Assembly (NCBI GenBank): GCA_964016885.1
Contig: OZ024740.1
Span: 219,294,001-219,358,000 of the forward strand
Direction: 5' to 3'
DNA length: 64,000 bases
Source of the DNA: Eledone cirrhosa
Lineage: Eukaryota
The position numbers and the translations under genes were made by a program. The notes below the pieces were generated by a model. That model made no database searches and was not told the origin of the DNA. It saw nothing but the letters and a program-made list of their open reading frames with translations. Shown here in pieces: positions 1 to 64,000 of this stretch (its first letter is position 1; every line of letters begins with the position of its first letter).

Positions 1-125
1 CTTCTTTGGAAGAAATCTGCTATATTTAGACCTGGAGAGGAGATGGACTCTGCCAGGTTTAAGAATGTCCTAGAAACATTGTATATCAATACATTACGAC
101 TCCCTCAGGAGTTACAGGACCATGC
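1..125 (+). mobile_element. 3' tail fragment of a SINE-like repeat (same tail as 4102-4372 and 18280-18545)
   Basis: tttagacctggagaggag...ctctgccaggttt...cctagaaaca matches 4285-4370 and the reverse complement of 18300-18420. Confidence 0.55.
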
Positions 126-371
126 ATGCATAAAACATAAAGTTCTTACATAAAATTATGATAAAAGGTTTTAATTTAGATATAAACCAGATTTATCACT
201 CAACTAGATACAGTTCCAGGTAAGTTGTTAACAAAAGTGTTGAGGTCTTCATACTTCAAATGTTTACTTTCAGAGGGACTCTGAGAGAAATATTGCAAGG
301 CAGAACAAGACATTTTTTGAGCATAGGGGATATAGAACACCCCTCAAATATCAAGGGAGCTGAGACATCTT

Positions 372-584
372 TTAAACCCTTTGATCCCAAACTACCTTTG
401 CCTCTATACAAGAAAACCACCCATTTTAAAGATTAATCCCTCCAATATATATTTTTATCTTTTGTTATGTTACAAATACCATCTTAATGAAATGATTAAT
501 GATTTTAGGAAATCTCTCCAAATTCTTCATTAATTAATTCAAATGCTGAGTATTTAATAAGAAATATGGAAGCAGAAGTGTTAA
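372..584. mobile_element. Old TTAA-flanked MITE (family II); further copies near 21846-22083, 24646-24997, 27074-27323, 30962-31440, 31439-32072, 45915-46640, 52882-53139
   Basis: Recurrent termini ttaaccctttcattacc... / ...ggtatcaaaagggttaa and shared internal aaattcttcatta and accatcttaat motifs; copies are diverged. Confidence 0.55.
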
Positions 585-1108
585 AGGGCAATGTGGCATC
601 AGATATTTATAGGCATTTCTTTTGTTCTCAGAGTTACAAACCAATGTATAGGCTCTGTCATGGCCATATTGTATTCTCAAAGGATATTCAATGGACAACC
701 ACCACTCTTTTTGTTAAATCAGATCGTGCCTTCAGATCAAGACATGTTTAATACAAAAAACAAACAAACAAAACAAACATAAACCACCAAGAAAGGGTTG
801 GCATCAGGAAAAGTACCTTGGCATAGAATCTGCTTTGAAAATTTCTTGTTTCTGGTTTGGAGAATGTAGCTTCTTCCCTAATCTTAGAAGCCCTGAAAGA
901 TTTCATGCACTCTTCCCCCTCTATCTAAGCCATAAAAAAGTATTCTTCTATGCTGAGACACAGTAAACTCCACTCAAGGTGTAAATTTAAACTCGTGATT
1001 CATAGGCAATTATTCCAATACATTGTCCATTCAGCCATCTTACATCTACATAGCTTAGAAAAACAGATATTATAATAACAGTATATATATTATATTATTT
1101 ATTTATGT

Positions 1109-1248
1109 TCGGATGCCATGCTTTGCAGCAAAGAGTTACAACCCTCCGAGGTTAACTTTGCCTTTCATCCTTACGGGGTCGATAAAATAAAGTACCAGTA
1201 ATACACTGGATAATTGCTGGCCTTGTGCCAAAAGTAGAAACAATTATT
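1109..1248 (+). mobile_element. tRNA-derived SINE family 1, 5'-truncated
   Basis: Central motif gaggttaactttgcctttcatccttacggggtcgataaaataaagtaccag; flanking duplication attatttatttatgtt (about 1094-1109 and 1243-1258). Confidence 0.8.
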
Positions 1249-1796
1249 TATTTATGTTAATACATGGAACAAAAATGCTGCCCAAGGTTTCAAGGCCCAA
1301 ATTTGACCATACCGCCAGAATACAAGAGGCATCAGATTTGTGACCTTCCTTCAGGTGCTATATGAGTTTATAATACACCATTAAAATTAGAGCGTGTTAA
1401 AGAAACCATGTAAGAAAAAAAGAGAGAGGTTTCTTTAGTTGTGTCAAAGGCACAACAACCTTTCTAGTATTGATGATAAAATAAAATGTTCCTAGTACAC
1501 TCTGTAAAGTTGTTGGGATAGGAAGGGTATCCAGCCATAGAAAGATGGCAAAACAAAGAATAGAGAGGACTCTTCAATTGACAACCTCTCTAGTGTTGGT
1601 GCTATGAAGAAATACACTCTGTAGCTCTGTGGCTTAGATTGGGTGTTGATTTGGTCTGTTACGACCTACCCAGCCTTGCTAGCAGGAAAAATGGATGTTA
1701 AATGATGTTGATGATATACTATCATTAATATCATCATCACTTAATGTCTGTTTTCTCTGCTAGATATATATACACATCACCACCATCACCACCACC

Positions 1797-1827
<31 letters not shown>

Positions 1828-2034
1828 GTTTTTCGATTCGTCTATTTCTCTATGCTGGCATTTTGAAACAGAATTCTAAGGCATGAGGCACCTCCTAATG
1901 TCAACTCTAATTTGTCTTCAAAGTAAGGTATTGGATCTTGGCAAGTATAAGCCTTAGAGCAGCAGAATATCTGTTTACATGGAATGTTCATTAATATCAC
2001 TGCATGCATCATCACTATCAAATGTGACGAGAAG

Positions 2035-2222
2035 AGACAGAGACAAACACACATGCATACACACACACACACACATACACAAACACATGCACACACACGC
2101 ATACACACATACACACACACATACATGCATGTGTGCACACACACTCATGCACATGCACATACACACACATACACATAAACGCACATGCACACACACAAAC
2201 ATGCACACACACATACATGTAT
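2035..2222. repeat. (CA)n/(CATA)n compound microsatellite
   Basis: Direct inspection. Confidence 0.9.
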
Positions 2223-2254
2223 ATTTCAAGTTTTCTTGCAGTTTTTGTCTCTCA

Positions 2255-2345
2255 ATTGCATTCATAAGGCATTGGTCAACCAGTTGGCTATAGTTGAAGA
2301 CACTTGCACATAAACTTCTTAACCACACAGCCATGCCTGCACCTG
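2255..2345 (-). mobile_element. tRNA/CORE-like SINE family 3 fragment; further copies near 17146-17262, 22174-22330, 34110-34245, 44780-44915, 59685-60085
   Basis: Recurrent aaggcattggtcaacc...gctatagtagaagacacttg...aaccacacagccatgcctg motif. Confidence 0.6.
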
Positions 2346-2361
2346 TATGCACATATACATA

Positions 2362-3134
2362 TCTATATATATATATAAAACTGAGGATGTCTGTCTGTGT
2401 GTGTGTGAGTTTGAATCCCTAAAACTCGAGAACCACCCAACCGACTGTTTTCAAACTTTACACATGTAATACTTATGTTTCAGGGAGTGTTCTGAGCAAA
2501 AAAAAATTTCAAATTTTCGATGCCCTTTTCAATGCCTTAGGGATCGCATTAGGCCATTTAGCGATCTCTCTCTATAATTCTTAGTCTTTCTCTTTTTAGA
2601 TAGATACATACATATAACGTCGCTCCCTTATAATATCTGTCTGTATGTCTGACTGTCTGCATTACGTCACTTCCCTGAGGATGTCTGTCTGTGTGTGTGT
2701 CTGCGAGTTTGAATCCCTAAAACACGAGAAATACTCAACTGACTTTTTTCAAACTTTACATGTGTATTACTTATGTGTCAGGGAGTGTTATGCACATAAA
2801 AATTCAACTTTTTTATGGCCTAGGGCCCGCATTAGGTGAAAAACTTTTTTTTCAGCTTTTTCAGGCTTCTTTGAGGCGTTACGTCTAGCCGATTTTCCTG
2901 AAATTTCAAGGCATATTATGCACATAAAAAAAATTCATTTTATTAATCCCCAAGGTGAAAACCTGCATTTTTCCTGCTTCATCGAGGAAAATCTTAAAGA
3001 TTATCCAGCCATCAGAGCATTCGGTTTATTTTCTTTACATATTGTCCAGGCATGCAGTTTTTCCACGATTAAGTCTGTTGGCGGCCCAAGTTCCAAAATA
3101 CCTTATCCCGTGCAATGCCAGGTACCACTGCTAG
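2362..3134 (+). mobile_element. Non-autonomous Helitron
   Basis: 5' TC(TA)nAAA terminus after A; 3' cccgtgcaatgccagg hairpin remnant then CTAG followed by T; no TSD; internal duplication of the 5' segment; second copy at 62897. Confidence 0.8.
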
Positions 3135-3261
3135 TAAACTATAAAATATAAACTAGATTTTTGTCAAATGTAAATAGGGTTAGAAAAATCTCATACATCA
3201 CTTAGCAGTGCTTACACTTCACTTTTAGACCTTTTAAATCATCATTTGAAAGAAGTATATA

Positions 3262-3702
3262 ATAAATGTTTCTACTTTAGGCACAAGGCCAGACATTTTT
3301 TTAAGAAGAGGGGAAAGTCGATTAAATCGACCCCAGTGCAATACTTGTGCTTTATTTTATCGACCCTGTAAGGATGAAAGGCAAAGTTAATCTCGGTGGG
3401 ATTTGAACTCAGACTGTAAAGGGGCGTAACTCTATGCTGCAAAACATGGCATCCAACTCTCTACCGATACTGCCAATCCACCGCCCTAAAGAAGTATATA
3501 ATAATTGTTTCTACTTTTGGCACAAGGCCAGCAATTATCGACCCCGTATATAATAATATAGAAGTATATAATAATTGTTTCTAATTTAGGCACAAGGCCA
3601 GCAATTACACAGTGCATTACTGGTACTTTATTTTATCGACCCCGTAAGGATGAAAGGCAAAGTCAACCTCGGCGGGATTTGAATTCAGATCGTAAAGGGA
3701 CG
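3262..3702 (-). mobile_element. Three tandem SINE family 1 copies (3262-3486 near full length, 3500-3547, 3571-3702)
   Basis: Reverse complement of the ctttcatccttacggggtcgataaaataaagtacc core; each copy is preceded by agaagtatataataa. Confidence 0.8.
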
Positions 3703-3968
3703 ATAATAGTAATAATGAAATGTTTGTGTACATGCTCAGGTGCACTACAACTCATCAAAGGTGCATGTATAGTACATAGAATAATGTACAAATGTCAGGA
3801 AAATGAATATTGTATGAGTCATGATATACATGTGTGCATGTGTATGGAGGGGGGATATTAGGTGTAGTGTTGGCGAATTTCAGGAAGCATGAAGGTTTTA
3901 AAGGATGCAGTATCTTGGCAGCTAACAACTGATGCAGGTAGTTTGTTCCATGCTTCAGCAATCAGTAA
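3703..3968 (-). mobile_element. CR1-group LINE 3' fragment
   Basis: Translation AWNKLPASVVSCQDTASFK matches the WNxLP...SFK ORF2 C-terminal motif of CR1/L2-group LINEs; the 3' end also occurs as a stub near 55752-55785. Confidence 0.6.
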
Positions 3969-3998
3969 CTCTATATATGTATATACACATATATGTAA

Positions 3999-3999
<1 letters not shown>

Positions 4000-4065
<66 letters not shown>

Positions 4066-4078
4066 GTGTGTGTGTGTG
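4000..4078. repeat. (TG)n microsatellite
   Basis: Direct inspection. Confidence 0.95.
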
Positions 4079-4101
4079 TATATATATATGTATATATACA
4101 T

Positions 4102-4372
4102 AGGCGGCGAATTGGCAGAGTCGTTAAGACATCGGAGAAGAATGCTTTACGGTATTCATCCCACCTCATTGCGCGCTCTGAGTTCAAATCCCGCTGTGGT
4201 CAACTTTGCCTTTTATCCTTTCGAGGTTGATAAAAAAAAGTACCAGTCTCGTACAAGGGTCGATTCTTCCTCTATAGAAAAAATTGTCTGTGTTTAGACC
4301 TGGAAAGGGTTGGGCTCTGCCAGGTTTAAAAGTGCCCTAGAAACACCATATGACAGTACCACTATGACTCCA
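4102..4372 (+). mobile_element. SINE with family-1-type core and a distinct long tail
   Basis: Head ggcggcgaattggcagagtcgttaag (A box), gagttcaaatcc (B box), core ctttgccttttatcctttcgaggttgataaa, tail shared with 1-125 and 18280-18420. Confidence 0.7.
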
Positions 4373-4514
4373 CAAGCTTTATCCCTTTATCCTTATATAT
4401 ATATATGTGTGTGTGGATGTGTGTTTATGTATATATGTATACATATATATATCATCATCATCGTTGTTTTTCTGTCTGTTTTTTTCCATGCTTCCATGTA
4501 TATACATATGTGTA

Positions 4515-5410
4515 TCTTCTTCTTCATTACCCACTTATTCCCGAGAGGGGCATGGCAACAGAGACCTCAAACACTAATTCCAGCAAGTCCTGTCAGAAGC
4601 AACCATCACCAACTTATTGGGCTGGATTCCCAAACGAGACCAGCCGAGCTCATGGATGTTATCCAACTATCTTGCTCAGAGACTACCTTTGGGTCTCCTG
4701 CCAGCTGGTTTTGCCGATAAAATCTGTTCAGCAATTCTTTCCTGAGACATTCTAACCACACCCAATTGTATCGGAGCTGTGATCTCTCAATTTGAAGAAG
4801 TAGCGGCTCCACCTAGAGTGACTCTCTAATCTCTGAGCTACACACTCTATCGAGTAACGTTACTCAAAAGACTCTTCAGAGAAACCCCATTTCAGCTGCT
4901 GTATTCGTGATCATATTCTTTCAGTCATTACCCAAGATTCATGACCATAGGTAAGGGTTGACATGCATACTGAATTGAAGATAGCGAGTTTGGCTTTTAC
5001 GCCTACCTCCCTTCTTTTGATTACTGAATGCTGAAGCTGGTGTATTACTGCACCAGCTCCTGCAATTCTTGCACTTAATTCAGCCTCCTGCCTTCTGCCT
5101 TCCATCACTCATGAACATGGCCCCCCCCAAGATACTTGAACTTCTCTACCTGCTTCAGTGGAATTCCATTCACATGTAGAGTTCACTGCACAGGTTTTCT
5201 TGAGAGGACGAGTTTTCTCAGATTCCACAGCACTGATTTTCATTCCAGCCATACAGCATTCGGCATCAAACCTATCAAGTGCAAGTTGGAGATCATCTTC
5301 TGTCGAGTTAAGTAACACCATGTTGTCTGCAAATTCCAGCCGACTGATTTTACACCCGCCATTCATGATATCACTTCGAACCCGGCTGCACATGTCAATC
5401 TTGTTCATGT
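4515..5410 (-). mobile_element. 5'-truncated, degenerate RTE LINE of Rex3/Expander type
   Basis: Fragments SRLEFADNMVLL (RT FADD-like), KAKLAIFNSVCMSTLTYGHESWVMTER, EPLLLQIERSQLR; (GAA)n tail at 4515-4525; (TA)-rich flanks. Confidence 0.85.
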
Positions 5411-5431
5411 AAATATAATATATATATGTAA

Positions 5432-5488
<57 letters not shown>

Positions 5489-6194
5489 TTATATTTGAAC
5501 AGAGACCAGAGTAATAAAGAAGCTGGCAAAATATCTATAAACATTGCTTATAAACTATGCTTTTCTTTCTCTTTCTTTCCTTTTTATAATTTCCATTTTT
5601 TTCTCTTCTGTTGGTTGAATTCCAGTAGTTTCTCAAAGACTGTCTGATAGTGTTGTTGTCCTTCTGGCAGCTGGCCAATTTCCAATTAATTCTTCATTGC
5701 TTACTGCTCTGTCTCTTTGTCTTTTCATAGGTGAGCGACCATTTAAGAAGAGAAAAGAATTCAAATTATTTTCATACTCCTCAATGATTTCAAAGACTTT
5801 TCGTTTTGTAATTAGTTTTTAATTTTTGAGAATGTGATTTTCTATGTGTATGTAATGCACTGTTTGTTTTAAAAGCAATGTACTATAACCATTATGGTCT
5901 TCTTCCTTTTCCTCCTCAACATAATCATCCTCGTCATTACTGTCATCATAATTCGCCACCATCTTCATCATCACTACATTATCTTCAGCATCATATCTCT
6001 TATCATGTTTGCCATTCATTTCTTGATGTTCAATGTAAGAGAATTTTTCGATATTGTTTTACTTCAGTGCATACTATTTCGGTTAAGATTTCACCCTATC
6101 AACAGAAACAATCTTGAATCAGCTTCTACCTACCTCATCATATGTCATTTCTCATATCTAACTGATATGTCTAGTTTAGGAAACTAAAAGTATC

Positions 6195-6638
6195 TTCATC
6201 ATCATCATCATCATCAATGTCATTATATTCATTATCATTATTTTTATATTTATCATTATTGTCATCATCATCATCACCATCATCGTTATCATAATACACC
6301 CCCTCCTCCTCTCCCCTCCCCCTCCTCCTCCTCATCATCATCAATGCCATTATCATCATTATCATTATTTTCATATTCATCATCATTGTTATTATCATCA
6401 TCATTGTTATCATCCTTATCATCATCCTCATCATCGTCATCATCATTATTTTTATATTTATCATCATTGTCATCATCATCATCATCACCATCATCATCAT
6501 CATCGTCATCATTATCAGCATCATCATCATTAACATTATCGTCATCATCACCATTATCATCATCATCATCAACATTAACATTATCGTCATCATCACCATT
6601 ATCATCATCATCATCAACATTAACATTATAATCATCAT
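6195..6638. repeat. Degenerate (CAT)n low-complexity tract
   Basis: Direct inspection; explains the poly-Met/Ile/Ser/Asp ORFs. Confidence 0.9.
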
Positions 6639-6828
6639 TGGATTGGCAGAATCGGTAGAGGGTCAGACGCCATGCTTTGACGCATAGAGTTACGTCCCTT
6701 TACGATCTGAGTTCAAATCCCGCCGAGGTTAACTTTGCCTTTCATCCTTACAGGGTCGATAAAATAAAGTACCAGTAATACACTGGGATAATTGCTAGCC
6801 TTGTGCCAAAAGTAGAAACAATTATTAT
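6639..6828 (+). mobile_element. SINE family 1, near full length; similar copies at 14822-15007, 19262-19475, 20519-20668, 31070-31275 (two tandem halves), 31541-31675
   Basis: ggattggcagaatcggtagag head, ctgagttcaaatccc B box, core motif, gtagaaacaattatt tail; TSD-like repeats at 14810/15002 and 20499/20665. Confidence 0.85.
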
Positions 6829-7081
6829 TGTCATTATCATTATCATTTTACGCCTTCTTTTTCCATATTTGCATGGGTTGAATGAGACATTTTGAGGCAG
6901 GTTTTCCTGACCCTATTCCATACCATCATTTGAACAAGGTATATACACCACTGATGCTTGTGTAATCGTTACACTGCTGGACATATTGTTTATGAGGTGC
7001 ATAAAGAAATATTATTGCTGACTTTTATAAAGAGAGTTGATGTGACATTTCCAGCAACACACACACACACACATATATATA

Positions 7082-7457
7082 TCGTCATCATCATCATCAT
7101 CATCGTTTAACGTCTATCTTCCACACTAGCATGGGTTTAGATGGGAGTTGTCCCACGTGATGCAAGATTGGTTGTCTTGCTCGTATAAGACTGTCTGGCG
7201 GGTTTTCTATGGCTGGATGCCCTTCCTAACACCACCCACGTTTACAGTGTGGACTGGGAGGTTTTTACCGTGTTACCTACACGGCCACATTACAGCGTGG
7301 ACTGTGTGTTTTTTTGTCGTGACACCTACACGACCTCATTTATTTAGGACTGGATTTTGTGGCACCGACATAACTTTATGTGTAGATGGGGGTGGGGGTA
7401 ACGTTTCGCTTTGTACTTAGGCAAAGCTGGTCTTCTGTATTACTGCATAGCGCCAAA
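7082..7457 (-). mobile_element. RTE lineage B 3'UTR fragment (a shorter one lies at 36292-36438)
   Basis: Reverse complement matches the 3'UTR of the LINEs at 26690-27070 and 58390-58778, including the (GAT)n tail. Confidence 0.85.
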
Positions 7458-7461
7458 TATA

Positions 7462-7798
7462 TCATCATCATCATCATCATTTCATTTTACATCCACTTTT
7501 CCCTGCTTGCAAGGGTGGGACGGGAACTGATGTTGGCTTGATTTCTACAGCTGGATGCCCTTCCTAACGCCAACCTCATTTACAGTGAGTGCTGGGTGCT
7601 TTTTTGCCGTGGCACCTCCACGACCACTTTGCAGTGGGATGATAGGGACCCCAGTCCCTATCATCTCATTTCTACAGCTGAGTAAACTGGAGCAATGTGA
7701 AATAAAGTGCCTTGCTCAAGGAAACAATACATCACTCGGTCTGAGAATTGAACTCACAACCTTTTGATTGCAAGGCCAATGCTCTAACCACTAAGCCA
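7462..7798 (-). mobile_element. CORE-SINE with RTE-derived tail
   Basis: tRNA-like head tggcttagtggttag...gagttcaattc; CORE-like ccttgagcaaggcactttatttcacattgctccagtttactcagctgtagaaatgag; RTE 3'UTR modules and (GAT)n tail. Confidence 0.85.
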
Positions 7799-8248
7799 TA
7801 TATATATACAAGTAAAAGCTTAGTAAAATCGAAGCTTTGGTTGTGGCCAAGTTAACAACCTACAATTAGGAATGAGCAGCAAAGCACTCAATAAGGTAGG
7901 TCTTAGAGTAATAACATACGTTTAGACAGCTTGACAAATTGAAAATTGTGGCAGGCAGACCTAGCCACACAATACCAAAAACAACAAAAAAACTAATTTC
8001 GAGATGTCTAAAAAAAGTCGGGTCTGTCACCTTGATTGTTCCCTGAGCTGGTCAATATTGAATTAATTGTAATATGCAAATAAAGTTTGTACGTATGCTG
8101 CAACACTGACTTCCACTCTTTTAAATCTATTTACACTCAGCACACTACAGTTGTAACACTGGAATACAGCCCTAATGAAACAGACCTCGTAACAGCATTG
8201 AGTTCTTTGAACTGCACGCCACCTGTAACTGTTGTTACACACCTAACT

Positions 8249-8294
<46 letters not shown>

Positions 8295-8338
8295 GATACA
8301 TATATATATATATGAATATACATATATATATACATCTA

Positions 8339-8370
<32 letters not shown>

Positions 8371-8372
<2 letters not shown>

Positions 8373-8562
8373 AGAAAGTATGACCCCGACGCCAGAGCTC
8401 AGGCCGTTTCGACGGCTATTTCTGGACATAGAAATAGCCGTCGAAACGGCTTGAGCTCTGCCATCGGGGTCATACTTTCTCCTATTACCCACTCTACTAC
8501 CCTAAGTATTGAGTACACTGGTGCATTATGGTCCATCTGGTTCCTTACCACAACTCCTTTGT
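8371..8562 (+). mobile_element. Fold-back element with one-sided tail in (TA)n (second copy 40191-40360)
   Basis: Inverted arms 8368-8423 / 8430-8485, about 77-nt unique tail, (TA)n on both sides. Confidence 0.75.
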
Positions 8563-8640
8563 TATATATATATGTTAATTAGCAGTGTTAGTGTGAAAAC
8601 ATATATTTTTTCAATATATATATATATATATATATATATA

Positions 8641-9532
8641 CAGGGTGTGGACGATATTTGTTCGCAATTTTCAACTGCTAATTTTATGCAAATTTTTTTT
8701 ACTTCCGTTGTCACTCTTGTCTTCATAAAAACAGTGACTATATGTCCATTATTAATTTTCAGGATAATTGATTATGAATAATTTTGAACCTCCAAATTTG
8801 TGGAAGAGACACAGAGTTCTTCTTGGAATCCGCACCGGGAGGACAAATAAGACCAGAAGATCAACTCCCAGAACAACAGGTGGCTCGCTGTCTCATCCAA
8901 AGACGTGCCCTGAGTCATGCAGACAAAGTTTCCAGTGACAACATTGGTCTTAGGTGTCGTCAGCAGTCAAGGTGACGCCATGCCACCTCACTTCTTCCCT
9001 GAGGGCCTCAAGCTGAACACGATGGCTAGATCTGCGTTCTAAGTGAGGTAGTAAAGCCCTGGATTGACCAGGTAGCTGAAGGTAGGCCGTACGTGTGGCA
9101 GCAAGACTCAGGGCCCTGCCATACCAGCCAAAAGACCCAAGCCTGGCTGTCAGAGAACTTCGTCGACTACACTTCACCTGACATCTGGCCTCCCAGCTCG
9201 CCTGATTGCAACCCCCTCGACTTCTTTGTGTGGGGCGCAGTGGAACGAGACACCAACAGATCTAGCTGCAATACGAAAGACGATCCGAAGGCCAGGATCA
9301 CAAGTGCCTTTAGGGGCCTAAGTCGGGGGACAGTGACGAAGGCCTGTAGCCGGTTCCGAGGCCGCCTTGAGGCCGTCATCAAAGCCAATGGCAGGTTTAT
9401 CGAGTGAGATCGAAGGAACAAGTCATGAAGACAAACTGACCCAAGTTTGATAAATATATCTTAAAAAATAAAACTACTGTGTTATTTTTTCCCTAGACAG
9501 TAATCTTGCGAACAGATATCGTCCGCACTCTG
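8641..9532 (+). mobile_element. Internally deleted Tc1/mariner element, DD37D (maT) family
   Basis: TIRs cagggtgtggacgatatttgttcgcaa / ttgcgaacagatatcgtccgcactctg; TA on both sides; transposase remnant. Confidence 0.9.
9093..9407 (+). pseudogene. C-terminal part of a DD37D transposase
   Basis: WQQDSGPCH...WPPSSPDCNPLDFFVW with 37 residues between the second and third catalytic Asp; upstream part frameshifted and deleted. Confidence 0.85.
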
Positions 9533-9950
9533 TATATATATACACACTAGCACTGCTAATTAACTTTGCTCTTTGAAGTCTGCACAATATACAAATGAAC
9601 ATATATATATATATAAATGTATATATATCATTGTTTAGTGATGAGGATATGCATAAGCATATTAAAAAAGATTCAGTCCAACATATTTTATTCCCCATCA
9701 TGCATAAATTAATCATAGAATTGAGCTGATTGTGAGCATTTAAAGCTCCAAGCTGGTTATTTGTGAAACAGATGTTATGTATGATTATGAATAAAATATG
9801 GGTGACTTGCAACTTCAACCTATTTTTCATAATATAAAATTTCTGCATATTACGCTTAAAACAAACAGATGTTGGTATTAATTCACACTTTTTATACTGA
9901 ATATCCAGTTCACATAAAATTATAATGTCTGTGTATAAATATATATGGCC

Positions 9951-9992
<42 letters not shown>

Positions 9993-10108
9993 GGATACTA
10001 TTTATGGTTATGTATATACTAAAACTTTTTATAGTTATATATATTTTAAACCCTAAACAGTGAAGGTCAGTAATTTATTATTACCTTATGTGTACAAACA
10101 TTGAAAAA

Positions 10109-10155
10109 TGCTCTGAAGACTCCAAGCCTAGGTTTGGATGAAACAATTGTAAGTG
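10109..10155 (+). ncRNA. Minimal type-I hammerhead ribozyme motif
   Basis: tgct-CTGAAGA-c-tccaagc/ctag/gtttgga-t-GAA-ACAATTGT-A-agtg; palindromic stem III; AATAAA at 10156; within a (TA)n-flanked segment 9985-10194. Confidence 0.65.
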
Positions 10156-10190
10156 AATAAATGCTTTGAACATAGCTTTGATTCTTGTGA

Positions 10191-10222
<32 letters not shown>

Positions 10223-10225
<3 letters not shown>

Positions 10226-10627
10226 GGTGTTGATTGCTTAAAGCGTCCGTATGCGGTAGGGTGTATGAGCACTCGATGCTTTCATAGAGCAGAGTATATC
10301 GCAGAAAAAAAGAGAATCAGTGTTGCGACGAATGAAATTTATTGGACATATTACAATCATTTCTCTGGCAACCAGCTCGAGGCATGATCGATTTGATGAT
10401 CGAACCTGACTCTGAAAATTGCAAGGCCCTCAGATACGTCTTGATTCTACAAAGCAGATTTTCCTAGGAAAATGAAAATCTGCTTCATAGAATCAAGACG
10501 TATCTGAGGACCTTGCGATTTTCAGAGTTAGGTTCGATCATCAAATCTATCGTGCTGGTCGCCAGAGAAACGATTGTAATATGTCCAATAAATTCCATTC
10601 GCCACAACACTGATTCTCTTTTTTTCT

Positions 10628-10631
<4 letters not shown>
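10223..10631. mobile_element. Fold-back element with one-sided tail in (TA)n, Penelope-like pseudo-LTR relic
   Basis: About 165-bp inverted arms 10295-10463 / 10474-10636, unique 70-nt segment on the left, hammerhead motif in the arms. Confidence 0.7.
10497..10585 (+). ncRNA. Type-I hammerhead ribozyme motif with extended stem II
   Basis: Stem I gacgtat/atatgtc; CTGAGGA 10504-10510; stem II cttgcgat/gtcgccag; GAA-ACGATTGT-A; AATAAA at 10587. Confidence 0.7.
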
Positions 10632-10662
<31 letters not shown>

Positions 10663-10665
<3 letters not shown>

Positions 10666-11088
10666 TTAGTAATTAGAACATTGAGCTTGTAATCGAAAGG
10701 TTGTGAGTTCAATTCTCGGACCGGGTGATGTGTTGTTTCCTTGAGCAAGACACTTTATTTCACATTGCTCCAGTTTACTCAGCTGTAGAAATGAGATGAT
10801 AGGACTGGAGTCCCTATTATTCCACTGCAAAGTGGTCGTGAAGGTGTCACAACAAAAAAAGCACCCAGCCCACACTGTAAAGTGGTCGTGTAGGTGCCAC
10901 GGAAAGAAAGCACCCAGCACTCACTGTAAATGAGGTTGGTGTTAGGAAGGGCATCCAGCTGTAGAAATCAAGCCAGAATCAGTTCCCGTATGAGCAAGAC
11001 ATGGTCAGCTGACCGGACACTGCCCACAACAGGATGACCCATCTAACCTATGCTAGCGTGGAGGAATGGACGTAAAACGGTGATGTGA
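10663..11088 (+). mobile_element. CORE-SINE whose 3' ~265 nt match the RTE lineage A 3'UTR
   Basis: Head and CORE as at 7462; 10822-11088 aligns to 11693-11963. Confidence 0.85.
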
Positions 11089-11111
11089 TATATATATATA
11101 TATATATATAT

Positions 11112-11963
11112 GAAAGTATAGTAACCAGGGTAAGAACGGGATAGAAGAAGTTCAGGGAGCTACTCCCACTGCTAGCTGCAAAAGGCTTTTCCCTCAAAAT
11201 GAAAGGCAGACTGTATGATGCGTGCATACGAACACCAATGTTACATGGTAGTGAGACCTGGGTGCTGTGCATAGAAGACTTGTGTAGATTAGAAAGCAAC
11301 GAAGCTTGCATGCTACAATGGATGTGTAATAGTAATATACGCGAACGGCAAAGTATAAATGAACTGAGAGAGAGACTAAACATAAGAGGAATCAAATGCT
11401 GTGTGCAGGAGAGGAGGATGTGTAGATACGGACATGTGATGCGAATGAAGGATGACAGCTGCATAAAAAGGTGCAGAGCACTAAAAGTTGATGGAAGCCG
11501 TGGAGTGGGGAGACCCAAGAAGACCTGGGATGAGGTGATTAGGTGATAAAAGTGGTCCTTGCCCAATTGCACCTCTCAATGGCGATGACACAGGACCGTG
11601 ACCTCTGGCGTCACTCAGTAATACAGAAGACCCAAGTTCCCATGGGAACAAGCCAAAGCCGAAGCATATAGGGAACATGCCCCCATCCCCTCCCACTGCA
11701 AAGTGGTCGTGGAGGCGTCACGACAAAAAAGCACCCAGACCACACTGTAAAGTTGTCTTGTAGGCGCCACGGAAAAAGCACCCAGCACTCACTGTAAATG
11801 AGGTTGGTGTTAGGGAGGGCATCCAGCTGTAGAAATCAAGCCAAAATCAGTTCCCGTATAAGCAAGACATGGTCAGCCGACCTAACATTGCCCAGAACAG
11901 GACAACCCGTCTAACCCATGCTAGCATGGAAGAATCGACGTAAACGATGGCGATGATGATGAT
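11112..11963 (+). mobile_element. 5'-truncated RTE LINE, lineage A (a 3'UTR-only copy lies at 43245-43530 on the minus strand)
   Basis: KGRLYDACIRTPMLHGSETW...YGHVMRM...GRPKKTW C-terminal RTE motifs; 3'UTR and (GAT)n tail. Confidence 0.9.
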
Positions 11964-12527
11964 ATGTGCACATATATACATGCAAACTCACGCGCACACA
12001 CATATATATATATATATAAATATACATATGTATGTGTATACACTTATTAATGCAGTGGGTTTATAAAAGTTCCCATTTATCAAATCACTCACAGTAAAAG
12101 GAATCAAATACTTGAGTGATATTCTTGCTTGCTGAAAATACAAGTAAATATATATATGTATATATAGCTTGAAATGTTTTTCATTCAGTAGAGGTAGGCC
12201 CATCAGGGACTTGCATTGAGATAGAAGTGACCAAAATATATTGATCTTGAGAATAAAAGAAATAAGCAATAAGTAAAGAATTATAGTTTCTTAGATTCAT
12301 CATGAAGAACAATGGCCATTAACTTGTTCACTAACATGCTACAGTTAACTTCCAGAGTTAATGTATTACTATAGTTAACTCTTAACATTATATACCACAT
12401 GAAACCATATTAACATGAGATTCTTGAAAGTAGAAATCACCATGATTGCATCACATTAAAAATTGAAGTTTTTACTGTGATGCTGTAGGTTTTCTCAATG
12501 ATCTGTTCACTAATAGAGATAATATAT

Positions 12528-12863
12528 CATCATCATTTCATTTTACGTCCGCTTTTCCCTGCTTGCAAGGGTGGGACGGGAACTGATTCTGGCTTTATTT
12601 CTACAGCTGGATGCCCTTCCTAACAACAACCTCATTTACAGTGAGTGCTGGGTGCTTTTTTTGCCGTGGCACCTCCACGACCACTTTGCAGTGGAGTGAT
12701 AGGGACCCCAGTCCTATCATCTCATTTCTACAGCTGAGTAAACTGGAGCAATGTGAAATAAAGTGTCTTGCTCAAGGAAACAACACATCACCCGGTCTGA
12801 GAATTGAACTCACAACCTTTCAATTGCAAGGCCAATGCTCTAACCACTAAGCCATGTGCCTCC
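12528..12863 (-). mobile_element. Full-length CORE-SINE with RTE-derived tail
   Basis: Head ggaggcacatggcttagtggttagagc; near-identical to 7462-7798 and 16827-17145. Confidence 0.85.
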
Positions 12864-13068
12864 AATATATATATACACACAGAGATATCCACGGTAAGTT
12901 GTGGGGTCTATTCTGCATGAAGAACTCAATGTAATCCATATGTTGAAAATGTTGTAGGTTAAGATAAATCCCGGAAAACAATAAAACATTAAAAGGAAAA
13001 CAGAGTCATGATATAAGTTAAAACAATTCATTGTTTTAACTTATATATATATATATATTTCAATTTAA

Positions 13069-13266
13069 CCCTTTTGCATTTAAACTGGCCATATCCGGCC
13101 AGAATTCTCCCAACTCTTTCTGTTCAAACCGGCCATAAGTGGATGCTCATACTGACATTAAAGTATTCTCAAATTAAATATCAAAATCTCAGATTCGATA
13201 TTATGTGAGATAAGCCTTTACTGTGAAAATACAATAGCATACGTAGAGAATGTAAATGTTAAAGGG
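13069..13266. mobile_element. piggyBac-type MITE (family I)
   Basis: TTAA|CCCTTT...AAAGGG|TTAA; internal sequence shared with four other copies. Confidence 0.85.
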
Positions 13267-13436
13267 TTAATAAACCTTTTTTGTTTTCTAGATATATTCT
13301 GCTAAATCGTTACAGGATGTTAAGAATTAATCTATATTATATTGGTTGAGTCTTTATGTTCATCAGTCAAACACAAATGCTATGATCTAAATGTTGTTAT
13401 TTAGAACCCCCCCCCCCCCCACATGTATATATATAT

Positions 13437-13772
13437 AAGAAGAATTAGATGTAGTGTGCGCAGTAGGGAAGACTGCTGGTATGATCATGTGATGCATAGG
13501 AATGTTGATCTTTTGCTGAAGAAGTGCCAATAAATGCCAGCAGAAGGAAGTTACAGTAGAGTGTGTGTGTGTGGTTGGGGGGTGTGGGGGACAAGAAAGA
13601 CCTTGGCAGAAGTTGTGAGAGCTGATCTCAAATCACTGAATATCACATTGAGTTGACAAAGGACTGTGATGAGTGAAAGGATGCAGTGCTGAAAAAGTTC
13701 TGTCCAAACCCATGCAAGACAGGAACAATGGACGTAAAACAGCTATGATGACAATGATGATGATGATGACGA
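13437..13772 (+). mobile_element. Degenerate RTE lineage C 3' fragment
   Basis: Aligns to 53640-53950; (GAT)n tail. Confidence 0.65.
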
Positions 13773-14260
13773 TATAAATCATAGTTTATTCATCTATTCA
13801 CTTACTCATGTACTAAATAGTTTGAGGGCCTGACACATAGTCCTCTAATTATCATGGTTGACTGCCAATAAAACCACCAACCTCTAATATTAAACATTCA
13901 GACATAATGCAATCTGCTTTAATTAAATATTGCCAATATCTTGAATACTGCCGATATTTCTTTTTGCCATCAACAACAACAACAACAACAACAACAACAA
14001 AGACCACCACCACCACCACCACCACTACTACTACTACTACAGTTAATGGTATCTGAAAATCTAGGTTTCTAGTTTCAACATCAATAGCTTCTTCTTTTAC
14101 TATTCTACAAATTTAATTTGTTATTTGTTATAGACATTATTGTTGTTGCTGATTCGCCCAAGGTCTGTCTTGACCAAAATGTTATAGATATTGAAGCTGC
14201 AATTATCCCTTCCTTTCATATATCAAGGACTATAATGCTATTGCATTTCTCTTTCATTAA

Positions 14261-14480
14261 CCCTTTAGCATTTAAGCTGGCCATATCAAACCAGAATTCT
14301 CTCTCCTCTTTCTGTTCAAACTGACTGTAACCGACTGCTCATACTGATGTTAAGGTATTGTTCTCAAATTAAATAATATCAAAATCTCATAGTGTCGATA
14401 TTATGTAGATAATTATGTGAAGTAAAGCCTTTACCATGAAAGTATAATAGTAAATATAGAGTAATATAAATACTAAAGGG
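14261..14480. mobile_element. piggyBac-type MITE (family I)
   Basis: TTAA|CCCTTTAG...CTAAAGGG|TTAA. Confidence 0.85.
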
Positions 14481-15060
14481 TTAAACATCAATACAGCATC
14501 CCAATAAATTGTTGATTTTAAATAAAAATATCTTGTGTAGTATTTGTTCCACTATGGTTACATAAACAGTCCCCTGCCACTATCACTGTTAGAAACCCAG
14601 TGAACCAGTCAACCAGTCATTGGCTTCATTGAAAACCTGTCATCATGCTATTGTTCACCAAATGTGATTATTTCTTTTAACATTTGATAAATTTGGAAAG
14701 GAAATGGGCACTGCCAAGCCTTTTTAAGACCCATTGAAATGTTATGATGGACACACTGTAAAATATCTAAAGTGGCACCCCAATGACTGGCTGCACCACT
14801 TATGAAAACATTATTGATTGAGATTGGCAGTATCGGTAGAGGATCGGATGCCATGCTTTGAAGCATAGAGTTACCTCCCTGTATGATCTGATTTCAAATC
14901 CCGCTGAGGTTAACTTTGCCTTTCATCCTTCCGGGGTCGATAGAATAAAGTACCAATAATGCACTGGGGTAATTGCTGGCCTTGTACCATAAGTAGAAAC
15001 AATTATTGATTGAATGTCTAGCGGGGAAGATGGGCGTTAAACGATGATGATGATGATGAT

Positions 15061-15370
15061 TGAATTCTGGAGAATGGGCCACTACCCATGGCCTTCACAG
15101 GCTCTCTAAGACTGGAGGGATCGATGCCCTATTTAAACAGTTACATGCCAGACCTTTCGAAAAAAATATGAGTACGGAGGAATTCCAGAGGACTGGTGTT
15201 CTAGGTGTAGGTCTAGGTGTAGGAGTTAGTGCAGAGACTGGAGAGTTGGACACAAAATGGGTGATAAAAAGAGGAGAGACAAATGAGTCATTTGTGTCTT
15301 TGTGGAGGTGAAACGGGGGCAGTCAACTTTGAGGAGCAGTGATGATTGTAGTAATGGTAGAAGAGACAAA
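15061..15370 (-). mobile_element. CR1-group (Zenon-like) LINE 3' fragment
   Basis: Disrupted frame CLFYHYYNHHCSSKL...HPFCVQL...PRTPVLWNS resembles the SLFYRYY..CS / PRTxxLWNSLP ORF2 C-terminus. Confidence 0.6.
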
Positions 15371-15699
15371 ATATATAAAATGTAGATCCCTCTCCTCATC
15401 GTCGCCACTGCCGCCGTCGTCGTCGTCGTCGTAGTAGTAGTAGTAGTAGTATGCACATTTTTTCCCTGCTTGTATGGGTTGGACAATAAATAAATAGATA
15501 GAACATTAAAATGGGATTAGGATATTTGGCTGCTATTTCTAGCATATTAAACAACCATGTAGTAGCTTCTTTGTTGGTTCATTTTAGTTTATAGAGATAT
15601 TAAGGTTGTTGCTTCTGTGTTTCTCAGGAATTGTGAATATTAATGTCATATCTCAATAGTAATTACTTTACCATCTTTGTATGGAATATAACATTTTTT

Positions 15700-15975
15700 A
15701 TATAATAAGAAGGTTTTAAGGTTGTTGGACTTATGATCATGATATCATGGGTTTGATTTCTAGACTGGGTTGTTTGTTGTGTTCTTGAACTAAACATTTC
15801 ATTTCACATTGTTTCAGTATACTCAGCTGAAAATGAGCAGCTGGATATTTAATCCTGTGATGGACTGGCATCCTATCCAGGATGAAGTCTTGTACTCTCA
15901 GTCACTTAACAGCAAGAAAACCAGGATAAACACTGGCCTAATTAGTCTCTGGGCTTGAGACAGACTTTACATTTT
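15700..15975 (+). mobile_element. Old CORE-SINE variant
   Basis: ttcttgaactaaacatttcatttcacattgtttcagtatactcagctgaaaatgag, diverged CORE motif. Confidence 0.55.
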
Positions 15976-16826
15976 TTATATAATAAGCAGTGATCTGAGG
16001 TAATGACAGAGTCTCTATATTGTTGCTTGACCTGCTAGAAATAGCAACACAGTTCCCTCAAATTATCCACCACTATCAACTTGAAAAAGGGAAAGGACAT
16101 ATTGAATAGTGTAGTCCTAGATACAATATCTGAAATAAAGTATGGGATGATTATGACTGGAATGATTTAAGTCATTAGTCTGTTTGATGAGGGAGCTGAT
16201 TGGGGTTAAACAATGGCAATACCAACAACAGTAACCATGATTAAACGTTAGTTTGTTCCCTAAGTTAACTATTAATATCCTGGAATGATTTAGCAGAAAA
16301 TATCTACAGAACGCTTTTGTTAATTCAAATGTTTAATGTATCTTCACTAGCAGAAACCTTTTTGTGGAAATTCACACATTTAGAGTAAGGACTTCAATTT
16401 TTAATGTGATGCAGTGTTAGAGCTGTTTTTTTTTGTTTTATTTTGCTTTTCATTAATGTGTTACTAAAGTTTCATGTTGTACACAGTGTTAGGAGTTAAA
16501 CACATTATTGCCAGAGTGTAGCTGAACAGCAAACATGTCCTTTGATCTTCCTTTTATCCTTTTATTGGTTTTAGTCATTTGACACTAACTTGAAGGGATT
16601 TAGTTGATCATATCAACTCCAGTGATTAGTTTTTCAAATCTAGTCCTTATTTTATTAATCTCTTTTTGTGGAACTACTATGTTATAGGATATAAACAGTA
16701 AATATAAACACAGACATACACACATACATATATGCATACACTCACAGACACACATGCATACACACATATATATATATATATAATGGACTGTTGCACAGTA
16801 TCCATCTTCCAAATTTAATTGACAAA

Positions 16827-17145
16827 GCATTGGCCTTACAGTCGAAAGGTTGTGAGTTCAATTCTCAGACCGGGCGATGTGTTGTTTCCTTGAGCAAGGT
16901 ACTTTATTTCACATTGCTCCAGTTTACTCAGCTGTAGAAATGAGATGATAGGGACTGGGTCCCTGTCCCTATCATTCCACTGCAAAGTGGTCGTGGAGGT
17001 GCCATGGCAAAAAAGCACTCAGCACTCACTGTAAATGAGGTTGGTGTTAGGAAGGGCATCCAGCTGTAGAAATCAAGCCAGAATCAGTTTCCGTCCCACC
17101 CTTGCAAGCAGGGAAAAGTGGACGTAAAATGAAATGAAATGAATG
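16827..17145 (+). mobile_element. CORE-SINE with RTE-derived tail
   Basis: Same structure as 12528-12863. Confidence 0.85.
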
Positions 17146-19831
17146 AAGGCACTGGTCAAACTGAGGCTATGGTAGAAGACACTTGCTCAAGGTTCCACAC
17201 AGTGGGACTGAAACCAACAATATTTGGATGTAGAGTGAACTCTTTAACCACACAGCCATGCATCTCTATGCATTTCTATGACCAACAAGAGTGATGATGC
17301 CTTAAAAAGTGGAAAATCCCATTTAACCCTGCTACTGCAACATATTTTTTCATACACAGAGCCTTGTTAACTAAGAATTATAAGGAACGTTTTCCTAGGG
17401 ACCACTACATGGAGATGATGTTGGCTCAGTCTCCAAAACTTGATTTATCTGCTAGAAACTTCACTCAAAGTGTCTTCTTCCCCATTATTGGTGGGGTGGT
17501 GTGTTTAAGGAATGTCACTAATGGAGGCGAGAACCAATAATGTAGGTTACAGAATGTCTGATAAAAAACTAGATGGGCATGGTTGGAATGTTTTTGATCA
17601 TAAATCTGCTCTATCAGAGCTGACCTTATTTGTCTAAACAAAAACTAGCCACAACAATACATATTCTTTATGACTTGCTATGAAAATATCTTTGTAAAAT
17701 CTAGTGTTCAGAGATACACAGGTGGAATGTTAGCAATTGCATCAATTTTCCTAATGGCCTCATCATGAACATCAAATGCTGTTCTGAAATCCACTTAAGT
17801 GATTATCTGGAGCTTAGACTTGTACTGATGCTGCTCAATTCTTCTGATGATGATGGTAAACATATAATCAATACAAAAATGGTCTTTCTAAATCCAGTGG
17901 ATACAGAAATCTCTAAATACATGTTAGTAGTAAGGATGATATCATAAAATCTTTCTCTGGCTGCTAAAAGTAATGTTATATTCTTCCTTTTATTGCAGTC
18001 TTTCATGTTCTTCTTGACAAACAATAAATTCTATACAGGTAGTATAATACATGTTTCAGGTATTTTGTAAAACATTTGGTATTTTGCTGAAATGGAATAC
18101 ACATACACACACACATACCCACACACATACATACATATATATATTTGTGTTTCTCTTCCATGAAAAAAATACATGAAAAGCTAGCATACAACTTATCTAG
18201 TGGACATAAAAATCTCAGTTAAAAATATATGGTACTTTGTAAATGTTGTTTGTAAATAGAGGTGTAACTTATCTACTAGTGTGGCATATGTATGATCCCT
18301 TAGCTCCTGAGGGACACATAGGGGAACTGTATTGACATACACCATTTCTAGGACATTTTTTTAAAACCGGGTGGCACCCATCTCCTCTCCAGTTCTGAAT
18401 ATAGCAGATTTCTTCCAGAGAAGGATAAAAAGTGGGAGAATGGAAGTGAGAAAAAGATATAGAGGAAGAATCGACCCCAGTACTAGACTGGTACTCTTTT
18501 ATCAACCTTGAATAGATGAAAGGCAAAGTTAACCTTGGTGTGACTTATACATTAGGATATATGACATGTTGATGTTTAGCCCCATATCACTTTTATTTGA
18601 GATGACCCAATATCAAAGACATACCAGCCATGATCATTCTGTTTAGTTTATTTTCCAGTAGGGTCCAATATGTCCACCCTTTGTAAAATAATAGAATATA
18701 ATATGAAGAAAAATTAGCTACCATTTCTAGTAGAGTGAGTCATATAGATGTTCTCTCATTGAATCAGATAAAAATATCATCATCAATTTATGTACACTTT
18801 CCCTACTGGCATGTGTTGGATAGGTTGTTACAGTCCAAGCCATCTCTTATTTAGAGTTATTACACTTTTTGTGAACCTTGGAAGTGGAGGACCTCATCTT
18901 GCATGTACATTCCAATTTTTGGCATGGCTGGATGGCTGGATGCTCTTCCTAATACAAAACATTTAACAGAATGTACTGGGTGCATTCCCTGAGAATTACG
19001 TTAAAGGTACATATGTTTGTGAAATGCTCAGCCACTTGCACATTAATTTCATGAGCAGGCTGTTCCATTGGAACACTTGTCGTTGTAATCGACAGTGTGC
19101 ACCAGGTCATGTCCTCAACCAGTATCTCTGTTTAATCATCAACAACTTTACAGTGTAGTAAGAGCATTCTATCATGGTGCCAGCACTACAGAGATTCCTT
19201 TGCCCCAAAATATATGTATCATTATCATCATCATCATCTTCATCATTTAACATCCATTTTCCGGCAGTATCGGCAGAGGGCCAGACACACTGCTTTGCAG
19301 CATAGAGTTACGACCCTTTATGATCTGAGTTCAAATCCCACCGAGGTTAACTTTGCCTTTCATCCTTACAAGGTCAATAATATAAAGTACAAGCCATGCA
19401 CTGGAGTCGATTTAATCGACTTTCCCCTCCCCTAAAATTGATGGCCTTTGCCTATATAAGAAACCATTATTATTATTATACAAATATAAATATATAAAGA
19501 TATGGTGCAAAACATTGTTATATACAACCCTATTGAATATTTTTTTAAAGAATCCGTTTCATTCTTAATTGTACTAATTTTGTTTTAGTGGTTTCTATGA
19601 AGTTGTTTTCTTGTAAATTCTTTACCATGTATATTAATTGCTTATCTAATTATTCTAGCAGTTCCTGTGAAAACAAAGGCAGTGTTTGTGTCTCTCTCTA
19701 TATATATTATTCTTTACATTTTTATCTCTTTAGTATTTGGAACATGTTTACAATAATTATCATGTTTTCAACAGTTTCATGCAAGCTTTTATTGCACCTC
19801 CAGGTATATTTCTTTATTCCTCAGGTGCGCA

Positions 19832-19989
19832 CGTGTGTGTGTCTGTGTCTGTGAGTGAGTGAGTGTGTGTGAGAGAGAGAGAGAGAGAGTGTGTATGTGT
19901 CTGTGTGTGAGTGAGTGTGTGTGTGAGAGAGAGAGAGAGTGTGTATGTGTCTGTGTGTGAGTATATGCGTGTGTGTGTCAGAGAGAGAA

Positions 19990-20028
<39 letters not shown>

Positions 20029-20072
20029 CAGATAGTGTGTGTATGTGTTTGCAGGTGTATGTGTTTGTGTGA
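19832..20072. repeat. (TG)n/(AG)n compound microsatellite
   Basis: Direct inspection. Confidence 0.9.
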
Positions 20073-20272
20073 GCAACATTGTCTTCTGGGAGTGTAGAAC
20101 TGTGTTTGTATATTTCATCTGTTTTGCTTTGCTTTAAAGATTTCTCTTGTTTCTAGCATTATTTTAATGTTTCATCTGTTGTTTAATATGTACTATGGCT
20201 ATGTTAGATGTGTTAGTAGTGTGTGGAGGGTGACTGTGTTTTATATGTGTTAAATGAGTTGAATTCTATATA

Positions 20273-21177
20273 GCTAGCAGACCCGTGCTGTTAATAATTA
20301 TGGCAATAGTGTTGAACATATTTAATTTTTTGAGTTCAGAATTGGTATGCCATCTATACCAGAATTACTGGATATATGAACAACCATACAAACTGGGAAA
20401 TTTGCATTTTGGGAAATGTATAATTTGCATAAAAGAAATTGCATAGCTCACATTAATTGCAGGCACAAAGAAGAGATTAAAGATAAAAATGATATTTTAA
20501 TAATTTGTTTCTAGGATAGGGTGGTAGATTGTCAGTAACATGCTTTATGGCACCCTTTTATGATTTGTGTTCAAATCCAGCGGAAGTTAGCTTTGCCTTT
20601 CATCCTTACGGGGTCGATAAAATAAAGTACCAGTAATGCACTGGGTCGATTTAAATTAGAAACCAATAATTTATTTCTAGGATATAATTATATAAATGTT
20701 TAGTATATATGGCTTAGTGCTTGGAGAGTTGGATTTGCGATCATGAGGTTGTGAGTTCAATTCCCGGACTGAGTGATGCGTTGTGTCCTTGAGCAAGACA
20801 CTTTATTTCACATTGCTCTTTTTGCCAGGAGTTGCAACTGGTAGATAGTATCAGCAATGGAAAAAACCAATGGAAACATTGTTTCCTTGGTCCTATTTGA
20901 TGAGGTCCACCCCACTCGGCAAATGAATGAGGTCTGGGATCTTGTTGATCGATCAGAGAGAGACAGAGAGAGAGAGAGAGATATGTACAAATGACATACA
21001 AGGTTAAATGCATGAGTAACTATAGAGAAATAGCTATCTACTGTAATAAATATAGAGTCAGAACCCAGGACCTTTTGATTTGACAACAAATCTCTTGTAG
21101 CAACATTACTGAGATACAAAATGAAATGCGCGTAAATGTGTGTACGTTTGTGTGTAAATTTTAAAGAGTTACAGATG

Positions 21178-21180
<3 letters not shown>
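20273..21180 (-). mobile_element. Old Helitron-like repeat interrupted by two SINEs; second copy 34430-35120 interrupted by a MITE
   Basis: Shared catacaaactgggaaatttgcatttt, atgtacaaatgacataca and gtagcaacat blocks; minus-strand end gcacgggtctgctag. Confidence 0.5.
20711..20955 (+). mobile_element. CORE-SINE variant with a different tail (second copy 31767-32020)
   Basis: Same head and first half of CORE, then tgccaggagttgcaa...tctgggatctt. Confidence 0.75.
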
Positions 21181-21208
<28 letters not shown>

Positions 21209-23650
21209 ACACATGTGGCGAGGCATATTACTATGGTTGATAGTATCAGCTGGTGATTAGGATGGTGGTGTAGGATGGTGGTGGTGGTGTGTGGGAGGTG
21301 CTATACTATTGGGTGACAATGGTATAGTATATGAGATGGCGGTGGTGTGTGAAAGGTGTTATATTATTGGGTGTCAAGAGTGGTGTGGTGGAGGTGTTAT
21401 AGAGCCAAGTGTAGATTATCTAAAGTCATATGTATCCGGTTTAAAATAGACCCCACGTGTTGTAAGCAACTAAAAGGGTTTGTGTCAGGAAGGGCATCCA
21501 GCTGTAAAACATTGCCTCAAAAAGTCCCATCCAACACGTCATCATAAAAGAATTGATGTAAAAGCAATAATGTAATACTCTCTCTCCCTCTCACACACAC
21601 ACTCGTTTGGCTATGTCCAATCAGACACAAACATTTGATTGATTATTTCTTCACAACCTCCACATATTCTGTGGTTACACTTTAGAATAAATACTTTTAG
21701 TAGTTTCTAGTGAAATGTTTGTCTCATAACTGCAATAAAAATCCAGCTATGAGTTCTTCACTTCTCATGTAGAGCTGGGGTTATTTGTAATCTACTTCTT
21801 TGTTCAATCTTTGTTCATTAAGTATTAGTGTTTCTTGACATAGTTTTAACCCTTTCTTGACTGTATCTTTAACGAAATACGCTCTATTTCAATCAATTAA
21901 TGAAGAATTTCAAGGGATCTTCTAAAATCATTTAATATTTTATTATTAAGATAGTAACTTAACATATGGTTCTCATATAAAATTGTTGGAAAATTTAAAT
22001 TTAAATAGGAACCCTTTAAAATGAGTGGTTTTTTTTTCATAGAAGCAGAGCCAGTTTGGAGCAGGTTGGTAACAAAAGTGTTGGCAGAGTTAACATGACT
22101 TTCTGTAGTTTTATTTTTACCTCAGTTTTTAGGTTTTTGAATAATTTCTGTTGTGTTCCTCTATTCTCCTGTAGACATAGGCATGGCTTAGTGTTAAAGA
22201 AGTTTGATTCATGGAGACCCTGGTTTGACTCTAATATGTGACATATTGGACAAATGTCTTTACCATAGCCTCAGGTTGAACCAAGCCTTGAGAGTCAACT
22301 TGGGTCAATAAAAGTTGTGTGGAGGTCTTTTGGCCTTGTTAATAAGTACTTAGGATAAAATTACATAAGAATAATAAAGAATTTAATATTTAGTCAAACA
22401 TAGAAAAAGAAAGTAGTATTGGAAAAGACTACAAATGCTATAAATAAGCGAAAAAGAGGGAAAGAGCAAGAATTATTAGACAATGAAAGAAAGGGGGAGA
22501 GGGTGACAGACTCTACACCAAAGTCAGAGATGTCATGCTTATTTGGCTTAGGAATTACATTAAGGGTACACATGTTAAGGAATATTCAACCAATTACATG
22601 TTGATTCATGAGCTGGACACTTAATTGACCAAAGAACTGAATGCTCACTGACAAAACTAATGGAGGATCCATCATCATTCTCCTCATAACCAACTAGCTG
22701 TTTTCTCAACCTCTATTTTATATTTACTGGCTTTTGTATTTTTTGTTGTTTTGTTTTTTGTATCTTTTGGTTGTTTTTGTTCACGTCTTGTAGCAATTAG
22801 TTTATATTAGTTTGCTATAGTCTTTATTAGTCCTACAGAGATATTTTATAATCACTTTCTACTTGCAAAAGACTCTTATTTCCTTCGTGTATTTGTGGTA
22901 AATATAATCAGCATTAGATGTTGGATGGTGTTTCCTTGTTGTCTTGCTTAGTCTCTCTAATTTATTTATAGTCCAGTTGAGAGTATTATAGCCATAACTT
23001 ATTACTGAAATAGGTAGAGTATTGACGCTTAGAGGTACCCAGCTTCGCCATGGTTAACAAATTATAAGAGAAGACCGGCAGAAGAGAAAACTTTTGTATT
23101 GAATGCATTGTCTTGTTTACAGTGTGTGTGTATTGTGTGTGTGTGTGTGTGTGTGTATGTTTGTGTTTGTTTGTATATATATATATATGTGTGTGTGCCT
23201 GTGTGAGTGTTCGTGTGTGTGTGTGTAAACCAACGTTGGAATCGGAGACATAGTCCCCGCGAATCACGATCATCACTGACAACGAACTCGCAGAGAGAAT
23301 CCCTTATGGTTGATTCCCAACCTGCTAGAAATAGCAGTCAGGTTGGTTAGCATACGTGGTATGTCTTTCTTCTTTGGTGTTATAAAATTAGTATAAATAA
23401 ACTTTCCTGGATATACTCATATCCCAATCCTGTACATACTTTCCGATTGTCACTTTTCGTTTTTTTTCGTGTGATACGCGAAGGAACCAACCAACAAATA
23501 TCTCTCTTTTATTTGTTCATTCAAAATATTTTTCATCTAATTCTGTCGTACAATATACATCAACAATTGTTATCTAATGTTTAAAACACATGAATAGCTG
23601 CGATATATGCACCATATCAAACAAAAACGATATGAGAATTGAATACCATA

Positions 23651-24458
23651 CTAAAGCGCCAGTAAGCTTGCTAAGAACCTGCAGATAGAAATGTTAATAA
23701 ATACATTTGGCTTGGGTAAACTTTAAGATGTTCTTTCATTGTAGGTTTCTTTTCTCCTTCCTCACCTCTTCCTTAGCTCACCCTAGAGCATCCGGCATAC
23801 AATTGATCATGGTTTTCCCAGATGAAGGCCAGCCACTTTTAGAGTTTGACCCTGAGCTTTGTTGATGGTAATCGCGAAGCTTATTCTCTCTGTTGCTCTA
23901 GTAACAATTTTTCTTCTGGAAATTTGATCTTGCGGCCAGGCTAGAACTTTTTGGGTGGCATCTCGGCAGTAACAATGACGATAAGCCGTCTGTGCTTTCG
24001 TGAAATAAATACGTTTGTTTATATTTTGCTTTCGTTTATGCAAAAATATATGTACACGAATATATAATTATATATTAAAATAACAGATTAAAGTTTAAGC
24101 AAAGAATCGCTGCTTTCACCCTTAATGGGATCTTCTGAAACTAAAAAAAATCAATCTGTGAATGCAGAAGTAAATATTTCGAAAAACGTTGCAACCAAAA
24201 GAAAACAGGAAGATGATACTTTGGTTCATGAAGACGTTAGGAATATTGTATAACCGGAAGTGTTGACATTTGAAAATTTCAAAGAAGTGAATATTTAAAT
24301 AATGTCTTTAATCTTTTAACAAAATTCAGTAGACGAAAATACCCTCAATTTCTTACTTGGAAAAAGTTACATCTATGGTGCAAATTTGGTGCTGTTTAGT
24401 CCAGCCGCTTGGCGGAAAGTTTGTTACTTACATACAGCCGTCAGCTTTATAGTATAGA
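23651..24458 (-). mobile_element. Deleted Helitron retaining a PIF1-type helicase fragment
   Basis: ISFAITINKAQGQTLKVAGLHL and, frameshifted, HDQLYAGCSRV at about 23775-23890 (helicase motifs V/VI); 5' TCTATACTATAAAG terminus at 24458; the 3' end is uncertain. Confidence 0.75.
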
Positions 24459-25368
24459 TATAATCGTGTATAAGTCACACTAGTAAAGTCACATCTTCAT
24501 TTTACATAAAACATTTACAATATTCCATATATTTTGAATTGAGGTTTTGTAGGTAGTAGATTAATCACATAGTATTTTTATGGAAATTGATGCATCTTGT
24601 ACACAAATATATAGACAATACTTATTTTTTGTATTTATCTCTATTTTAACCATTTCATTATTATATTTCTAATAAAATATACTGTATTTGAATTCATAAC
24701 TAAAGAATTTGCAGCGATATACTAAAATTATTTAAATCATGATAAATATTGATTGCCAACTAAATTATTTATAGAAATATAAAAATACACTGAAGCGAAT
24801 AAAAAACCAAACAGTGAGTGTGTTTTATTATATTTTTTGGCAATATTAGGACAACGTGACCCTCCCCAAATATAACAATATTCATATATATTATTAAATA
24901 GGAAGTTTTTAATTTAAATCAGAACTATTTAAAATTGGGTGGCTTTATTCCATAGAAGCAGAGGTTGTTTTGGTTGGGTTGGTATTTAAAGGGTTAACCT
25001 AATATGTATAATATTTCTTCTTAATCTTTTCTTTTCTGTCTGTTGAGTATTATCAAATTCTTTTATTCCATTGTTCAGATTCTCTTACCTCCTTCTCTTT
25101 ATCTGAATGTATTAGTATATTTATATATATAGTTTTAGTTAATTTTCCTCTCTTCAAGGTTTATTTGGTGCATTTTTCTTCCTCAAGTTTCATATCAGTC
25201 CATCTAGTGAATACACATATTGTCTGTAAGAGTGGTTCTAGTTTTTTTTTTTTATCTGCAATATCATTAGTAACATAACTAATGTCTCTATTATTAAGCT
25301 GTTGCTTGAAACATAACTTAACAGAATGTTTCTTAAGTATAATTTTGAAAGCAGGTTTAAATTTTATT

Positions 25369-27070
25369 TAGAGACGGCTATGATGGAATCCATGGAGGCT
25401 ATAGGTTTGGTACTAGAAATGAGGAAGGCTCCAGAATCCTGGAATTCTGTGACGCAAATAACCTATCTGTGACACAAACTTCAAAAAATGAGACAATCAC
25501 TTGATCACCTATAGATCAGGGGAACACGCCAGTCAGATAGATTATATCCTTACCAGAAGACATGACAGAGTAAAGAATGCACCCCCCAACATAGCCTCAT
25601 AGTTTGCGACCTCATAGTCAGGACAAGACATACTCGACAACAGAGGAGGACTACCCTAAGGAGAAGCATATGGAAGTTAAAGGACGCCACAGCCAGTAAC
25701 AAATTTAACAGCATAATACTTGATGCTTTTGACAGTAAGGAAGAGCAATTAGAGTCGTACAATATAGAGGAATAGTGGGAATTCCTGAAAGCTAACCTGC
25801 TGAAGGCGGCAGATGAAGTCTGTGGCTGGAGCAGGCCTATAGGCAGGAGGAGAGTAACGTGGTGGAGGAACAGTAAGGTGGAGGAGTCAATTAAGGCCAA
25901 AAAGCAGGCTTGGAAAGTATGGCAGGAGGGGGGAAGTAGAGAAGACTATCAAGTGGCCAGGAGGGAAGCTAGGAGACAAGTGTACTTCGCAAGAAGGGAA
26001 GCAGAGGAAAGAAAGTTCAAGCATGTTCTACAATGCGAGGACCAAAAACGTGAGGTGTTCAGGATTGCTAGGCAATGTGTCAAGGAAAACCGTGATATTG
26101 TCGGGGAGAAGTGTGTCTTGAATGATGATGGTGTACTTGCCATCACTGACGCTGATAAGAAGGTAGCGTGGAAGTGTCATTACGAGAGGCTACTAAAAGT
26201 TCAGAGAGCTTATACCACTATTGGCTGCTAAAGGTTTCTCTCTAAAAATGAAAGGCAGACTGTATGATGCCTGCATACGAACAGCTATGTTACATGGCAG
26301 TGAGACATGGGCATTGTGTAAAGAGGATCTGCGCAGACTGGAGAGGAACGAAGCATGCATGCTCCGCTGGATGTGTAATAGTAATATACGTGAACAGCAA
26401 AGCATAAATGAACTAAGTGAGAAATTAGGTATAAGAGGGATCAGATGCTGTTTACTCGAGAGAAGACTATGTTGGTATGGTCATGTGATGCGCATGAAAG
26501 ATGACAGCTGTATAAAAAAGTGCAGGGCGATCAAAATTGACGGAAGTTACGGAGTAGGCAGAGCCAGAAAAACCTGGGACGATTTGATGAATTCCGACCT
26601 TACAGACTTACACCTCTCTAAGACAATGTCACTGGACCAAGATCTTTGGCGCCACTTAGTAATATAGAAAACCCGCCTTGCCTAAGTACAAAGTGAAACC
26701 TACAGTCAGTAGACACCTCTTAATCAAATATACACCCCCCTCCGACAACCCCCACCCCACCCCATCAGCACCATCCCTTTCTCTGTAAAGTTATGTTAGT
26801 ACAACAACATCCAGTCCTAAATAAATGAGGTTGTGTAGGTGTCATGACAAAAAAAAAAAACACACAGTCCACGCTGTAATGTGGCCATGTAGGTAACACG
26901 GTAAAAACCTCCCAGTCCACACTGTAAACATGGTTGGTGTTAGGAAGGGCATCCAGCCGTAGAAAACCTGCCAGACAGTCCTATACGAGTGAGATGATGA
27001 ATTTTGCCTCAAGTGGGACAATTCCCGTCTAAACCCATGATAGACGTTAAATGATGATGATGATGATGAT
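25369..27070 (+). mobile_element. RTE LINE lineage B, 5'-truncated, RT core deleted
   Basis: APE C-terminal motifs GTRNEEGSRILEF and SQIDYILTR, tether region, junction at about 26197, C-terminal RTE motifs, 3'UTR and (GAT)n. Confidence 0.9.
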
Positions 27071-28948
27071 ACTTTAACCCTTTCATTACCATATTGCTAA
27101 TGTCATACAATAGATTTCCACCAATTAATAAAGAATTTGAAGGGATTTAGTAAAACTGTTAATTATTTCATTATTAAGATAGTATTTGTTCATAACAAAA
27201 GCTTTATTTTATATATAAAATTATATTAGAAGGTTTAAATTTAAATAAGAATTCTTTAAAAAGAGTGGCTTTGTTTCACAGAACCAGAGCCTATTTTGGC
27301 TGGGTTGGTATCAACAGGTTTAAAATCGATAGTTTTGTATCAAAACATTAGGGACAATCTCAGGCTTGTTGATATCAAAAGGGCTAATCAATAATTGATA
27401 TTTACAACCATATCAGTGTTTGCAGCAGCCCTTCTTTTCTCACCATAAGTTGTTTTATTCCTATTCTTTGCAATATTATTGCAGTTAAGGCTTTGTAAGC
27501 TGTAAAGTAAAAAGGTTATAAGTTTGTAGTTTTATGAGTCAAGAGGATTAAGATAGTTTTCCCCCTCAATGAGCCATTCAAGAATTGTTTTTGTCTCAGT
27601 CATTAAAAATTATTGCCAGAACTTTGTTTTAATGAGAAGTTTGGAACTTTATCATTTTCTGGTGCTTTCCAGTTATTCAGTTTTTGTAATCTTTTCCTTT
27701 CTTTTTCATTGACTTCCTTTTCCTCATTCTCCTTCCTCTTTACCCCTTTTCCTCATCTCCCTCAATTCTTCCTTCTCCCCCAACTCATACTCCACACCCG
27801 GAATTCCTTTACATCTCTTCTTGCTGTTGGTGCTACATTGATTTCTGTATCATTTTTATCTACTTCTCAATAAAATCGTTTTCGGTTGGAGCCGAACTGT
27901 TTGTTTTCTACAAAGAATGGTCTCTCTTTATAATGACAGTCTCTTTATGATCTATCAATGATCTCTTCTTTCCTTCTATTCCGGTATTCTTTGATTTTAG
28001 GAACTTCTTTCTTTGTTATATTATATTTCTAAAATGTTTGTCTTGTCAGTTTTTTCTCTTTATTTATATCTTTACATTATTGATAACATGGATTCAGAAA
28101 TCTTTTCCTTCGTTTCCACACTGTTTGCTTGGCTTTTGCTATATCCTGTTTTTTTAAATTCTTTTACTGGCTTTAGTCATTGGACTATGGCCATACTGGG
28201 ATACCATCTTGAAGAGTTTTTTGTGAATCATATAAGCACCAGTATCTATTTCAGTCTGATAATTATTTTATTTAAATTTTTTTGTGAAACTGCTAAGTTA
28301 ACTTTCAGAACCTTGTACCACATTATCAAGCCTCCTACATTGAATGGTTTTGATTTAATACCATTTATCCAAACACTTGGGCATTCATATAGATATCTGT
28401 CTACTAGTAAAAATATTATAAACATTTGAATTAACAAACATGTTTTTAGATATTTTAAGCTAAATCATTACAGGTTATTAAAAGTTAAGGAACATAAAGG
28501 AACTCAACATAAACAACAAAGATGGTTTTTACTAGTTTAAACATAAATAAAGATATGGACATTCATGCACATACATATATGTATTATAACATCGTTTTTA
28601 GGTTCATTTTTCCATGCTAGCATGGACTGAATGAGACTTTTCTAAGGCAGAATTTTTATAGCAACTCTTTCTTGTTTGTTTCTTTTTTAAGTCACAGAAA
28701 AGGGTTTTGATAATTGCTACAAAAGAATGCTGTGTGTGGCTTTTGATGTGAAGTGGCAGTGGTGTATGGTAAGTGAATGCCTGTATAGAAACCTCCTCAA
28801 ATGTAGTATGTACATGTAGTACTAGTGGAAAGAAATGTGTCTTAGAGGAAGACAAGGGAAGAAATGGTGGATTTAAATCCTGATGAAGGAAATGAAAAAT
28901 GTTCGCAACAAGTGGTGAGATATTGTGTTAAAGAAGACTTGTCAAATA

Positions 28949-29127
28949 CGAGGGTCAGCTGTAAAGTTCATAGACTGACCAAATGTGGTTTATTTTTCAA
29001 CATAGTCCCTGGAAAGAAATAATGCATTTATTAATAAGAAGAGTTGAAATTAATGCATGCAAGATTTCAAAGCACTAGCATCCCCCCCCCCCCCCAGCCT
29101 GCCTATGAACTTTTCAGCTGATCCTAG
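28949..29127. mobile_element. Short mariner-type MITE (second copy 39870-40037)
   Basis: TA|CGAGGGTCAGCTGTAAAGTTCATAG ... CTATGAACTTTTCAGCTGATCCTAG; internal sequence shared with 39870. Confidence 0.75.
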
Positions 29128-29966
29128 CATGTGTAAGTATGGGAAAATGGACATAGAATGATGATGGTGTTAATGATGTCAAACTAGAATTCTTCAAAAC
29201 ATACACTTCTGTATTTTTGAAGGCAAGTGCAAACATTAACTGACTTAACATGTGAAAGAAATAAAATAAAATAAAAAATATATATAATTAGGTGGAATTA
29301 ATGTCTCATTGTATATGTTCTTAATTGCGATTCTCTTGTATTGTATTATATTGTAAGAATGTGCTTCTTGTCCTTGTGGCAAAACAAAACAAATTATTAT
29401 TGTTGTTTGCAAATATGTCTTAATAACAGACAGTTTTTAAAAATATTTTTATTGCCCTCAATATAAACATTAGTAGAATTATATATTCAATCAATATCAC
29501 TAAGAAATTTCTGTGATTGGCATTCTTGAGCTTGTCAAAGTTATTTTGTTTTATATTTACTACAATTTTGAGGAGCCAGTCTTAATCTCAATTTTTTATA
29601 GGCACATTTCAGAAACAAGCCGGAATATTTTTGTTTTATTTACTGCAAAGTGAGATTGGTGTGTGTTGTGTGTTCCATTAATCATTTCTAATTGGAATAA
29701 AGCGCAAATATTTAGAAAGAAAAATTAGTTCATTTGTTAGAGATTGCTTATAGGATCAGGGAATATATGAGTTTGTTAAAGAAGACAAAGATAACTTAAT
29801 AGGAATGGAGATTGGGGAGACATATTGAACATTGCTAATCTGAATAATCTTTTTCTAAGTGGTTGTTTCAATCTATGGAGATACATTACAGTATGACCAT
29901 TCTCTTGTGTAGCAACCTCTCAGAATCTGCAAATACCAGCCTACCACACACACATACATGCATGCA

Positions 29967-30001
<35 letters not shown>

Positions 30002-32646
30002 CAATGAAGGAACCATTACATGGTTGTTTAATCTACTAGAAATAGCAGGAAAATCTTTCTCAAATTACACCTTTGCAATAGACTGAAAAGAAAATATGGG
30101 ATGTTCACAGCTGGAATGCTTCTCCTTCACCGCCTTAAGTCTCACTTCCTCTTCAGTGAACATGGATAAGGTTTCTGTAGTGACTGATTTACTGGACACT
30201 TCTATGCCACTACACAAGTGGACTCTCATCCTTGAAAGCATAATAAAATGGAGTCAGTTCAACCAGTTATATCCCTCTCCCACAAATTTTAATCATGTTT
30301 GTGTGTCAGGCAGTTCTCATTCAGTGTTTTTCATTAATTGTACATTTGTCTATGTTTTCTGTATCTCTGTTATCAGCCTTCAGTTCTTCCTAAAAAGTTC
30401 AACAGTATGTGGTCCATTGTTTTCCACATCTCTTCTTCCTCCCTGCTTGTGTCCATCTCAATGGTGTCTTTCTATACCAATGATCTGGATGCTGCTGGAT
30501 ATGACCAACTAATCACATTTTTCAGTCCATTACCACGTTTTTATAGTTTTGATAATTGCTACACAAGGTTAGTATGTGTGGCTCTTGATGTGAAGTGGTA
30601 GTGGTATATGTCAAGTGAATGCCTGAGTTGGTATGTCAAGTGAATACCTGAGTTGGTATGGACATGTGGTACATATGGAGGATAAGTGTCTAGTGGAAAG
30701 AAGGAATGTGTGGGGAATTTTGTCATCGTGCCTTGGAGTCTTCATGACAAAGAAATTAAGAAATCTTAAGAAAAGAGATGATCATGGTACAAAATCCTCA
30801 GGCTTTCCTCAAGCACCTTTGGTGAAAATCATCAACTGTTCTACAGATTTCTTCCATGTTTCATTTGCATATAGTTCTGTGCATTTAATCAAATTATTAC
30901 CATTAGCAAACTTTTATCAATAACCATCATTTATATCATCATCATCATCATCACCCCTACGTAACCGTTTCAATACTAAACCACCTGAAACTGACCCTGG
31001 TTTCACAACACTGAGCTGTTTGTTTTAAAGTGTTTATATTTATCTGAAGATCTTCCATTATTATTTTTTACCTTTCATCCTTACAAGGTCGATAAAATAA
31101 AATACCAGTAATACACTGAGATAATTGCTGGCCTTGTGCCAAAAAGTAGAAACAATTATTATTTTATATAATCCCGCCGAGGTTAACTTTGCCTTTCATC
31201 CTTACAGGGTCGATAAAATAAAGTACCAGTAATACACTGGGATAATTGCTGGCCTTGTGCCAAAAGTAGAAACAATTATTATTTTATATAAGAACCTTTA
31301 TTAAGTTAGGTTCCAAACGCATGGCACATAACGAGAAAATTAGTTATATTAGCAAATCCCTAAAGATTCTTGATTATTTTCAAAAGGATTTGAATATCAT
31401 AGGCAGTGTCTTTTATTAGAAATAAGGTAATGAAAGAGTTCACTCCTTTGCTACCAAATTTCTAATGAAATATACTATATTTAATTTAGTTAGAATTTTG
31501 AGGGATTTCCCAAAGTTATTACATATTTCATTATTAAGATTACCTCCCTGTATGATCTGAGTTCAAATCCCGCCGAGGTTAACTTTGCCTTTCATCCTTC
31601 CGGGGTCGATAGAATAAAGTACCAGTAATGCATTGGATAATTGCTGGCCTTGTGCCTAAAGTAGAAACAATTATTAAGATGGCATTTATAATGTAACAAA
31701 TGTAAAATTTTGTTGGAAGGTTTTAATTTAAATAGAAACCATTATATTGGGTGGTTTTATTTCATTGTGAAGGTGCATGGTTTAATGGTTAGAGAGTTGG
31801 ATTCACAATCATGAGGTTGTGAGTTCAATTCCTGAGCTGGGCAATGTGCTATCTCCTTGAACAAGCTACTTTATTTCACATTGCTCCTTCTGCCAGGAGT
31901 TGCAATCAGGAGATAATATTAGCAATTGGAAAAACTAAAGGACACATTATTTCCTTGGTCTGATCTGATGAGTTCAATCCCACTCAGTAAGTGAATGAGA
32001 TCTGGGATCTTATTGATTCTGATATCGTAGAACCAGAGACAGTTTAGGGAAAGTTACTATTAAAAGAGTTAAAGCAAGTGTTACCATCATATTAATTCAA
32101 CTGATTTATATTCCTGAAACTCCAACTGTTACACTGGATCAGACTTTAATGACTTGATAGCTGCTACTATGATTTCTTAATGAATTAGAGAATTAAATGA
32201 TATTCTTCTACTTGTCAATTTAGTCTGCTGTAATTATTTCTATTTCTTAAGAATCATTTTCTCACTTGGGAGACTTCATTGCAAAACCAATTTCTCAAAC
32301 CCTCCTCCTTCACATCATCACCATCTTGGTTGGCGTCATCGTCATCATCATCATCAAAACCAACCCCCGTCCCCACCATCATTAGCACCATGACCATAAT
32401 TTCTATGTCCACTTTTTCAAGTTTGCATGGGTTGGATAAGGCTTTTGAGGCTGGATTTCTATAATTGGATGCTCTTCCTGAAGCCAACCCATACTTTATT
32501 TGTTGGTATGGTATATACCACTGATCTTTGTCAAACTACTAAGCTGTGGGGTGTATTGGTTATGGAAAACATAAACAACTGCCACCAGTGACTTATATAA
32601 AGGTTATCATTGATATGACATTTGTGATGACTGGTACCTATATATA

Positions 32647-33942
32647 TCACCATCACCATCATCGTCATTTTAAATTCTGCTTTCCTTGCTAGCAAGCGTT
32701 GGAAGAGTCCATATAGACCAAGTTCATACTGAAGTGGAGCCACTAATCTTACAGGCAAGCCAGGGATCTGTCCACTTATGTACAGTCTCATGTTCCATTG
32801 AGTGCTCAGGAGAGGTCATCATGCGTTAGACACAACTAAGAGTCCTCCTAACCCTTTATTTGGCAAGATTTGTTTGACAGCGTCCAGAAATGTGTGTGTG
32901 TTGGGAGGGGTTGAACTAGTGAAGTTGAGAATAATTGTTAGGGAGTGCTAGTAAAAGGGTGAAGAGAGGTCAGGTCACATTGTAAGTTGCAGGTTGAGTC
33001 TTCTTCAACACTACGGTTTTTAGTCATTTCTATTGTAAGGTTTAGCTTTCTAAGTTCAGTCCTCACAACCTCATCCCATGTCCTTCTGGGTCTGCCTCTT
33101 CCACAGGTCCCAGCCACTGGGATTTCTCTGCATTTCTTTATGCAGTTGCCATCTTCCATGTGCACCACATGGCTATACCAACACAGTATTTTCTCTTGCA
33201 CACTACAACCAATTCGTCTTATGCCAAGTTTTCCCCTCAGTTCGTTTATGCTATGTCACTCATGCACACTAACATTGCAAATCCATCAGAGCATACTAAA
33301 CTCATTTCTTTCTAGCTTTCGCAGGTCTTCTGCAGTCAAGGCCCATATTTCAATGCCATGTAGTATTGCCATTTGCACACAAGCACCATACAATCTACCT
33401 TTCACTCTGAGAGAAAAGCATTTTGTTGTTAGCAGTGATAGTAGATCTCTAAATTTCTTCCAGCCTGTTCTTATCCTAGCTATCACACTTTCAGTGCATC
33501 CTCTCCAAAAACTACTCTTAATTTGATCTCCTAGGTAGCAAAAGCTGTCCATAACTTCTAGAGAGTTGAGGGAATCTATTTCACGTGTTCTTTGTGCTTG
33601 CTCCCTCTGAGTATCTGCTGCATATAAAGTCTATCTTTTCCATTAGCCTACCTGCAATCATACATTACATTGTGTGCACCTTATGGAGTTTCTACCTACC
33701 CCTTTCTGACATATCGAGCACGGCCACTTTCCTCTCTTTTTTCCTACTTATTAAGACTTTTTGTCTTTGCTATATTTACGTTTAGCTCTAAGTTCTTCCA
33801 TGCTTGAAATTTTGCTTCTAACTCTCCTACGGACCCAGCTGTGAAGACTAGGTCACAGGATAAAGGAGCTCCCAAGGAGCACCAGATTTAAATTCCTCAG
33901 TGATGGCCTGAAGTACAATAATAAATAGAAGTGGACTGAGGA

Positions 33943-33946
<4 letters not shown>
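32647..33946 (-). mobile_element. Degenerate 5'-truncated RTE LINE
   Basis: LSPLLFIIVLQAITEEFK..PWELLY, DSFCYLGD, ARIRTGWKKF, GRGRPRRTW fragments; (GAT)n-like tail at 32647-32670. Confidence 0.85.
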
Positions 33947-33990
<44 letters not shown>

Positions 33991-34644
33991 GAATTGATTT
34001 ATAGGATATTTCAACAAAGCAATTGTTTACTTAAACTTCTGAAGCTTAGCAAATACTTGCTTTGTTGAAACAGCAGATGTGTAAGCATACGTGTGTGTGT
34101 GTGTGTGTGTGCAACAGTCTTCCTTACAATCCCTGTCTATTAAATTTACTCATTAGGTATTAGTTAGGCTTGAGGCCAAAGATGCCATGCTATTGAACTT
34201 CATTAGGAACCTCATGGTTCTGAAGTGAACATTTTAACCACACACCACTTTTGAATGTTTTCTTTGTTGTTTTCAGGAAATGTTTTCATAGTAGCCTGCT
34301 TCATATCATCCTTGAAACTTTCTTATTTTAGAAATCTAAATTAGAATTTAACCCCTATAAAAGAATCAATGTTTATTTTTGTTGTTGCTTTCTCTATCAG
34401 TCCTCTCTATTTTTTTCTTTTCTGTTATATTAGTGGACCATTGCTGCTAATAAAAACAGCACTAGTTTTGAATGTATTTAATTTTTGGAGTCCAGGATAT
34501 GTATACCATATATACCAAGATTGATGAATATATTGAATAATCATACAAACTGGGAAATTTGCATTTTGATAAATTTATGGTTTATATAAGAGAGAAACCT
34601 TATAGTTTATGTTGATTGCCATATGGAAGTGCTTAAATATTTAA

Positions 34645-34865
34645 CTCTTTAGCATTTAAACCAACCATATCTGGTCTGAATTCTCTCATTTCTTTCTGTT
34701 CAAACTGGCTATAATCAGCTACTGATACTTATATTAAGGTATTGTTCTCAAAATAAATAATATCAAAATCTCATAGACTTGATATTATGTGAAATAATTA
34801 TGTGAGGTAAAGTCTTTACTATGAAAATACAATAGTAAATATTGAATAATGTAAACACTAAAGAG
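34645..34865. mobile_element. piggyBac-type MITE (family I)
   Basis: TTAA|CTCTTTAG...CTAAAGAG|TTAA. Confidence 0.85.
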
Positions 34866-35167
34866 TTAAATGATATTTTAATCATTTATTTCTAAGATTA
34901 ATTACATAAATGTACTGCATACATGTACAAATGACATACAGCATTAAAATTATGAATAACTTTGCCGAAATAATTATTCACAGGGACAAGTGTTGTGTTA
35001 GAACCCAAGACCTTGTGATGGTAAAGTGAACTTCTTATTGTAGCAACATGACTTACAGGAAATGTATTGCATGTATATGTGTGTATAAATTTTAAAAGTG
35101 TTATAGATGTTACAGATATAGAAGTGTTACAAATATTACACACACACACACATATATATATATACAT

Positions 35168-35251
<84 letters not shown>

Positions 35252-35699
35252 TGTATTATATAGGTGATTAATTTTATTTTTGTTTCCATTTTTACCTTCT
35301 ATTTCTATTTATCTACTGATTATCTGTAATGATTTCTGTAGAAATTGTTACTGCAAGTGTAATTTGAAACTGCAATTAAGATGCATTAAGATGTTGTTAG
35401 TGATGCCTCTAGATTGTGAATCTGTTCTGAGTCAGTCTCGGAAGTCAAGTTTTTCCCAGCAGTCATTAGTTTCCACTTGCTGAGTTTTTATTGATAGTTT
35501 TTGTTGTAGTAGTAGTTGTTGCTGTTGTTTTTGTTTCATCATGTGCTTTCTTCTCACTATTTGAATCGAATAAATTCAATAATGTTTATCAAAATGTTTT
35601 CTTTCTTTCCCTGTTTCTTTCCTTGTTTCTTTCTTTCTTTCTTTCTAACCTTTTTTTAAAATCTTCCTTTCTATGTGTGTGTTTGCATGTGTAAATGAT

Positions 35700-36088
35700 T
35701 GTGTGTGTGTGTGAGTGTGTGTGTATAAGTCAGTCAGTGTGTATGTAAGTTAGTGTGTGTATGTAAGGGATTATGTTTGTGTATATGTGTGATTATGTTT
35801 GTGTATATGTGTGTATATATGTGTGTGCATATGTGTGTAAATGTGTATATATATATGTATGTATATATATATATGTGTGTGTGTATATGTGTGTGTGTAT
35901 ATATGTGTATATATATGTGTGTGTATATATGTGTATATATGTGTGTATATGTGTGTATATGTGTCTCTATGTGTCTATATATGTCTATATGTGTGTATAT
36001 GTGTGTATATACATGTATATATATGTGTATGTATATGTGTGTATATATATATATGTGTATATATATATGTGTGTATATATGTGTGTAT
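35700..36088. repeat. (TG/TA)n compound microsatellite
   Basis: Direct inspection. Confidence 0.9.
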
Positions 36089-36438
36089 TATTTGAACAAT
36101 AGTTGCATGACATGTTGCAGTTTATCGTTTCTACCAACACATTAGTAGTTGGATATTTCTAGGCAGAGAATGGTTGGATTGTATGAGAAGACAATATCAC
36201 TTGATGATGGACATTGTAAGGAACATGAGGGAAATATGTGTGTATATCTCACTACGTGCATCTATGTGTGTATGTATGTATATGTGTACGTATCATCATC
36301 ATCATCATCATCGTTTAACGTCCATCTTCCATGCTAGCATGGGTCTGGACGGGAATTGTCCCACTTGAGGCAAGATTGGTTGTCTTGCTCAGGACTGTCT
36401 GGCAGGTTTTCTACAGCTGGATGCCCTTCCTAACACCA

Positions 36439-37270
36439 TGTATATGTGTATGTATGTATATATGTGTATGTATGTATATATGTGTATGTATGTATATGTG
36501 TATGTATGTATATGTGTATGTATGTGTATATATATATGTGTATATATGTATATGTGTATATATGTATGTGTGTATGTATGTATATGTGTATGTATGTATG
36601 TGTGTATATGTGTATGTATGTATGTATGTATATATGTGTATGGATGTATATGTTTGTGTGTATGTATGTATGTGTGTATGTATGTGTGTGTATGTATGTA
36701 TGTATGTATATATGTACGTATGTATGTGTGTATGTATGTATGTGTGTACATATGTATGTGTATGTATGTATATGGGTATGTATGTATATGTGTATGTATA
36801 GGTGTGTACATATGTGTATGTATATGTGTATGTATGTATATGTGTATGTATGTGTATGGTTGTATATGTGTATGGTTGTGTATGTATGTGTATGTATGTG
36901 TGTATGGTTGTATATGTGTATGGTTATATATGGGTACATATGTATATGTGTACATATGTGTATGTATGTATATGTGTGTGTATGTATATGTGTATGCATG
37001 TATATGTGTGTATGTTTGTATATATGTACATATGTATATGGGTACATATGTATATGTGTACATATGTATATGTGTATGTATGTATGTATATGTGTGTGTA
37101 TATGTGTCTATATACATGTATGTATGTATATGTGTGTGTATGTGTCTATATACATGTATGTCTTTGAGTGTGTGTGTGTGTGTACCTCTCTGTGTATATG
37201 TGTATGTATGTATATGTGTATGTATGTGTGTATATGCATGTGTGTCTTTGAGTGAGTGTGTGTGTACCTG
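36439..37270. repeat. (TGTA)n-derived degenerate microsatellite
   Basis: Direct inspection. Confidence 0.9.
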
Positions 37271-38110
37271 TACACATGTGTGTATGTGTCTCTATATACA
37301 TGTGTGACTGTCTCTGTGTATATATGTGTGTATGTGTCTCTGTATACATGTGTGACTCTCTCTGTGTATATATGTGTGTATGTGTCTCTGTATATATGTG
37401 TGACTGTCTCTGTGTATAGATGTGTGTATGTGTCTCTGTATACATGTGTGACTGTCTCTGTGTATACATGTGTGTATGTGTCTCTGTATACATGTGTGTA
37501 TGTGTCTCTGTATATATGTGTGACTGTCTCTGTGTATAGATGTGTGTACCTGTCTCTGTATACATGTGTGACTGTCTCTGTGTATACATGTGTGTATGTG
37601 TCTCTGTATACATGTGTGTATGTGTCTCTATATACATGTGTGACTGTCTCTGTGTATAGATGTGTGTACCTGTCTCTGTATACATGTGTGTATGTCTCTG
37701 TATATATGTGTGACTGTCTCTGTGTATACATGTGTGTATGTGTCTCTATATATACATGTGTGACTATCTCTGTGTATATATGTGTGTATGAGTCTCTGTA
37801 TACATGTGTGACTGTCTCTGTGTATACATGTGTGTATGTGTCTCTGTATACATGTGTGACTGTCTCTGTGTATAGATGTGTGTATGTGTCTATATATACA
37901 TGTGTGACTGTCTCTGTGTATACATGTGTGTACCTGTCTCTGTATACATGTGTGACTGTCTCTGTGTATACATGTGTGTATGTGTCTATATATACATGTG
38001 TGACTGTCTCTGTATACATGTGTGTATGTGTCTCTATATATACATGTGTGACTGTCTCTGTGTATACATGTGTGTATGAGTCTCTGTATACATGTGTGTA
38101 TGTGTCTGTA
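37271..38110. repeat. 24-bp two-variant minisatellite
   Basis: Units tgtgtgactgtctctgtgtataca and tgtgtgtatgtgtctctgtataca, mostly alternating. Confidence 0.9.
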
Positions 38111-38344
38111 TATATATATGTATTTGTTGTATGTGTGTATGTGTGTCAGTGAGAGAGAGAGAGAGAGAGAGGTGGGCGGAGATAATATAGGGAAAGAGAA
38201 GGATAGTGGAAGAAGAAAGAAACTAGAGCATTTAAGTACAAGTGATGAGGTGTAAAGATTATTGGCAAAACTGAAGAGACTGAAGTATGGTGAATTATCA
38301 ATAGAGGCAGGTTACAGACAGCTCTCTTCAGAGCAGAGTGTTAT

Positions 38345-38770
38345 GATTAGTACTATAATCATCATCATCATCACCTTTATCATCATCAGAGTCATCATCA
38401 TCATCACCTCCACCATCGTCATCACCATAACCATCATCATCATAGTCATCACTATTATCATCACCATCACTATTACCATCGCCATCACCTTTATCGTCAT
38501 AGTCACCATCACCATCATCATCATCACCACCAACATCATCATCTTTATCAACATAGCCATCATGATCATAGTCATCACCATCATCAATATAGCCATCATC
38601 ATCATAGTCATCCCCATCATCACATCCACCATCGTCATCACCATCACCATCACCTTTATCATCATAGTCCTCCTCACCACCATCATCATCAGCAGCACCA
38701 GCATTATCATTATCATTGCCATCAGCATTAATACCACCACCTCCACCACTATCAACATCATGACCATCAG
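38345..38770. repeat. Degenerate (CAT/CAC)n tract
   Basis: Direct inspection. Confidence 0.9.
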
Positions 38771-39515
38771 TTCTCTCTGTTGGCACAGGCCAGATGAGAT
38801 ACTTGGGGCAGAATTGTTTGGCCAAACATCCCCCCTGATGCCAAGTCTCTCTCGTCATTAAAGTAAGGTACAGATTTTCACATGTCTCACTGATAAGCTG
38901 TGAGACCTCTGTTTATATGAAAATATATATGATTATTACTAATAAGAGAAGAGACAAATGAACACAGACACACACACACACACTCAGACATGTACACACA
39001 CACACACACACACACACTCAGACATGTACACACACACATACATCATCATCATCATCATCATTTGTCGACTACTGTCGAGATGATGGATCTCACTCTCATG
39101 CCCCAGAATTCCCTGTCCAGGAACCCTGGTGCAGTTAGTTGCGAAATCCATCATCTTTTCAAATAGCTAATAATGTGTGTGGGCACCACTACTACACACA
39201 TGTGAAAGAATTTGACAGCCAAGTCTTGAAGAAGGTGCTTTCTCCTCCGTGTGGTGGGTTACCCAGCGCCAGATACCAACACACACACATACACACTCAC
39301 ACATGTACACACCCATATACTCACAGATATAATATTTAGTAAGGTTGACTCAGAGTTATGTATGTTATTCTGGAGATTTACAGAGTCAGCAGACAGGTCT
39401 AACCAAAAGCCCCTCTGGATACACAGGTAAAACCTCGGAGTAACCAGACACTGATTTGACCTAAATAAATATTATAAAACCCAACTATAGTATTGAGAAT
39501 GTCATTACTAAACAC

Positions 39516-39867
39516 ATCGTCATCATCATCATCATTTTACATCTGTTTTTCCCTGCTTGCAAGAGTGGGACAGGTCCTATTCAGCACAGCATCTCTCCAT
39601 TCATCACAGTCCTTCGTCATCTCCTCTGTGAGCTTCAGCGATCTGAGGTCAGCTCTCACCGCCTCCGCCCATGATTTTCGTGGTCTTCCTCTACTGCCTC
39701 TTCCTTCTACTGGGATTTCTTGGCACTTCTTTACCCAGAGGTTATCCTCCATGCACCTCACATGTCCATACCAATGCAGTCTTCTCTCCTGCACACTACA
39801 GCTTATCCCTCTTATACACAGTTTCTCTCTCAACTCGTCTATGCTTGGTCGTTCACGTACATTGACA
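39516..39867 (-). mobile_element. RTE lineage C 3' fragment
   Basis: WYGHVRCMED...GRPRKSW; terminus gtcccactcttgcaagcaggg...(GAT)n. Confidence 0.85.
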
Positions 39868-40190
39868 TATGAGGGTCAGCTAAAAGGTTCATTGGCTGAA
39901 CAAGATACTCTCTTGAGTTCTATTTTTCAACATAGTCTTTGGAAAGAAACAAGGCAGTTATTAATAAGAAGAGTTGAATTTAATGCATGCATGATTTCAC
40001 AGCTCTAGCATCACTCCTTCATATAGCACCACCCTCGTAATTATGATATGTATATATATACATAGAGAGATAGATGGAAATGTTACATATACTCCCATCA
40101 TTGCATCTGAGCCAAGGTCTTTTCTTTAATTCATGGATCACTGGACATGTCAGTGAAACGATAGAGACCAATATAATATATATATATATA

Positions 40191-40358
40191 GGAAAAAGTA
40201 TGACCCCGGTGGCAGAGCTCAAGCCATTTCGACAGCTATTCCAGAAATAGCCATCGAAACGTTGGGGTCATACTTTTTCCTATTACCCACTCTACTACCC
40301 TAAGTATTGAGTACTCTGGTGCGTTATGGTCCATCTGGTTCCTTACCACTATTCCTTC

Positions 40359-40360
<2 letters not shown>
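40191..40360 (+). mobile_element. Second copy of the 8371 fold-back element
   Basis: High identity to 8371-8562 with a small right-arm deletion; (TA)n on both sides. Confidence 0.75.
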
Positions 40361-40404
<44 letters not shown>

Positions 40405-40770
40405 AATCACTACCTCCCTATGGACAACTGACGCTGCACACCAGGTCCGGACACGGAAGATCCAAACTCCCACTGTCATTGCCTCCATCTCTCTTGCCCC
40501 CCTCCCCCATCACTCTGTATTATGAGCAAATAAGGTCCCACATGGTGGAGGTCCACGTCCCCGGCAGACAGAATGGAGAAGGCGTTTCCCTGGAGGATGG
40601 TAAGGGTGATGCGCTGACTTCTATATGATTAGAACTATTTGGGGTATCATCAGGAATGTAATGTAGAAGTTATTTTTAGATAAAATAAATTTGCTTACTC
40701 TCTACTAATGTATTCAGTACTATGTTTTACTGTGGTTATTTCCTAATCCCCTTCAGGATACTATCCTTAA

Positions 40771-40990
40771 CCCTTTAATGTTCAAACCGGCCAAAAGCGA
40801 CCAAAATTCTCTACCTCTTTCTGTTGAAACTGGCTGTAAATGGTTGCTCAAACTGATGTTAAGGTATTGTTCTCAAAATAAATACTTTCAAAATCTCATA
40901 GATTCGATATTATGTGAGATAATTATGCGAGGTAAAGCCTTTACCATGAAAATATAATAGTATATATAGAGTAATGTGAATGCTAAAGGG
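40771..40990. mobile_element. piggyBac-type MITE (family I)
   Basis: TTAA|CCCTTTA...TAAAGGG|TTAA. Confidence 0.85.
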
Positions 40991-41457
40991 TTAATTATAT
41001 ATATATAATTTTCATTCTGTCATTACCACAGTAGGGGTCCAACAAGCTTTTGATTCCAGAGTCTAACCCATGCTAGCATGGAAGATGGACATTAAACGAT
41101 GATGATGGTGATATATATATATATATATATATATTGTTATACTTTGGGAGGGTCATGTTGCTAATACAAACACACACACACACACATATATATTGTATCC
41201 CTATATGTATTTTTTACATGTAGGAACACATACTTTATTATTATTAATCTCCCCTAAGGTTGAGATAACATTTGGTCGTTTGAACTGCTGCTATTTCTAG
41301 TGGCAGGACATTGACCTTTCCGCCCTTGCCTTCTGTCTTTACACACGGCACTAGACAAGATTGGTTCCTTCCTCATTCACTCTCATCCGGGAACGGTTTT
41401 GTTTGGCGCCAGTTTGTGATTTGAACTCGGGAATTTTATATTCTCCGAGCAAGAAGA

Positions 41458-41541
41458 ACCTTCTGACGAGAATCCCCTTCTCAATGGTTATCCACTTGGA
41501 TTATCCATTTATTTTGGGGTTTGAAACCGCGCGGTAAAGGT
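41458..41541 (+). ncRNA. Type-I hammerhead ribozyme with intact core
   Basis: acctt-CTGACGA-gaatccc...gggttt-GAA-ACCGCGCGGT-A-aaggt; perfect 5-bp stem I; palindromic stem III; predicted cleavage after GUA (41536). Confidence 0.8.
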
Positions 41542-41628
41542 ACATATAGTAAGTACAGCAAACTTTTTAAAATTTATTTTAAAACTTTTTCTCTATTTGC
41601 TAAACCTTGATTTTATATATATATATAT

Positions 41629-42768
41629 ATCATCATCATCATCATCATCATCAACGTTTAACGTCCGTGTTCCACGCTTGCATGGGTTTGGACGGGGGTA
41701 GTCCCACTTGAGGCAAGAGTGATTGTCTTGCTCGCATAGGACTGTCTGGCAGGTTTTCTACAGTTGGATGCCCTTCCTAACACCAACCACATTTACAGTG
41801 TGGGTCTGGGAGGTTTTTACCGTGTTGCCTACACGGCCACATTACAGCGTGGACTGTGTGTTTTTTTGTCGTGACACCTACACGATCTCATTTGTTTCGG
41901 CCTCGATGGCGCGGCACCAACATAACTTTACATGGAACGGGGTGGTGTGGATGGGGTGGGGGTGGTGGTGGTGGGACGGGGTGTATTTTGTTAGAGATGC
42001 CTACTGGCTGGAGTAGGTTTTACTATATATTTAGGTAAGGCGGGTCTTCTCTGTTACTGAGTACCGCCAAAGGTCTCGGTCCAGTGACATTGTCTTGGAG
42101 AGGTGTAAGTGTGTGATGTCGGAGTTTATCAGCTCGTCCCAGGTTTTTCTAGGTCTGCCTATTCCGTGACTACCGTCTATCTTTATTGCCCTGCACTTTG
42201 TTATACAGCTATCGACTTTCATGCGCATCACGTGTCCATACCAACGTAGCCTTCTCTCGAGTAAACAACATCTGATCCCTCTTATCTCTAATTTTTTCCT
42301 TAGTTCGTTTATGCTTTGCCGTTCACGTATATGACTGTTACACATCCAGCGGAGCATGCAAGCTTCGTTCCTCTCTAGTCTGCGTATATCCTCTGCACAC
42401 AATGCCCAGGTCTCACTGCCATGCAGCATTGCTGTTCGTATGCAGGCATCGTACAACCTGCCTTTCATTTTTAGTGAGAACCCTTTAGCAGCTAATAGTG
42501 GTATAAGCTCTCTGAACTTTTTCCAACCAGTTCTGACTCTAGCTACAGTACTTTCAGAGCACCCTCCCCCACTGCTGATTTTATCGCCCAGGTAACGGAA
42601 GCTGTCCACTATTTCTATAGAACCCTCTGCGCAATTGAAAGAGCTAGTATTTTGTGGGCACTTGCTGCTACTTATTGCACCAGAGCACCGGCCACATGTA
42701 AAATCTATGTTCTTAGTTAGCTTACCTGTGATCCCACTACATCTTTTATGCACCCATACTTTGCATTT

Positions 42769-42774
<6 letters not shown>
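41629..42774 (-). mobile_element. 5'-truncated RTE LINE lineage B
   Basis: Uninterrupted 240-aa frame 42031-42753 with CPKC..WVHKRC...CGRC, FRYLGD, LYDACIRTAMLHGSETW; complete 3'UTR; (AT)n on both sides. Confidence 0.92.
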
Positions 42775-42840
<66 letters not shown>

Positions 42841-42843
<3 letters not shown>

Positions 42844-43239
42844 ATAAAAGGACGATTTTTTATGTCTTCATTATGTTTATTGAGTAGTGATGTGTACTTT
42901 GCTATTGATTAGCTCAAGGTTCGATCTGTATCAATCTGGCCCAACTCTGGAATCAAAAGCTCGTCATTTATAAATTCAATGTATTTTCATTCTGTCATTA
43001 CCACAGCAGAGGTCCAATGAGTTTTTGATTCCAGAGTCGGGCAAGATCGATACAGATCAAACGTTGAGCTGATCAATAGTGAAACATGCATCACTACTCA
43101 ATAAACGTAATGAAGACAACAAATCGTCTTGCTATTATTATATTCACACTCCGTTTAGTTTTATAGCTCTTTACAGACGGGAAACTACACAGCAAGTGCT
43201 CACTGGATGAACCTACAGTAACTGCATGTTATACTCCCT
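42841..43239 (+). mobile_element. Fold-back element with one-sided tail in (TA)n, decayed hammerhead; a fragment also lies at 41009-41065
   Basis: Inverted arms about 42841-42966 / 43018-43142, tail 43143-43239. Confidence 0.7.
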
Positions 43240-43629
43240 ATATATCATCATCATCATCGTTTTACGTCCGTTCTTCCATGCTAGCATGGGTTAGACGGGT
43301 TGTCCTGTTGTGGGCAGTGTCTGGTCGGCTGACCATGCCATGCTCATACAGGAACTGATTTTGGCTTGATTTCTACAGCTGGATGCCCTTCCTAACACCA
43401 ACCTCATTTACAGTGAGTGCTGGGTGCTTTTTCCGTGGCGCCTTCACGTCCACTTTACAGTGTGGGCTGGGTGCTTTTTTTGCCGTGGCACCTCCACGAC
43501 CACCTTGCAGTGGGAGGGTGTGGGGGCATATTGTCTATATGCTTCAGCATCATCATCATCATCGTTAACGTCTATCTTCCATGCTAGCATGGGTTAGGTG
43601 ATCAGATTAGTAAGGGAGGAGGGTGTTCC

Positions 43630-44121
43630 GAGGCCATAGTATACGAACGAAAGGCCAGTTATATGATGCCTGTGTGAGATGCTTGATGCTGCATGGTAGT
43701 GAAACAAGGGCAGCATCTGTGGAGGATATGTGATGGGTGGAGAGAAATGAAGCCAGCATGCTCTGTTGAGTGTGCGATGTCAATGTGCGTGAACGACCAA
43801 GCATAGACGAGTTGAGAAAGAAACTGTGTACAAGAGGGATAGGCTGTAGTGTGCGGGAGAGAAGATTATGTTGGTACGGACATGTTATGTGCATTGAGGA
43901 TGACCGCTGGGTAAAGAAGTGCCAAGAAATCCCAGTAGAAGGAAGACACAGTTGAGAAAGACCACGAAAAACAAGGGTGGAGATCAGACCTCAGATCGCT
44001 AAAGTTCACGGAGGAGATGACAAAGGAACGTGACGAATGGAGAGATGCTGTGCTGGATAGGGCCTATCCCACCTTGCAAGCAGGGAAAAGCAGACATAAA
44101 ATGATGATGATGATGATGATG
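43630..44121 (+). mobile_element. RTE lineage C 3' fragment (a shorter one lies at 45128-45366)
   Basis: RERRLCWYGHVMCIEDDRWVKKC; (GAT)n tail. Confidence 0.85.
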
Positions 44122-44960
44122 ATATATATAATTTCTGCTTTGACTCTAAAGCAGGATCATATATATCAAGAATTTAAAATAGTATAGAATATAAAGCATT
44201 CAAACAGTAAATGAATGAGCACTCAATACTGGTGAGAGGAGTGTAGAAATTTTCTTGCCTTGACTTATCACTGGGTGCAGATATTACTTCACAAGTCCCT
44301 CACCAGTGGAGGAGGGGTAATGTGTGCAGACCCGACTGGTTAGAGGCACATAGTCACAAATCTACATGTGAGCAGCTTTAGTCTTATCCTAACATTGCTG
44401 CACTGTTAACCTGAACAGCAACAATCTTCGGCAGAGTCTTGATCATCTGAGCAGCCCATTTTGGGGATGCTCTGCTCACCCATACCCCATGGGAAGGGTC
44501 TAGAAAAGTAACCTAAACAAAGCCTGTTCAGTCATCAAACTGGCCAGCAACCTGCAGTTAGCGGTGGTTCATAATAGCAGGGAATTTGTTGAGGAGATGG
44601 CTGTCCTCTGTAAAGAAGTTGCAGTTATCATATATATATATATTATGATTAATACATTTTACATGTATGAATCATAATAAATAAGCTGTCTTTGACTAGA
44701 TAGAGTGCTCATTTCCTTTTTCCTTCCTCCAGTCATTTTCTTTCCACACACATACGCATGTACATATATATGTGGTACAATTTTCTTCTGCTAAATTCAC
44801 TCGCAAGGCATTGATCAGTCTGTGTCTATAGTAGAAGATATAGAGCAAGTGGGATAGAACCCAAGACCAAATGGCTGCCAATTGAACTTTTTAACCTCAT
44901 ACAGCCATTCCTGTGTATTTGGTGTTAAAAATTATAACTGTATTGATTTTGAAATATTAT

Positions 44961-44997
<37 letters not shown>

Positions 44998-47304
44998 GTT
45001 ATCATAGCTATGTGATGAAGAGAAAACAGTTATGATATAAAGACATAATAGTTATGATAAGCAGAATGCAAATAGTTATGATAACATTGTGTGTCAAGAC
45101 TATCCTTGATATTAAACAGTTATATCCAGGAGAGAAGACTGCATTGGTATGGACATGTGGTGCACTGGAAATTCCAGTGGAAGGGAACTGCAGTAGAGGT
45201 AGACTAAGAAAGATCTGGGCAGAGGTGGTGAGAGCTGACTTCAAATCATTGAGACTCACAGAGGAGATGATGAAGGAATGTGATGGGTGGAGAGATGCCA
45301 TACTGAGAAGGACCCATCCAACCCATGCAAGCATGGAAAAACGGATGTAAAAATGATGATGATGATAATGATTGATATATATTCATAGCTATTATAGACA
45401 CATGATGAAGAGAAGACAATTCTGATAAAAAGACATAATAGTTATAATAACCAGAATGCAAATAGCTATGATAACAGTGTGTGTTAAAGCCTTCTTTGAT
45501 ATTAAACAGTTATATCCATACCAAAATGCGATTTGTCTTTGATGAATAAACAATACACTCAAATGAATTTCTCCATTTTGTCTGTTTGAAATAAATATAA
45601 AGAGCTTTTATCTGTCTTCTCACTTATTTGATAGGCCTCCTGGGACAGTTGAACTAAATGTCATTTACTGCAGTCACCATTAGAGTATATTGTACTGTAA
45701 TTGTAAGACTAACATAATGATAGTTATTAACATGAAATATTCTTGCTGAAAATCAAAGCATGCATTGGGCATTGAATTTTGAATTTTTCTGTGTTTCGGA
45801 ATTCAGAGATGAAACATCTTCAGATCTATTAATTGATACTGAAATATTTTAAATGTTACCCAAATTAATGGTTTCCTTCAAGGAATCAAAGAAAAGGATA
45901 TGGTAAATCTTATTTTAACCTCTTTCACACTAAATTGCTTAAAATTGTCCCTGGTTCTATGAAACAAAGCAACCAATTTTAAAGAGATCCTATTTAAAAT
46001 AAAATTTCTCCCCACAAAGTTTGATACAAGAACCTTTTGTTAAATTAAGTTACAAATACCATCTCCTCCTCCTCGTCCTCATCCCCCCCCCCCCATCATC
46101 ATCATCATCATCATCATCATAGTTATTATTGTTGTTGTTTAACTCTGTTTTCCTTGCTACCATGGGATAGGCATGTCGTCACGGACCAAAAAGTTCTCAT
46201 ACAGAATCTCTGACCTCCGTGTGGGCCTGGATGCTTGACATATGATTCCATGCTTTCTGTGTGTATTTTATCACGGTACCAACTCTAGCAAGTTGCCATG
46301 TTGTTGGTATAGCTGAAGAGTCTTCTTGACTCTTTGTTTGGCATATTTTCAATGGCTGGAAGCCATTCTTAACACCAACCACTTTATTGAGTGTATTGGG
46401 TAAGAGTGTACTTGTGTCGATCATCAGATTGTACTGGATGCAATTAATCATGGCACCAGCACTAGGAAGGAAGGTTGACATGTCTTTGACACAGCTGAAG
46501 AGTCCTTCCGACCCTTTGTTTGGCAAGTTTTCTATGGCTAGTTGCCCTTCTTATCACCAACCACTTGGCAATTTTTGTAATGCTCTCAAAATTCTTTAAT
46601 ACAGTTAATACCATTAAAAACATGGTAATGAAAGGGTTAAACCATATTTATAGCAGCTTATGTTTTTATTTTACACCACCTTTTTTTTAAGTATTGAGAA
46701 ATGGATTAACCTTGTTAAAGAGATCTTGGCCTTAATAGAAGAGAACCACAAGAAAGTTAAATTATTAAATTATTGAATTAATTTGGTACTGAAAATATTT
46801 TCATTAAATGTTAAAAAAAATATTTTTGTTTAAAAGTACCAGAATAATAATAAAGCATATAAACTACATGAATTACAGCCACCACAAACAATCGAGTATG
46901 ACTTGGTAGTATGTATCATGTTTTTATTAAGAGATTTAGGTTCCATGCAGTCAGAAGCTGACACAGACACCCTCTTAACTATTCCTCCCTTGATCTAGCT
47001 GAATAAAATTCAGGATGTGGAGGGAGAGGCTTGCATTAGCACTAGACTGGTACTTTCTTTGAACACAGAAAGTTGGAACAAATATCCAATGCTGTAATAT
47101 CTCAGCCAAATTGAATGCATCTAAAGCATATAAGATATGTGGAATAAAGAAGGTATGGGAGACAGAGCTGATGAAATCATTAAATATCTGCTGGATCAAT
47201 GGTTCAGATTTTGACATGATGATGAAGCTTTTAGTGGTTCTCTGTCATTTCGTTGAGTTATGGAGTGCTACTACTTATTTTATGTGCAGGAATATATATA
47301 TGCA

Positions 47305-48113
47305 TATCATCATCATCATCATCATCATCGTTTTTATGTCCGCTTTTCCATGTTTATATGGATTGGACAGTTCCTTCTCTGCATGGCATCTCTCCAGTTG
47401 TCGCATTCCTTCGTCATCTCCTCTGCCAGTCTCAATGATTTAAGATCCGCTCTCACAACCTCTGCGCAGGTCTTTTTGGTTGTCGTCTACTGTGGCTTCC
47501 TTCAACTGGGATTTCCTGGCATTTCTTCACCCATCAGTCATTGTCCATTTCCATCACATGTCCATACCAACGCAGTCTTCTCTCCTGCACACCAACTTGG
47601 ATTTCCCTTAAACCCAGCTTCTCCCTCAGCTCATCCAAGCTCTGCCTTACTTTCACATCCAACGAAACATGGTTGCTTCATTTCTCTCCAATCTATTCAT
47701 GTCCTCTGCAGTCACAGCATGTTTCACTACCATGCAGCACCACACAAAGCACATAGGCATCATACAGCCTTCCTTTGGTATGTTGGGATAAAAATCTTGT
47801 ATCGTCAACAGTGGGAGTAGTTCTCTAAACTTCTTCCATCCTATCCTTATTCTAGCTATTATACTCTCGGTGCTCCCTCCTCACTGCTAATTAAGTCACC
47901 TAGAGAGCAGAAGCTATCAACCATCCTGTGACTGGAAAAGGTTTATATCATTGGCATTCTTCCTCTTAATTTCTCCTGTACATCTTCTACAAGCAAAGTT
48001 CTCCCTTCCTGTTAGTCTACATCTTTTGTGTACCCAGGATTTACATTGCGTACCTGTATGGAGTTTATACCTACTCCTTTTCTACATATTAAGCATGGCC
48101 ACTTCCCTGAGGC
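47305..48113 (-). mobile_element. Degenerate RTE fragment including the Cys-rich module
   Basis: SGKWPCLICRKGVGINSI, DSFCSLGD and lineage-C-type terminus. Confidence 0.8.
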
Positions 48114-48535
48114 AATATATATATATTTGTACGTATGTAAGGGCAGGTGTAAACCTGACCACGATGCATTGAGTAAGCTTACTACATACAAGCTGAAAAT
48201 GCTAAGCGTCATGGTTGGGTTTATACCTTCTTTTATATACACTCTGCTCCTTCCATACATATAGTACTACCTTGATTTGTGGTCTTCTTGGCTCAGCACT
48301 GTAGTCTTTCGCTATATATATATGTAAAATTATAAGTTTGAAGAATAGTCAGACAAAATTTATCCAATTTGTTTCTTCTCAATCTGTAGAAGTTAACTGG
48401 ATAAATAATTATTTATCCAGTATAAATGATTATAATCATTTATACGGAGCTAAGTTTAAAATGTAACTTTGAAGAAATAACAGATAAATGTTATCGATAT
48501 TCCTTTATGAGGAGCAGTCAGATAAAATTTACCTA

Positions 48536-49716
48536 CCGTATATACTCGCGTATAGGTTGCACTTTTTTAACGATAAATAAGTATAAATTTTTGGGGTGCG
48601 ACCTATCCGATCGACATCAGACTGACCAATGATTTTTCATAGACTTAATCAACAATGGGTATTTATAAAAATAACTTTGTTAATATTTTTTATTATTTAA
48701 CATAATAATTTCATATATCTACCTTCTTATACATATATTTCTTGATTTTAAATTTTTTACTAAAACTTCGTAGTGTTTACGTTTTTTTCTATCAGACCGA
48801 ACCATCCGTCATTAAAATCCATAGAAATGCATACCCGGTATTTAAAATGGGATTTCATTGTCTTAACGTTGCTATGAACACGTATTGTGACGTATTTACT
48901 TTAACAGGAAACAGATTATTGCATGTGGTGAATTAATTAAAAATGCAAATATAATCAGTACAAGGTTTTAGTCTTTCTCTACATTCCAGGCAAATATTTT
49001 CGTTGAAAAAAATGTATAAAACCTTTTCACCAGTCAAAATAATATTTGCAATGTACTCTTACACAATGTACGGTGTAAATTGACGTAACAGAATGTTCCC
49101 AATATATAAGTTCATTAACAGGTGTGAACATGTATTGGTGTTGTATCTTTCAACCACGTTGCTGTAATATTTTCAATGATGTCCGTCAGATCTTCGCTTT
49201 CACTTTCAAAGTAACTATCATCGTCAGAAATAAATACGTCTGATTCATTTGAAGATAAATCACTAATATTATCTTGTGTTTCTTTTTCATTTGGAATGTC
49301 GTCGCATGTAAAACCTTCAAAGTCGGTATTCGCTACTTTGGGAAGCCATGTTGATACGCAAAAAATCTGTTATACTTTCAACGTTAAAAAACACGTGCTA
49401 TTTCAAGTTGTTTCACTATATTAAGAGTTAATTTTCATGCTTAAAGGCTTCATCTCGCAGTAATCTCGAATTGGCAAGATTTCGATGACGTTACTGTTTA
49501 TTTTATAAATAAAACATGGTTTGGAGTATATATCGCAATGGCGAAGTAATGGAAAGCTAACAGATTATTAGTTTCAATTATCATAAAAAATAGTAGTTTG
49601 GCGGCCCAAATTTCAGTGCGACCTATCTGCGAGTTAATGCCAAATAGCCTATTTGTTAAATGAAAAGTGGGTATGCGACCTATCTGCCGGGGTGACCTAT
49701 ACGCGAGTATATACGG
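48536..49716. mobile_element. Non-autonomous Tc2/pogo-type DNA transposon
   Basis: TA|CCGTATATACTCGCGTATAGGT ... ACCTATACGCGAGTATATACGG|TA perfect 22-bp TIR; subterminal gcgacctat repeats. Confidence 0.88.
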
Positions 49717-50121
49717 TAATCTTTCCTCTTAGTCCGTAGAAATTAACCAAACAAATAATCATTTAAATGTAAGTTTGAAGAAAAAAATAGATAAACGTTA
49801 CCAAAATTCTCCCAGTTCCGACTATCGATAGTTTCACTCATACTTGGGGAAATGTCTAATCATTGCATTATCCATGAGGCTTCAAGCTTTTCAAGAGACT
49901 CCCTCAGTTAGGACCGAAATTTTCAAATTGATTGCCGTCAGTAATGGATTCAAAAGGGGTGAAAAACATCACGTGGCTAGCAGTCAAAATAGAAGTGTTG
50001 TGAAGGGTAGGCTGGTGGCAAGTAAGTTCATTGCTAGAAGAAGCCCACACCATTAAAGGTAGCCAACACTCATATATGTATCTGTGACTATGTTTAAATA
50101 TATATGTGGCCTATATGATTT

Positions 50122-50166
<45 letters not shown>

Positions 50167-53100
50167 CATATATATGATAGACTTAAACACAGCTGCTGTC
50201 TACCAAATTTTACTCACAAGACATTGGTCAACCTGAGACTATAGTAGAAGGGAAAACAGAAGTTAAATGATGATGATGGTGGTGGTTATTATATGTGTGT
50301 ATTTGTGTGTATGTAGTTAGTGTATTCATGATTGTAAGCTAAGGATTTGGATGTCTTTCATATTGATTGCTCTCAGCATCCTTATCTTCTACAAATTATA
50401 AGTTTGTTGTGGTATTGGAAAGTTCAAAAGAATTCTAGTACATATATTAATGTTAACATTTATGAATAAATATATCTTATATATTGCACCTAGATTTTAC
50501 ATATAACATTTACAATGCACCATATAATTTAAATTGGGGTTTTGTAGGTCTAGTAGATAAGTTGCATACTTTGAGAGGGAGCCCATGATTTTCAAAATGT
50601 GTGTTCCAAGCTATTGATTTTCTCCATAATTTACAATAATTTGGTATATTGCTTACTAGATATTTTTTTTTTTTTGCCATTATTCTTCAGTGAAGATGAA
50701 ACTAGCTGTGTTAAAAGCAAATTTAAAGTGCAGACATATAACGTGTTTTGAAGTGCAAGTGAGGAATTGATTAGCCAAAATTTGCTTTTTAGTATTCCTT
50801 GCCCAGCTGAAGACCGAAAACTGAATTTCTTCAGAACATCAAAAGCCTTATAAATTCGGTCATTTTTGTTATTATGTTTACTGCTGACATATGTGTATAT
50901 ATCTGACCTACTATATCAGATTCTATGTTGTTTCTTCTTTTCTACTTTGTTATTTCGATATTCTATTATCTCTCATAAGTTTCCTTCTCCCTTATTTTTT
51001 CTTTCTTCTGGCTGCAAGCCAGGAGAACTTTGCAAATAATTCTATCCTGTCTTTCTTTCAGCTGTTCTTACACCATTTGTTCTTTTTTTTATGTTTAGCT
51101 TTCTTCTTTTTCATTATTATTAAGATATTTTTTCTTCTTATTTCTTCCTCACACATTTCTATTTCTTTCTGCATGTTCCCTTCATTAATTCCAGATTAGT
51201 TATCTACGGAGGTGGTGATTGGAGATTGAATGAAGGACATTTGTAAATAAGTTATGCCTGACCTTGAATGACATATTTATTATGAATTGATTCACATGGT
51301 TGGGAGGAATTGTACTTTAAATATTTCTTTAACCCCTTTCTTATCGTATTTCTAAATAATTTTGAAAATAATCAAGAATTGTATACCTGGTGTTTGGGTT
51401 GTACTGTACCACATCACCCGTGGAAGAAGAAATAACATTTCATCTATTGACATTCAATCCTTCTACAATCACCCTTCATCTCTCTATTTCTTTTCCTCCA
51501 TCACTCTTTTACTACTCTACTTTTCTTCCATCAAGATACCTGTGTAATGTGTAACAAGGGATGACATTGAATTTGACCATATCTGATAGCTATTTCCCAC
51601 CCCCATTTCATTTTTCATTGGTACCTACTATTCTTATTTATCATCACCCATCTCTGTTGTAACCCCATTATGTTGCCAAGCTGTTTTTCTATTCAATCTT
51701 CTTACCAACAACCAGTATGCTGCTATCATTGTCTCTCTTCCATTACTCCCTCTCTTCCATTACTGTCTTTCTTCCATACGCTCTCTTTTTTATCCTTTTG
51801 GTTATCACTTTTTTTCTTGATTCACATGCTCAGTCATTTTTATCTTGAAAGAATAGAGACAATCTAAAACAGAGAGGATTCTTTAGTCTTGCATAGAACA
51901 AAGCACCCTCTGTAGTGCTGGTGCAATGATCAAATGCGCATAGTACATTCTATAGAGTGGCTAATCTTTGAATGGAGACAACATAGAGGAGAAAGGGCTA
52001 TTTAGTCTTGTTGAGGACATGAACAGATTTCTAGTGCTGGTTCTATTATAAAATGCACCCTGTACACTTTGTAAAGAATTTGATATTAGGAAAGTCATCC
52101 AACCCTAGAAACCACCCAAAAATGGAACTTGTGAGCAAGATGTGGTCTTACGACAGGGCAGCAACATATACTCTGTATTGTATATTAAGTATTATCTATT
52201 TGTTTATAAACTGTTTACATTTGAACATTTATATAGAAGCACACACACACATATATATACACATTCACACACATGTCACAGACATGTATATTTATGTATA
52301 CACATTTTATACATGTACATGAAAACACACACACATATGCACACACATAAAATGTCTATATATAAGCATATATATATTTGTACATTGTGTCGTTCCAACT
52401 GATATATATTACTGTAAGAAAATTAAAAATTCTGTCTGTTACTCTTCCTGAAGTGTAATTCACAAAACAGTTTACAAGATTACACTATATTAATTTCATA
52501 TGGAACAGCATCCAAATATTTTTGAAATGAGAACTTCAAATTTACAAAGCCAAGAGATAATTTTATTCAAAAATAGACATAAAATGATGATGATGATGAT
52601 GAAGACAATGGCACATTGACATATTTCAATTTCTCTTAAATTGATTTGGATATCTATCAAGATTGTTTGGGCTAAAATTGAATCTAAGTAAGAACCATCT
52701 TTACACTTAATTACATTTTCTTGTGCTATTTTTCTGATACATTTTCTATGTTCCTTTCATATATTTTAAGAATCTCAAATGGCTTAGAAATTCCTAAATA
52801 GTAAATGCTATTATCCTAATTTGAATATTGTTTAGTAAATTATAAAATTTAATTGAGCATTAGAAAAGTATAACTTCACTATTAACCATTTTGATACCAG
52901 ACCACACTACACAAACTGCCCATTATTTTATGGTACAATGCTGTTTATTTTAAAATGTTTATATTTATGTAAGAACTTTCTGTCATGATTTTACATAAGA
53001 ACATTTGTTAAGTTATGCTTCAAACATCTGCCTGAAATAGTTATATTATTAAATCTCTCCAAATTCTTCATTATTTTTTAAATTATTTGAAAATCATAGA

Positions 53101-53467
53101 CAGTTTATCTTATTAGAAATATGGTAATGAAAGGGTTAACGAGGATAACTAAACAACTCAATGAGTGATTGTGATTTGTGAGATACGCAATTGAAAAATT
53201 TGGTCTGTTGATATATTGATATATACGCTGCCAATAAAAAATACATGCACCTGTTGGGTTTCACCACAATTTATTATTATAATTTCCCAGTTGGTTAGTT
53301 TAATAACCAGATGGTTGTTTAGTTGTTGATTGTCAAAGCTCTATTATCACACATTCTGTGACCTCCTCAATGACAACTTTTGTTGTTACTTTGTCTCTCC
53401 TTTGTTCTGTTTTACACCATCTACACACACACACATGCGCACACACACACACACACATATATGTATG

Positions 53468-53519
<52 letters not shown>

Positions 53520-53520
<1 letters not shown>

Positions 53521-53952
53521 GAGAAATGGGCAGCAACTGCAGAAGATATGTGATGGCTGGAGAGAAATGAAGCAAGCATGCTCCGTTGGATGTGCAATGT
53601 CAGTGAGCGTGAATGACCAAGCATAGACGAGTTGAGAAAGAAACTGGGTATAAGAGGGATAAGTTGTGTGCAGGAAAGAGGACTGAGATGGTATGGACAT
53701 GTGATGCGCATGGAGGATGACCGCTTGGTAAAGAAGTGCCAAGAAATGCCAGTGGAAGGAAGAAGCAGTAGAGGTAGACCACGAAAAACATGGGCGGAGG
53801 TGGTGAGAGCAGACCTCAGATTGCTGAAACTCACGAAGGAGATGACGAAGGACCATGACAAGTGGAGAGATGCTGTGCTGAATAGGACCCGCCCAACCCT
53901 TGCAAGCAGAGAAAAGTGGACCTAAAAGGATGATGATGATGATGATGATGAT
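53520..53952 (+). mobile_element. RTE lineage C 3' fragment
   Basis: LRWYGHVMRMEDDRLVKKC...GRPRKTW; (TA)n on both sides. Confidence 0.88.
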
Positions 53953-54302
53953 ATATATCCACTGCTGCTATTATCCTACTGTTTCCCTTCTGGACAGGTC
54001 ACCAGACCATTCTAGGCTCTCTTTGTAGAGTGACAAAGTTAAATTGGATTGAAAGAAAACGATGACCATGATGATGATGATAATAATAATTATTATAATT
54101 ATCAACGGTCCTGTACTCACAATCATTTATCACCCTCTCCCTTTTTTTCTCAGACTTGTTTTTACCTTACTCATACTCCAATGTTCTACGATATGAATAC
54201 ATGCATAGATACATGCATGCATACATACATATATGCTTGCTTATGCACATATATTCATACATAAGATACACACGTACATACATATGTGCACACATACATA
54301 CA

Positions 54303-54635
54303 TGATGGTTGCCCCCTCGTTATCGAATATGGCCATTGCATGATATACCATTATTAATAATTATTAATTAATTCTATCGTGCAATGCCTGTGTGTGAAGA
54401 TATTTTTTAAAGTGAGGAAAGACTGCACTGAGTCAATCCCACTCTCTGAGCGACAGTTGCTATAACCCGAAAAGAAGAAAAGATCAACATCATCGGTAAC
54501 TACTGAGCCGCAGGTTTTATATCGGAGTTATCCAGGTTTCCTGAGCTGCCTTCTAGAAGAATGCCCTGAGAAAGGCTAGGGGTCCTTCACTCCCAGTGGT
54601 TTAACCGCGCGATCGGGTGTCCAGCCTGACTATTT
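54303..54635. mobile_element. Unclassified repeat (related piece at about 54880-55098), possibly an RTE-related non-autonomous element
   Basis: Both pieces share tttaa(a)gtg.ggaaa.gact...caatcccactctctgagc...cccgaaaag...tcaacatcat. Confidence 0.4.
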
Positions 54636-55681
54636 CTATGTCCCTGTGCATATACATACACATGCGCCCATGCATATACACATATACACACACATGTACA
54701 TGTGTATATACATATTTACACACTTTTGGATGGCCGTTGACCCTTATGAGTTCTTCCACCCTTTGTCAGTACATACATATGTATGTACATACATATGTAC
54801 ATACATATGCACATAGATACATACATATGTACATACATATGCACATAGATACATACATATATACATACATACATAGATGATGGCTGCAAACTCTGCTAAG
54901 AGTATTGCAGTCGTTTGTCAGATTACAGAAAATGGTGCACTTTTAGGCTACCGCCTGTCACATGAACCTGTAACAGATCCTGAACAAGCAATGTCTGTGC
55001 TTTGAAGGTTTTTTAAGTGGGGAAAGGACTTGCACGCGACCAATCCCACTCTCTGAGCATCGGAAACACTACCCGAAAAGGAGAACTGGTCAACATCATA
55101 CATACATACGTACATACCTACATACATGCATACATATATACATGCATGCATACATACAAACAGACAGATAGATAGACAGATAGATAGACAGCTAGATAGA
55201 TATAATGATGATTATATATGTATTCATACTGGGGAGTGTATCAGTTATAAATTCTAAATATATTTCCAATGTATGCAGTAGCACTGAAAATGTGTTCTCA
55301 TTTGATCCGATGTGAAAAAAGAAATGTGTATAGCTGAAATACAAAACAGACCTGATGTTAAATATGAAGTTAATATAGTAGTGGCCTTAAAAAACATAAA
55401 AACTGTTACAAGAAGTTAGATCAGCTAATTGAAATAACATCAGTAAACTGTAGTTACATTATTGATCTCTTTGACTAGGCAAATGGCCAATTTTCTTTCC
55501 TTTTAGTTGAATAAATGTAGCCAATTGAATGAACACAGCACAGTATTGGCACTACTTTTACAAACCCTGGTGGGGTTCACAAAGTAAAATCAATCCTGAC
55601 TGGATTTGAACTTGGTATAGCGAGGCTCAAAACTAATCTATATTATAGAAGCTGTGCAGCCATTTTGTCTGTTTGTCACCC

Positions 55682-55715
<34 letters not shown>

Positions 55716-55888
55716 ATTATCCCTTTACGTCCACATCTCCACGCTTGCATAATTATTATGTGCAGTGCTCAGGTGCACTATAACATATATGTATGTAAAA
55801 TAGCAATAATAAATACAAAGACAAAAATTCAGAGAAGACTTGATAAGAGGTTTATATATAGAGAGAGATATAAGCAATTATATATATA

Positions 55889-56173
55889 CAGGGAGACACA
55901 AAGCAGGCTTTGTTTACAAATGGCTAGCGAATTTGAAAATTAGGTAGTAACATGTGTTTATGTCGTATTTGACTGAATAGAATTAGTCTGTTTGCTAGGA
56001 TTTAAAAAAAAACCCTCTGAATGGAAAAGAGGATGAGTATTGATGTACATGTGACATGAACCCACATCTTTGGTTTGCTGGACCAATGGTAACACAGAGG
56101 GTTTTTTTAAATCCTAACTAATAGACTAATTCTATGTAGTCAAATACGGTATAAGCACATGTTACCACCTAAT
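55889..56173 (-). mobile_element. Fold-back element with one-sided tail in (TA)n
   Basis: Inverted arms 55939-56019 / 56095-56173, unique 50 nt on the left. Confidence 0.6.
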
Positions 56174-56189
56174 ATATACATATATATAC

Positions 56190-58776
56190 ATGCACCTCCC
56201 AACATAGACTGATAATTAGCGACCTAATAGTCAGGACGAGACGTACTAGACAGCAGAAGAGGACTATCCTCAGGAGAAAAATATGGAAGCTAAAGGACCC
56301 TACAGGCAGAAATAAATTTAAAAGCATATTACTTGATGCTTTCGACAGTAAGGAAGAACAATTAGAGTCGTACAATATAGAGGAACAGTGGGAATTCCTG
56401 AAAGCAAACCTGCTGATGGCGGCAGACGAAGTCTGTGGCTGGAGCAGACCTGTAGGCAGGAGGAGAGTAACATGGTGGTGGAACAGTAAGGTGGAGGAGT
56501 CAATTAAGGCCAAAAAGCAGGCTTGGAAAGTATGGCGGGATGGGGGAAGTAGAGAAGACTATCAAGTGGCCAGGAGTGAAGCTAGGAGACAAGTGTACTT
56601 TGCAAGAAGGGAAGTAGAGGAAAGAAAGTTCAAGCATGTTCTACAACGCGAGGACCAAAAACGTGAGGTGTTCAGGATTGCTAGGCAATGTGTCAAGGAA
56701 AACCGTGATATTGTCGGGGAGAAGTGTGTACTTAATGATGATGGTGTACTTGCCATCACTGACGCTGAAAAGAAGGTAGCTTGGAAGTGTCACTACGAAA
56801 GGCTACTAAATGAGGAGAATAAATGGGAGAAAGACAGTCTCCCCCACATCGACCCAATAGAGGGACCAGCAGTGTTAGTCGAAGGTAGTATAATAGGTAA
56901 GGCAATCAAAGATATGAAGACGGGTAAGGCGGCTGGGCCTTCGGAAATAGTTGCTGAGATGCTGAAAGCCTCTGGAACGGTGGGACACATCATGGTCACC
57001 CGGATAGTAAACCAAGTCATACAGAATGGGGTTGTTCCGAAGGACTGGCGTAGCAGCATCATCATTAACTGCTACAAGGGTAAAGGAGACACCCTAGATA
57101 GGAGTAACTATAGAGGCATTAAATTAATCGACCAGGTCATGAAGGTCATGGAAAAAGTAATAGCGCAACTAATCAGAGAGAGAATTGATCTAGATGAAAT
57201 GCAGTTCGGGTTTGTGTCAGGCAAAAGTACCACAAACGCTCTTTTCATTGTACGACAACTACAGGAGAAGTACCTAGCTAAAAGTAAACCCCTATACTTA
57301 GCTTTTGTCGACATGGAGAAAGCCTTCGACAGAGTTCCCCGTTCCATTATCTGGTGGGCTCTTAGAAAACTAGGTGTTGATGAATGACTTGTGAGAGCTA
57401 TACAAGCCATGTATAAAGAAACAGTCAGCAAGGTTAGAATTAACAACGAATATAGTGAAGAGTTTAACGTAAAAGTTGGTGTTCATCAGGGCTCTGTTCT
57501 TAGCCCCCTACTATTTATTATTGCCCTTCAGGCTATAACAGCAGAGTTCAAGACCGGCTGCCCATGGGAACTCCTATACGCAGATGATCTAACGCTCATA
57601 GCTGAATCAATGGCCGAGCTAGAGAAGAAATTCCAAACATGGAAGCACAGCCTAGAATCAAAAGGCCTTAAAATTAACCTGGCTAAGACTAAAGTTCTAG
57701 TTTTAGGAAAGAAAATAAGGCGCCGGTCCCTTCCGGGAAATGGCCATGCTCAGTGTGTAGGAAAGGCGTAGGTAGAAACTCCATTTTATGTCCCAAATGC
57801 AAAATATGGGTTCTATAGAAATAGTGGACAGCTTCCGTTACCTGGGTGACAAAATCAGCAGTGGGGGAGGGTGCTCTGAAAGTACAGTAGCTAGAGTCAG
57901 AACTGGATGGAAAAAGTTCAGAGAGTTTATACCACTATTAGCCGCTAAAGGGTTCTCCCTAAAAATGAAAGGCAGGCTGTATGATGCCTGCATACGAACA
58001 GCAATGTTGCATGGCAGTGAGACCTGGGCATTGTGTGCAGAGGATATACACAGACTAGAGAGGAACGAAGCTTGCATGCTCCGCTGGATGTGTAATAGTA
58101 ATATACGCGAATGGCAAAGCATAAACGAACTAAGGGAAAAATTAGAAATAAGAGGGATCAGATGTTTACTCAAGAGAAGGCTACGTTGGTATGGTCACAT
58201 GATGCGCATGAAAGATGACAGCTGTATAAAAAAGTGCAGGGCAATAAAGATAGACGGTAGCCACGGAGTAGGCAGACCCAGAAAAACCTGGACGACCTGA
58301 TAAATTCCGACCTCACACACTTACACCTCTCCAAGACAATGTCACTGGACCGAGATCTTTGGCGGTACTCAGTAATAGAGAAGACCCGCTTTACCTAAAT
58401 ACAAAGTAAAACCTACTACAGTCAGTAGGCATCTCTAACAAAATACACCCCCGTCCCATCCACACTGCCCCTTTCAATGTAAAGTTATGTTGGTGCCACA
58501 ACATCCAGGCCGAAACAAATGAGATCGTGTAGGTGTCACGACAAAAAAACACACAGTCCACGCTGTAATGTGGCCGTGTAGGCAACACGGTAAAAACCTC
58601 CCAGCCCCACACTGTAAATGTGGTTGGTGTTAGGAAGGGCATCCAGCTATAGAAAACCCACCAGACAGTCCTATGCGAGCAAGACAACCACTCTTGCCTC
58701 AAGTGGGAAAACTCCCGTCCAAACCCATGCAAGCGTGGAACACGGACGTTAAACGTTGATGATGATGATGATGATG

Positions 58777-58778
<2 letters not shown>
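56190..58778 (+). mobile_element. Longest RTE LINE (lineage B), 5'-truncated and disrupted
   Basis: RT motifs KAAGPSEI, NYRGIKL, QFGF, FVDMEKAFDRV, GVHQGSVLSPLLF, LLYADD; stop at 57385-57387, frameshift near 57715, 130-bp deletion near 57810; 3'UTR and (GAT)n. Confidence 0.95.
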
Positions 58779-58822
<44 letters not shown>

Positions 58823-58826
<4 letters not shown>

Positions 58827-59595
58827 TCATCATCATCATCATCGTTTAACGTCCATGTTCCACGCTTGCATGGGTTTGGACGGGAGTTTTCCCACTTGAG
58901 GCAAGAGTGGTTGTCTTGCTCGCATAGGACTGTCTGGCGGGTTTTCTATAGCTGGATGCCCTTCCTAACACCAACCACATTTACAGTGTGGGGCTGGGAG
59001 GTTTTTACCGTGTTGCCTACACGGCCACATTACAGTATGGACTCTCTGGCGGGTTTTCTACAGCTGGATGCCCTTCCTAACACCAACCACATTTACAGTG
59101 TGGGGCTGGGAGGTTTTTACAGTGTTGCCTACACGGCCACATTACAGCGTGGACTGTGTGTTTTTTTGTCGTGACACCTACACGATCTCATTTGTTTCGG
59201 CCTGGATGTTGTGGCACCAACATAACTTTACATTGAAAGGGGCGGTGTGGATGGGGTGGGGGTGGTGGGACGGGGCTGTATTTTGTTAGAGATGCCTACT
59301 GACTGTAGTAGGTTTTACTTTGTATTTAGGTAAGGCGGGTCTTCTCTATTACTGAGTACCGCCAAAGGTCTCGGTCCAGTGACATTGTCTTGGAGAGGTG
59401 TAAGTGTGTGAGGTCGGAATTTATCAGCTCGTCCCAGGTTTTTCTGGGTCTGCCTACTCCGTGGCTACCGTCTATCTTTATTACCCTGCACTTTGTTATA
59501 CAGCTATAGTCTTTCATGCGCATCACGTGACCATACCAACGTAGCCTTCTCTCGAGTAAACAACATCTGATCCCTCTTATTTCTAATTTTTCCTT
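58823..59595 (-). mobile_element. RTE lineage B 3' fragment with a 112-bp internal tandem duplication
   Basis: Reverse complement of 58133-58778; duplicated unit 58927-59038 / 59039-59150. Confidence 0.92.
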
Positions 59596-59792
59596 TATAT
59601 ATATATATATATAAGATTAAAATACTAGAGTGCGTTGGACTTAAACATATATATATATATATTTATATCTCTATATATATATGGTGGGCTTCTTCACAGC
59701 TTTCAGTTATTAGATTCACTACTCACAAAACACTGGTCAGTGTGATGCTATAGTCAAAGACACTTGACCAAGGTACCAGACAGTGTGATTAT

Positions 59793-60014
59793 CCCTTTAG
59801 CATTCACATTACTCTATATTTACTATTGTATTATCACAGAAAAGGCTTTATTTCACATAATTATCTCACATAATATCGAATCTACAAGATTTTGATATTA
59901 TTTATTTTGAGAACAACACCTTAACATTGGTATGTGTGGCTGGTTAATGACCGGTTTGAACAGAAAGAGGTGAGAGAATTCTAGCTGGATGTGGCTGGTT
60001 TAAATGCTAAAGGT
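59793..60014. mobile_element. piggyBac-type MITE (family I) nested in a SINE family 3 copy
   Basis: Reverse orientation relative to 14261-14480; splits the SINE at gtgtgatt|aaacctg. Confidence 0.8.
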
Positions 60015-60385
60015 TTAAACCTGAAACGAACCACATTGTTGTGGAGCAAACATCTTAAGTTTTAACCACACAACTACACCCGCATCTATATTGCTACATA
60101 TTATCAGTTATAACAGCTTTACTAGAGTGTAAACTGAAATTTACCTATTCTCTCTCTCTGTCTTTTAGCTACAATTCAATAACCAAAAAACATTATACTG
60201 AAATACTGAAATATGTAGGCAAAGCACATTTCCTTATTTGTAACATTCCAGTTTAGTATAATTCTAGAAACTCCATTTCACGGTTGGATAACAAGAATTA
60301 GGAATGTCATCCAACCATAACAAGTAAATGTAATTCATGCAAAATGCCATAATTTTCGATGCTTATAATTGGAAAGTGCTCATAA

Positions 60386-60528
60386 TTTTCTTTCTTTCTT
60401 TCTTTTCTTTCTTTCTTCTTTTTTCTTTCTTTTTTCTTCCCCTTTCTTTCTTTTTTTTTCTTTCTTTTTCTTTCTTTCTTTTTCTTTCTTTCTTTTTCTT
60501 TCTTTCTTTTTCTTTCTTTCTTTTTTTT
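60386..60528. repeat. (TTTC)n polypyrimidine tract
   Basis: Direct inspection. Confidence 0.92.
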
Positions 60529-61272
60529 TAGAAAAGAAAAACAGAAAAGTGCAACAATCATTCTTTTTGTTGTTTTCCCCCATCTTCTGTTATCTTAATA
60601 TTTTAACATATTTCAAATCCAAATTTGTATAGTAGGATGTGAAACAACAGATACTAAATGAATAATGAAGGAGCCCCAATGAAGGTGTTTGATCTGCTAG
60701 AGTCAGCAATGAAATCTCTTTTAAAGGCCAATTTACCATTTTTTTTAAATTGGTGAATATACTGAATAAATTAGTTTAGGATATAATATGCCTGAAAAGA
60801 CTGTAGGGATATTTACACCCAGGAATGCCTGGCACATTATGAAAGTTTAGTACAAAGGAATGTTAAAAAAAACACAAGGTCCAACACTAGACACAGATGA
60901 AATCTGAAAGCAATAAATGTGCTTTAAAAAGACTTCAAATTCTCTAGAAGGATGTTTCATGTCATAATACTGACACAAATACAACCAAACAACACCATTT
61001 ACCAAAACATTACAGAAGATAAATCTAACTGGTGATGAAATTTGTAAAGTGGTTGCTGTTAAGAAAGGCACCCAGGCATAAAAATATGCCAAATAAGGCT
61101 GAAGACTCCTCAGCTGTGTCTAGGACATAACAACCTCCCTAGTGCTGCTGCACCCAATATACCATGTAAGACCCTGTAAGGTGATTGGTGATAGGAATAG
61201 CATTCAGCTGTAGATACTATGTCAAAATTGGAAGAAATGTGAGTGAGATGAGGCCTCTGGCTAGTCTAGAAG

Positions 61273-61464
61273 AATAATTGTTTCTACTTTTAGCACAAGG
61301 CCATCAATTACCCAGTGCATTACTGGTACTTTATTTTATCGACCCCGTAAGGATGAAAGGCAAAGTTAACCTCGGCGGGATTTGAACTCAGACCGCAAAG
61401 GGACGTAACTATGCTGGAAAGCATGGCGCCCGACCCTCAACCGATACTGCCAATCCACCGTCCC
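61273..61464 (-). mobile_element. Full-length SINE family 1 with 18-bp TSD
   Basis: TSD ctagtctagaagaataat at 61261-61278 and 61465-61482. Confidence 0.9.
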
Positions 61465-62705
61465 CTAGTCTAGAAGAATAATGGCTCTGATTATGTACTG
61501 ACTGGGTCTGTAACAGCCCATATTATATTTCATTAATCCAGAAAGGACACAAAGGAAAGTGGGATTTGATCTCAGTGTGCAGATAGCGAGAACAAATACC
61601 ATGTTATGCTTTAACACCTCAGACAATATACCAATAAGACATCATACACCATGCTGATAAAGCACTGATAACATACATAAAAATTTCACACTCAATATAA
61701 AGATGCCATAAACAACACTTGAAAACTTATAGGACATAACAACACATTAGAAAAGCAAGTTTTCAAAATAAATTGTAACATATAAATGTAATAAACATCT
61801 CCCCCTCTCTCTCTCTCTATATATATATATATATGTATGTAAAAGGAAATATATATATATATATATGTATGTAAAACAGAAATAATAACACAAACGGTAC
61901 AGTATATGGAAGGAATATATTAGTTTAACACTTGAAATAGCTGGAAGAGGGTCTTCACCAGAAGAAAGAATGAGAAATTAGAAAGATTGAAGGGATGGGC
62001 AGGGCAGAATCAGAAACACATTTTTTAAAGAAAAATAACAGGTCCATTCATGATGCTGGCGTTTTTTTAGAAAAGTAAATGATGGAATGCGTCAATCTGA
62101 AAGGGAAAAAAACTGTTTTGAATATAGAGCTATACGTGTGTGCATATACATTGTGTGTGTGTGTGATATTATTCATCCATACGAAGCTAAGAGAATATGT
62201 AAGTAAAAGAGTGTATGTGTGTGCTTGTAAGTATGAAGCTGTGAGCAAAAGCATGTTAATATAAGAGTGAGCATGTGTATACAGAGCTGTGAAGGGAAAA
62301 GTAGAGGTGTGTGTGTATATTTAGTTGGTATGTATCAGCTGTAAGAGTATATGTTTCTGACCATAAGAGAGCCATAGGAATCTAGGGGTGAATGCACAAG
62401 TGTGTGTGTGACAACGGACGGAGTAAACGGGACGGTGGCAAGAAGTAGAGAAGTAAGCACGAATGTATATGTGTAATATTAAACAAACTAGCTGGCCCTG
62501 TGCCGCCAAAAATAATGGCTGATTGTAATATGTATACATAGTATAAAAAAAGAGATGTTTGTTTGTTGGTTGATTGGTTCCTTCATGCTCACTCACACAA
62601 GTGGTACAAACATACATACACAGTCAATGTGTGTAGCCAAATCAATCCACACACAAACACACAGCTGTGATGAATCTTAGAATGCTGGATTCTATAGTTT
62701 CTCAG

Positions 62706-62739
<34 letters not shown>

Positions 62740-62896
62740 TTCCTCAGTCATCACATAGATGTGTGTGTATGTAATAATTATTTTTTCTAAGTGTATCTGT
62801 TTATATATATGTATGTGTAGATTCGTGTGTGTTTGTAATTCTATTATCTATGTATCTTTTAAAATAAACACACACAAACACATATACTTACACAAA

Positions 62897-63533
62897 TCTC
62901 TATATATAAAACTGAGGATGTCTGTCTGTGTGTGTGTGAGTTTGAATCCCTAAAACTAGAGAAGCACTCAACCGACTGTTTTCAAACTTTACACATGTAA
63001 TACTTATGTTTCAGGGAGTGTTCTGAGCAAAAAGAATTTTTAATTTTCAATGCCCTAGGGACCACATTAGGCAATTTAGCGATCTCTCTCTATAATTCTT
63101 AGTTTTTCTCTTTTTAGATAGATACATACATACATATAACGCTGCGCCCTTATAATATCTGTCTGTATGTCTGACTGTCTGCATTACGTCAATTCCTACA
63201 ATTCCCTCTCCATCCAGAACGCGCCCTTATAATATGTCTGTGTGTCTGGCTGTCTGCTGCCCGCATTAGGTGAAAAACTTCATTTTTTCAGCTTTTTAGG
63301 GCTATTTTGAGACGTTACGTCTAGCCGATTTTACCAAAATTTCAAGGCATATTATGCACATAAAAAAAATTCATTTTCTTGATCCCCTAGGGCCACATTA
63401 GGTGAAAACCTGCATTTTTCCTGCTTCATCGAGGAAAATCTTAAAGATTATCCAGCCATCAGAGTATTCAGTTTATTTTCTTTACATATTGTCCAGGCAT
63501 GCAGTTTTTCCACGATTAGGTCTGTTGGCGGCC
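62897..63533 (+). mobile_element. Helitron, same family as 2362-3134; may continue beyond the window
   Basis: 5' TC terminus after A; high identity to 2362-3087; no CTAG end seen. Confidence 0.8.
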
Positions 63534-64000
63534 CGCGGACCAAAACACACAAACATACTCATAATGATGACAGCCAAGGTGTGTAGCAAATTTGCAATAC
63601 ATATAGACACACACAGATGTAGCGAATATTGGACGCTGCCACTCCCTTCTTCCTAAATTGACCTTATCACCCTTCCTTTCTCAGTTAATGTTATTACCCC
63701 TTACTTCCTCAGTCATCTCTTGTGACGGACAAATACACAAGCATAATATATATTAGTAGATTGGATAGGGGAGTTGAGTCCATTGGGGAAACAGGACCCA
63801 AGGCGGAAAATGAGACTTTGATCAGTCCTGATGTGTGAGGCCTGTTATCTGTGATGTAAAAGGACACCAAGGACTGGGATATATAGGGAAGAGTGACCTG
63901 GAGAACGGAAATGACGGACGATGGGAGTATCTATACCGAATTGTATGTCCCTCAAATGTTCAGCAAAGAGTCTGCCAAATAGCGTCCATTTGTCCAATGT

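Follow-up and report, generated by a model that had tools for sequence, protein, structure and literature searches.

The 64,000-nt stretch of Eledone cirrhosa DNA analysed here (the window; contig OZ024740.1) contains eight short elements lying in or beside (TA)n runs. All eight had been located in a preliminary description, and all proved to be multicopy. Six consist of an inverted duplication plus a tail on one side only, as had been proposed; their tails measure 50–86 nt, and the two arms are identical at 35/38, 26/35, 53/56, 70/79, 107/125 and 149/162 positions. The 8371 element (8368–8563, plus strand) is a fold-back stub of a Hydra-type Penelope-like element, with an inverted arm (8368–8423), a direct arm (8430–8485) and a tail (8486–8563). 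The 40191 element (40188–40357, plus) is a second copy of this family with a deletion in its direct arm, and the 48137 element (48133–48312, plus) is an old fold-back stub related to it. The 9985 element (9986–10194, without a single assigned strand) belongs to a young Hydra-type family and is inserted in inverted form, a minus-strand tail end (9986–10089) being joined to a plus-strand inverted piece of the pseudo-LTR (10086–10194). Two further fold-back stubs are the 10223 element (10223–10635, minus; tail 10223–10297, arms 10295–10463 and 10474–10635) and the older 42841 element (42836–43230, plus; arms 42836–42962 and 43019–43143, tail 43144–43230), and a 53-bp core-proximal fragment of the 42841 family, absent from the preliminary description, lies at 41011–41063 (plus). 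The 41230 element (41193–41614, plus) is a retrozyme-like non-coding unit, and the 55889 element (55889–56173, minus) is a copy of a tandem-forming unit of about 287 bp. A true Tc1-like remnant with terminal inverted repeats is present at 8641–9533.

The elements had been assigned to about seven unrelated families. They form five lineages instead, because 8371 is homologous to 48137 (0/300 shuffles as good) and 10223 to 42841 (0/300 shuffles, and 9/200 with stricter scoring, which is not significant). (TA)3 stands at the 3′ end of 26/29 copies of 8371 and 27/29 copies of 10223 selected by their tails, against a background of 4–11%, and of 26/27 random insertions. These counts bear out the (TA)n targeting; the idea of many parallel families is also supported. 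Related copies also occur in the contigs of runs X1 and X2.

With a descriptor allowing a stem II of up to 70 nt, three complete type-I hammerheads were found in the window; 40 shuffles averaged 0.15. They lie in the 9985 element (core 10113–10119, stem III 10143–10150, predicted scissile A 10151), intact on the inverted arm of the 10223 element (core 10504–10510, a 56-nt stem II region, stem III 10570–10577), and in the 41230 element (core CTGACGA 41463–41469, palindromic stem III 41526–41535, predicted scissile A 41536). A stricter scan of the window (stem II ≤40 nt) gave none, and Rfam reported no hammerhead among the 150 of 198 window matches listed, nor in 23 loci. Of the four elements that had been credited with a recognisable motif, three have an intact one. 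In 42841 the window copy has degenerated (core CCAATGA, stem III ACATGCAT), and the motif is seen at family level only, where the core is mostly CCGACGA. AATAAA closely follows three of the motifs, as had been noted. The stem III sequence previously given for 10223 needs correction, the family carrying ACGATTGT in 56/70 arms and ACGATCGT in 3/70, with a core that is mostly CTGAGGA. Cores in the 9985 family are CCGAAGA (22/28) or CTGAAGA (5/28), and CTGACGA accounts for 24/25 true core matches of 41230.

A further hammerhead lineage, missed earlier, comprises 8371/40191 and 48137 and has a U3-A8 core. The 8371 family core is TTGANAA, with N variable; longer copies of the 48137 family have TTGAGAA, a 6-bp stem II and a hairpin stem III. 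In the 8371 element the direct arm covers the hammerhead's 3′ half, with its predicted scissile C at 8465, and this copy lacks the U3-A8 half of the core because it is truncated inside stem II. The label of minimal, dimer-only hammerheads does not extend to the 8371/48137 lineage, in which stem III can fold by itself into a 5-bp hairpin. The motif-bearing elements are predicted to self-cleave. Single-strand folding of five motifs gave no advantage over shuffled sequence (z from −1.3 to +1.1), and most copies of the 9985 and 42841 families carry U4C, which has been reported to reduce hammerhead activity considerably in vitro (PMC3088659).

In a random 600-kb sample, 73 hammerhead motifs were detected, against 0–1 in shuffles. 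The density of about 100–120 per Mb, sampled on the three largest contigs, is far above that implied by the roughly 9,000 motifs of Xenopus tropicalis (Cervera and De la Pena 2014, PMC4209133), bearing in mind that the descriptors differ. The Penelope hammerheads of that study are likewise type-I motifs with a palindromic stem III, found mostly as solitary truncated copies with some opposite-strand pairs. A U3-A8 core is reported there in Schistosoma Cercyon elements; the U3-A8 lineage described here differs in its self-sufficient hairpin stem III.

Upstream extension of family copies supports the proposed Penelope-like origin, with hammerheads residing in pseudo-LTRs. The search for RT and GIY-YIG reading frames that had been suggested succeeded for two families, 9985 (both domains in L186 and L187) and 8371 (L232, L287 and L341, the last drawn from random sampling); for 42841, only a short Hydra-like endonuclease end was recovered, in L237 and L197. 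The motifs found in these parents (RWR, DKT, CxCX5C, CxxC and CxH) agree with the definition of the Hydra clade (PMC8557442). The RT of L187 contains RWR, DKT and YRDD; the 8371 parents have YRDD or YRDG, and the N-terminus is missing from the recovered parts. The GIY-YIG motif set is complete in L186, L187 and L341, the first linker cysteine is missing from L232, and L237 retains the CxxC/CxH end only. CCHH was not seen when the GIY-YIG ends of the parents were read by eye. Pfam matched GIY-YIG in the parents below the cut-off only (E 0.0027 and 0.012) and gave no RT match in them; an intact full-length ORF was not recovered, every parent being broken. Among the 22 homologues found, the three that were read carry RWR/RWK, DKT or a DKT-like motif, and CxCX5C. 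The 10223 and 48137 families are joined to ORFs through homology only, 10223 having no ORF of its own in 48 loci, and 41230 and 55889 showed no tie to any ORF. An ORF at L194 was rejected as a parent of 42841, as it has its own pseudo-LTR in 19/19 other loci.

Hydra-clade elements that combine hammerheads with (TA)n targeting have been published before (Craig et al. 2021, PMC8557442); one of them is Hydra-1_Obim from Octopus bimaculoides. Shared with that clade are the RWK/DKT motifs of the RT, the CxCX5C linker, a C-terminal GIY-YIG domain, (TA)n insertion, a sense-strand type-I hammerhead in the pseudo-LTR near the 3′ end, partial tandems, and an inverted 5′-truncated copy with a one-sided tail. 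The published hammerhead table of the clade includes many motifs with unpaired bases at 10.1/11.1. The Eledone elements differ in having tails of 50–164 nt rather than 30–40, 3′ UTRs of 0.7–1.3 kb or more, stem II regions of up to 60 nt, and U3-A8 and U4C cores, which are absent from the Hydra rows of File S2; most copies here are tiny stubs. Judged by these sequence features, the families are additions to the Hydra clade.

Short, non-coding elements with inverted repeats and TA flanks might also be MITEs or other TA-targeting DNA transposons, and the Tc1-like remnant of the window does possess terminal inverted repeats. This reading is highly improbable for the elements as a whole, since their ends are asymmetric, with one-sided tails and variable 5′ ends in place of symmetric repeats with fixed ends, the inversion is missing from many copies, and where copies are longer they extend into RT/GIY-YIG coding sequence. 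For 8371, 9985 and 42841 the ORF links rule it out. Two of the outcomes that would have told against the preliminary description, single-copy elements and DNA transposons with symmetric terminal inverted repeats, were not encountered.

Copies of 8371 and 10223 were chosen by tail only (n = 29 each), and a further 10223 tail sample was taken from second tail copies. For 8371, 22 fold-backs were called and two were dropped (L203, a natural stem II match, and L205, a neighbouring element), leaving 20/29, of which 19 start at +20; for 10223, 19/29 are fold-backs and 16 start at +56. The remaining copies (9/29 and 10/29) have none. Each family has two fixed 3′ end sites, and the inverted arm begins at the inner one, abutting (TA)n. 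Outer ends are constant. Inner breakpoints differ in nearly every pair of tail-selected copies, as do the junction fillers, so that the fold-backs are likely to be independent truncated insertions starting from two fixed sites.

This variation bears on the possibility that hairpin-shaped masters were copied to give the fold-backs, which would then be non-autonomous families in their own right. Full-length queries do bring back dozens of similar fold-backs, the window junction of 9985 is common to 8/29 other loci, and 8371 breakpoints are clustered. Such queries, however, select for the fold-back shape, and the differing breakpoints and fillers, the copies without any fold-back and the existence of coding parents make masters improbable. 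The earlier view of the fold-backs as non-autonomous families mostly does not stand, nor does it suit the three families with coding parents; only 41230 and 55889 act as such units. Two other explanations were discarded. Fold-backs centred on the natural stem II do not fit, since most junctions do not contain the natural loop. Ribozyme cleavage as the cause of the 5′ ends is not supported, arms ending at the scissile site in only 4/132 and 1/24 cases.

We consider it very probable that most of the repeats are Hydra-type Penelope-like elements truncated to their 3′ ends, with a predicted pseudo-LTR hammerhead; they were likely generated by cutting of (TA)n and priming at both broken ends. The element enzyme would cut a (TA)n run and both broken ends would prime reverse transcription; cDNA from the outer site would give the tail, and a second cDNA from the inner site the tail-less inverted arm. 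Both cDNAs would stop early and be joined, yielding a hairpin tailed on one side. The purified protein of Penelope has been reported to cut both strands and extend them, initiating at two internal sites that define the tail (PMC11167929).

In the random sample, 11/24 arms of 8371 stop at −48 to −30, two lie beyond and one ends at the scissile site; copies end about 41 nt upstream of that site and not at the site itself. The pile-up is likely to have one of two causes: either the template ends there, its transcript having started within the ribozyme (candidate start at the A of TTTAGTCC, 41 nt upstream of the scissile site), which we rate at even chances, or synthesis pauses at stem II. An extra G at the stop site occurs in 18/24 arms and is mostly explained by the opposite arm; the 6/20 extra-G junctions that it does not explain (judged by eye) are a hint of a cap-derived G.

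Given the same Penelope origin, the inversion could instead arise by hairpin self-priming or stem II pausing rather than by two-ended priming with run-off at the transcript start. Self-priming on an antisense template is argued for rotifer Penelopes in PMC3846280, 10223 has a short palindrome at its junction in the window, and the 8371 stop falls at the foot of the 7-bp inner hairpin of stem II. Against this, the two arms seldom share an end point, and filler or repeated restarts are frequent (L224, L230), none of which a single snap-back would predict. The inverted arm also has a constant internal start point, next to (TA)n. We regard this route as rather unlikely, and priming from both broken ends remains the preferred reading.

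The 41230 unit, short, non-coding and with one type-I hammerhead, recurs at a spacing of about 490 bp in partial tandems, mostly of 1–1.8 units. No ORF of its own was found upstream in 29 loci or in 7 extended loci. The GIY-YIG of L020/L238 and the RT pieces of L007 and L028 were rejected as its parents, being on the wrong side or in the wrong orientation with no matching 3′ end. It resembles non-LTR retrozymes (PMC7229834; bioRxiv 10.64898/2026.07.22.740005), which are non-coding, carry one type-I hammerhead per unit, form partial tandems and have been proposed to derive from Penelope pseudo-LTRs, and differs in its 490-bp length and in its mostly 1–1.8 units in place of long arrays. It is probably a retrozyme-like non-autonomous passenger of Hydra-type elements.

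The 55889 unit has no hammerhead, the unit junction included. It contains a tRNA-like cloverleaf, a T6 run and two fixed 3′ end sites; in the window, the 3′ part of the cloverleaf lies at 56088–56041 and an inverted arm at 56095–56173. The tRNA-like part scores up to 52.7 bits and starts at unit position 49, with T6 about 10 nt after it. An upstream inverted piece is present in 15/29 copies, a truncated tandem copy in 16/29, and 23/29 copies end at one of the two sites; no simple-repeat tail besides TA was found. Short collinear matches to the 8371/48137 lineage (1/200 shuffles each, 52–67/500 with looser scoring) are an equivocal sign of 3′ sequence shared with an autonomous partner. On balance we favour a ribozyme-less, tRNA-bearing passenger of Hydra-type elements.

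It may alternatively be unrelated to Penelope, as an ordinary LINE-mobilised tRNA SINE, a TRIMp3-type element or a dispersed satellite, a reading to which we give appreciable but lesser weight. Its tRNA-like part is similar to the head of an abundant SINE of this genome (0/300 shuffles), no partner ORF was found, and the match to the 8371 lineage is equivocal, at 1/200 shuffles in one scoring and 52/500 in another. Yet that part lies within the unit, with T6 after it, rather than forming a 5′ tRNA-derived head read through to a LINE-like tail, and the inverted pieces, tandem copies and paired end sites also speak against this reading. Two ordinary SINEs showed head-to-head inversions in 0/66 and 0/22 copies. 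This control used a different script and sample from the 55889 count (55889 itself, met incidentally there, scored 2/7), and its (TA) counts were set aside as not lying at true 3′ ends. Helenus, Ajax and Cassandra (TRIMp3; PMC10886601) are, like tRNA SINEs, short non-autonomous repeats with an internal tRNA-like sequence, as is 55889, which lacks an LTR pair or precise 5′ end and has Penelope-type ends and inversions. Specifically, the two precise LTRs and 4–5 bp target duplication of TRIMp3/Helenus were not found, and 55889 has variable 5′ ends, inversions and two alternative 3′ ends; primer-binding site and purine tract were judged by eye.

Taken together, these readings permit a broader proposal, offered tentatively and at somewhat less than even odds. 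The 55889 unit would correspond to SINEs and TRIMp3 but be mobilised by Penelope, its 287 bp holding a whole tRNA-like cassette in the ribozyme's place and spread to thousands of copies by Hydra-type machinery. The 8371 stubs would be strong-stop cDNAs, some 10^5 in the genome, recording a transcript start within the hammerhead, which would leave a transcript with just one complete ribozyme, the downstream one; the genome would hold about 3 × 10^5 hammerhead motifs by extrapolation.

Hammerheads of this kind are overlooked by Rfam, and the elements that carry them could be misannotated as MITEs. No report of a tRNA-bearing passenger of Penelope machinery was found in literature listings, and if this reading of 55889 is true, it would represent a new pairing of a small-RNA-derived repeat with a retroelement class. 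The many short insertions, with fixed starts and variable stops, constitute a natural data set on the inverted ends and tails of Penelope elements, and on whether hammerhead cleavage sets the ends of their templates, which here it mostly does not.

All eight elements, named with their families by start position in the window (8371, 9985, 10223, 40191, 41230, 42841, 48137 and 55889), were found at (TA)n, in agreement with the preliminary description, and the inverted duplication with a one-sided tail that it reported is seen in six of them. Of the remaining two, 9985 is inverted but not duplicated, and 41230 lacks an inversion. The window occupies 219294001–219358000 of C1, one of the three largest contigs (C1–C3) of the 3.0-Gb assembly, and is abundant in (TA)n and (ATC)n; its repeats resemble those of octopuses. 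Hammerheads were searched with a descriptor accepting CUGANGA, CCGANGA or UUGANAA cores and a stem II region of 8–70 nt, the variant cores having been entered only after they were noticed in families. The resulting complete motifs (10113, 10504 and 41463; shuffle mean 0.15 over 40 shuffles) account for three of the four hammerheads originally proposed, the 42841 copy being decayed in the window. No hammerhead was among the 150 of 198 Rfam matches listed for the window.

The window contains other repeats as well. A Tc1/mariner-like remnant with terminal inverted repeats and TA flanks (8641–9533) contains a DDE_3-like fragment (9030–9404; weak Pfam match), and pieces of an ORF from an abundant non-LTR retrotransposon occur at 56173–58297, 25776–26664, 11145–11543 and 42034–42600. 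At 58446–59264, an inverted pair of repeat ends, 97% identical, directs its (ATC)n tails toward a central (TA)n; similar (ATC)n ends adjoin (TA)n at 41614 and other places, suggesting that (TA)n attracts other retroelements too.

The 8371–48137 alignment was matched by 0/300 shuffles (0/200 with stricter scoring) and the 10223–42841 alignment by 0/300 (9/200 with stricter scoring), so that the supposed seven or so unrelated families reduce to five lineages. In both 8371 and 48137, longer copies carry a U3-A8 core (TTGANAA, N variable), previously known in Schistosoma Penelopes (PMC4209133), together with a G10.1-C11.1 pair and a 5-bp stem III hairpin showing a compensatory change between both families. 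The 9985 core is CCGAAGA in 22 of 28 and that of 42841 mostly CCGACGA; U4C is reported to reduce hammerhead activity in vitro (PMC3088659). The 9985 and 10223 motifs have 10.1/11.1 mismatches like those described for Hydra-clade hammerheads (PMC8557442).

Coding parents point to the same clade. One 9985-family locus, L187, comprises, in order, an inverted pseudo-LTR, a broken RT + GIY-YIG ORF, a 1.3-kb 3′ UTR, a pseudo-LTR and the tail, and is matched by L186 along 2.6 kb. In the 8371 family, an endonuclease end lies 0.7–1.1 kb upstream at L232, L287 and L341, the last a random draw; in the 42841 family, a short one lies upstream at L237 and another, linked via a deletion, at L197. Pfam matches to the parent ORFs are weak, and the motifs found (RWR, DKT, CxCX5C, CxxC and CxH) are the RT, linker and endonuclease motifs by which the Hydra clade is defined (PMC8557442). 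No ORF was found upstream in the extended loci of 10223, 48137, 41230 or 55889. Hydra-1_Obim of Octopus bimaculoides is already listed with a (TA)n target and a hammerhead in the Craig paper (PMC8557442), the only one on Penelopes found in our search of the literature on octopus hammerhead ribozymes. In O. vulgaris, 31 recently active Penelope-like families are reported (PMC13282606), and that repeat library may already contain the window's repeats. A separate young (97%) Penelope-like family with 1881 candidates, its own hammerhead-like motif and its own tail was observed at L194:2218–6310 and L245–L264.

Copies were picked by tail alone, so that hairpin shape was not selected for, while the direct arm's end at the outer of the two 3′ end sites bounding the tail follows from the search by construction. 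Fold-backs make up 20 of 29 8371 copies (22 called, two removed by eye), with 19 inverted arms beginning at +20 from the scissile base, and 19 of 29 10223 copies, 16 of these at +56; a further 19 copies of 10223 gave 11, all 11 at +56. Inner breakpoints vary from arm to arm and copy to copy, a pattern more consistent with independent insertions than with hairpin masters and one that argues against the non-autonomous fold-back families first envisaged. Purified Penelope protein is reported to cleave and extend both strands and to initiate at two internal sites bounding the tail (PMC11167929); by eye, the outer and inner sites each have a few bases of TA-like sequence. Both ends of a cut (TA)n would prime, one per 3′ end site, and the two short cDNAs would then be joined into a fold-back. 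Inversion by self-priming is a published rival (PMC3846280); our literature search returned no relevant report of twin priming in Penelope-like elements. At L230 and L224 (8371 family), junctions show repeated restarts at one upstream site, as if by template jumps.

Arms of the 8371 family often stop within the ribozyme. Of 24 arms in the random sample, 11 end at −48 to −30, two beyond and one at the scissile site; across all other loci, diverged subfamilies included, the scissile site is the end point of 4 of 132 arms, so the 5′ end is seldom determined by cleavage. The stop's edge falls on the A of TTTAGTCC, a loop II sequence similar to the initiator consensus. Of 24 arms stopping at the edge, 18 have an extra G before them; judged by eye, only 6 of 20 such cases lack an explanation from the other arm. 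In the 10223 family, ends gather more weakly at −114, upstream of the core. Drosophila Penelope is reported to start transcription within the pseudo-LTR (PMC2377424). The stop may reflect either run-off where a transcript begins or a pause at a hairpin, the two being about equally plausible.

Truncated upstream 41230 copies stop 75 nt short of the next copy, implying a unit of about 490 bp. Of 25 true matches, 24 have the core CTGACGA, and stem III is predicted to pair at −19.9 kcal/mol as a dimer versus −0.9 singly, a predicted working that resembles non-LTR retrozymes as described (PMC7229834; bioRxiv 2026.07.22.740005).

Seven family queries returned 219–5232 first-look candidates each, 40 of which were scored. 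Among 60 evenly spaced 10-kb stretches of C1–C3, insertions, relatives included, numbered 28 (8371), 4 (9985), 2 (10223), 3 (42841), 1 (41230), 1 (48137) and 3 (55889), corresponding, provided C1–C3 are typical, to roughly 10^5 genomic copies of 8371 and roughly 5,000–20,000 of each other family. In these stretches, 73 hammerhead motifs were counted, 11 of them in one array with 310-bp spacing, against 0, 1, 0, 0 and 1 in five shuffles. At this density, about 100–120 per Mb, the window's three motifs in 64 kb are not unusual. With different descriptors, published counts reach about 9,000 in Xenopus tropicalis (PMC4209133), 5,000 in a mussel and as many as 120,000 in axolotl (bioRxiv 2026.07.22.740005; PMC7229834). 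At L374:6620–9720 (minus-strand positions), 11 motifs at 310-bp spacing form a classical retrozyme-like tandem, its hammerheads undetected by Rfam. Loci L325–L384 show, by eye, roughly 20 more hammerhead families, including a second U3-A8 family (stem III ACCGGT), and numerous Hydra-type endonuclease remnants.

Element 55889 is a 270-bp unit plus a 17-nt TA-rich spacer, ordered as a 48-nt leader, a 71-nt tRNA-like cloverleaf (Rfam 29.6–52.7 bits in 5/5 loci scanned), T6 and two 3′ end sites. With anticodon GGC, C33 and no G3-U70, the tRNA-like part is unlikely to decode. Among 29 copies picked by head, 3′ ends fall at the outer site in 15, the inner in 8 and other places in 6; a truncated tandem copy is present in 16 and an upstream inverted piece in 15, nine of which begin at the inner site. 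Head-to-head inversions in two ordinary SINEs number 0/66 and 0/22 insertions. The unit contains no hammerhead core, no partner element was found, and matches to the 8371 lineage are short, with a significance that depends on the scoring. Penelope pseudo-LTRs are reported to carry unrelated sequence in trans (PMC3846280); a tRNA-derived Penelope passenger was not reported in the literature searched, which lies outside Repbase and most subscription journals. Heads of tRNA-like SINEs slightly below the Rfam cut-off, similar to the 55889 tRNA-like part, lie at 7741–7798 and 12797–12854 (minus) and 10661–10881.

The elements are real and, very probably, for the most part new members of a known clade. 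The features that stand out are 55889, a stop fixed within the ribozyme and the density of the motifs.
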